A program made the position numbers and the translations under genes. A stretch of 35,626 nt of DNA from a virus (Duplodnaviria > Caudoviricetes). The notes under the pieces are model-generated. The model searched no databases and was not told the DNA's origin. It was given only the letters and a program-made list of their open reading frames with translations. This document shows positions 1-35,626 of the stretch, piece after piece. The stretch covers positions 1 to 35,626 of the IMG/VR virus record IMGVR_UViG_3300021375_000088. One strand, given 5' to 3'. How positions within the stretch are numbered: the first letter of the stretch is position 1; every line of letters begins with the position of its first letter.

Positions 1-396
1 AGATATTTTTAAAGGTTGAGAAAACTTATGAGAATTTTGAAAAACCTCAGATAGCCGTTAAACCTACACAAGATAGCCGTTTTACGGCTACATTAGAAGA
101 AGAATTAAGTATTAATAATATAGGTAATATTGTTAAGAGATTAGCAGGTGATAAGGAGAAGATAATAAACGAATTATCAACCCTACCTATTGAAGAACTA
201 AAAACAGATAAATCTAACCCATATTACTGTAAACTTGCTATTGAGAAAAAAGAAGATTCTGGAAAATCATATGTATCTCCAGATAAAATTTTATCTGCAT
301 TGTCCAATTTAAAAAACCAAAGAAAAAAAGCTAACCCCTTTTACAAAGCTAAAGTTGAATACAATAAAAGAAACAATCTAAACTGGAAAGGAGAAC
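1..396. repeat. Terminal direct repeat, copy 1 (assembly/circularisation overlap)
   Basis: 1-396 matches 35231-35626 with 5 substitutions (positions 128, 131, 149, 227, 279). Confidence 0.97.
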
Positions 397-413
397 CAAA
401 AAATGACAAATAA
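1..413 (+). CDS. 3' part of putative replication initiator that starts at 34951 and crosses the junction
   Basis: Frame open from 34951 through the repeat; stop TAA at 411-413; 230 aa on the circular map. Confidence 0.85.
   Translation, partial: IFLKVEKTYENFEKPQIAVKPTQDSRFTATLEEELSINNIGNIVKRLAGDKEKIINELSTLPIEELKTDKSNPYYCKLAIEKKEDSGKSYVSPDKILSALSNLKNQRKKANPFYKAKVEYNKRNNLNWKGEPKNDK
49..90. promoter_or_regulatory. Iteron-like repeats, candidate replication origin inside the initiator gene
   Basis: AGATAGCCGTT at 49-59 and 71-81 (22-bp period), inverted TAGCCGT/ACGGCTA at 74-90, followed by an AT-rich tract. Confidence 0.55.
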
Positions 414-528
414 AGGTAAAATAATTTTTAGAATAAAAGATCTTATTTTAAAATGTAGAATGAAAGGTAAATTTAAAATGGCTATTAAATTAAAAAACAT
501 ATTAAAACGAATAACCGATAGGAGTTAA
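403..528 (+). CDS. Small basic hypothetical protein (41 aa, MTNKGKIIFRIKDLILKCRM...)
   Basis: Manual translation; SD GAAAGGAG upstream; fills the gap between neighbouring genes. Confidence 0.65.
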   Translation: MTNKGKIIFRIKDLILKCRMKGKFKMAIKLKNILKRITDRS

Positions 529-531
529 GTT

Positions 532-969
532 ATGCCAGGCAGACCAATGAGAAAAGTATTTTGTCAAGGTTTTACCAGAGCTGGTTTAAGACTTGGCTTA
601 AAAATACCTTGTAAAATGAAAGGCTATTTACTTGCAAATAATACATACAAGTGTAAGTATCATGGCTATCAAAATGTTAAGGGATTTAAAAAGGAAAATT
701 ATACCCATGAAACAAGAATAAAACAATTAAAGACGCTCTTACAGTTTAGGAACTATACAGATGAACAAATCAAAAATTACTACTACGAAAAAATCAAACC
801 AGGAATTGATAACAACAGACCAAGCAGATATAATATGCGATGCACTAGCAAATGGAAAAACCCTTACCGAAATTCTGGAAAATCAAAAAGTCTATCCATT
901 CAGTTTGATGAAATTTTATGCGTACTTAAAAAAAAATCCAGAGTTAGAAATAAAAATAACAGAAGCTAG
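532..969 (+). CDS. Cys/His zinc-binding protein, HGGxSTG-domain-like
   Basis: C..FTRAG...PC...CKYHG pattern; SD AGGAG; lies next to terS. Confidence 0.6.
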   Translation: MPGRPMRKVFCQGFTRAGLRLGLKIPCKMKGYLLANNTYKCKYHGYQNVKGFKKENYTHETRIKQLKTLLQFRNYTDEQIKNYYYEKIKPGIDNNRPSRYNMRCTSKWKNPYRNSGKSKSLSIQFDEILCVLKKKSRVRNKNNRS

Positions 970-1237
970 AAAGTACGGAGTTCAAACTCTTATTGATAAG
1001 TTGCTGCAAGTATTTAAGTACCAAGAAATTGAAGATCCAAATGCTATTTTGTGGATCAGAGAAAAAACAAAGTTCATTACATTTCTTGCTAATAAATTAA
1101 CTGATTTATATTCTGACAATAAACCTATTAAACAAAACATAGATCAAAAAATGACTATTAGTTGGGAAGATAATCAAGATGATTTGATTGATGTATCAGA
1201 GGATATAGTTGATATACCCTCTGATAATAAAGATTAA
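761..1237 (+). CDS. terS: Terminase small subunit
   Basis: IICDALANGKTLTEIL HTH followed by AR..G....D, typical of Sf6/P22-like TerS. Confidence 0.75.
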   Translation: MNKSKITTTKKSNQELITTDQADIICDALANGKTLTEILENQKVYPFSLMKFYAYLKKNPELEIKITEARKYGVQTLIDKLLQVFKYQEIEDPNAILWIREKTKFITFLANKLTDLYSDNKPIKQNIDQKMTISWEDNQDDLIDVSEDIVDIPSDNKD

Positions 1238-1449
1238 TCGTGATCGTATTGTTTCATTACAATATTAAAACTAATATTGTGGTGTGCGTCATGGTTTTCC
1301 ATAAGTTCTTCAAGAACATTCATTAACTTTTTAATGTTCATACCATCATTGCTTTCATAAGTAGCCAAAACTTGATCTGTCATTTTCTTATCAGTTTTTT
1401 CATGGTACTTATTACCTTTTATTTCTACTTTGTATCTGTCTATGTACAT
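1234..1449 (-). CDS. Hypothetical early protein (71 aa)
   Basis: ORF with strong leader AACAGAAAGGGAAAACAATG. Confidence 0.8.
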   Translation of the reverse strand: MYIDRYKVEIKGNKYHEKTDKKMTDQVLATYESNDGMNIKKLMNVLEELMENHDAHHNISFNIVMKQYDHD

Positions 1450-1480
1450 TGTTTTCCCTTTCTGTTTGTTGTTAGTGAAA

Positions 1481-1504
1481 GTATGGAGATAAAAACATCC
1501 ATAC
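1481..1504 (-). ncRNA. Intergenic stem-loop, candidate antisense (anti-RBS) element
   Basis: 7-bp stem GTATGGA/TCCATAC with 10-nt loop; minus-strand RNA is complementary to the erf RBS (33073-33089). Confidence 0.45.
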
Positions 1505-1537
1505 CAATACCAAATAACCTAAAACTATATAGATCAT

Positions 1538-1771
1538 TTAGATTTTTTTAGCTATGTAATCAAAAATTGGATCCTTTTGACCAGACGCATAACTAATTCT
1601 TTTTTGATATAAAACCACAGTATTATTTTTTGCATTACGCATAAATAAATTTGCTGTATCTCTTACATCATTATTATAAAACCTATCTTTTGCTAAGTAG
1701 CCTTTGTGATAAGTTATGGTTTCGTTAGATTGAGCCGTTTGTAACCATGTTTCGTAGTTGTTTATTGTCAT
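1538..1771 (-). CDS. Hypothetical early protein (77 aa, MTINNYETWL...)
   Basis: Start moved to 1771 on the basis of SD AGAGGA; YHKGYLAKDR and LYQKR blocks. Confidence 0.8.
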   Translation of the reverse strand: MTINNYETWLQTAQSNETITYHKGYLAKDRFYNNDVRDTANLFMRNAKNNTVVLYQKRISYASGQKDPIFDYIAKKI

Positions 1772-1910
1772 TGTTTTTATCCTCTGTTTTTTTATTGTTA
1801 TAATTTCTAACAATCATTTTAATTGCTAGACCATTTTCATCTTTAAGAGTATTGAATAATATTTTTGTCAATTCCCTTACAGATAAATTTTGTTGTAGTT
1901 GTTTATTCAT
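1725..1910 (-). CDS. Hypothetical protein (MNKQLQQN...)
   Basis: ATG overlaps the end of the upstream gene, as expected for translational coupling. Confidence 0.6.
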   Translation of the reverse strand: MNKQLQQNLSVRELTKILFNTLKDENGLAIKMIVRNYNNKKTEDKNNDNKQLRNMVTNGSI

Positions 1911-2067
1911 ACCAAACTTCATTTGTTGGATAATAAACTTTTATTGCACCACCTTCTTTTGTTATGCAATCATCATTAGAGCAATAATAATATCCTAATC
2001 CTTCTTCAATGGTACAATTTTCATCCCATTCAAGATTACTTTTACATTCACAACATTTATATTTCAT
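1903..2067 (-). CDS. Small zinc-finger protein (54 aa, MKYKCCECKS...YCSNDDC)
   Basis: Manual translation; CxxC and CxxxxC; strong GAAAGGG leader. Confidence 0.8.
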   Translation of the reverse strand: MKYKCCECKSNLEWDENCTIEEGLGYYYCSNDDCITKEGGAIKVYYPTNEVWYE

Positions 2068-2088
2068 TTTATTTTCCCTTTCTGTTTT

Positions 2089-2196
2089 TTATATTATTAA
2101 TAATGCTAAACCCAAAATAATTATAGATACAAAAATGACGCACCACATAACTGCTTTGGTATATTTTCTATGTATTGCTTTACCCATTATAATCAT
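2089..2196 (-). CDS. Small membrane peptide (35 aa)
   Basis: MIIMGKAIHRKYTKAVMWCVIFVSIIILGLALLII; SD AGAGG. Confidence 0.65.
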   Translation of the reverse strand: MIIMGKAIHRKYTKAVMWCVIFVSIIILGLALLII

Positions 2197-2299
2197 ATTT
2201 TTTAACCTCTGTTTTCTTGTTGGTTTTTTTTGATTTTAAAAACTCGTAAACTATTGATATTAAACCATATAATAATAAAACTTTTATTGTCATATCCAT
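2180..2299 (-). CDS. Small N-anchored membrane peptide (39 aa)
   Basis: MDMTIKVLLLYGLISIVYEFLKSKK...; leader AACAGAAAGGA. Confidence 0.65.
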   Translation of the reverse strand: MDMTIKVLLLYGLISIVYEFLKSKKTNKKTEVKKYDYNG

Positions 2300-2301
2300 T
2301 T

Positions 2302-2481
2302 TTATTTATCCTTTCTGTTTGCTTCATTAATTATATCATCTGGTAAAGGTACTATATCATAATCATAATGTATTTTAAGATCATGTTGATTTAGATCTAT
2401 TTCTTTATTTATTTTTGCCAAATAATCGTTGAACTTTTTTATTGTTTTATTTAGTTTATCGCAGCTACTATCATCATTCAT
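2302..2481 (-). CDS. Hypothetical protein (59 aa, MNDDSSCDKL...)
   Basis: Manual translation; TAATG coupling to the upstream gene. Confidence 0.7.
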   Translation of the reverse strand: MNDDSSCDKLNKTIKKFNDYLAKINKEIDLNQHDLKIHYDYDIVPLPDDIINEANRKDK

Positions 2482-2729
2482 TAAACAACCCCCAATTTTT
2501 GCAATGTTTTAAGTTCTTGATCTGTTATTTCTTGACTTGAATAAACGCTTATTGCATTAAGCATTTGATTATCCCAATATACACCCTCATTAAGTTTATT
2601 TTTTTTCTTTAAACTCCAAAACTGTTTACAATATTTATAATCAGTTGTTTTATTATGAAATATATATTTATCACTATGCTGATAATCTCCTATTTGCATA
2701 TCAAATGTTACTAATATATTTTTACTCAT
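2481..2729 (-). CDS. Hypothetical early protein (82 aa)
   Basis: ORF track; SD GAGGA. Confidence 0.8.
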   Translation of the reverse strand: MSKNILVTFDMQIGDYQHSDKYIFHNKTTDYKYCKQFWSLKKKNKLNEGVYWDNQMLNAISVYSSQEITDQELKTLQKLGVV

Positions 2730-2957
2730 TTATTCCTCGCTTTCTTTCCATTTTTTAAAGTTAATAAAATCATCTGATAATCTATCTATATGCTCGTATA
2801 TTTCTGAACCCTCATAATATTGAAAGGGTTCCCAAGCATTATTTTGACAATAATCATTTACTTTTTTTTCTGACCATTTATCAAAATTTTTTGGCAATTC
2901 TTTAGATAAAAAATGGCTGCTTGCTAACATTAAACTTTCTTTTTCTGTTGGTGTCAT
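2730..2957 (-). CDS. Hypothetical early protein (75 aa)
   Basis: ORF track; leader ACAGAAAGCGAG. Confidence 0.8.
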   Translation of the reverse strand: MTPTEKESLMLASSHFLSKELPKNFDKWSEKKVNDYCQNNAWEPFQYYEGSEIYEHIDRLSDDFINFKKWKESEE

Positions 2958-2958
2958 G

Positions 2959-3108
2959 TTATTTACTCGCTTTCTGTTGTTTATATTGTTTTTTGTTTTT
3001 AGCTTTAGAATTTAAAATGCTGCAATATTCCTGAATATAATACTCATGTTGATATTTATTTTTAATAATTCTATTGATTGCATTAATTCTTTTATCTTTC
3101 CAATTCAT
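2959..3108 (-). CDS. Hypothetical basic protein (49 aa, MNWKDKRINAINR...)
   Basis: Manual translation; exactly fills the gap between neighbours. Confidence 0.7.
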   Translation of the reverse strand: MNWKDKRINAINRIIKNKYQHEYYIQEYCSILNSKAKNKKQYKQQKASK

Positions 3109-3110
3109 AA

Positions 3111-3398
3111 TTAATAAGCTTGTATTATTAATCTTTCAGTGTCTGGTATTTCAATTACTGTTGTATGGTTTCTTAAATCTTCAAGACTTTTAATATCTCT
3201 ATAATTGTCTTGTACTTTTTTTAAGCTGTCATACTCATCAAAATCACATCTGATTGCAATTGGATCAAATTCTAATTCTTGATCGCAATCTTGTTCGTAT
3301 TGCTCAAAATGTTTAAACAATGCTTTAGTTCCCTCGTAGCTAAAACCATGTTCAATCATCTCATTTGTAAAAGTGTGTTCTGTTATTGTGTCTTTCAT
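3111..3398 (-). CDS. Acidic hypothetical protein, possible DNA mimic
   Basis: 23 D/E versus 10 K/R in 95 aa; FSYEG..ALF and DPIAIRCDF blocks; strong leader. Confidence 0.8.
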   Translation of the reverse strand: MKDTITEHTFTNEMIEHGFSYEGTKALFKHFEQYEQDCDQELEFDPIAIRCDFDEYDSLKKVQDNYRDIKSLEDLRNHTTVIEIPDTERLIIQAY

Positions 3399-3416
3399 TT
3401 TGTTTTTTCCTTTCTA

Positions 3417-3590
3417 TTAATAATTATTTTTACACCAATCAACTAGCTTGTTTTTTACTGTGTCAAAATCTAGTTTTTGTTTTATTAGTTTTTTAGCTTG
3501 TTTAACAAAATTGCTATCTTCCATTAAAAAATTTGGTGATATTGATACCTCACCCGATACAAGTAGTATTAGTTTTTCGCCTTTGCTCAT
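3417..3590 (-). CDS. Hypothetical protein (57 aa, MSKGEKLILL...)
   Basis: Manual translation; leader AACTAACAAAGGGGAAAC. Confidence 0.75.
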   Translation of the reverse strand: MSKGEKLILLVSGEVSISPNFLMEDSNFVKQAKKLIKQKLDFDTVKNKLVDWCKNNY

Positions 3591-3611
3591 TTGTTTCCCC
3601 TTTGTTAGTTG

Positions 3612-3830
3612 TTATTTTAAATTTGTTGTTGAAATTTTGCCATCACCAATAATACAATAGCTTTCAACCTCGTAATGATTTTTAAAAACTTTATTGTGTT
3701 CTATAATTGCATCTATCCAATCTTTACAATTTACAGTTAATCTAGTTTTTCTTAAATCATCATGTGTAGCATTTTTATAAATGTATTTTGCAACACTAAT
3801 CAAAAATGTTTTTTTGTTTGTTTTTGTCAT
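3612..3830 (-). CDS. Hypothetical early protein (72 aa)
   Basis: ORF track; leader AACTAACGAAAGGAAAC. Confidence 0.8.
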   Translation of the reverse strand: MTKTNKKTFLISVAKYIYKNATHDDLRKTRLTVNCKDWIDAIIEHNKVFKNHYEVESYCIIGDGKISTTNLK

Positions 3831-3886
3831 AGTTTCCTTTCGTTAGTTGTTTTCTATTTTTATAATTGTTATTGTTTTATTTTTAT

Positions 3887-3904
3887 AGTTGCCAAATTGT
3901 CGCA
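3887..3904 (-). promoter_or_regulatory. Candidate early promoter/operator motif, copy 1
   Basis: AGTTGCCAAATTGTCGCA, 16/18 identical to 5057-5074; intergenic. Confidence 0.6.
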
Positions 3905-3905
3905 T

Positions 3906-3968
3906 CTATTTACCAAATATTAAAGTAATTATTATTGCTAATACTAAAGCTAAATAAAAATATTCCAT
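3906..3968 (-). CDS. 20-aa hydrophobic micro-peptide (MEYFYLALVLAIIITLIFGK)
   Basis: Strong leader AGAAAGGTAAAACAATG, same as that of the adjacent gene. Confidence 0.6.
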   Translation of the reverse strand: MEYFYLALVLAIIITLIFGK

Positions 3969-3991
3969 TGTTTTACCTTTCTATTGTTGCG

Positions 3992-4150
3992 TTAATCTAT
4001 AAAGTTTCTAGCAAAATCTAAAGCAAATAATAAAAAGCAACCAAACGTTAATATAAACCCTAATGATTGCTGACTTGGATCAGTTGCTAAAATAACCATA
4101 CCTAACATTGAGCATGATAAAAGTATTAACCATTTAATTATTGTAAGCAT
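3992..4150 (-). CDS. Two-TM membrane protein (52 aa)
   Basis: MLTIIKWLILLSCSMLGMVILATDPSQQSLGFILTFGCFLLFALDFARNFID; strong leader. Confidence 0.75.
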   Translation of the reverse strand: MLTIIKWLILLSCSMLGMVILATDPSQQSLGFILTFGCFLLFALDFARNFID

Positions 4151-4154
4151 TGTT

Positions 4155-4442
4155 TTACCTTTCTTTATTTAGTTGTTTTATTCCATATTTAGCAGCACAA
4201 TTCACACCACAAAATTTATATTTACCTAAATAATAATAATAACTTTCTCCATCCCATAATTTGTAAGAATAGATTGTATCTCCATTTTTAATATTTAATG
4301 ATGGCATTGAGAAACCATCTACTATTATTTTTTTTTTCATATAACAAATCAAATTGCCTTTATAAGATTCTTTTTGATTTCTTATATCTTTAGTCATTCT
4401 TCTTAATGTTTTATTACAAGTTATACATTTAACTTTTTTCAT
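4155..4442 (-). CDS. Zinc-finger hypothetical protein
   Basis: CITC ... FCGVNC. Confidence 0.8.
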   Translation of the reverse strand: MKKVKCITCNKTLRRMTKDIRNQKESYKGNLICYMKKKIIVDGFSMPSLNIKNGDTIYSYKLWDGESYYYYLGKYKFCGVNCAAKYGIKQLNKER

Positions 4443-4461
4443 AGTTCCCTTTCTTAGTTGT

Positions 4462-4680
4462 TTATTTAATAAATTTAATTTGTTTTTGTGTTAATTTTGT
4501 GGCATGGAAACCAACCGCTTCAAGATCACTTGTAAAAAATTGACAACTATCACACCTTTCAATATGTGGTTTATGATAAGGATCATTTTTTGCAATCAAA
4601 CCTGAACTTTCAACATCTTGAAAATATCCATAACCATCGCAATCTTTACAATTATTTATTTTGTGTTTATATTTTTGCAT
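4462..4680 (-). CDS. DnaJ-type CxxCxGxG zinc-finger protein
   Basis: CKDCDGYG ... CDSC. Confidence 0.75.
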   Translation of the reverse strand: MQKYKHKINNCKDCDGYGYFQDVESSGLIAKNDPYHKPHIERCDSCQFFTSDLEAVGFHATKLTQKQIKFIK

Positions 4681-4683
4681 TGT

Positions 4684-5022
4684 TTACCCTTTCGTTGATT
4701 GAATATAATCTTTTAAAATATAAAAATTAAAAGAATATTTATTGTTTTTATTAAAATTATTCACAAATCTTTGAAATTCAGCTTTAGAACCTTTAAGAGT
4801 ATGAGAAGCACAATCAATTAAATTATGTGATAAATCATCAACATTAAGCCAATCAATATCATTAATTAAGTGTAAATGTTTTTTGTATATAATATGATTT
4901 GACCATTGACCATCTTGATCTTTAGCAATAAAGACAAAATTATTTAGAGGTGAAATTGCATACCAACTGGCATAACAACCATTAAATTTTTTAGATGTTT
5001 TTTTCCAAATTAATTTTTTCAT
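4684..5022 (-). CDS. Hypothetical protein, first gene of the leftward cassette
   Basis: ORF track, ATG at 5022. Confidence 0.7.
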   Translation of the reverse strand: MKKLIWKKTSKKFNGCYASWYAISPLNNFVFIAKDQDGQWSNHIIYKKHLHLINDIDWLNVDDLSHNLIDCASHTLKGSKAEFQRFVNNFNKNNKYSFNFYILKDYIQSTKG

Positions 5023-5056
5023 AAATATCAATTTAACATATTAGTTAATTAATATC

Positions 5057-5074
5057 AGTTGACAAATTGACGCA
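5057..5074 (-). promoter_or_regulatory. Candidate early promoter/operator motif, copy 2
   Basis: AGTTGACAAATTGACGCA; on the minus strand TTGTCA-16-TAATAT upstream of the cassette. Confidence 0.6.
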
Positions 5075-5463
5075 GTTTATAGATTAGAATAGTTATAAAG
5101 TATTATGAATGAGATATATTTATAATTAGTTATAAAGATGGTTCAACCAACTAGACATAAACATTTTTAACTTATGCGATATAACAAACGGATCTAATAC
5201 GCCAAAATATTTTCCGATAAATCAAGGTTATCAAACATTACTATTGATAACGCAAATATATCATTAGTAATATTTACTGCAACTTTTACAGCTTTTTTAA
5301 AAACTGCACCCCCTACTACCCCAAATTTTCTACCTAACTTTTCTTATATATATACATGGGAATTGTAAACAGACACACACAGACACCCTGCACCAGTTAT
5401 ACAAACGCATTACCAAAATTATTTTTTAGTTGTTTTAAAAAGCGAATACACTAGATGTAGTAT
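5075..5463. other. Large non-coding control region between divergent early and late blocks; candidate pac/genome end
   Basis: No credible ORF; direct and inverted repeats; C-rich strand asymmetry. Confidence 0.6.
5448..5463. promoter_or_regulatory. NrdR-box-like palindrome
   Basis: ACACTAGATGTAGTAT versus consensus acaCwAtATaTwGtgt; all core positions match. Confidence 0.4.
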
Positions 5464-5655
5464 ATGGATTATATGAATAGTGATGAATTTGATTGTGTTG
5501 CTTATGTTGATGAAAAAACTAATAATCTAGTAATAAGATTCTTTGGTATACCTAATAAACAAGCTGCTGAACTATTTGCAGATTATGTAATGATGACATT
5601 AGGAGTTGATTACCAATCTATTAACGAGACCCCTCGTTCTAAAATGGTTCATTAA
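5464..5655 (+). CDS. Hypothetical protein
   Basis: ORF directly upstream of terL. Confidence 0.75.
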   Translation: MDYMNSDEFDCVAYVDEKTNNLVIRFFGIPNKQAAELFADYVMMTLGVDYQSINETPRSKMVH

Positions 5656-5658
5656 CAG

Positions 5659-6930
5659 ATGAACATTAAGATCCCTTATACTCCCAGAAAACATCAAAGT
5701 TATCTACATCAACAAATTAACAAACATAGATGGAGTGTGCTGGTTTGTCACAGAAGGTTTGGCAAAACAGTATGTATGATAAACCACTTAATCAAATCAG
5801 CATTAATGTGCAAACATAAGAATCCTAGATTTGCTTATATTGCACCCACCTTTAAACAGGCGAAGTCAATCGCTTGGGATTACATGAAACAGTTTACTGC
5901 AAAAATCCCAGCAACAAAGTTTAATGAAACAGAATTAAGAGTAGATCTGCCGAATGGTGCTAGAATAACATTACTAGGAGCTGAGAACTCTGATGGGTTA
6001 AGAGGTATATACCTGGATGGTTGTGTGATCGATGAATACGCAAACATTGAAGGAAAGTTATTTGCAGAGATAATTAGACCAGCTCTATCTGATCGTAAAG
6101 GTTACTGTGTCTTTATTGGCACACCTGCTGGAATGAACAATAACTTTTATGATCTCTACCAACACGCTAATGGAGCAGAAGATTGGTTTAACTATAAAGC
6201 TAAAGCAAGTGATACAAAGATTGTAGATCCAGAAGAATTAGAAAAAGCAAAAGAAGTTATGGGTGAGAAGAAGTACCTACAAGAATTTGAGTGTGATTGG
6301 ATTGCTAACATTGAAGGTGCGATCTATGGAGATGAAATAGCTAAGTTGGATGATAAGAAGCAACTAGCAAGAGTACCCTACGATCCTACTTTGCCTGTCT
6401 CAACTGCATGGGATCTCGGTGTCGCAGACCACAGTAGTATTATATTCTTTCAACAAAAAGGAACAGCAATACAGATAATAGATTACCATGAAGAACGTGG
6501 TCATGGATTACCACACTATATTCAGTTGCTAAACGAAAAACCATACGTTTACAAAGAACATTATGCACCACACGATATTGAAGTACAAGAATTTGGTAAT
6601 GGCAAAACAAGAAGAGAAATAGCTTATCAGTTAGGAATTAGATTTAAGGTAGTACCGAAGTTACCAGTAGAAGAAGGAATCCACGCAGTAACTATGTTGC
6701 TCAACCGATGTTGGATAGATACAGACCATTGCAAAAGTTTGATAGATGCGTTAAGACATTACCACAGGAAGTACATTGACAAAAATAGAATGTTCAGATC
6801 GAAACCTGTACACGATTGGAGTTCTCATGCTTGTGATGCGATGCGTTACTTAGCAGTTGGTCTACAAGAATTAAATACTAGACAAAATGCTCCACAAAGT
6901 GTAGCAGATAATAACTATAGGATTATTTAA
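5659..6930 (+). CDS. terL: Terminase large subunit
   Basis: Walker A HRRFGKT, Walker B VIDE, GTP coupling motif, RNase H WDLG and SHACDAMRY. Confidence 0.97.
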   Translation: MNIKIPYTPRKHQSYLHQQINKHRWSVLVCHRRFGKTVCMINHLIKSALMCKHKNPRFAYIAPTFKQAKSIAWDYMKQFTAKIPATKFNETELRVDLPNGARITLLGAENSDGLRGIYLDGCVIDEYANIEGKLFAEIIRPALSDRKGYCVFIGTPAGMNNNFYDLYQHANGAEDWFNYKAKASDTKIVDPEELEKAKEVMGEKKYLQEFECDWIANIEGAIYGDEIAKLDDKKQLARVPYDPTLPVSTAWDLGVADHSSIIFFQQKGTAIQIIDYHEERGHGLPHYIQLLNEKPYVYKEHYAPHDIEVQEFGNGKTRREIAYQLGIRFKVVPKLPVEEGIHAVTMLLNRCWIDTDHCKSLIDALRHYHRKYIDKNRMFRSKPVHDWSSHACDAMRYLAVGLQELNTRQNAPQSVADNNYRII

Positions 6931-6932
6931 TT

Positions 6933-7151
6933 ATGGGATCAATATTTAAACCAAAAATACCAGCGTTGCCACCTGTGCAACCTTTACCAGAGCCACCAGA
7001 TACAGAACTATCTGAAGCAGAACAAGCAAAGTTAGACGCAGAGTTTGCTGCTAAAGAACGAAGAAGAAAAGGTAGAAAATCAACAATCAAAACTTCTCCA
7101 TTGATTGCTATGGAAGAAGCAGACGTAGAGAAGAAAACATTACTAGGATAA
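6933..7151 (+). CDS. Small virion-associated protein with Pro-rich N-terminus and KTLLG end
   Basis: Position between terL and portal; C-terminal motif shared with 7341-7892. Confidence 0.7.
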   Translation: MGSIFKPKIPALPPVQPLPEPPDTELSEAEQAKLDAEFAAKERRRKGRKSTIKTSPLIAMEEADVEKKTLLG

Positions 7152-7155
7152 TAAT

Positions 7156-7338
7156 ATGTTAGATAAAATTAAAAAAGTATTTAAAAAAGAAAAATCAGAA
7201 ACTAAATCTGTTAAGAAGAAACCATTGTTTGACTTAGGAAATGAATTAGATTCTGGTGTAGGTATTAATGAAACTAAATCAGAATCAAAAAAAGAAGTTA
7301 CAAGTGAAAACAAATCTTCTTTGACATTTGGAAAATAA
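7156..7338 (+). CDS. Hypothetical protein
   Basis: ORF in operon with SD AGGA. Confidence 0.7.
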   Translation: MLDKIKKVFKKEKSETKSVKKKPLFDLGNELDSGVGINETKSESKKEVTSENKSSLTFGK

Positions 7339-7340
7339 TT

Positions 7341-7892
7341 ATGGGATCTAATGGAGCAAGTGGTGGTGGAAGTGCAGATGCACCAAACACAAAAAGATCA
7401 ACATTATCTACAAAGAACCAACAAAAATTATCAGACAGAAACCAAAAAAATAAAACAGAGTTTGGATATAATAAACCAAAATCTGCTTTAGAAAAAGTTG
7501 GAGACTTTGTAAAAACTGGTGGATTTATAGGAGCTGCTGTTAGAGGAGTAACAAAATCTGTAAGAAGAGGAAGAGTTAATACATCATTAATGGGAACTTC
7601 AGACTATCAAGGATCATCAACAAGAAGTAGTGCAACTAATTCTATGAATGATGGAAGAGGTAATAATAATAATGGCAATCAAGTTGTTCAAGCTCCAACA
7701 GTAAAAGCACCAACATCAATAGAAGTTTCTCAAGTTGCACCAGAAGTTACATCAGAAGAAGCAAGAGCATCAGCAAATGAATTAATTTCAAAAAAAAGAA
7801 GAGGTAGAGGAAGATCTTTAATGATTGCAACATCTCCAGAAGGTGTTAAAGATCAAAGCTTAACCTTAAGTCAAAAAACTTTATTAGGATAA
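7341..7892 (+). CDS. Low-complexity probable virion protein ending KTLLG
   Basis: ORF in operon, directly upstream of portal. Confidence 0.75.
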   Translation: MGSNGASGGGSADAPNTKRSTLSTKNQQKLSDRNQKNKTEFGYNKPKSALEKVGDFVKTGGFIGAAVRGVTKSVRRGRVNTSLMGTSDYQGSSTRSSATNSMNDGRGNNNNGNQVVQAPTVKAPTSIEVSQVAPEVTSEEARASANELISKKRRGRGRSLMIATSPEGVKDQSLTLSQKTLLG

Positions 7893-7893
7893 T

Positions 7894-9522
7894 ATGCAAA
7901 CAGATTTAGCAAAAACATTATTAAAAAGATTTGATCGCTTAAAATCAAATAGACAAAACTGGGAAAGTCATTGGCAAGAAGTTGCAGACTATATGCAACC
8001 AAGAAAAGCTGATGTAACTAAAACAAGATCTAAAGGTGATAAGAGAACAGAACTTATTTTTGATAGTTCACCATTACAAGCAGTAGAATTATTAGCTGCT
8101 TCACTTCATGGTATGTTGACGAACCCTGCTACTACTTGGTTCTCATTAAGATTTAAAGGTGGAGAGTTTGAAGATAACGATGAAGCAAAAGCTTGGTTGG
8201 AAGATGCTACTGAAGTTATGTACAACGCAATTAACAAGTCTAATTTTCAACAAGAAATATTTGAACTGTACCATGATCTAATTACATTTGGTACTGCAGC
8301 AATGTTTATTGAAGAAGATGCAGAAGATACATTAAAATATTCTACAAGACATATTAATGAAATGTATATTTCAGAAAATGATAAAGGTAGAATAGATACA
8401 ATATTTAGAAAGTTTAGATTAACAGCTAGAGCTGCAATACAAAAATTTGGTGTTAATGTTTCTGATAACATTGTAACTGTAAATAGAAAAGATCCATATG
8501 AAGAAATAGAAATACTTCACGCAATATATCCAAGATCTGATTTTAATCCTAAGAAAAAAGATAAAGCTAATATGCCTTTTGAATCTGTTTATTTAGAAGC
8601 TGGAACAGGTGATGAGTTATCTGTATCTGGATTTAAAGAGTTTCCTTTTGTAGTACCAAGATACTTAAAAGCATCACACGAAATTTATGGTAGATCTCCA
8701 GCAATGACAGCATTACCAGATGTTAAGATGTTAAATGAAATGTCTAAAACTACAATCAAGTCTGCACAAAAACAAGTTGACCCACCTTTATTAGTTCCAG
8801 ATGATGGATTTATTTTACCAGTAAGAACTGTTCCTGGTGGATTAAATTTTTATAGATCTGGTACTAGAGATAGAATTGAACCATTAAACATTGGTGCGAA
8901 CACTCCATTAGGTTTAAACATGGAAGAGCAAAGAAGAGATTCAATTAGAAATGCTTTCTATGTAAATCAATTAATGATGCAGAGTGGTCCACAAATGACA
9001 GCAACAGAAGTTATCCAACGTAACGAAGAGAAGATGAGATTACTTGGTCCAGTATTAGGTAGACTACAATCAGAATTATTAAAACCATTAATCGATAGAA
9101 CTTTTGCATTACTACTTAGAAAAAATTTATTTAGACCAGCACCAGACTTTTTATCTGGTCAAGATATAGAAATTGAATATGTATCTCCATTAGCTAAAGC
9201 ACAAAAATCTGCAGAGCTACAATCTATTATGAGAGGTATAGAAATATTAGGATCACTTGCAAATGTTGCTCCAGTATTCGATCATGTTAATATGGATAAA
9301 CTTGTTAAACATTTAATGGATGTTGTAGGTGTTCCACAAAAAGTTTTAAAAACTCAAAATGAAGTTCAAGCTAAAAGAGAACAAGATCAACAACAACAAG
9401 CACAACAACAACAAATGGCACAAATGCAACAAGTTGCTGAATCTGCTGGAGCTGCTGCACCAATGGCAAAAGCATTACCAGAAGAAGCACAAGCGTTAGC
9501 TAATGCTGAAATTGAAGAATAA
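7894..9522 (+). CDS. Portal (head-tail connector) protein
   Basis: YGRSPAM..L.D, MTATEV, LGPVLGRLQSELLKPLIDR, EYVSPLA motifs of T7 gp8/BPP-1-like portals. Confidence 0.96.
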   Translation: MQTDLAKTLLKRFDRLKSNRQNWESHWQEVADYMQPRKADVTKTRSKGDKRTELIFDSSPLQAVELLAASLHGMLTNPATTWFSLRFKGGEFEDNDEAKAWLEDATEVMYNAINKSNFQQEIFELYHDLITFGTAAMFIEEDAEDTLKYSTRHINEMYISENDKGRIDTIFRKFRLTARAAIQKFGVNVSDNIVTVNRKDPYEEIEILHAIYPRSDFNPKKKDKANMPFESVYLEAGTGDELSVSGFKEFPFVVPRYLKASHEIYGRSPAMTALPDVKMLNEMSKTTIKSAQKQVDPPLLVPDDGFILPVRTVPGGLNFYRSGTRDRIEPLNIGANTPLGLNMEEQRRDSIRNAFYVNQLMMQSGPQMTATEVIQRNEEKMRLLGPVLGRLQSELLKPLIDRTFALLLRKNLFRPAPDFLSGQDIEIEYVSPLAKAQKSAELQSIMRGIEILGSLANVAPVFDHVNMDKLVKHLMDVVGVPQKVLKTQNEVQAKREQDQQQQAQQQQMAQMQQVAESAGAAAPMAKALPEEAQALANAEIEE

Positions 9523-9543
9523 TAAAAAAACAAAAGGATAGAT

Positions 9544-9765
9544 ATGCAAGACGAAAAAGCAGTACAAGCTTATATAAAAAAATTACAAGAAAATTATAAA
9601 CATATTTTTACATCAGATGAAGGTAAGGAAGTTTTATCTGATCTAGAAAAAAGATGTCATTATCATTCTACTACCAATGTTAAAGGTGATAGCCATGAGA
9701 GTGCATATATGGAAGGTCAACGAAGCATCCTTCTATTTATTAAACAAATGCTTCAAACCAAATAA
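9544..9765 (+). CDS. Bbp19-like protein
   Basis: F.S.EGK.VL.DL...C and AY.EGQRS motifs; lies between portal and scaffold. Confidence 0.75.
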   Translation: MQDEKAVQAYIKKLQENYKHIFTSDEGKEVLSDLEKRCHYHSTTNVKGDSHESAYMEGQRSILLFIKQMLQTK

Positions 9766-9776
9766 GGATAACAACT

Positions 9777-10631
9777 ATGTCAGAAGAACAGACAACTCAA
9801 ACAACTGAGCCTGTAGCAGAGACAACACAAACTACAGAACCAGTTGCACCAACTATAGCAACAACAAATAATTCAACACCTTCAACTTGGAAAGATTCAA
9901 TTTCACAAGAGTTTAGAGAAGATCCAAACATTTCTAAATTTACTGAAATAGATGCGTTAGCTAAAAGCTATATCAACGCAACTAGAATGATTGGTCAAGA
10001 TAAAGTTGCTGTACCAAATCAAAACTCAACAGACGATCAATGGAGTGAAGTTTATGATAAACTTGGCAGACCAGAATCTCCAGATAAATATAAACTAGAT
10101 GTAAAATCTGAAGTAGTTCCATTAGATGATGGTACAATTAAATCGTTTGCAGAAAATGCTCACAAGCTAGGTTTAAATAATAAACAGGCTCAAGGTATCC
10201 TAGAATATTATAAAAATTCTATGGAAAGTTCTGAGCAACAAGCAAGAATAGATACAGAAACTGCACAAGCAAATGCAGAAGCTGAACTCAGAAAAGAATG
10301 GGGTAGATCTTTTGATGAGAATTTAAAAAAAGCTGCAGGAGTTGCTAAAGCAAACATGGATGAAAAAATACTAAACATGGAACTAAAAGATGGTACTCGT
10401 TTAGGAGATCATCCTTCAGTTATTAAAGGTTTTGCAAACATTGCTAATCTTATGTCTGAAGATAAAATGATTGGTACTGCAGAAGAAAACTCAACATCTG
10501 GAAGAGACTACCAAAGTGAAATTAGTTCTATTGTTAATGATAGAGATGGTCCATATTGGAATAAAGCTCATCCAGAACATGATAAGGTGGTTCAACAAGT
10601 ATTTACTTTGAGAACAATGCTTAATGAATAA
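9777..10631 (+). CDS. Capsid assembly/scaffolding protein
   Basis: KLGRPESPDKY, L.KEWG, HPEH motifs; acidic; upstream of MCP. Confidence 0.85.
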   Translation: MSEEQTTQTTEPVAETTQTTEPVAPTIATTNNSTPSTWKDSISQEFREDPNISKFTEIDALAKSYINATRMIGQDKVAVPNQNSTDDQWSEVYDKLGRPESPDKYKLDVKSEVVPLDDGTIKSFAENAHKLGLNNKQAQGILEYYKNSMESSEQQARIDTETAQANAEAELRKEWGRSFDENLKKAAGVAKANMDEKILNMELKDGTRLGDHPSVIKGFANIANLMSEDKMIGTAEENSTSGRDYQSEISSIVNDRDGPYWNKAHPEHDKVVQQVFTLRTMLNE

Positions 10632-10806
10632 AGAAGAAATAAGATTAGAAATATTAAGAATGGTATTGGAAAGTGGATCAGAAAAAATAAAATCTGATCC
10701 CTTGCCAAGCTGTGAAAAATATTATACATGGGTTTCTAAGACGAATGAAAATTCGTCTAAGAAAAGTAAGACAATTCGTAAGAACCTTACTGACAACAAG
10801 GAATAG
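10624..10806 (+). CDS. Hypothetical protein
   Basis: ORF coupled to the scaffold gene; 3' part overlaps RNA hairpins. Confidence 0.6.
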   Translation: MNKEEIRLEILRMVLESGSEKIKSDPLPSCEKYYTWVSKTNENSSKKSKTIRKNLTDNKE

Positions 10807-10865
10807 ACTTGTAGTCTAAAAGACTTTAAATCCAAGAGAAGCCAGGTTTTCTGAGAACGTCTCTG
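10733..10865 (+). promoter_or_regulatory. Structured RNA leader upstream of MCP
   Basis: Abutting hairpins with GAAA and GUAA (GNRA) tetraloops plus two further stems. Confidence 0.5.
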
Positions 10866-10906
10866 TTTTGTTTTAACATTAACTTAACAATAATAGGAGA
10901 CATAAT

Positions 10907-11770
10907 ATGTCAACTGAAATAACAAAAGCATTTGTAGAACAATATAGTTCAAACATACAAATGTTATCACAACAAAAAGGTTCTCTTCTTAGAGATAAAG
11001 TAAGATTAGAATCTGTAACTGGTAAGAACGCATTCTTCGATCAAATCGGAAGCGTTACTGCTACAGTAAGATCAACTAGACACTCAGACACTCCACAAGC
11101 TGATACTCCTCACTCAAGAAGAAGAGTTAGCTTAGTAGACTATGAGTTTGCAGATCTTGTTGATGATCTAGATAAAGTAAGAATGTTAGTAGATCCTACT
11201 TCTAGCTATGCACAAGCTGCTGCTTATGCAATGGGTAGAGCTATGGATGATGCAATCATCGCTGCTGCAATCGGTTCATCTGACACAGGTGTTGCTGGTG
11301 GTACTGCTGTTGCTTTACCTGCTGGTCAAAAAATCGTTGAATCTGGAACTGCTGGTTTAACTATCGCTAAATTAAGACAAGCGAAAGAAATCATAGATCT
11401 AGCTGACGTTGATCCTTCACTACCGAGACACATCATCGTATCTCCAAAACAGATCTCTGATCTATTAGGAACTACTGAAGTGACTTCAAGTGATTTCAAC
11501 ACAGTAAAAGCATTAGCATCTGGTGATGTTAATTCTTTCTTAGGTTTCAACTTCTGTGTAACTAACAGACTAGCTATTGCTTCAAGCAAAAGAAAATGTA
11601 TCGCTTTCGTATCTGATGGTGTTGCATTAGCTGTTGGTAAAGATTCTACTGCTAGAATCGATGAGAGATCTGATAAAGGCTACGCAACTCAGGTTTACTA
11701 TTCTGCTGCATTCGGTGCAACTAGAATGGAAGAAGCTAAGGTTGTAGAAGTACAGGCTCACGAAGCATAG
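10907..11770 (+). CDS. Major capsid protein
   Basis: QQKGSLLR, DTPHSRR, AMGRAMDD.II, GATRMEE motifs; strong SD AGGAG. Confidence 0.95.
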   Translation: MSTEITKAFVEQYSSNIQMLSQQKGSLLRDKVRLESVTGKNAFFDQIGSVTATVRSTRHSDTPQADTPHSRRRVSLVDYEFADLVDDLDKVRMLVDPTSSYAQAAAYAMGRAMDDAIIAAAIGSSDTGVAGGTAVALPAGQKIVESGTAGLTIAKLRQAKEIIDLADVDPSLPRHIIVSPKQISDLLGTTEVTSSDFNTVKALASGDVNSFLGFNFCVTNRLAIASSKRKCIAFVSDGVALAVGKDSTARIDERSDKGYATQVYYSAAFGATRMEEAKVVEVQAHEA

Positions 11771-11781
11771 TAAATAAATTT

Positions 11782-11813
11782 TAGGGGGTGGAAGCGAGAG
11801 TGGAAACCCCCTA
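11782..11813 (+). other. GC-rich stem-loop after MCP (attenuator or processing/stabilising structure)
   Basis: TAGGGGGT/ACCCCCTA stem, GGAA/GGAA internal loop, GAGA tetraloop; no U-tract. Confidence 0.65.
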
Positions 11814-11819
11814 GAGTGC

Positions 11820-12020
11820 ATGAAACAAATAAAAGAATTAAAAACAGTATTACATTTTAAAAAGGGAGATCATGTCTACAGATATGTGTTGGTAGATAGA
11901 TTTAAGAATGATGGTAAAAATCATTATGGTTTTGACACAAAAGAAGGTAGAACAACAGAAGAAATATTTGCGTTAGAAAAAGATAGACAAATAAGACGTA
12001 AGTATATTATAAGGAAGTAA
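11820..12020 (+). CDS. Hypothetical protein
   Basis: ORF in operon. Confidence 0.7.
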   Translation: MKQIKELKTVLHFKKGDHVYRYVLVDRFKNDGKNHYGFDTKEGRTTEEIFALEKDRQIRRKYIIRK

Positions 12021-12021
12021 T

Positions 12022-12603
12022 ATGGCATCAGTAGTAGATATTTGTAATGGAGCATTAAACCAACTTGGTGCATCAACAATCTTAACACTTACAGAAGATT
12101 CAAAAAACGCAAGACTTTGCAACGCAAGATACACACAAGTTAGAGATAGTTTATTTAGATCTCATCTTTGGAATTGTTTAACTAAAAGAGTTGAACTTGC
12201 AAAAGATACTGAAACTCCTTCTTGGGGTTTTTCATATCAGTTTACTTTACCTGCAGATTGTTTGAGAGTAGTTACAATTTTAAATTATGATTATGATTAT
12301 AAAGTTGAAGGTAGAAAAATTTTAGCAAATCATGGTACATTAAAAATTCAATACATAGCTAGAATAGAAGATCCTAATCAGTATGATGAATTATTAAGAG
12401 AAACTATTTCAGCATCATTAGCAGCAGATATTGCTTATGCTGTAACTTCATCTAATCCTACTACGCAAAATATGTATAATTTATTTCAAGACAAATTAAG
12501 AGAAGCAAGATTCGTAGACGCAACTGAAGGTCAAAGTACAAATCCAGACAATGGTCAATCAGATGTTATTGGATCTTCTTCGTTCATAAACTCAAGGTAC
12601 TAA
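12022..12603 (+). CDS. Tail tubular protein A (T7 gp11-like adaptor)
   Basis: ICN.AL..LG, HLWN, LPADCLRV motifs; synteny. Confidence 0.88.
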   Translation: MASVVDICNGALNQLGASTILTLTEDSKNARLCNARYTQVRDSLFRSHLWNCLTKRVELAKDTETPSWGFSYQFTLPADCLRVVTILNYDYDYKVEGRKILANHGTLKIQYIARIEDPNQYDELLRETISASLAADIAYAVTSSNPTTQNMYNLFQDKLREARFVDATEGQSTNPDNGQSDVIGSSSFINSRY

Positions 12604-12606
12604 CCT

Positions 12607-14634
12607 ATGGGTAGAGTTGCTGTTCAGCTAACCAATTTTACTGGTGGTGAATTATCACCAAGATTAGATGGTAGAAATGATTTAGCTAAATATAATTCTG
12701 GATGTAAAACTTTAGAGAACATGATTGTATATCCTCATGGTTCAGCATCAAGAAGATCTGGTACACAGTTTGTTGCAGAAGTAAAAGATAGCACAAAAAA
12801 AACTAGATTAATTTCTTTTGAATTTTCAACAGTACAAACTTACATTCTTGAGTTTGGAGATCAATACATTAGATTTTATAAAGACAATGGTCAGATATTA
12901 TCTGGTGGTTCAGCTTATGAAATAGCTTCACCTTTTTTAGAAGCAGAACTATTTGATATTAAGTTTGCTCAATCTGCAGACACTATGTACATAACTCATC
13001 CAAATCACCATCCTAGAAAACTAACTAGAACTGGTCATACTAACTGGGTATTAACTAATGACGTTATAATTAATGGACCATTCATGGATCACAATGTAGA
13101 AACTACAACAGCAACACCATCACATAAAATAGTTGGTGCAACAACAACTGTAACTTTTTCATCAACAACAGGTATAAATGTTAATCAAGGTTTTTTATCT
13201 ACAGATGTTGGTAGACTACTTCATATTAAAGATGGTCATTTAAAAATAACAAGTGTTACCTCTACTACTATTGTAGTTGGAACAGTAATTATAGACTTAG
13301 GAATTACTACTCCTACTACAGATTTTGCTTTAGGATCATTTTCAGATACTACAGGTTATCCATCTTGTGTTACTTTCTTTGAACAACGATTAGTATTTGC
13401 TGCAACTAAAACTCAACCACAAACTATATTTTTTTCAAGATCTGCAGACTACGAAAACTTTGATGATAAGTATCACGAAACAGTAGCTGATGATGATGCT
13501 ATTGTTTATACTATTGCGTCAAACCAAGTTAATGCAATTAGATTTTTAACAGCAACTAGAACATTAATTATAGGTACAGCAGGTGGTGAGTTTGCAGTTA
13601 ATGGTGGTGGTACAGGAGAAGCTATTACACCAACAAATATTTTAATTAACAAACAATCAAATCATGGTGCAGCAAATGTAGATGGTATTGCTGTAGGTAA
13701 CGCAACATTATTTTTACAACGTGCTAAAAGAAAAATTAGAGAACTAGCATATAATTTTGATGTTGATGGTTATGTTGCTCCAGACTTAACTATTCTTTCA
13801 GAACACATTACTGAATCTGGTATTACACAAATGGCATACCAAGAAGAACCTAATAGTATTATATGGTGCGTTAGAACTGATGGTCAACTTTTAGGATTTA
13901 CTTATCAAAGAGAACAACAAGTAACTGCCTGGCATAGACATATATTTGGTGGATCATTTAGTAGTGGTAACGCAGTATGTGAAAGTGTTGAAGTATTACC
14001 AACAGATAATTCAGAGTATCAAGTTTGGGTTATTATAAAAAGAACAATCAATGGTGCTACAAAAAGATATGTAGAGTATTTACATAATTTAGATTTTGAT
14101 GAAACAGATGATACATCATTTAATTATTTAGATTCTCAATTAGCTTATAATGGATCTGCAACAACAACTATATCTGGTTTAGATCATCTTGAAGGTCAAA
14201 CAGTATCTGTACTTGCAGATGGTGCGACACATCCAAATAAAACTGTAAGTTCTGGTGCAATTACATTGGATAGATCATCTACAAAAGTTAAAGTTGGTTT
14301 ACCTTATGTATCTTTATTACAAACAATGAGAATAGATGCTGGTGCAGATAATGGTACATCACAAAGTAAAACTAAAAGAATTTATGAAATTACTGCTAGA
14401 CTTTATGAAAGTATTGGTATTGAGATTGGTCCAGATCTAGACAACATGGAACGAATACCATTTAGATCTTCAGCTAATCCTATGGATAGTGGTGTTAATG
14501 TATTTACAGGAGATAAAGAAATAGAATTTAGAGGAAATTATGAGACAGATGGTTTTATAGTTGTTAGACAAACACAACCCTTACCTTTGACTATATTATC
14601 ATTATATCCTAAACTTCAAACAAACGATGGATAG
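12607..14634 (+). CDS. Tail tubular protein B (T7 gp12-like nozzle)
   Basis: NFTGGELSPRL, FAQSAD, YPSCVTFFEQRL, AWHRH motifs. Confidence 0.9.
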   Translation: MGRVAVQLTNFTGGELSPRLDGRNDLAKYNSGCKTLENMIVYPHGSASRRSGTQFVAEVKDSTKKTRLISFEFSTVQTYILEFGDQYIRFYKDNGQILSGGSAYEIASPFLEAELFDIKFAQSADTMYITHPNHHPRKLTRTGHTNWVLTNDVIINGPFMDHNVETTTATPSHKIVGATTTVTFSSTTGINVNQGFLSTDVGRLLHIKDGHLKITSVTSTTIVVGTVIIDLGITTPTTDFALGSFSDTTGYPSCVTFFEQRLVFAATKTQPQTIFFSRSADYENFDDKYHETVADDDAIVYTIASNQVNAIRFLTATRTLIIGTAGGEFAVNGGGTGEAITPTNILINKQSNHGAANVDGIAVGNATLFLQRAKRKIRELAYNFDVDGYVAPDLTILSEHITESGITQMAYQEEPNSIIWCVRTDGQLLGFTYQREQQVTAWHRHIFGGSFSSGNAVCESVEVLPTDNSEYQVWVIIKRTINGATKRYVEYLHNLDFDETDDTSFNYLDSQLAYNGSATTTISGLDHLEGQTVSVLADGATHPNKTVSSGAITLDRSSTKVKVGLPYVSLLQTMRIDAGADNGTSQSKTKRIYEITARLYESIGIEIGPDLDNMERIPFRSSANPMDSGVNVFTGDKEIEFRGNYETDGFIVVRQTQPLPLTILSLYPKLQTNDG

Positions 14635-15079
14635 AATATTAAATATTGTCAAATATAAAGGTGAACATGGTAAATTTATAATGAAACAACAAATGAACCA
14701 TGTATTGATGGATAAAGATATGGAGTTTGAAGGTAACGCAATGAATTTAGAACAAGATAATTTAGCATTTACAGGTATGATTGATGGCAAACCTATTTTT
14801 GCTGCAGGTATGAAAATAATTTGGAATGGTGTTGCAGAAGGTTGGGTGTTAGCTACTAATGAAACTTTAAATCATCCTTTGCTTGTAGCTCGTGCTATTA
14901 AAAAAGACTTTGCAAGAATTGCTAAAGAAAATAATATCAATAGAGTTCAAAGTGCTATAAGAGCTAACTATACAACTGGTTTAAAATTTGCTAAATGGTT
15001 AGGATTAGAGGAAGAAGGATTAATGAAAAAATTTGGTTTTGATGGTTCAGATCAATATATGTATGCGAGGTTATTCTAA
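14627..15079 (+). CDS. GNAT-fold protein (T7 gp13-like)
   Basis: GVAEGW, KFAKWLGLEEEG.M..FG.DG motifs; synteny. Confidence 0.75.
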   Translation: MDRILNIVKYKGEHGKFIMKQQMNHVLMDKDMEFEGNAMNLEQDNLAFTGMIDGKPIFAAGMKIIWNGVAEGWVLATNETLNHPLLVARAIKKDFARIAKENNINRVQSAIRANYTTGLKFAKWLGLEEEGLMKKFGFDGSDQYMYARLF

Positions 15080-15537
15080 TGGGATGGCAAGCAGCAGTAG
15101 TTGGAGCAATGGGTGTTGCTCAATACAAATCTCAAGGTGCTATTGGAGACTTTAATGAAGCTGTTAATGACAGAAACGCAAAAGTTTTAGAACAACAAGC
15201 TACAGCAATAGAAAGAAAAACAGAATTTGATTTAAAACAATTTGATAAAGAGTTTATAAAATTAAGAGGTCAAACTGTAGTTGCAACTGCAAAGTCTGGT
15301 GCTACTTATGGTGGATCTGCTTTAAGAGTTGCTAGATCAAATGAAAAAGAAAAAATACTACAAGAAAATTTAATAAAATATAATTCTAAAATGGCAGTAG
15401 CTAATAAAATTGAACAAGCTAGTTTTGCTAGAATCAAAGGTGATATGGCACAACAATCTGCAAAATTTGCTCAAATACAAACAATAGCTTCAACAGGTAC
15501 ATCATTACTAACTATGTCTAAAGGAACAACAGTATAA
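15079..15537 (+). CDS. Internal virion/ejection protein (gp14-like)
   Basis: Ala/Gly-rich hydrophobic N-terminus, AKSG...GGS; synteny. Confidence 0.7.
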   Translation: MGWQAAVVGAMGVAQYKSQGAIGDFNEAVNDRNAKVLEQQATAIERKTEFDLKQFDKEFIKLRGQTVVATAKSGATYGGSALRVARSNEKEKILQENLIKYNSKMAVANKIEQASFARIKGDMAQQSAKFAQIQTIASTGTSLLTMSKGTTV

Positions 15538-17675
15538 TGCCTAAACTTCCAGTATTTACATCTAAAGGAACAATGACAACTGAAACAGGTTCTGCTCAAA
15601 CAAATATTCAAATGAGTTTAAAAGATAACCTGGCTACTTCTTTAGCACCAATAACTAAAAAAGTAAGTGAGTATGGAGTTAAAAGAAAAAATGCTGAAAA
15701 TAAAACTGAAGCATTAGAACTAGAAAACAAAGCTGTAGTTGAGTTAAATGGTTATGTTCAAGAAGCATCTAATATGAAAGATGGTGATAAAGCAAATGCT
15801 TTTTTAATGGAAAAAAGTAAATTGGTTAGAAACAAATTTGAATCTCAAGCATCTAACTCAAATATAAAAACATTGTTCTCAAATAATTATTTAATGGAAG
15901 AACAAAAAAAAATATATGCAGTAGATAATGCAGTACATAAAAATTTAATAAATTCTAGATTATTAGCTTCAGAAGCTAAAGAGCAAAGTCTTATGACAGA
16001 CGTATTATATCCTGCAAGTGGAGATAATAGTTTAGCAATACAAACATTACCAGCAGACTTAAATAAATTATATAAAAGTGATTTTGAGGATGGTATAATT
16101 AACATTGCAGAGTATGAAGCAAAAGTTGCAAACATACCAAACAAGATAGCTTACTTTACAGCTAAAAGAGATTCAGTAGATGATCCTGTAGAAACTTTTA
16201 GAAAATTAAATACAGGTGAATATGAAAATTTAAATTTAGAAACTAGAGAAGATTTATTAAAAGATATTAAATTAGAAGCTGCTCCAATATTACAAAAAAA
16301 TATTAAAAATTATCTAACAATGTTAGAAAATGGAGAAACTATAGAAATAAATAAAGAAGCTATTAAAGAAGTATTTGGAACTCAAGCATATAATAATTTT
16401 ATACTTACAGAACAAAATACATTAAAACTTTCTGATGTTAAATCACAAATAATGAATTCTGAAGTTGGTACTGAAAATGAAATATATGATAGTTGGAACT
16501 TAACTTCTGGAAATGAAGCTCAAGATTTAGAATACAAAACAAAAGCACAAAATTTTTTAGCAGATAAAAATAAACTTATTGAAGAAGATGCTGCAACATT
16601 AATACTTACACATAACTCTACTGTTAGAAATTTATTTAATAACTATCAAGATGAACCAGAAGGTTCACCAGAAAAACAAAAACTATTTCAAAAATATGTA
16701 AACTCTGTTGTTCAAGCACAAGAAGATATGAAAATTGATCCATCACTTGTAAAAGTAATACCAGAAAGTTTTGCTAAAAATCTTGTAAGAGATTACGAAA
16801 ATCAAGATCCATTAAATAAAATAGGTTATCTTCAAGGATTAGAAGAGCAATATGGAGAGCAATATGGAAGAGTTTTAAATCAATTAAGTGCAAATGGTTT
16901 ACCTGTTACTGCTAAACTTGTTTCTTATTTAGGTGATGAAAATTTTGCAACTAAAGTAATGAGCATAGATACCAAAGAAGAAAAGAAAATATTAGATCAA
17001 TATCTTGATGATTATAAATTAGATAAAAACAGTATAAGACAAGAAGTTGCAACAAACATGAAAGAGTTAAGAGACACAGTTATGTTTGCCAATAAAATGA
17101 ATAATACTAGAGCAAACAAAGAATTAAATGATATACAAGAAATAATTAGTTATGTTGCAATAAGCACAATGTCATCAACAACTGGTATGTCTCAAAAAGA
17201 TGCAGTTGAATCTGCAACAGAAGAAGTTATGAAAAACTTTGTATTTGCTGGTGGTGATAATATGTTTGGTGGAGATAATACTTACTTTATTCCTAAAAGA
17301 TATAACAATGATACATTATCAGATGGTCAAATAAATTTAATTCAAAGAAAAGCAGAAACCATAAAAGAAAAACATTTAGAAGATTTTGATATGTTTTCTT
17401 TTCAATCTTCAAATCCAGATATAGATGATGATGAAATAAATGAAGAGATGTTAGCACAAGCAAAAGATAAAGGAGTTTGGGTTAATAGTGCAGATGGTTC
17501 TGGAATTGTTTTTGCAATACCTTTTCCAGACGGATCATTAGGTTTAGTTGAAAATAAAAAAGGTGAGTTATTAGAATTAAAATTTGATGATGGCTCTCAT
17601 GTATTACCAACTACAAATATTTTATTAGATTTAGAAGTTTATAGAACTAATAAAGAAGAAGAACAAACACCTTAA
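15537..17675 (+). CDS. Internal virion/ejection protein (gp15-like position)
   Basis: Large helical ORF; synteny. Confidence 0.65.
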   Translation: MPKLPVFTSKGTMTTETGSAQTNIQMSLKDNLATSLAPITKKVSEYGVKRKNAENKTEALELENKAVVELNGYVQEASNMKDGDKANAFLMEKSKLVRNKFESQASNSNIKTLFSNNYLMEEQKKIYAVDNAVHKNLINSRLLASEAKEQSLMTDVLYPASGDNSLAIQTLPADLNKLYKSDFEDGIINIAEYEAKVANIPNKIAYFTAKRDSVDDPVETFRKLNTGEYENLNLETREDLLKDIKLEAAPILQKNIKNYLTMLENGETIEINKEAIKEVFGTQAYNNFILTEQNTLKLSDVKSQIMNSEVGTENEIYDSWNLTSGNEAQDLEYKTKAQNFLADKNKLIEEDAATLILTHNSTVRNLFNNYQDEPEGSPEKQKLFQKYVNSVVQAQEDMKIDPSLVKVIPESFAKNLVRDYENQDPLNKIGYLQGLEEQYGEQYGRVLNQLSANGLPVTAKLVSYLGDENFATKVMSIDTKEEKKILDQYLDDYKLDKNSIRQEVATNMKELRDTVMFANKMNNTRANKELNDIQEIISYVAISTMSSTTGMSQKDAVESATEEVMKNFVFAGGDNMFGGDNTYFIPKRYNNDTLSDGQINLIQRKAETIKEKHLEDFDMFSFQSSNPDIDDDEINEEMLAQAKDKGVWVNSADGSGIVFAIPFPDGSLGLVENKKGELLELKFDDGSHVLPTTNILLDLEVYRTNKEEEQTP

Positions 17676-17680
17676 TCAAT

Positions 17681-19150
17681 ATGGCAAATATAGGATTCGG
17701 TTTAGAAATAAATAAGTATGCAAAGCAAACAGGTTTCGATCAGTTTTCTACTGACTTATCTGATGTTCTTGCAGAGACAGCAAAAGATGCCTGGAAATAT
17801 AACCCTGTATCTTCTTCATTACGTTTATATGAATTAAATCAAAGTAGAAATGTTGATGAACCTTTAATACCATTTCAAGAGTTAAATAAAAAATATAAAG
17901 ATTCTGGAATATTTTTTGAACAAGATGAAAAACAATCTACTGTAGATGTTTTAGTAGAAAGAAAAAAAGAAGAAAGAGATAGACAAAGTATTATCCAACG
18001 TGGACCAAAAGGTGTTGTAGCTACTACAGCAAAATTTGGTACAGCAATGGTAGCAAGTATAGCAGATCCAATTAACTTAGCTATGATGTTTATTCCTGTT
18101 GTGGGTCAAGTAAGATTTGCAAGTTTAGTTGCAAAATATGGATTAACAAAAGCAAGAATGATGAAGGGTTCATTAGAAGGTTTAGTAGGTATTTCTGCTG
18201 TTGAGCCACTAGTTTATGGAGCTGCTAAAGCCGAACAATCTGATTATGGTTTAATGGATAGTTTTATGGCAGTATCATTTGGTACTATTCTTGGTGGTGG
18301 ACTTCATGTTGGTGCAGGTAAATTAAAAGATTCATACACTCATAGAAAATTTAAAAAAAGAATAAGAGATTCAAGAAAAAATTTAAAATCTAAAAGTCAA
18401 GAAGATCCTGCTTTTAGTTTATATAGAGAATACTATCCAGAAAATTCAAGAATAATGAAAGAATTGGAAGAAGTAGATCCAGATACTAGACAGTTATTAC
18501 TTGCAAAAGCAATAGCAGATTTGGGTGAAGAAGTTCCAGTTAATGTAAAAGATTATGCTGATTTAAATCCTAAATTAAGACACGCACAAATAGATGAAAA
18601 CATAGTTGAAAAAGCTAGAAAAAAAGTAAACGAAGAAAGTATTGAAGTTAATAAAAAATTAACTGAAGTTCAAAATAAAATTAATATGTTGGAAAAATAT
18701 TTTGATCCAAAAAGAAAAATATCAAATATTAAATATACTCCAGAATTAAAGAAACTAAAAAAAGAAAAATCTAAATTATTAAAAAGAGAAAAAGAATTAG
18801 TAGAACAATTTACTAGCAGAGAAAAATTAATTGATGAAAGAATAACAAATAAACCACAAGAGATAACTTCTCCAATTAATGCAAAACCTAGAAATATTTT
18901 AGTAGATAAAATTGTAGATGGATATAATAAAGATAAAGCACAAAGCTCTATAGAATCTAGAAACTTAGATCAAGAAATACTTATTGCTGAAAATAATTTG
19001 GTTGCTAAACTTGAGAAACAAAGAAGCTTAGGATTACCAGAAAGTAAAGAAACAAGAACATCTGTTAAAGCATTAGAGGATATAAACTCTAAATCAAAAG
19101 ATTATGAAAATGCTATTATGGAAGGAATCAACTGTAGAATAGGAAAATAA
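17681..19150 (+). CDS. Internal virion/ejection protein
   Basis: DPINL..MFIP and Gly-rich hydrophobic segments; synteny. Confidence 0.65.
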   Translation: MANIGFGLEINKYAKQTGFDQFSTDLSDVLAETAKDAWKYNPVSSSLRLYELNQSRNVDEPLIPFQELNKKYKDSGIFFEQDEKQSTVDVLVERKKEERDRQSIIQRGPKGVVATTAKFGTAMVASIADPINLAMMFIPVVGQVRFASLVAKYGLTKARMMKGSLEGLVGISAVEPLVYGAAKAEQSDYGLMDSFMAVSFGTILGGGLHVGAGKLKDSYTHRKFKKRIRDSRKNLKSKSQEDPAFSLYREYYPENSRIMKELEEVDPDTRQLLLAKAIADLGEEVPVNVKDYADLNPKLRHAQIDENIVEKARKKVNEESIEVNKKLTEVQNKINMLEKYFDPKRKISNIKYTPELKKLKKEKSKLLKREKELVEQFTSREKLIDERITNKPQEITSPINAKPRNILVDKIVDGYNKDKAQSSIESRNLDQEILIAENNLVAKLEKQRSLGLPESKETRTSVKALEDINSKSKDYENAIMEGINCRIGK

Positions 19151-19152
19151 TT

Positions 19153-21723
19153 ATGGCAGATAAATGTTTAATAAGAATAGAAGATGCTTTAAGTAAATCT
19201 GGTATCAATACAAATGAAGCTGAAGGTATTTTAAAATCAATCAGACAAGCTGAAAGTCAAACTAAATTAAAAGAAGCAGATGATGCTGTTAATGCTGCTG
19301 TTGCTAGAGAAATTTTAGATAAAGAAAAATTACAAAAACAAATTAACAAACTAAATGCAATAGAAGATGAGATAAAAATTAGAGATTATGTTGAGTGGAA
19401 TTTAGCTAATTTTAAAGATAATCCAACAGAAGGAATGACAGCTTTACTTGTTGGTAGTAACTGGGAAAGAATGGGTGCAAGAGATTCAGTTGCTGCAGCT
19501 CAAGATGCTTATTATAAAAATTTAGTAGTATCATTTAATGCTAAACTAAAAGAAGCAGGAGTAGATGATTTATTTGCAAAAGCTAATAGTGATATTGAAA
19601 AAAAAATTTCTAGAGTTATTTGGGAACTTGGAGAAGGTAAAGCTATTACAGAAAAAAATAGTGATATTGTAAAACTTGCTAAAGTTATTGAAGATTTTTC
19701 AGAGACAGTAAGAAAAAAATATAATAACTATGGAGCAAATATAGATAAACTTCCTGGTTGGATTATAAGACAAAGTTCAGATCCTTTTCAATTAAGAAAT
19801 GCTTTAGACGTTATTAATGTAAAAAATAATGTAAAATCAAAATCAGTTAATGGATCTCCAGAAACAAACTTACAAGCATGGAAAGATTATATTAAACCTA
19901 GATTAGATCATAAAAGAACATTCTTTGAAACTGATGAAGCAAACATAGATGCTTTTTTAGATAACGCTTACAACTCTCTAATAAGAAATGAAAATCAAAT
20001 TGTTAATAGTGCAGGAGAAACTTTTGGTGCAAAAAGTATGGTTAAAAAAATGGGAGCAAAAAGAGTTTTACATTTTAAAAGTTCTGATGATTGGTATGAT
20101 TATAATGCAATGTTTGGTGGTCAAAATTTAAAAGAATCTATATTTAGTGGATTCCATGTTGCAGGTAAAAATGTTGGTATGCTTAGTAAACTAGGAAGTA
20201 ACCCTCAAAATAATTATAAAAAAATAGGTGATCTAGTTAAAAATAAATTAATTAAAGATGGAAATCAAAAAGAAGCTGAACGTATTGGTGCATTCATGAA
20301 AGAACAAGGTGGTCATATGAAATTTATGGCAGAAGTAGATGGATCTGTAAATACTATTAATGGTTTTGCTGCTGCTAAATATGGTGCAATTACTCGTGCT
20401 ATATTATCTATGGCAAAGTTAGGTGGTGCAACAATTTCAGCATTTTCTGATATTCACCTTTATGCTAAAGAAATGAAGTGGCAAGGTAGATCTTATGTTG
20501 GTGGTCTTGCAGAAGCTATGGGTAGATTAGCTAAAATAAAAAATACAAAACAAAAACAAGAAATTGCAGAACAATTAGGTTTTATAAATGATAATATTAT
20601 TTATGATTTAGCAGCAAGATATTCTGCTGGAGATGCTTTAAATAGAGGTTACTCTCAAGTGCAAAGAACTTTCTTTAAACTTAATGGTTTAGCCTGGTGG
20701 ACCAACTCATTAAAAGATGGAGCAATACTTGGTATGGGTAACTATGTAGCTAAACAAACTAATTTACCTTACAAAAATTTAGGCAAAGAATTTAAAAGAT
20801 TAATTAATCATTATGGTATTGATGAAAAAGTTTGGAATCATATAAGAAAAATGGATTTAGATAAAGCTGATGATGGTAAAACATTTTTTAATACACAAAA
20901 AATAGATAAGTTATCAGATTCTGTTATTAAAGATATTGAAGGTAAAACAACAATGTCTGCAAGACAAATAGAAGTTGCTAAAGATAATTTAAAAACAAGA
21001 GTGTTAGGAATGTTTTTAGATAGAGCAACTTATGCTGTACTAGAACCAGATGCTAGAACTAGAGGTTGGTTAAAAATGGGATTACAAGCAGGAACTGGAC
21101 CAGGAGAAGCTATAAGATTTATGGGTCAATTCAAAGCATTCCCTTTTGCATTTGGTCAAAAAATGTTTGGTAGAGAAATGGCTATATTTAAAGAAGGTAC
21201 ATGGAAAGATGGTAAAAAATTTGCAGCATTAGCAGGTATGGCACAATTAGTTGGTGGATCAATTTTATTTGGATACATGGCTATGACAGCAAAAGATATA
21301 CTTAAAGGTAAAAAACCTAAAGATCCTTTAAATACAAAAACATTTTTTTCTGCTATGTTACAAGGTGGTGGTTTAGGTATTTATACTGATTTTTTATTTG
21401 GAAATGTTCAAAATTCCACAAGTGCTTTAGCAACTATTTCTGGACCATTTCTAACTGAAGCTACTAAGGTTATTGCTGCAATCAACTATGCTATTAAAGG
21501 AGAAGGTGGAAAAGCAGGAAAACAAGCGTATTTATCTATAAAAGATAATATTCCATTTTTAAATTTATTCTATATAAAGACAGCATTTGATTATTTAATT
21601 GGTTATCAAATGATGGAAACTTTATCTCCAGGTTCTCTAAAAAGAATGGAGAAAAGAATGAAGGATTCTGGTCAAGAATTTTTGTTTACAAAGCCATCAA
21701 CATTGTTTAAAGGTTTTAATTAG
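19153..21723 (+). CDS. Large internal virion protein (gp16-like C-terminus)
   Basis: QFKAFP, GGGLGIY.DFLF, IPFLNLFY motifs. Confidence 0.75.
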   Translation: MADKCLIRIEDALSKSGINTNEAEGILKSIRQAESQTKLKEADDAVNAAVAREILDKEKLQKQINKLNAIEDEIKIRDYVEWNLANFKDNPTEGMTALLVGSNWERMGARDSVAAAQDAYYKNLVVSFNAKLKEAGVDDLFAKANSDIEKKISRVIWELGEGKAITEKNSDIVKLAKVIEDFSETVRKKYNNYGANIDKLPGWIIRQSSDPFQLRNALDVINVKNNVKSKSVNGSPETNLQAWKDYIKPRLDHKRTFFETDEANIDAFLDNAYNSLIRNENQIVNSAGETFGAKSMVKKMGAKRVLHFKSSDDWYDYNAMFGGQNLKESIFSGFHVAGKNVGMLSKLGSNPQNNYKKIGDLVKNKLIKDGNQKEAERIGAFMKEQGGHMKFMAEVDGSVNTINGFAAAKYGAITRAILSMAKLGGATISAFSDIHLYAKEMKWQGRSYVGGLAEAMGRLAKIKNTKQKQEIAEQLGFINDNIIYDLAARYSAGDALNRGYSQVQRTFFKLNGLAWWTNSLKDGAILGMGNYVAKQTNLPYKNLGKEFKRLINHYGIDEKVWNHIRKMDLDKADDGKTFFNTQKIDKLSDSVIKDIEGKTTMSARQIEVAKDNLKTRVLGMFLDRATYAVLEPDARTRGWLKMGLQAGTGPGEAIRFMGQFKAFPFAFGQKMFGREMAIFKEGTWKDGKKFAALAGMAQLVGGSILFGYMAMTAKDILKGKKPKDPLNTKTFFSAMLQGGGLGIYTDFLFGNVQNSTSALATISGPFLTEATKVIAAINYAIKGEGGKAGKQAYLSIKDNIPFLNLFYIKTAFDYLIGYQMMETLSPGSLKRMEKRMKDSGQEFLFTKPSTLFKGFN

Positions 21724-21725
21724 TT

Positions 21726-24206
21726 ATGACAATTTCTAGCACTACAGTAAAAAATTCCTACTCTGGTAATGGTACACTAGATACTTTTAATTATACTTTT
21801 AAAGTATTTGCTGCTGCTGATCTTCAAGTTATTATTAGAGATGCGTCAGCAACTGAAACTGTAAAAACTTTAACTACACATTATACTGTAACTGGTGCAG
21901 GTTCTGCTTCTGGTGGAACTATTGTATTCACAACAGGTAACATTCCAACTGCTACAGAGACAGTTGTAATAAGAAGAGCATCACCACAAACACAAGCAAT
22001 CGATTATATTGCAAACGATCCTTTCCCTGCTGAATCTCACGAAGAAGGATTAGATAGATCTATGATGGCAATTCAACAATTGCAAGAAGAAGTAGATAGA
22101 TCAATTAAATTATCAAGAACAAACACAATGAACAATACAGAGTTTGCTGTAGGTTCAACTGCTAGAGCAGGTAAAATTTTTGGGTTTGATGACAATGGTG
22201 AATTAGTTGTATCGCAAGAGCTAGGAACTTTTAAAGGTAACTGGTCAGCGTCAACAACTTTTTCTGCTAGAGATATTGTAAAAGATACTTCAAACAATAA
22301 TATTTATTTATGTAATACTGGTCATACATCATCTGGTAGTCAACCTATCTCAACTAATGCAGATGTAGCTAAATGGGATTTATTAGTAGACGCAGCTAGT
22401 GCTACAACAAGTGCTACTAATGCTGCAACGAGTGCAACTAACGCATCCACATCAGAAACAAATGCTGCAACCTCTGCCACAACTGCAACTACAAAAGCTA
22501 GTGAAGCATCGACTTCAGCAACTAATGCAGCAACGTCTGCAACAAGTGCAGAAACTGCAAAGACAGCAGCAGAAACTGCTCAAGCAGCAGCAGAAGCTGC
22601 GTTAGATAATTTTGATGACAGATTTTTAGGTGCTAAAGCTAGTGATCCAACTTTAGATAATGATGGAGACGCATTAACAGACGGAGCATTATATTTTAAT
22701 ACTACGGATGATGTTATGAAAGTCTACGATTTGACTAACACTACATGGAGACAAATTCAATTAACAACTTCAGATCAAGCAAATGTAAATACTGTTGCTG
22801 CAGATTTATCTGGTTCTAACACAATAGGAACTGTTGCAACTAATATTGCGAATGTCAACACAACTGCAACTAACATTGCGAACATAAACACAACTGCTGG
22901 AATATCTAGCGATGTGACGAGTGTAGCTGGAATAAGTTCTGCAATATCTGCAGTTAATTCAAATTCTGCAAATATAAATGCAGTTAATGCAAATAGTGCA
23001 AATATAAATTTAGTAGCAGCTAACGATACTAATGTTACGAATGTTGGAACTAACATAACTTCAATTAATACTGCTGCAACAAACCTTGCAGACATAAACG
23101 CTTTCGCAAATATCTATCTTGGACCAAGTGCTTCAGCTCCTACTTTAGATCCAGATGGTTCAGCATTAGATGTTGGAGATTTATATTTCGATACAGTTTC
23201 ACAAACTATGAAAGTTTACTCATCAAGTGGGTGGATTCCTGCAGGTTCAAGTGTTAATGGAACTTCAGCAAGATTTACTTATACTATATCTGGTACACCA
23301 ACAACAGTATCTGGTGTTGATGATTTAGGAAATACACTTGCATACGATGCTGGATTTGCAGATGTTTATGTAAATGGTGTTCGTATGTCTGCTTCAGATA
23401 TTACAATTACTTCTGGTACTTCAGTTGTATTTGCTACAGCTTTAACAAATGGAGATGTTGTAGATATAGTTGCTTATGGTACTTTCAATGTAGCATCAAT
23501 CGATGGTTCTAATATTACTTCTGGTACAATAGCTAATGCTAGACTAACAGGAAGTGGTGCAATCACAATCAATGGTTCAGCTGTTGCGTTAGGTGGTTCA
23601 GTTACTATTGGTGAAACAAAACCTACAATTAGTTCTATAACTCCAGACACAATTACTAATGCACAAACTTCAATTACAATTACTGGTTCAAACTTTGTAT
23701 CAGTACCTCAAGTAGAATTTTTAAATCCTTCAACTGGTATCTGGTATGTTGCAGACACAGTTACATTTAACAACTCAACATCATTAACAGTACAAGCAAC
23801 ATTAACAGTTGATGCACAGTACAAAATAAGAATTGAAAATCCAGATGGTAATGCTGTAATATCATCTACAAATATTTTAACAGTTTCAGATGCTCCTACC
23901 TGGACAACTGCTGCAGGTGATCTTGGAACTTTTGCAGGAAATTTTTCTGGAACTCTTGCGACAGTAGCTGCTACTTCAGATAGTGCAGTAACTTTTTCAG
24001 AAGTAGGAAGTAATCTTGCAGGTGCTAATGTTACATTAAATACTTCAACAGGTGCTTTGACTACAACTGATTTTGGTGGTAGTAGTACGACAGCAACAAC
24101 TTATAACTTTACATTAAGAGCAACAGATGCAGAAAGTCAAACAGCAGATAGAAGTTTTAGTTTTACATCTAGCTTCGGTGCAACAGGAGGAGCAACTTTT
24201 AACTAA
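21726..24206 (+). CDS. Tail fibre with T7 gp17-like N-terminus and C-terminal Ig-like domains
   Basis: SYSGNG...F.Y.F and HEEGLDR..M..QQ N-terminus; Ala/Thr repeats; IPT/TIG-like PTISSITP..ITITGSNF. Confidence 0.85.
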   Translation: MTISSTTVKNSYSGNGTLDTFNYTFKVFAAADLQVIIRDASATETVKTLTTHYTVTGAGSASGGTIVFTTGNIPTATETVVIRRASPQTQAIDYIANDPFPAESHEEGLDRSMMAIQQLQEEVDRSIKLSRTNTMNNTEFAVGSTARAGKIFGFDDNGELVVSQELGTFKGNWSASTTFSARDIVKDTSNNNIYLCNTGHTSSGSQPISTNADVAKWDLLVDAASATTSATNAATSATNASTSETNAATSATTATTKASEASTSATNAATSATSAETAKTAAETAQAAAEAALDNFDDRFLGAKASDPTLDNDGDALTDGALYFNTTDDVMKVYDLTNTTWRQIQLTTSDQANVNTVAADLSGSNTIGTVATNIANVNTTATNIANINTTAGISSDVTSVAGISSAISAVNSNSANINAVNANSANINLVAANDTNVTNVGTNITSINTAATNLADINAFANIYLGPSASAPTLDPDGSALDVGDLYFDTVSQTMKVYSSSGWIPAGSSVNGTSARFTYTISGTPTTVSGVDDLGNTLAYDAGFADVYVNGVRMSASDITITSGTSVVFATALTNGDVVDIVAYGTFNVASIDGSNITSGTIANARLTGSGAITINGSAVALGGSVTIGETKPTISSITPDTITNAQTSITITGSNFVSVPQVEFLNPSTGIWYVADTVTFNNSTSLTVQATLTVDAQYKIRIENPDGNAVISSTNILTVSDAPTWTTAAGDLGTFAGNFSGTLATVAATSDSAVTFSEVGSNLAGANVTLNTSTGALTTTDFGGSSTTATTYNFTLRATDAESQTADRSFSFTSSFGATGGATFN

Positions 24207-25522
24207 TGGCTAGTACATATTTAACAAGAACACAGACAGCAGGTAATAGAAGAAAAGGTACTTTTTCTGCTTGGTTTAAAAGAGCTAATTTAGGTTATCA
24301 ATATTTAATGTCTTGGAATAGTACAACTTCAGGAACATCACTAGGAGATTGGATTAGATTTAATGGTGAAGCATTAGATATACTTAAATATACTGGTTCG
24401 CTTCCTTATAGAGTACAAACAAATAGATTGTTTAGAGATACTAATGCTTGGTATCATTTAGTTGTTGCTTACGATAGTGAACAAGCAACAGCATCAAATA
24501 GAATTAAAATTTATGTAAATGGTGTTCAAGAAACTTCATTTGGCACATCTTCTTATCCATCACAAAATTATGATTTTGAATTTAATAACAACAGTATTGT
24601 TGCTTGTATAGGTAGAAATTATGATACTGAAGCTAATTTTGATGGCTCAATGTCTCATGTTCATTGGTGCGATGGTTATGCTTATTCTGCTTCAGATTTT
24701 GGTTCAACAGATGCAACAACTGGAGAATGGAAAATCAATACTTCTCCAAGTGTAACTTATGGAACTAATGGTTTCTTTATTTTAAAAGATGGTAATTCAG
24801 TCACAGACCAATCTGGTCAAAGTAATAACTTTACTGCTAATGGTACACTTACAAAAACAGAAGATTCTCCAAGCAATGTTTTTGCTACATTTAATCCTTT
24901 ATTTCAATCATTACCTACTGGTGGATTATCAAATGGAAATAATACAGCTAAAACAAATGGTGCAGACAGCACTTGGAGAAGTGCTTTTGGAAATTTAGGT
25001 GCAACTTCAGGTAAATATTATATGGAAGTAAAATGGGTTAGTGGTTCACATTTTGTATCAGGTTTTGCTAGTCAAAGAACTTTATCAACACACAATTTTA
25101 AAGATTTAACTGACACTTATAGTGGTGGTCAATATTTTGGTATTTATGGTACATCATTATACACAAATGGTTCATCATCAGGTTCTTATACAGCACAAGC
25201 TAGTGGTAATATTATTCAATTAGCATTAGATATGGATAATAAAAAAATCTATCAAGGTATAAATGGAACTTGGAATGTTGGTGGCAATCCATCATCAGGA
25301 AATGGTATTTCTATAACAGGAGATACAGATGAATTTTGGACTTTTGGTATATCTGCTTATAGTAACTCAGGAACAGGAGAGTATCAAGCAAACTTCGGCA
25401 ATGGCTACTTTGGTTCTACTCAAATTAGTAGTGCAGGAACTAACGCAAGTGGAAATGGAATATTTGAATATGATGTACCAACAGGCTATACTGCTTTATC
25501 AACAAAAGGATTAAATTTATAA
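24206..25522 (+). CDS. Receptor-binding/tail protein with LamG-like and SPRY-like domains
   Basis: TFSAWFKR, FRDTNAWYHLVVA, SGKYYMEVK, LALDMDN, ANFG, PTGY.AL motifs. Confidence 0.75.
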   Translation: MASTYLTRTQTAGNRRKGTFSAWFKRANLGYQYLMSWNSTTSGTSLGDWIRFNGEALDILKYTGSLPYRVQTNRLFRDTNAWYHLVVAYDSEQATASNRIKIYVNGVQETSFGTSSYPSQNYDFEFNNNSIVACIGRNYDTEANFDGSMSHVHWCDGYAYSASDFGSTDATTGEWKINTSPSVTYGTNGFFILKDGNSVTDQSGQSNNFTANGTLTKTEDSPSNVFATFNPLFQSLPTGGLSNGNNTAKTNGADSTWRSAFGNLGATSGKYYMEVKWVSGSHFVSGFASQRTLSTHNFKDLTDTYSGGQYFGIYGTSLYTNGSSSGSYTAQASGNIIQLALDMDNKKIYQGINGTWNVGGNPSSGNGISITGDTDEFWTFGISAYSNSGTGEYQANFGNGYFGSTQISSAGTNASGNGIFEYDVPTGYTALSTKGLNL

Positions 25523-26547
25523 TGGCATATACTACAATTAATAAACCTTCTGATTATTTTAATACTAAACTTTATACTGGTACAGGAAGTTCTAATTCTG
25601 TAACTGGAGTTGGTTTTCAACCAGATATGACATGGTTTAAACATAGAAATGGAACAAGTGAACATAATATATATGATGCTGTAAGAGGTGCTACTAAAAG
25701 AATTATACCTAATGATAATTCAGCAGAAGGAACTCAATCAAATGGTTTGTCAGCTTTTGGAAGTGATGGCTTTACAGTTGTAGATTCCAATGCAACAAAC
25801 CTTAATAATGGAACATACGCATCATGGAACTGGAAAGCAAATGGTGCAGGTTCAGCTAATACAGATGGTTCTATAAACTCAACTGTTTCAGTAAATCAAA
25901 CAGCAGGTTTTTCAATAGTGAAGTGGACAGGTACACAAAGTTTAGGAACTGTAGGTCATGGATTAAATTCTGTTCCTAAAATGATTATTATTAAAAATAC
26001 ATCAGCTTTAGAAAACTGGATTGTTTATCATAACTCTTTAGGCAATACAAAAAACTTATATCTTGATGCAACTAACACAGAACATACTAGGTCAGATACA
26101 TTTAATAATACTTCTCCAACATCTTCTGTTTTTACAGTTAATACAGCAACAGGTGTTAATAAAACTGGTAGCACTATGATTGCTTACTGCTTCGCAGAGA
26201 AAACTGGTTATAGCCGTTTTTCAAAATATCAAGGTACTTCATCAACAGATGGTGCATTTATTTACACTGGCTTCAAACCCACATTTTTCATGGCGAAATG
26301 TATAGATAATGCTGAAAGTTGGTACATATTTGATAATAAAAGAGAAGGATATAATGTAGAGAACAGAGATTTATATGCTGACAATACTGGTACAGAAGGT
26401 TCAGCAGATTGGTTAGACATTTTATCTAATGGGATAAAATTTCGTTATAATTCTATAGGTCTAAATGGCAGTTCAAATAACTATATCTTCATGGCATTTG
26501 GTCAAAGTTTAGTAGGTTCAAACAACGTACCATGTACAGCAAGATAG
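25522..26547 (+). CDS. Tail-associated beta-rich protein
   Basis: LYTGTG, GVGFQPD..W.K.R, AGFSIVKW, HGL...P.MII.K, YTGFKP repeats. Confidence 0.75.
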   Translation: MAYTTINKPSDYFNTKLYTGTGSSNSVTGVGFQPDMTWFKHRNGTSEHNIYDAVRGATKRIIPNDNSAEGTQSNGLSAFGSDGFTVVDSNATNLNNGTYASWNWKANGAGSANTDGSINSTVSVNQTAGFSIVKWTGTQSLGTVGHGLNSVPKMIIIKNTSALENWIVYHNSLGNTKNLYLDATNTEHTRSDTFNNTSPTSSVFTVNTATGVNKTGSTMIAYCFAEKTGYSRFSKYQGTSSTDGAFIYTGFKPTFFMAKCIDNAESWYIFDNKREGYNVENRDLYADNTGTEGSADWLDILSNGIKFRYNSIGLNGSSNNYIFMAFGQSLVGSNNVPCTAR

Positions 26548-26557
26548 GAAATAAAAT

Positions 26558-27352
26558 ATGACAAAAACAAGAAATTTATCAGACTTACTAGATGCTAATG
26601 GTGATGTTAAATTAGGTAATTTAGATAACGTACCAGCTAGTAATGATGCTAGTGCATTAACTACAGGTACACTACCTATAGCTAGAATAGCTGATGGAGA
26701 TATTACTACTGCTAAACTTTCAGACAGTTCAGTTTCACTTGCTAAACTAACAGCAACAGGAACTAAAGATGCTACAACCTTTTTAAGAGGAGATAATACT
26801 TTTGCAGTAGTTTCATCTGATTTTGTAAAATTAGCTTCTGGTTCTTTTAGTTCAAACAGTTTGTCTTTTGATGGTTATTTTACTTCAGCTTATTCTCATT
26901 ATAAAATAATTATAACTGACGCAATTCCATCAGGTAATAATAATGGTATTGAAATGAGATATAGAATATCAGATTCAGATGTAACAACTTCCGATTATAA
27001 TAATGTTGGACAACATGGTGCTATTAATCTTGGAACAGGAGCAAGTGACGGAACTTCTCATGCTGAAGGTGATAGTAAATTTATATTACAGCAAGGTTAT
27101 GCTGTATCAAATGCAAGTGGTTTGTGTTTGAATGCAGAATTAACAATTTTTAATCCATTAAGCACATCTTTATATAAACATTATCATTATAAAAGTTCTT
27201 GTCATTATAGTTCAGCAACTGGATATTGGGTAACCTCAACTGGTGGTGGTTATTATGACGCTAACACAACTGCTTTAAGTGGATTTACAATTTTAAATTC
27301 AGCAGGAAATATTACATCAGGCAACGTCTATTTATATGGGATAAAAGCATAA
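26558..27352 (+). CDS. Tail fibre-like protein
   Basis: ITTAKL repeats, TTFLRGD, C-terminal YLYGIK. Confidence 0.7.
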   Translation: MTKTRNLSDLLDANGDVKLGNLDNVPASNDASALTTGTLPIARIADGDITTAKLSDSSVSLAKLTATGTKDATTFLRGDNTFAVVSSDFVKLASGSFSSNSLSFDGYFTSAYSHYKIIITDAIPSGNNNGIEMRYRISDSDVTTSDYNNVGQHGAINLGTGASDGTSHAEGDSKFILQQGYAVSNASGLCLNAELTIFNPLSTSLYKHYHYKSSCHYSSATGYWVTSTGGGYYDANTTALSGFTILNSAGNITSGNVYLYGIKA

Positions 27353-27570
27353 TGAAAAAAGTAATTATAAGACCAACTGGTATAGAAGAATTAGATTTAA
27401 CTGCTGAAGAAATTGCACAAAAAGAAACAGATGAAGCAAATGCTTTAGTTCAAAAACAAGAACTAGAACAAGCACAAACAAACGAAGCTAATAAAAAAGC
27501 ATCAGGCAAACAAAAGTTACTAGACTTAGGATTATCCGAAGAAGAAGTTAAAGCACTAATAGGAGTATAG
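27352..27570 (+). CDS. Probable fibre-associated/assembly protein
   Basis: LTAEEIA and KLLDLGLSEEEV; follows the fibre gene. Confidence 0.65.
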   Translation: MKKVIIRPTGIEELDLTAEEIAQKETDEANALVQKQELEQAQTNEANKKASGKQKLLDLGLSEEEVKALIGV

Positions 27571-27572
27571 CT

Positions 27573-27788
27573 ATGAAATTTGTATTAGCTTACACTATCT
27601 GTTCGGCTATAACAGGCTTATGTAATAATACAGCAGTATCAAAAGTAGAATTTAATTCCTGGAGTGATTGCGTTAAAGCAGGTGCAATAGCAACTATTCA
27701 AACTACCAATCAACAGGAAAAAAAATTTAACGAAAAAAAATTATATGTAAGTTATTTTTGTAATGAAATAAAGAGAGATGATGCTTAA
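27573..27788 (+). CDS. Hypothetical Cys-containing protein
   Basis: ORF with SD AGGAG. Confidence 0.75.
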   Translation: MKFVLAYTICSAITGLCNNTAVSKVEFNSWSDCVKAGAIATIQTTNQQEKKFNEKKLYVSYFCNEIKRDDA

Positions 27789-28044
27789 AAAAAAATCATC
27801 ACATAAATCTAACTTAGAAGATCACAATGGTATCAGAATATCATACCATGAAAAAGTTTGTGCAGAAAGAATGAAAACTTTATTTAATAGAATTGATGAA
27901 ATGAAAAAAGATATGAAAGAATTAAAACAAGATATATCTGAAGTAAAAGCAAATATAAATAAAAGTAAGGGTGGTTTGAAAGTTTTATTAGCTGTTGGTA
28001 GTATTGTTGCTGGAGCTATAGGATTTTTTAAATACAATGGCTAA
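27778..28044 (+). CDS. Coiled-coil protein with C-terminal TM helix
   Basis: HEKVCAER, heptads, hydrophobic C-terminus. Confidence 0.75.
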   Translation: MMLKKKSSHKSNLEDHNGIRISYHEKVCAERMKTLFNRIDEMKKDMKELKQDISEVKANINKSKGGLKVLLAVGSIVAGAIGFFKYNG

Positions 28045-28345
28045 TAGAAGAAAAACTGCAGTAGTAGGATTAACATCTGAACTTAAAGCTCAAGCTCGTC
28101 TTGCTGAAGATCCTAATATAATAGTGTTCACTCCTGTGGGTGGTCTTGGTCCAGTAGATATTGTTACTTTAAATATGATAACAGGTAAGTATACTGCTTA
28201 CGATGTTAAATCTAAAAATTATAGAAAAAATAATTCAAAAAATATTCCTGCTGATGGATATAAAAGAAATATTAAAGGAACATTTATATCTAGAGGAGCA
28301 ACTAAAGAACAAAAGAAACTTAACGTAAGGATTATATACGAATGA
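28037..28345 (+). CDS. PD-(D/E)XK nuclease-like protein
   Basis: G..SE, PVDIV, YDVKS motifs. Confidence 0.6.
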   Translation: MANRRKTAVVGLTSELKAQARLAEDPNIIVFTPVGGLGPVDIVTLNMITGKYTAYDVKSKNYRKNNSKNIPADGYKRNIKGTFISRGATKEQKKLNVRIIYE

Positions 28346-28815
28346 AATTATCAAAAAATTTTACACTACAAGAACTAACTAAATCAGATACAGCTATTAG
28401 ATTAGGTATAGCTAATGAGCCTAACTCAGATCAGATTGAAAAATTACAAAACCTTTGCGAGACTTTACTTCAACCTGTTAGAGATAAATTTGGTCCAGTA
28501 ATTATAACGTCTGGATTTCGTAGTGAACAGCTATGTGTTAAGATAGGCAGCTCAATCAATAGCCAACATAGCAAAGCTGAAGCTGTAGATTTTGAAGTAC
28601 CTGGAACTGATAATGCCGATCTTGCTTATTGGATAAAAGATAATATAGAAGGGTGGGATCAAATGATCCTTGAATTTTATACGATTGGTGAACCTTCAAG
28701 TGGATGGGTTCATTGTAGTGTTGCAGATAAACCTAGAAAACAATTCTTGAGAGCTTTTAAAGAAAATGGTAAGACAAAATATAAACCAATACTAGGAGAC
28801 ATAAGATGTGGTTAG
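28342..28815 (+). CDS. Endolysin, peptidase M15A family
   Basis: LSKNFTL.E, ITSGFRS, SQH...EAVD, WVHCS. Confidence 0.92.
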   Translation: MKLSKNFTLQELTKSDTAIRLGIANEPNSDQIEKLQNLCETLLQPVRDKFGPVIITSGFRSEQLCVKIGSSINSQHSKAEAVDFEVPGTDNADLAYWIKDNIEGWDQMILEFYTIGEPSSGWVHCSVADKPRKQFLRAFKENGKTKYKPILGDIRCG

Positions 28816-29183
28816 GTGCAATTAAATTAGCTGTTCAAGCAGGTAGTCATATATATAAAAATAAACAAAAAACCAAAATGCTTATGGCAGACGCACAAAT
28901 GAATCATGCTCAAAAAATGGCTAGTGGTGAAGCAGAGTATCAAGGTAAATTATTAGAAAGTAGAAACTCAGATTGGAAGGATGAATTTATTTTAATTTTA
29001 CTAAGCGTGCCAATCGTAATGTTGGGATTTGCTGTATGGTCAGACAATCCAGAACACATGGAAAAAATGCAGCTCTTCTTTGAATATTTTTCTAACCTAC
29101 CATTTTGGTATCAATCAATTTTTGTGGGTGTCATAGCTAGTGTTTATGGTCTTAAAGCAACAGATTTAATTAAGAGGAAGTAA
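28806..29183 (+). CDS. Holin
   Basis: WKDE motif and two TM helices; adjacent to the endolysin. Confidence 0.7.
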   Translation: MWLGAIKLAVQAGSHIYKNKQKTKMLMADAQMNHAQKMASGEAEYQGKLLESRNSDWKDEFILILLSVPIVMLGFAVWSDNPEHMEKMQLFFEYFSNLPFWYQSIFVGVIASVYGLKATDLIKRK

Positions 29184-29299
29184 TGAGTAATCAAGCACCA
29201 ACAATGTTCGTATCACAATATAGTAAAAAGAAACCTACACTTCTTGCACAGCAAACAGGTAAAAAGAAAAAGAAAAAAAAATATAAAAAGAAAAAGTAA
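29183..29299 (+). CDS. Poly-lysine micro-protein (38 aa)
   Basis: MSNQAPTMFVSQYSKKKPTLLAQQTGKKKKKKKYKKKK; TAATG coupling at both ends. Confidence 0.7.
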   Translation: MSNQAPTMFVSQYSKKKPTLLAQQTGKKKKKKKYKKKK

Positions 29300-29433
29300 T
29301 GGCTAAACAAAAATTTACACACTTTGTACCTAGAGATAAACCTAAAAAAAGACCAGGAGTACATAAGAAAAATCAAAATAAAAATGAGAAGAGACAAAAA
29401 AAACAAACTAGATACAAGGGTCAAGGAAGATGA
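29299..29433 (+). CDS. Basic micro-protein ending YKGQGR (44 aa)
   Basis: Manual translation; coupled at both ends. Confidence 0.75.
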   Translation: MAKQKFTHFVPRDKPKKRPGVHKKNQNKNEKRQKKQTRYKGQGR

Positions 29434-29570
29434 TTGATAAATTTTTTTATAATTTTTTTAGTGCAGTAGATAATATGTTTTCATGGTTAGAAACTTATTC
29501 TGTTAAATTTACTTCATGGTTATGGCAATCAAGAGTTAAACTATTAAGAAAAAAAAGAAAAAGAAAATGA
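29430..29570 (+). CDS. Amphipathic micro-protein with basic tail (46 aa)
   Basis: MIDKFFYNFF...LLRKKRKRK; ATGA overlaps. Confidence 0.7.
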   Translation: MIDKFFYNFFSAVDNMFSWLETYSVKFTSWLWQSRVKLLRKKRKRK

Positions 29571-29731
29571 GAGATCACAAAGTATTAGAAAGTTTTATAA
29601 AGCATACTGAAAAGAAATTAAAAGAAATGAATTTATTTAAGTTTCTTAAAAAGGAAGTAAATCATGGTGCTAATGGTACTAAAGATTATGTAATTAAAAA
29701 AGGTATTAACAAAGGTAAGGTTGCTAAATGA
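29567..29731 (+). CDS. Basic hypothetical protein (54 aa)
   Basis: MRDHKVLESF...KKGINKGKVAK; ATGA overlaps. Confidence 0.7.
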   Translation: MRDHKVLESFIKHTEKKLKEMNLFKFLKKEVNHGANGTKDYVIKKGINKGKVAK

Positions 29732-30093
29732 AAATATCAGAGAACACATCAGTTAGTATGCCTGTAAAAAATATGGTTGCTATTGTTATTGGTGTGGCTA
29801 TGGGTGTGTTTGCTTATACAGAAGTTACTGCTAGACTTACTTCACTTGAAACTTCAAGAGAATTATTTCAAGCTGATCTACTTAAAAAGTCTGAACAAAA
29901 ACCTACTGACCAAGAACAATTTATGCTTTTAGAATCTGTGTTTGCAGATGTTGAAAAATTACAAATAACACAAGAACAAAATATGACGAATAAAGTTAAT
30001 ATACAATTTTTAAAAGATCAATTAGAAAAAGCATTAAAAGATATTGAAGAACTAAAAGATAAGGTAAGAGCCAATGGAACAAGTCATCAGTAG
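29728..30093 (+). CDS. N-terminal TM plus coiled-coil protein
   Basis: Hydrophobic residues ~16-30, then heptads. Confidence 0.8.
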   Translation: MKISENTSVSMPVKNMVAIVIGVAMGVFAYTEVTARLTSLETSRELFQADLLKKSEQKPTDQEQFMLLESVFADVEKLQITQEQNMTNKVNIQFLKDQLEKALKDIEELKDKVRANGTSHQ

Positions 30094-30295
30094 TGTTGTT
30101 GCTTTATGTATGTTTGTAGCAGGTGAATTAACTGAACATCGTATTCAACCAGCTATGTCAGATTGTCTAAAAGGTAAACGTGTTGCTGAACGTACAGCTA
30201 ACGATAATGTAGAATACAAATGTGATAAGGTAAAAGCAGAGTTAGAAAATAATCTTGATGGTAGCAAAGCAATTAAAAAAATAGTAAAAGAATAA
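30074..30295 (+). CDS. Hypothetical protein
   Basis: ORF coupled to neighbours. Confidence 0.75.
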   Translation: MEQVISSVVALCMFVAGELTEHRIQPAMSDCLKGKRVAERTANDNVEYKCDKVKAELENNLDGSKAIKKIVKE

Positions 30296-30297
30296 TT

Positions 30298-30579
30298 ATG
30301 GCTATTAGAAAAACTACTAAAGGTAAAAACGCAAACTACAGACCAACAAAATCTGGAGCTGGTATGACAGCTAAAGGTGTAAAAGCATATAGAAGAGCCA
30401 ATCCAGGAAGTAAATTAAAGACAGCAGTAACAGGTAAAGTTAAAGCAGGATCTAAAGCAGCTAAAAGAAGAAAATCTTATTGTGCAAGATCTCTTGGTCA
30501 ACTTAAAAGATCATCAGCTAAAACAAGAAACGATCCTAACTCAAGAATAAGACAAGCAAGAAGAAGATGGAAGTGTTAA
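30298..30579 (+). CDS. Highly basic protein, DUF6321-like
   Basis: NPGSKLK, RRKSYCAR, C-terminal RWKC. Confidence 0.75.
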   Translation: MAIRKTTKGKNANYRPTKSGAGMTAKGVKAYRRANPGSKLKTAVTGKVKAGSKAAKRRKSYCARSLGQLKRSSAKTRNDPNSRIRQARRRWKC

Positions 30580-30580
30580 T

Positions 30581-30814
30581 ATGAAAAAAAAAGGTTGGAA
30601 AAAACCAAAGGTTCAAACATTAATCTGTGGTTACTGCAAAGAATGTAACAAAGAATTAATGAGTGATAATGGTGGTTGGATAGTAACTGCAAAGAAACAA
30701 TATTTTTGCCATGATGGTAAAGAAGGTTCTTGCTTTGACAACTACTGTGAGTTAAAAGTTAAACAACATAAGGAGCAAAATGAAAAAAGGTTATCACAAA
30801 ACAGCTACTGGTAA
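30581..30814 (+). CDS. Zinc-finger hypothetical protein
   Basis: CGYCKEC ... FCH...CF. Confidence 0.75.
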   Translation: MKKKGWKKPKVQTLICGYCKECNKELMSDNGGWIVTAKKQYFCHDGKEGSCFDNYCELKVKQHKEQNEKRLSQNSYW

Positions 30815-30941
30815 GATCGCAAAGAAGGGTCTTTACTATAATATAAATAAGAAAAAAAAATCTGGTACTTCAAAAAGTAAAGCTAAAAGCACAATCTCTG
30901 CGAAGGCTTACAAAAATATGAAGTCTGGATTTAAAAAGTAA
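30780..30941 (+). CDS. Lys-rich micro-protein (53 aa, MKKGYHKT...KGLYYNIN...)
   Basis: Manual translation; SD AAGGAG. Confidence 0.75.
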   Translation: MKKGYHKTATGKIAKKGLYYNINKKKKSGTSKSKAKSTISAKAYKNMKSGFKK

Positions 30942-31452
30942 TTTTTCTTAACTCTTCAAACTCATCCCAAATAGTATTGCCAGGATTCCAATATCGTTTC
31001 TTCTCTATTTTATTTTTTAGAGAATGTAATACAGTTGTGTGATCCTGGTTAAACACTCTACTCATTGAAGATATGCTTACATTATATTCTTCATGTAAAA
31101 GATTATAGACAATACTTCTTGCTCTAACTACATCTGAAGTTCTACCTTTGCTAAACACATCATGTTTGCTAACAGTATATCTTTCACACACTTTATCTAC
31201 AAGTTTAGAAACAACTTCTATGTTTGCATTCTTATATTTGATACCAACTTTATGTTTAACATTGCTATCTATTATTGGTTTCTTTTGTAGCATTTCTGCT
31301 GCATATAAAAACCCCTCTGAAAACCCTACCTCATATAATCTTTCTTCTTGGTTTGTTAGAAGGTAGAATGCTTTCTTTACTTTATAGATAAAGTGATTCT
31401 GGTTTAAATTTTTAATATGTTTATTGTAATGTTGATTTATATTTATGGTCAT
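30931..31452 (-). CDS. Protein with DnaA C-terminal (domain IV) HTH
   Basis: SKGRT..VV.AR and F.QDHTTVLH; start reassigned to 31452 after SD AGGGGA. Confidence 0.85.
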   Translation of the reverse strand: MTININQHYNKHIKNLNQNHFIYKVKKAFYLLTNQEERLYEVGFSEGFLYAAEMLQKKPIIDSNVKHKVGIKYKNANIEVVSKLVDKVCERYTVSKHDVFSKGRTSDVVRARSIVYNLLHEEYNVSISSMSRVFNQDHTTVLHSLKNKIEKKRYWNPGNTIWDEFEELRKITF

Positions 31453-31499
31453 AGATCCCCTACGTTTTCCTTTCTTTTTTTTCAACTCTTAGTTATTAT

Positions 31500-31667
31500 C
31501 TATTTAAATGATAACAACTGCTCTTGCGTCTTTTCTATTTTCCAAAACAATCTATAAGAATCTTTTTGATACTTATTTGCTTTTTGTTTTGCTTCCAGAT
31601 ACTTCTCGTGTTTCTTCGCTTGAAGATCCTTCAACTTTTGTAGACGCACTTTGATGTTTTCCATCAT
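31500..31667 (-). CDS. Coiled-coil hypothetical protein (55 aa)
   Basis: Manual translation MMENIKVRLQKL...; SD AAGGAG. Confidence 0.7.
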   Translation of the reverse strand: MMENIKVRLQKLKDLQAKKHEKYLEAKQKANKYQKDSYRLFWKIEKTQEQLLSFK

Positions 31668-31827
31668 GCTCCTTTTTCACTTTTGTAGAATCGAATCTTA
31701 AATTATCGATTTTACATTCTACTAACTCACCTCTATTTTGAGTGTTAGTAGCCTTTTGTATATCATCAAAAAATTCAGTCATTTCAAAATGACATTCTCC
31801 ATTGATAATTCTTTTAAATTTTGTCAT
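31573..31827 (-). CDS. Hypothetical protein
   Basis: ORF track; follows the DUF3310 gene. Confidence 0.65.
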   Translation of the reverse strand: MTKFKRIINGECHFEMTEFFDDIQKATNTQNRGELVECKIDNLRFDSTKVKKEHDGKHQSASTKVEGSSSEETREVSGSKTKSK

Positions 31828-31829
31828 AT

Positions 31830-32039
31830 TTATTTGTTTTTTTCAACTTCTTTTTTAATCAAAAAATCTATATACTGTTTGGCTTTTTTAAGATCTTCAA
31901 TACCATTTTTTCTTTTATATCTAGAAATGTATTTAATTACATTGCCTTCACAAAAATCAAATTCATTTTGAATTATAAAGTCAATAGGTTCAATCTTATT
32001 TGCTACGTAATGTTTGGGTTCTTTTATATTATCTGTCAT
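31830..32039 (-). CDS. DUF3310 (SaV-like / T7 gp1.7-related) protein
   Basis: P.HY...IEPIDFI, GNVIKYISR, EDLKKA; start MTDN at 32039. Confidence 0.88.
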   Translation of the reverse strand: MTDNIKEPKHYVANKIEPIDFIIQNEFDFCEGNVIKYISRYKRKNGIEDLKKAKQYIDFLIKKEVEKNK

Positions 32040-32054
32040 ATTAAATCCTTTTTT

Positions 32055-32100
32055 AAGCAAGGTGGGGAAAACGGAAAGGGAAAAAAACCCCACCCTGCTT
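32055..32100 (-). ncRNA. 13-bp stem with 20-nt pyrimidine loop, candidate anti-Shine-Dalgarno RNA
   Basis: Fully paired on the minus strand (one G-U), no U-tract, loop UUUUUUUCCCUUUCCGUUUU. Confidence 0.5.
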
Positions 32101-32116
32101 GATACATTCTAATTAA

Positions 32117-32410
32117 TTAGAAAGTATATTCGTTATTAGCACCATCATTTGCTTTTGCAAAGCTATTATTAGTAGCTTTTCCTGCTCCACTTGGCGTTAA
32201 AATTATTGTCAACTCACCTTCTTTAACATTGCCATCTTGATCTTTAGATGGAAACGCAGCTTGGTTGTACCATTGACCATTAACATTTACTCCAACTGTC
32301 CAGTTTTTGTCTGGATGTTTCATGTTTTTTGGACCAATATAAACTGGAACTTTATCTGCTGGAGATTTCCAATCTGGGTTTTTTACTAGGTTAATGTATA
32401 TTTTATCCAT
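32117..32410 (-). CDS. Probable single-stranded DNA-binding protein
   Basis: Follows erf; beta-rich core with flexible tail ending EYTF. Confidence 0.55.
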   Translation of the reverse strand: MDKIYINLVKNPDWKSPADKVPVYIGPKNMKHPDKNWTVGVNVNGQWYNQAAFPSKDQDGNVKEGELTIILTPSGAGKATNNSFAKANDGANNEYTF

Positions 32411-32438
32411 GTTCTTTACTCCTTAGTTATATCAATCT

Positions 32439-33074
32439 TTATGATTGATTATTTTTTAGTTGAATCTCACGAACACCAGCAGCGTCTGCTACTTGTTTAT
32501 ATGCTCGTAAGTTATTTTTAATTAGATATTGGACTTGCTCTCTATACTTAGATTTAACAGAATTAAACTCTGTTAAACTTTTAGCATTTTTAAGTTCATC
32601 TTTTATCTCTTCCACATTTATACTATCATCAGTATATTGTGGTTCTGCTTCTACAGATGGCTCTGAAGAATTTTGTTTAAATGGTTTTGCATTATAACCA
32701 TCTTCTAAATCCATTCCTGTCTTTAGATTTAATGCGTTTAAGAAAGCATACTTTTTACTGTATGACATAGCTTGACCAGTTCCATATTTATCTAAACCAC
32801 CCATTGCAGTACAACCATCAATTATAATAAAATTACTTGGTTCATCAACGTCAGTTATTTTCATAGTGCAAGTTACGATTACAAACTTATCTGTTATATC
32901 TGTAATGTAATTACAAGTTGGATATAAACCATTTTCTAATAGAGCTGCCATTGCAACTCTTTGAACGTCATCGTGCAATAAAGGATTAAAAGGCATACCT
33001 TTAACTTTACTTGCTTTCTTTACACCACTTGCATGATTACAAGCATTGTATAATTTCTTATGTATGTTTCCCAT
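32439..33074 (-). CDS. erf: ERF-family ssDNA annealing protein
   Basis: G.AMSYSKKYAFL..L.L.TG.D.E signature; start at 33074 with SD GGAGA and 8-nt spacer. Confidence 0.88.
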   Translation of the reverse strand: MGNIHKKLYNACNHASGVKKASKVKGMPFNPLLHDDVQRVAMAALLENGLYPTCNYITDITDKFVIVTCTMKITDVDEPSNFIIIDGCTAMGGLDKYGTGQAMSYSKKYAFLNALNLKTGMDLEDGYNAKPFKQNSSEPSVEAEPQYTDDSINVEEIKDELKNAKSLTEFNSVKSKYREQVQYLIKNNLRAYKQVADAAGVREIQLKNNQS

Positions 33075-33111
33075 GTTTTTATTCTCCATTTTATATATGT
33101 TATTTGTTTCT

Positions 33112-34038
33112 CTACTCATATTTTACTCCCCATAGTTTAGTTATTAATTGTTTTTGTTCATCTGCTAAATCTTTGTAATAAAAAAAGTGATTAAGATCTG
33201 GTGGTTCAATCATCATTGCTAATGTTTCCAACTTACCTTCGGCAAACATAATCATTCTTTCCCAAAGTAAGATCTTCTCAACCATTTTAAAATAAAGATA
33301 TTCCAAATGATCTGCCTTCATTAACTCATGGCTTTGGTCAAAGATAATATAATCTTTGTCATTAACATATACCAAGTAAGGTATTTTTTTTGTTGCCATG
33401 TAGTAGAATGAAGTTTGTGTTAAGTTTTCAATTGTAGGTTCAGTAGGTAGATCTTGAGTTATCATGTTCCACTCTTCTTTACCTTTTACTTTTCTTAAAT
33501 TAGGTGGCTTCGTTTTAAGTTCTATAAATTTTGTTTTACTTTCATAATCTATACGACCAATGACAGGTTTAATCATAGTCATTTCTTTTAATTCAACATA
33601 CCTTTCACAAACTAATTTTTCTTTACCAATAATATCCTGGACAACTTTCTTTGTAATTGGAATACAATCTTCGGCAAACTTCAACATTGATTTTCTGCCA
33701 AACTTATCTTTAGCATCTACTGGTTCTTTTTCATTTATAATTTCTAATTCTTTTTTAAAACAATTTTGGTAGCTTCTATCTTCTTCTGTAAACTCATCTT
33801 GTTTAATTGTTTTTGATTTATAGATTACATCTGCAATCATTCTCTGAACCACATTATTAACTAGGTTACCAAAGTTTGCTTTGTATCTAAATGCAAATGT
33901 TCTTCTAATTTCTTGAGGGAAAGTATAACCAATTAGATTTTTTGCAAAGGGTGTTGATGTTGATGAATAAGACCAATGATCTAAACCTTCACCACCATTA
34001 AATATTGAAAATGCTTTTTTTATTTTATTTTTTTCCAT
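33112..34038 (-). CDS. PD-(D/E)XK exonuclease (RecE/Cas4-like), partner of ERF
   Basis: H.S.S, GRID, IELKT, Q...Y motifs. Confidence 0.85.
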   Translation of the reverse strand: MEKNKIKKAFSIFNGGEGLDHWSYSSTSTPFAKNLIGYTFPQEIRRTFAFRYKANFGNLVNNVVQRMIADVIYKSKTIKQDEFTEEDRSYQNCFKKELEIINEKEPVDAKDKFGRKSMLKFAEDCIPITKKVVQDIIGKEKLVCERYVELKEMTMIKPVIGRIDYESKTKFIELKTKPPNLRKVKGKEEWNMITQDLPTEPTIENLTQTSFYYMATKKIPYLVYVNDKDYIIFDQSHELMKADHLEYLYFKMVEKILLWERMIMFAEGKLETLAMMIEPPDLNHFFYYKDLADEQKQLITKLWGVKYE

Positions 34039-34064
34039 TTTTTCCAATCTGTTTTTTTACACTA

Positions 34065-34113
34065 ATTATAATGATTTTTTAATGTTGTCAACGGATAATT
34101 TTAATTGTATAAC
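34065..34113. promoter_or_regulatory. Divergent sigma70-type promoters with overlapping -35 elements
   Basis: Plus: TTGTCA(34085)-17-TATAAC(34108); minus: TTGACA(34091)-15-TATAAT(34070). Confidence 0.6.
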
Positions 34114-34122
34114 GGAAAGAAA

Positions 34123-34383
34123 ATGAATAAAAAAAAACTACCATATAAAAAGGTGCGTATTATTTGGCAAGATATTTGCTCATCTTCCCAATGGTATGAT
34201 GATCTTACTGATGTTGATAAGTTTAGTTATTCTTGGTGTGAAGATGTTGGTTATTTATATTATAAAGATTCTAAAATAGTAAAAATCTTTACATCTTTTT
34301 CTTATGATGATGACAAACTATCTATTGGAAACATAACTGCTTATCCTAGATCTGTGGTTAAAAAAATATTGTACGAAAAATGA
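34123..34383 (+). CDS. Hypothetical phage protein
   Basis: V.I.W.D....QW, C..VGYL, YPRSVV motifs; ATG at 34123. Confidence 0.8.
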   Translation: MNKKKLPYKKVRIIWQDICSSSQWYDDLTDVDKFSYSWCEDVGYLYYKDSKIVKIFTSFSYDDDKLSIGNITAYPRSVVKKILYEK

Positions 34384-34541
34384 CATACTCTGGAATCTTT
34401 GATGAAATAGATTTAAAAGAAGTTAAGAAGTTAAAAAATGAAATTAAAAAACTAAAAAAAATAATTGATGATCTTGAAACGCATATGAATTTAAAAGATT
34501 TTGAGATACAAAATTTAAAAGAAAGATTAAAAAATGGATAA
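34380..34541 (+). CDS. Coiled-coil hypothetical protein (53 aa)
   Basis: Manual translation MTYSGIFDEIDL...; ATGA coupling. Confidence 0.75.
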   Translation: MTYSGIFDEIDLKEVKKLKNEIKKLKKIIDDLETHMNLKDFEIQNLKERLKNG

Positions 34542-34561
34542 CACTTACAATAGGATTGCTC

Positions 34562-34951
34562 GTGGCTAGAGATGTTTACGCTTTTAGTAATGGAAAATAT
34601 TCTGATTGGCACAGAAAATATGACGGAATTGCTTACATCGATGTAGATTCTGTTGAATGCTGTATGTATTGTTACGAACCTTTAGCTATTATTGAGACTT
34701 GTTATGACAAAGGTCAGAAATTTAAGGCTACAACCCTCTCAAAGATCATCGCTAGTCGCTTAAATATACCCTGTTTTTTAGTATTCTATAAGGAACTGGA
34801 CAACACAAGCCTAACCTTTAGGATCAAGCGTATACGCAGCTCTCAGACCGAATTTCAGCTTATGAATGAGAATGAATGGGTAGAAATATTAAGAACTTTG
34901 CACGACCACCACAAAACACTATGTAAATCAACCAAACGAAAGGAAAAATAA
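34562..34951 (+). CDS. Putative restriction-endonuclease-fold protein
   Basis: IDVD.VE, CxxC, AIIET; probable GTG start after AGGA. Confidence 0.6.
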   Translation: MARDVYAFSNGKYSDWHRKYDGIAYIDVDSVECCMYCYEPLAIIETCYDKGQKFKATTLSKIIASRLNIPCFLVFYKELDNTSLTFRIKRIRSSQTEFQLMNENEWVEILRTLHDHHKTLCKSTKRKEK

Positions 34952-35626
34952 TGAACACATCAAGAGGATTCTTACACATTACCTATAAGGTATATCACCA
35001 CTTAGATCTGGTGGATGGAGAAAAAAAATCTCATTGTCTCAATGTTTTATTATCTGTAATGAAATATGCCTGGAAGAAAAATGGATATAGAGCAGATTTA
35101 AGGCATGAAACAATTCATAAAGATACTGGTCTTTGCCGAACCACTATTAAGTCATGCTTAGAAACTCTTAATAAATTAAATATTGTTAAATCTATTAGAG
35201 GTAGATCTGGTAAAACTTATATTGTTAATGAGATATTTTTAAAGGTTGAGAAAACTTATGAGAATTTTGAAAAACCTCAGATAGCCGTTAAACCTACACA
35301 AGATAGCCGTTTTACGGCTACATTAGAAGAAGAATTAAGTATTAATAATATAGGTAAAATAGTTAAGAGATTAGCAGGGGATAAGGAGAAGATAATAAAC
35401 GAATTATCAACCCTACCTATTGAAGAACTAAAAACAGATAAATCTAACCCATATTATTGTAAACTTGCTATTGAGAAAAAAGAAGATTCTGGAAAATCAT
35501 ATGTATCTTCAGATAAAATTTTATCTGCATTGTCCAATTTAAAAAACCAAAGAAAAAAAGCTAACCCCTTTTACAAAGCTAAAGTTGAATACAATAAAAG
35601 AAACAATCTAAACTGGAAAGGAGAAC
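34951..35626 (+). CDS. Putative wHTH replication initiator (lambda O-like); runs off the window and ends at 413
   Basis: LRHETIHKDTGLCRTTIKSCLETLNKLNIV HTH, wing RGRSGKTY, internal iteron-like repeats; absent from the ORF track. Confidence 0.75.
   Translation, partial: MNTSRGFLHITYKVYHHLDLVDGEKKSHCLNVLLSVMKYAWKKNGYRADLRHETIHKDTGLCRTTIKSCLETLNKLNIVKSIRGRSGKTYIVNEIFLKVEKTYENFEKPQIAVKPTQDSRFTATLEEELSINNIGKIVKRLAGDKEKIINELSTLPIEELKTDKSNPYYCKLAIEKKEDSGKSYVSSDKILSALSNLKNQRKKANPFYKAKVEYNKRNNLNWKGE
35231..35626. repeat. Terminal direct repeat, copy 2
   Basis: Matches 1-396 with 5 substitutions. Confidence 0.97.

Follow-up and report, generated by a model that had tools for sequence, protein, structure and literature searches.

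In pelagiphages of the HTVC010P type, which are widespread and infect SAR11 ocean bacteria, a conserved RNA hairpin, H2, lies behind a likely SSB-like gene of the recombination operon. Sequence comparison shows that it keeps open a near-invariant loop core matching the tail of the host 16S rRNA, and that the leader class complementary to this core is nearly confined to early genes. We put at even chances the reading that H2 is a one-way, likely Hfq-independent anti-Shine-Dalgarno (anti-SD) RNA that damps early genes, and not part of a toggle.

The window, by which we mean the whole stretch of 35,626 nucleotides analysed, is a complete HTVC010P-type pelagiphage without an integrase. It shares its genome layout with the HTVC010P-type subgroup I pelagiphages, with DNA identities of 71–82% over parts of the region. 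According to the available parts of two reports, these phages are lytic and lack an integrase, and for Skadi-1 a host RNA polymerase and two transcriptional regulators are reported (PMC8477408, PMC10504331); we found no mention of non-coding RNA in those parts, nor of an sRNA, hairpin or intergenic element in the available part of the Skadi paper. The features around H2 are:

32055..32100, minus strand: H2, conserved RNA hairpin, candidate anti-SD RNA
32117..32410, minus strand: gene adjoining H2 upstream in all loci, 97 aa, likely SSB-like
31830..32039, minus strand: DUF3310 gene adjoining H2 downstream, true start 32039
33112..34038, minus strand: opening gene of the operon that carries H2, with homologues annotated as putative nuclease

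The H2 hairpin and its conservation

In the window, H2 folds into a 13-bp stem with a 20-nt unpaired pyrimidine loop (32068–32087) that holds a U-tract, a CCCUUUC core and GUUUU, and its folding z-score of −5.5 was equalled by 0 of 200 shuffles. Each of the 263 loci whose downstream sequence is long enough has a stem following the SSB-like gene, at a fixed position 28–55 nt past the stop codon, the 3′ arm in this count being picked to maximise pairing. The stems occur in 32 distinct 12-bp versions, in which 381 of 384 cells pair, compared with 0.68 for mismatched partners. CCUUUC is unpaired in 262 of the 263 loci (mean P(unpaired) 0.96), and this near-invariant motif is kept open across four different architectures. 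The long form has an additional inner stem and still presents the core in its apical loop; for 17 copies of this form, RNAalifold gave 12 pairs, 0 of them broken and 5 with two-sided changes. The sequences show the structured strand to be the mRNA strand, and the wobble types in the stem number 58 G–U versus 1 A–C.

H2 sits between two operon genes, and no promoter or terminator of its own was found there. On the mRNA strand an A-run comes after the stem and on the opposite strand GATAC, with no U-tract on either, and the terminator scan lists none. Rfam 15, run over the whole window at E ≤ 5, returned five matches, none at H2 or at a second hairpin, H1, discussed below, and none at the gathering score; no RsaE, C4, sar or cuckoo covariance model matched at H2. 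A literature search found no description of the hairpin: the main text and the searched part of the supplements of PMC10690425, several supplementary files of which lay outside the search, contained no match to the motif, and PMC12753301, in its available part, concerns other pelagiphage types. In a comparison of two genomes only, the temperate HTVC028P and one SAR11 prophage, both H2 and same-strand leaders of the GAAAGG/AAAGGG class are absent.

Part of the interval 31500–33200 is present in 24 RNA runs, and the SSB-like gene is covered in all four metatranscriptome assemblies, assembled contigs being unable to show ends, strand or level. The listed contig pieces end at 32035, 32076, 32117 and 32131, and the loose end of the piece ending at 32117 extends into the 5′ arm of H2; we do not count these contigs as support for H2. 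The 97-aa product encoded ahead of H2 is likely SSB-like, judging from its position after Erf, a beta-rich model and a DUF736 lead (score 0.90, from a family carried by only 10% of cluster members); the model is of low confidence (pLDDT 61) and gave no Foldseek match.

Complementarity between the H2 loop and early-gene leaders

The early region and the two leaders with the best predicted pairing are:

1234..5031, minus strand: early cassette, small genes often preceded by GAAAGG/AAAGGG leaders pairing with the last bases of the host 16S rRNA
1450..1467, minus strand: leader of early gene 1449–1234, AGAAAGGGAAAA class, predicted 15-bp duplex with the H2 loop
2068..2089, minus strand: leader of early gene 2067–1903, best predicted H2 target, 16 bp

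All five SAR11-family 16S genes read terminate in ...CCUCCUUUCU, and the H2 loop core is identical to the last bases of the host 16S rRNA. Across 11 genomes, leaders of the GAAAGG/AAAGGG class precede 59 of 121 early genes and 5 of 429 late genes, together with 6 of 70 genes in H2's operon and 11 of 64 in the divergent operon. In the host, represented by one partial SAR11 genome of 395 kb, the class makes up 4 of 373 leaders. GGAG takes its place in late genes (118 of 429 leaders).

A seeded genome scan placed the 2067 and 1449 leaders as the top two H2 sites on either strand, with net binding of −19.3 and −17.9 kcal/mol, respectively. Median net binding was −9.7 for early and −5.6 for late leaders, and the strongest leader belongs to an early gene in 9 of 11 genomes, the strongest site in Greip and Skadi-1 not being early. 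A complete AAAGGGA match occurs in 36 of 55 early cassettes, some of which are partial, and GG leaders exceed GGG leaders in these cassettes (148 vs 76); L186 and L024 were left out of the 55-genome cassette and co-evolution tests. Two further candidates were rejected. Host shut-off by H2 would rest on binding of −12 or below in 3 of 373 host leaders, compared with 31 of 121 early leaders. The other candidate target, the opening gene of the divergent operon, offers a 9-bp match at 34123, and among the matches listed, compared by eye, the AACGGA motif at this site is present whatever the loop variant.

The original prediction held that H2 targets early ribosome-binding sites, including that of gene 1449. 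To this our comparison adds a conserved structure and class-specific complementarity, and the regulatory part of the prediction stays at the level of inference. We propose that H2 would rise as recombination-operon RNA accumulates, that its open loop would pair in trans with the AGAAAGG(G)AAAA leaders of early genes, and that pairing would likely prevent ribosome loading on them, which would make H2 a one-way timer. Pairing in vivo, repression through it and its timing are predicted features, and H2 may act as part of the mRNA or after processing into a separate fragment. Hfq was found in 0 of 41 SAR11-related genomes, with positive controls detected.

Co-evolution between H2 and its targets appears weak at the sequence level. 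Cognate pairs exceeded non-cognate pairs overall (p = 0.012, 55 genomes), an effect driven by the Skadi class, and inside classes the effect had p = 0.11 (55 genomes). Two-C loop variants accompany 19 GG and 2 GGG leaders and three-C variants 33 GG and 20 GGG (Fisher p = 0.023, the sites being non-independent). Of 150 composition-matched shuffles of the loop, 103 found their best partner in an early leader and 5 attained the observed energy. The complementarity could be a by-product, with both loop and leaders relating to the 16S tail.

The H1 hairpin and the predicted reciprocal switch

According to the original prediction, a second hairpin, H1, in the early cassette targets a ribosome-binding site of the recombination operon, so that H1 and H2 would form a mutual antisense toggle. 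The features concerned are:

1481..1504, minus strand: H1, stem-loop inside a small ORF, judged incidental
1472..1537, minus strand: predicted hydrophobic ORF of 21 aa that encloses H1, its start coupled to the stop upstream
32439..33119, minus strand: single-strand annealing protein of the Erf family, with a start at 33119 that is conserved in relatives and a GGGG-type leader
33072..33089, minus strand: claimed H1 target, Erf codons 11–16 (M-E-N-K-N-M)

Both complementarities exist as sequence, that of H2 to early leaders and that of H1, with one bulge, to minus-strand 33089–33072. The H1 site, however, is internal coding sequence of Erf and not a ribosome-binding site, the conserved start lying 30 nt upstream, and its motif is found in 10 of 86 Erf loci. 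The match is also no better than chance would provide: its duplex energy is equalled by 17 of 316 windows and its net binding of −7.1 by 11 of 251, and at the true Erf start net binding is −4.3. H1 itself has 7 bp of stem around a 10-nt loop (z-score −2.9), and its anti-SD bases (CUCC) are mostly taken up in that stem (P(unpaired) 0.22). An Erf query against genome contigs gave no match.

H1 had been taken for a non-coding element and instead falls within the 21-codon ORF at 1537–1472. With a search pattern that fixed only the WMFL[S/A]PY codons, this ORF was 21 codons long in 18 of 18 homologous loci; its length, coupled start and hydrophobic sequence are conserved and the RNA fold is not, the stem and anti-GGAG being lost in 14 of 18 loci though the ORF is retained. 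Of the four loci that keep H1, two belong to a single contig and another is a match to the window. The exact H1 sequence has one match in IMG/VR, and when the neighbourhood of the upstream gene was compared across 16 loci, a single one had H1 (incomplete locus L093 left out). A perfect-stem scan of 55 early cassettes found it in that of the window alone, and an MFE scan of the same cassettes gave eight unrelated hits and missed H1 itself (L186 and L024 left out of both scans). From these sequences we judge H1 to be an incidental structure in a gene for a predicted 21-aa membrane peptide.

By the test proposed with the original prediction, the toggle, in which H1 would repress Erf and H2 the early genes, is largely refuted: the two hairpins occur independently of each other, and we regard it as hardly credible. 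In its favour are the 16-nt H1 match in the window and one other contig with both elements (L017/L092); the target is also present in L018/L091, a contig that lacks H1. The H1 arm falls and the H2 arm survives.

The switch had been described as repressor-free. We confirmed that no CI/Cro-type repressor or RNA polymerase had a family match among 30 window proteins (Pfam) and 28+17 (PHROGs), in a scan that excluded the large late proteins. Two predicted HTH proteins are encoded, one matching DnaA_C (30931–31452, E 9e-15) and one, at 34951, with a weak winged-helix/replication-O-like match. An extra small gene, absent from the window, heads the divergent operon in 6 of 10 isolates; it has no Pfam or PHROG match in these six, carries the GenBank label 'putative transcriptional regulator' in Skadi-1, and on that annotation its product is a putative HTH protein. 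Because 6 of 10 isolates carry this gene and all 10 have H2, a repressor-free state is not the reason for H2.

Alternative readings of H2 and related systems

H2 could instead act in cis on its own operon, as a 3′-end stabiliser, RNase III processing site or protein-binding site governing how much SSB-like mRNA there is, with the loop read by a protein and its match to A/G-rich leaders fortuitous. We consider this unlikely, though a serious contender: the fixed position behind the same gene, the long GC-rich stem, the preference of shuffled loops likewise for early leaders and the lack of within-class co-variation with targets all fit it. A stabiliser, however, needs no near-invariant unpaired CCUUUC in four architectures, H2 is not an intrinsic terminator, and it is absent behind the equivalent gene in both temperate relatives without the leader class.

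The notion that H2 pairs mainly with the nuclease leader, as a 5′/3′ feedback on the recombination operon with the early leaders secondary, strikes us as improbable. In many lineages that leader belongs to the same class and looks like the loop complement, the class-level cognate effect has p < 0.0001 (36 loci left out), and GG nuclease leaders accompany 4 of 5 two-C loop variants. Yet in the window the nuclease leader is a weaker partner (net −10.2) than the two early leaders, although a better one in some lineages; many nuclease leaders miss the motif, the within-class effect has p = 0.11 with several starts mis-called, and CC/CCC against GG/GGG gives Fisher p = 0.32. More improbable still is a single-stranded DNA signal, such as a priming or replication hairpin by the recombination genes. 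H2 does adjoin the Erf and SSB-like genes, and G–T pairs are tolerated in DNA hairpins too, which we count for this reading; against it, the loop is complementary to the leader class, its sequence is that of the 16S tail, and it is the mRNA strand that is structured.

As a candidate anti-SD RNA, H2 has several relatives in kind. The c4 and sar antisense RNAs of P1/P7 and P22 control antirepressor synthesis in temperate phages, and like the proposed H2 they are phage RNAs masking a phage ribosome-binding site; H2, unlike them, belongs to lytic subgroup I and is missing in two temperate relatives, and the Rfam search at E ≤ 5 gave no match for it. Cuckoo/CcsR RNAs of Alphaproteobacteria form tandem hairpins with CCUCCUCCC loops and share with H2 an anti-SD-like motif in a hairpin loop and an alphaproteobacterial setting, whereas H2 is a single hairpin with CCCUUUC and no Rfam match. 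The C-rich RsaE/RoxS sRNAs of Firmicutes, in the available part of their description, expose a single-stranded CCCCUU motif, one copy of it in a stem-loop, that pairs with AAGGGG sites (PMC6158497). Both they and H2 set an open anti-SD-like motif against SD-like sites of several mRNAs, H2 having an exposed C/U-rich motif and complementarity to the SD regions of a defined gene set; H2 differs in being phage-encoded and intra-operon, in matching a class of leaders that is almost peculiar to the phage and in having a function that is predicted. In T4, as far as the available part of the source goes, the endoribonuclease RegB cuts GGAG with S1 as cofactor and silences early mRNAs via their Shine-Dalgarno sequence, most middle and late mRNAs escaping (PMC3014915). 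The predicted outcome for H2 is the same; RegB, however, is a protein nuclease, the H2 agent would be an RNA loop, and pelagiphage late genes use GGAG.

For searches of this kind, short AU-rich complementarities arise by chance in these genomes at about 1 window in 20, and small unannotated ORFs may be mistaken for hairpin RNAs. HTVC010P-type phages encode no RNA polymerase, and H2, if it acts as proposed, would supply a mechanism for ordering their expression, with a conserved RNA reading a phage-private ribosome-binding class in a host group that yielded no Hfq. More tentatively, and with somewhat less than even confidence, we suggest that the private Shine-Dalgarno class of the early genes, matched to the 3′ tip of SAR11 16S rRNA, may be silenced by an mRNA-embedded, Hfq-independent mimic of that tip, which would be an RNA-only counterpart of RegB conserved across one of the ocean's most abundant phage groups.

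Genome organisation and the two hairpin-bearing operons

The window is a circularly permuted whole phage genome (300-nt direct repeat, spacing 35,230), and we place it among the HTVC010P-type pelagiphages because positions 31,000–35,626 share 71–82% identity, over part or all of their length, with HTVC100P, Greip, HTVC024P, Skadi phages and HTVC010P. No integrase was found among the window proteins scanned; subgroup I pelagiphages, which lack one, are described as lytic by Du et al. (PMC8477408). Two operons bear the hairpins considered here:

5031–1234, leftward: early cassette of small genes
34038–30931, leftward: operon of a putative nuclease, Erf (PF04404), a 97-aa gene, DUF3310 and a DnaA_C HTH gene

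The nuclease operon is separated from the rightward one by a short divergent-promoter region (34050–34120), with minus-strand TTGACA and TATAAT 15 nt apart. Upstream of a 63-aa gene, an intergenic block (5290–5465, plus strand) is conserved in 49 distinct copies. In it, a G/C run-TATA-CCCC element, which switches between GGGGG and CCCCC, is followed by TATATATACATGG, by CA-repeats and by an unchanging motif immediately 5′ of the ATG; several isolate records start or end in its vicinity, and it probably signals a genome end, packaging or an origin. In the lysis region, the 88-aa protein at 27778–28044 (plus strand), weakly labelled 'hemolysin' by PHROG (E 8.5e-07), is by context more likely holin-like. 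A strong 13-bp GC-rich hairpin 3′ of the gene-1789 homologue in the compared sequences L104/L105, where the early cassette meets convergent terS, is a probable terminator.

Conservation of the recombination-operon hairpin

The hairpin following the 97-aa gene (H2, 32055–32100, minus strand) folds with a z-score of −5.5. Loci with the 97-aa gene were gathered from IMG/VR scans (three with the 97-aa family, one with an early gene) and 10 isolates, giving 269 non-independent loci, of which 263 extend 130 nt or more past the gene. Each of these 263 has a stem of 12 bp that ends in G ahead of a U-tract, as well as GUUU at the loop close, and 262 contain CCUUUC, which is unpaired (mean 0.96). Pairing holds in 381 of 384 cells among the 32 distinct stems, against 0.68 for mismatched partners, with the 3′ arm chosen for maximal pairing; in RNAalifold, 17 long-form copies kept 12 pairs unbroken, five with two-sided changes. 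Since the stems hold 58 G-U but one A-C, the folded strand is the mRNA strand. Four interior architectures occur (short, Skadi, Lederberg, and long with an inner stem). Long-form copies (e.g. isolate L009, ~28200–28300) often have AUCAU, the complement of a start-codon region, 5′ of the inner stem and, 3′ of it, another pyrimidine motif, CUCCC; they could cover an SD plus AUG, or a GGGAG/GGGGG leader class.

The early-cassette stem-loop

The original prediction coupled H2 to an early-cassette stem-loop (H1, 1481–1504, minus strand; z −2.9) in a reciprocal toggle, with H1 acting on a recombination-operon RBS. H1 is indeed complementary, with one bulge, to 33089–33072; however, this site is Erf codons 11–16, the start common to relatives being 33119, and 11 of 251 early windows equal the net binding at the codon 11–16 site (−7.1 kcal/mol). 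H1 reaches only −4.3 kcal/mol at the true Erf start, 17 of 316 windows match the claimed site in raw duplex energy, and the best genome-wide site lies outside the claimed Erf target. The CUCC of H1 is mostly paired within its own stem (0.22 unpaired).

H1 is enclosed by a 21-codon ORF (1537–1472), with its ATG directly after the upstream stop and a predicted product that is 86% hydrophobic. A degenerate search for this ORF returned 18 loci, all keeping the 21 codons and coupled start, while stem and anti-GGAG bases are gone in 14; of the four retaining them, two come from a single contig and a third matches the window, and other near-duplicates are also in the set. The expected co-occurrence of both hairpins failed: H2 is in all 263 loci, whereas H1 is in 1 of 16 relatives of its upstream gene with downstream sequence, has one exact match in IMG/VR and, by perfect-stem scan, has counterparts in 1 of 55 cassettes, the window's own. 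Nor is the target confined to genomes with H1, as the internal Erf motif (10/86 loci, window counted) occurs without it in contig L018/L091. With H1 set in a small ORF, its stem mostly lost and its target inside coding sequence, we rejected the reciprocal switch as highly improbable.

Several hydrophobic ORFs of 20–35 aa, below the usual annotation length, lie in the early cassette (including 3968–3906, 2196–2089 and 1537–1472, minus strand), and relatives hold others in their apparent 'gaps'.

Proposed leader pairing and its alternatives

All five SAR11-family 16S genes read terminate in CCUCCUUUCU, and the H2 loop therefore copies the anti-SD tip. The loop has 15–16 bp of predicted pairing with the leaders of early genes 1449 (1449–1234) and 2067 (2067–1903), the two sites ranked highest by a seeded scan covering both strands; the proposed action on early-cassette RBSs, gene 1449 included, was upheld as complementarity, from which repression may follow. 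Two Shine-Dalgarno classes are present, GAAAGG/AAAGGG in the early cassette and GGAG in the late module (5659–30941), and sampled host genes mostly use neither (GAAAGG/AAAGGG on 4 of 373 genes; 395 kb, one SAR11 genome). Across 11 complete genomes, with ORFs from a simple calling script, GAAAGG/AAAGGG leads 59/121 early, 6/70 H2-operon, 11/64 divergent-operon and 5/429 late ORFs, and 118/429 late ORFs use GGAG. Median H2 binding is −9.7 for early and −5.6 for late leaders, and the best site is early in 9 of the 11. Fully matching GGG leaders, found in 36/55 cassettes, concentrate distally (median 647 vs 1716 nt from the cassette end).

Own-genome H2–leader pairs exceeded swapped pairs (p 0.012; 55 genomes, 2 dropped), driven by the Skadi class (within-class p 0.11), and two-C loop variants accompanied GG leaders (19:2 vs 33:20, p 0.023, non-independent sites). 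Of 150 trials with shuffled loops, 5 attained the observed energy and 103 preferred an early leader, so composition accounts for much of the preference.

The leading reading, at about even odds, is that H2 damps early genes by leader pairing. The conserved stem might instead be a cis stabiliser, processing site or protein site, which we regard as doubtful. Feedback on the nuclease leader of its own operon, an alternative partner in several lineages but a weaker one in the window (−10.2), is improbable, and a DNA signal, set beside the mRNA-strand bias of the stems, more improbable still.

H2 as a substitute for a missing repressor was rejected. In 6 of 10 isolates (L006:5621–5845, L004:5411–5647, L007, L008, L009, L010) an extra gene of 74–90 aa stands first in the divergent operon, and its Skadi-1 annotation is that of a putative regulator; all 10 isolates carry H2. 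The gene, whose N-terminus looks Cro-like, has no Pfam or PHROG match and is absent from HTVC100P, Greip, HTVC024P, HTVC035P and the window, which encodes two predicted HTH proteins. In temperate HTVC028P the terminase genes have no early cassette between them, same-strand leaders of the GAAAGG/AAAGGG class are absent, and H2 is missing behind the equivalent of the 97-aa gene; neither H2 nor such leaders occur in a SAR11 prophage that has integrase and XRE homologues. Hfq was found in none of 41 related genomes, many incomplete.

We found no description of H2 in the literature, although the supplements of PMC10690425 could still list it as a candidate. H2 would work like RsaE/RoxS, whose unpaired anti-SD-like loop acts on AAGGGG sites (PMC6158497), and would reach the outcome of T4 RegB (PMC3014915); it belongs to no Rfam family, a search of Rfam having returned no match. 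Our analysis confirms H2 as a single conserved, previously undescribed RNA hairpin and a candidate anti-leader element. Under leader pairing, the strong leader class used by early genes would pair with the 16S tip; as recombination-operon RNA builds up, the rigid H2 stem would display a mimic of that tip, its flanking U-tracts matching A-rich leader flanks, and would keep ribosomes from loading, mainly on the distal genes with GGG leaders, sparing late and host mRNAs.

Follow-up and report, generated by a model that had tools for sequence, protein, structure and literature searches.

The 35,626-nt stretch of viral DNA analyzed here (IMG/VR record IMGVR_UViG_3300021375_000088, hereafter the window) encodes on its minus strand, just past an ssb-like gene, an RNA hairpin (32055-32100) that is real and is conserved across the phage family as sampled. 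Its stems and overall architecture vary between clades with compensation, the loop core is retained, and even the inner stems that expose the core are compensated; the hairpin is an RNA structure selected to display a fixed motif. What we observed directly comprises the structure, its strand, its family-wide conservation, the complementarity of the loop to leaders of the phage's own genes, a bias of that complementarity toward one class of leaders, and co-variation in one lineage. Judging from these sequence features, we consider it probable, at somewhat better than an even chance, that the hairpin acts as a 3'-UTR antisense riboregulator, which would occlude phage-specific ribosome-binding sites without Hfq.

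The phages concerned, of the HTVC010P type, are among the most abundant marine viruses and encode no RNA polymerase, and the available text of the Skadi genome paper reports that no terminators or RNA switches were found (PMC10504331). An RNA that is conserved and recognizes a ribosome-binding motif peculiar to these phages would offer a concrete mechanism for ordering their gene expression, in phages that are in culture (HTVC100P, Greip, Skadi, and Lederberg). If the proposal is true, antisense control by C-rich loops would come to include the 3' UTR of a replication message of a phage, with many genes as its targets.

The hairpin, its operon and its conservation

The operon of the window is 80-82% identical to those of HTVC100P, HTVC204P, Greip, and HTVC024P, and the window is therefore an HTVC010P-type pelagiphage. 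Its initial 40 bases recur at 35231 (positions 1-396 against 35231-35626), and this terminal redundancy makes it probable that the record holds a complete genome, assembled as a circle, despite the IMG/VR class linear. The operon is read from the minus strand and begins with a putative nuclease gene (33112-34038, named after the annotation of relatives), the leader of which may be targeted in cis in several clades, followed by a gene for an ERF single-strand annealing protein (32439-33119; PF04404, phrog_155) and by the ssb-like gene (32117-32410, 97 aa, DUF736-like), which has AAGGAG as its own leader and carries the hairpin in its 3' UTR, 16 nt past the stop codon. The DUF3310 gene (31830-32039, minus strand; PF11753) begins 15 nt past the stem, and its leader pairs poorly with the loop (-4.8 kcal/mol). 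The name "ssb" used by the earlier note is best kept as putative: it is suggested by the position after ERF and by a DUF736-like Atlas score of 0.90 (the family being found on 10% of members), and it was not confirmed by Pfam or PHROGs, neither of which gave a match, nor by two fold searches, in which nothing was clear (best Foldseek E 0.96, best VIA Z 3.1); no relatives of the protein were found in GTDB genomes. Two sigma-70-like promoters that diverge and overlap can be read in the sequence where the nuclease and initiator operons part (34065-34113), TTGACA-15-TATAAT for the minus strand and TTGTCA-17-TATAAC for the plus strand; they are unlisted by the promoter scan, and both the promoter and the terminator scans gave results at chance level.

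The minus strand folds into a 13-bp stem (5' arm 32088-32100, 3' arm 32055-32067) closed by a 20-nt loop (32068-32087), with an energy of -22.6 kcal/mol and a z-score of -6.2, equaled by none of 200 shuffles; the plus strand leaves one mismatch and reaches -18.2 kcal/mol. The full pairing on the transcribed strand only, which the earlier note had described from the window, is thereby borne out, and so is, for the side after the stem, its statement that there is no U-tract, given that at least five T within 8 nt follow the stem in 1/318 loci. We accordingly rejected an intrinsic terminator, in view of the 20-nt loop, of that single U-tract, and of the silence of the terminator scan at this site. 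The core of the loop, UUCCCUUUC (32074-32082, minus strand), is the proposed seed, and its UCCC is predicted to be unpaired (0.81-1.0). Additionally, a weak second hairpin (32101-32127) spans the ssb-like stop codon, and one clade has a cleaner 6-bp hairpin there.

Conservation was followed through 324 ssb-like loci, taken from seven viral scans with their relatives, ten cultured genomes, and the window; six of these had less than 130 nt past the stop and were dropped, and the remaining 318 are redundant, reducing to 93 distinct hairpins. Within 130 nt of the stop codon, the core (CCCUUUC or a one-base variant) is found in 316/318 loci, as CCCTTTC in 291, TCCTTTC in 12, and CCCTTCG in 14 (overlapping counts), against a background of 367 of 20,869 sequence windows in which the hairpins themselves are counted. 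Six groups of hairpins can be told apart, in agreement with the protein tree, which was built from 47 of the 316 proteins, the window's protein not included. A simple loop of 19-32 nt characterizes three groups; in the other three, an outer stem leads through U-rich internal loops to an inner stem with the core in its apical loop, which is as short as 8 nt in one clade. G-U pairs on the ssb strand occur in 93 of the 93 distinct hairpins (155 G-U versus 35 A-C). Among 28 sequences of the HTVC010P clade, 96% of the cells pair and 9 of the 19 pairs are changed on both sides, above shuffled and slid controls, which lean in favor of the structure because it was derived from those same sequences. 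As to whether loop or stem is the conserved part, a check that the earlier note had named, the core is thus kept while the stems change.

Flanking the core, a U run directly after the 5' arm is present in 92 of the 93 hairpins and GUUU(U) before the 3' arm in 91 of them (32081-32087 and 32068-32072 in the window); both occur in all six clades, even where inner stems part them from the core. They are not accounted for by target pairing, and might either lengthen the stem, through U-U pairs together with a U-G pair, or serve as a protein-binding site. In one clade, exemplified by L082:28208-28299, a second pyrimidine motif, CUCCCUCUU, lies on the 3' side of the inner stem, where it may serve internal pairing or as a second seed.

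These flanks bear on the main rival to a regulatory role, namely that the stem is a transcript-end or decay barrier, which would keep ssb high and the downstream genes low, with the loop binding not mRNA but a protein, be it ribosomal protein S1, a nuclease, or the product of the ssb-like gene. In every clade there is a strong stem past the ssb-like stop codon, the conserved U runs persist even where the core is set apart from them, and RNA contigs from two studies end at 32140-32141, a weak hint given that run X20 continues beyond. The virtual lack of a U-tract speaks against it, as does the fixed loop, which a barrier does not need; moreover, a protein site predicts neither the AAAGGG bias of the early leaders nor the flank co-variation described below. 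We regard this alternative as unlikely while giving it real weight. Of the 18 runs recorded as RNA, seven were analyzed, together with one more of unrecorded kind; each of the seven reaches into the ssb-like gene, and in none is the middle of DUF3310 represented. Because these are assembled contigs, which give no ends, strand, or level, the gap is not counted as evidence; RNA records X1 and X6 extend across the hairpin. A 3' UTR is a likelier form of the RNA than a free sRNA. Masking of the Shine-Dalgarno (SD) sequence of the downstream DUF3310 gene was also considered; since 242/318 loci have no AAGG between the stem and the next ATG, it is excluded as a general role.

Predicted targets and loop-leader co-variation

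The best ungapped matches to the complement of the loop within the window lie at 2069-2088 (18/20) and 1449-1468 (17/20), in agreement with the earlier note, and 18/20 on 65 start regions was reached by none of 3000 shuffled loops. What has to be revised is the length of the duplex: the longest unbroken helix is 11 bp with each of the two leaders, not 18, and helix geometry suggests that 18 bp are out of reach for a closed 20-nt loop, so that the core outweighs the full match. Both matches are leaders of a minus-strand cassette of small genes (1234-5031), presumed early from its layout and from the early/late division given in the accessible part of PMC8477408. The best predicted target is the leader of gene 1903-2067 (2069-2088; -18.4 kcal/mol), followed by those of genes 1234-1449 (1449-1468; -17.7 kcal/mol, with GAAAGG in 17/18 homologue loci), 4155-4442 (GAAAGGGAA at 4445-4453; -13.3 kcal/mol), and 4462-4680 (GAAAGGG at 4687-4693; -11.4 kcal/mol), all on the minus strand; the leader of the lambda O-like initiator gene on the plus strand (34932-34950; -10.7 kcal/mol) is a weaker predicted target. 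The ten early leaders examined are predicted to be unpaired (0.67-0.98). GAAAGG is present in 8 of the 16 leaders of the cassette, in line with the series of such leaders that had been listed from the sequence, of which the ORFs at 3968 and 2299 have only 20 and 39 codons.

As for the genes said to escape, the claim holds for the late genes (GAAAGG in 0/37 late leaders of the window), and the ssb leader pairs with the loop at only -5.2 kcal/mol; it does not hold throughout the hairpin's own operon, where the nuclease leader GGAAAAAA reaches -10.0 kcal/mol and the region upstream of DnaA_C -12.9 kcal/mol. About 20 nt before the AGGGG SD of the DnaA_C gene itself lies GAAAGGAAAA (31461-31480), an arrangement seen in 61/85 loci of the window's clade and hardly ever in two others. 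We also noted a small ORF just past the initiator (380-530), with a strong GAAAGGAG leader inside the initiator 3' end.

Leader classes were counted in 11 complete genomes by our own ORF caller, with region limits taken from annotations; these genomes are related and the counts non-independent. For the window, the two ends were joined 8 bases off in this count, which affects only its six initiator-operon calls. GAAAGG leads 40/111 genes of the early cassette, 4/439 late genes, 1/68 genes of the ssb operon, and 9/67 of the initiator operon, and AGGAG shows the reverse (1/111 early versus 64/439 late); GAAAGG is found in 0/250 leaders of ssb-like genes, and in 9/1281 leaders (0.7%) of one Pelagibacter chromosome. 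At -8 kcal/mol or better, the 9-nt core pairs with 28/111 early, 3/439 late, and 25/1281 host leaders, and among 70 strong early leaders it beats the 16S tail in 15. Since the core is strong with only 28 of the 111 early leaders, the firm target set is, on these modeled energies, a few genes per genome and not the whole cassette. The early bias asserted by the earlier note stands, and its extension to a whole class of early mRNAs does not, one clade in addition having few early targets. Hybridization was also set against shuffled window loops: the early-late energy gap was equaled by 1/1000, whereas mean early binding was equaled by 41/1000, a modest advantage only. Of the refuting outcomes that the earlier note had named, the three that were checked (a loop less conserved than the stem, hybridization no better than shuffles, and signs of a plain terminator) did not materialize.

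The targets differ between clades. One clade keeps the core in 31/31 loci, yet has GAAAGG in 5/27 early leaders (0/6 in two contigs); in this clade with few early targets, the cro-like gene has GAAAGG in 17/17. Initiator leaders contain GAAAGG in 47/52 loci of the window's clade only (0/61 in two other clades), cro-like leaders in 46/56 and 17/17 in two clades and 0/27 in another, and nuclease leaders contain AAAGG in 43/58, 38/55, 10/11, and 7/11 in four clades, in 12/54 in the window's clade, and in 0/20 in another. We searched for a single universal target among initiator, nuclease, ERF, DnaA_C, cro-like, and first initiator-operon genes, and found none in every clade. The cro-like small gene (label inferred, no Pfam match) heads the initiator operon in most clades (e.g., L485:8143-8361 and L087:33436-33660); in the window's clade it was seen in six loci only, and it is absent from the window.

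These counts invite the narrower reading that the loop controls one or two replication-control genes only, for example by joining the two ends of its own message at the nuclease leader (5'-3' pairing) or by binding a cro-like or initiator leader, and that the early cassette simply happens to be of the same SD type. The four clades with nuclease AAAGG, the two with cro-like GAAAGG, and the initiator of the window's clade are consistent with it, and it would cover the clade with few early targets. Nevertheless, neither nuclease, cro-like, nor initiator is a target in every clade, and the best matches of the window are early-cassette leaders, so we allow this reading a small chance.

In the Skadi lineage (tree support 94/94), the 5' flank of the loop, AGUU, is accompanied by AAGG[AG]AACT early leaders, found in 19/70 AAGG leaders versus 4/216 in the other clades, and the nuclease leaders of this lineage, AAAGGAACT, are in step with the loop flank. 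Being confined to one lineage, the co-variation amounts to one phylogenetic contrast. In the window's clade, the variants of the loop 3' flank are not mirrored in leaders; loop/target co-variation, another check named beforehand, thus came out positive in one lineage and negative for that flank. A comparison of own and foreign loops in 11 genomes gave p 0.005, apparently driven by the Skadi lineage, and so lends no separate support. Within the same lineage, ssb leaders contain AAAGG in 80/80 (AAAAGGAAA), and the escape of ssb from the loop may be incomplete there.

Could the element lack any role as RNA and be a relic or site at the DNA level, such as an inverted copy of an early leader, an operator, or a single-stranded DNA signal? 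On the plus strand its loop does read like an early leader, and copying from leaders would also yield co-variation. Against this, six clades keep the core although the structure around it was rebuilt, the mRNA strand is consistently the one with G-U pairs, and the core-exposing inner stems are compensated; we deem this the least probable of all the readings weighed.

Proposed action and known systems

We propose that the hairpin would accumulate in the course of infection, either as the stable 3' end of the nuclease-ERF-ssb message or as a piece processed from it. Its unpaired 8-10-nt core would nucleate, chaperone-free, on unstructured A-rich leaders, with the flanking U runs lengthening the duplex in the simple-loop clades; the duplex would rival the 16S tail and block 30S entry. 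Some of the presumed early and replication-control genes would be targeted at their AAAGG(G) ribosome-binding sites and their translation damped; late genes with AGGAG leaders would escape, as would most genes of the host and the majority of ssb messages. The outcome would be a timer or a negative feedback that moves scarce ribosomes from early to later genes, and RNase III cleavage of the duplex would be optional. Hfq and ProQ were not found in the three Pelagibacter genomes searched and RNase III was found in 3/3, which fits chaperone-free pairing with optional duplex cleavage.

Thinking more broadly, it is conceivable, at a little under an even chance, that HTVC010P-type phages sort their genes by Shine-Dalgarno dialect, and that the ssb message ends in an RNA reader of the AAAGG(G) dialect. 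That dialect would serve early and replication-control genes and would hardly be used by host or late genes, and the hairpin might then be regarded, with the same reserve, as an RNA-only counterpart of T4 RegB, a developmental timer in a phage without its own RNA polymerase and in a host without Hfq.

By the best reading, and by analogy, the hairpin would fairly probably work like the C-rich loops of RsaE-type RNAs and like the icaR 3' UTR, paralleling RegB in outcome. As described in the available portion of PMC2790875, RsaE and other UCCC-loop sRNAs of S. aureus bind mRNAs through an unpaired C-rich motif, block the ribosomal initiation complex, and are expressed independently of Hfq. The likeness lies in the conserved UCCC, predicted unpaired, in the pelagiphage loop; the difference is that RsaE-type RNAs, in the same portion, are host chromosomal and independently transcribed with a UCCC motif, whereas the pelagiphage element is phage-encoded, lies past a coding gene, and has a UCCCUUUC core that reads the shifted GAAAGG(G) of the phage's own genes. 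In the icaR 3' UTR of S. aureus, according to the text available of PMC3868564, an anti-SD motif blocks initiation and makes an RNase III substrate by pairing with the SD of its own mRNA. In contrast, the pelagiphage ssb leader lacks GAAAGG and the best matches are on other transcripts, so icaR-type self-pairing with the ssb SD was rejected on the 0/250 count and on the weak energy in the window. An icaR-like pairing with the operon's first (nuclease) leader would find AAAGG in most loci of four clades, in 12/54 of the window's clade, and in 0/20 of another.

Two further RNA systems were considered for membership and rejected. The c4 antisense RNA of phages P1 and P7 is likewise a phage RNA, processed from a longer transcript, with loops that pair with phage mRNAs (PMC5320573, as excerpted), and its likeness to the pelagiphage loop is one of complementarity to the phage's own mRNA leaders only. 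In the same excerpt c4 has three stem-loops, is processed by RNase P, and acts in immunity and lysogeny, whereas the pelagiphage element is a single hairpin with one loop and many predicted targets, in phages without annotated integrase, and has no Rfam C4 match. Indeed, searches of Rfam with the element from four sources, the RsaE and C4 families included, gave no match at the gathering score, and one chance match (E 2.9). The cuckoo RNAs of Alphaproteobacteria, the same host class, show a fixed aSD-like loop on variable, compensated stems, and in the part of PMC4615179 available they are two to four host-encoded hairpins with CCUCCUCCC; the pelagiphage RNA, by contrast, has a single CCCUUUC loop after a phage gene, and only 4/318 loci have a CCTCC in the 130 nt past the stop.

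T4 RegB offers a functional analogy, in that early mRNAs are shut off via a motif in the SD region and late mRNAs resist; it is a protein nuclease that cuts GGAG with S1 (PMC3014915, available sections), whereas the proposed pelagiphage reader is an RNA. The zombie-cell phenotype, a loss of rRNA that the accessible text of PMC11066056 quantifies for other phage types, was set aside, having no shown link to the hairpin. In the literature covered, which leaves out most subscription journals, we found no paper that describes such a pelagiphage hairpin, and the main texts of two family papers contain neither "hairpin" nor "Shine".

The loop core, the host 16S tail and host leaders

In the supplement rows of PMC6107228, the Pelagibacter 16S gene ends in GATTACCTCCTTT and then CT, which marks the gene end; the same end stretch is present in many Pelagibacterales genomes. 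The loop shares only the distal CCUUUC(U) of this tail and has UUC where the host has CCU; it is therefore weak with AGGAG/GGAGG and strong with GAAAGG(G). The pairing energies of the loop are -3.7 kcal/mol with AGGAG and -12.6 kcal/mol with GAAAGGGAA, those of the 16S tail -7.7 and -9.4 kcal/mol, respectively. CTCCTT occurs in 0/318 loci, and the loop is therefore not a copy of the 16S tail. When all 512 C/U 9-mers were ranked by their separation of early from late leaders, the natural core came 9th and the host tail 38th. It should be kept in mind that early leaders pair best with the host tail too (median -9.1 versus -5.3 kcal/mol for late leaders), so that part of the early-late bias is ordinary SD strength. 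The base after AAAGG is G in 24/60 early, 0/55 late, and 5/58 host leaders, and this G costs the 16S tail 0.9 kcal/mol and gains the core 5.4 kcal/mol.

A last alternative is that the loop mimics the host 16S 3' end, and either blocks host or generic SD sites or acts as a decoy for a factor that recognizes that end. The CCUUUC(U) common to loop and host tail region is in its favor, as is the resemblance of two of the nine host GAAAGG genes to ribosomal proteins S8 and S19. On the other side, the CCUCC core is absent from the loop, GAAAGG leaders are rare in the host, three genomes show no genome-wide excess of the pattern over its control, and it is the phage leaders that the loop flank follows, the host tail being constant. 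We therefore hold such mimicry to be very improbable. The two host genes (L409:9125 and L409:12805, in host G001) look, by their N-termini, like those of S19 and S8, and they are possible host targets.

Some leaders deserve mention in their own right. A recurrent leader, GAAAGCGAG(G), at 2729 and 2957 in the window and in the early cassettes of relatives, is a full 16S-tail match plus one extra C, and suggests that mature host 16S reaches CCUUUCU; leaders of this type pair poorly with the loop core, and GAAAGCGAGG occurs in 33 distinct leaders. Finally, the host ORF L408:2350-2941, also in host G001, has a leader like the phage early type (TAACGGAAAGGAACTT), and is possibly phage-derived.
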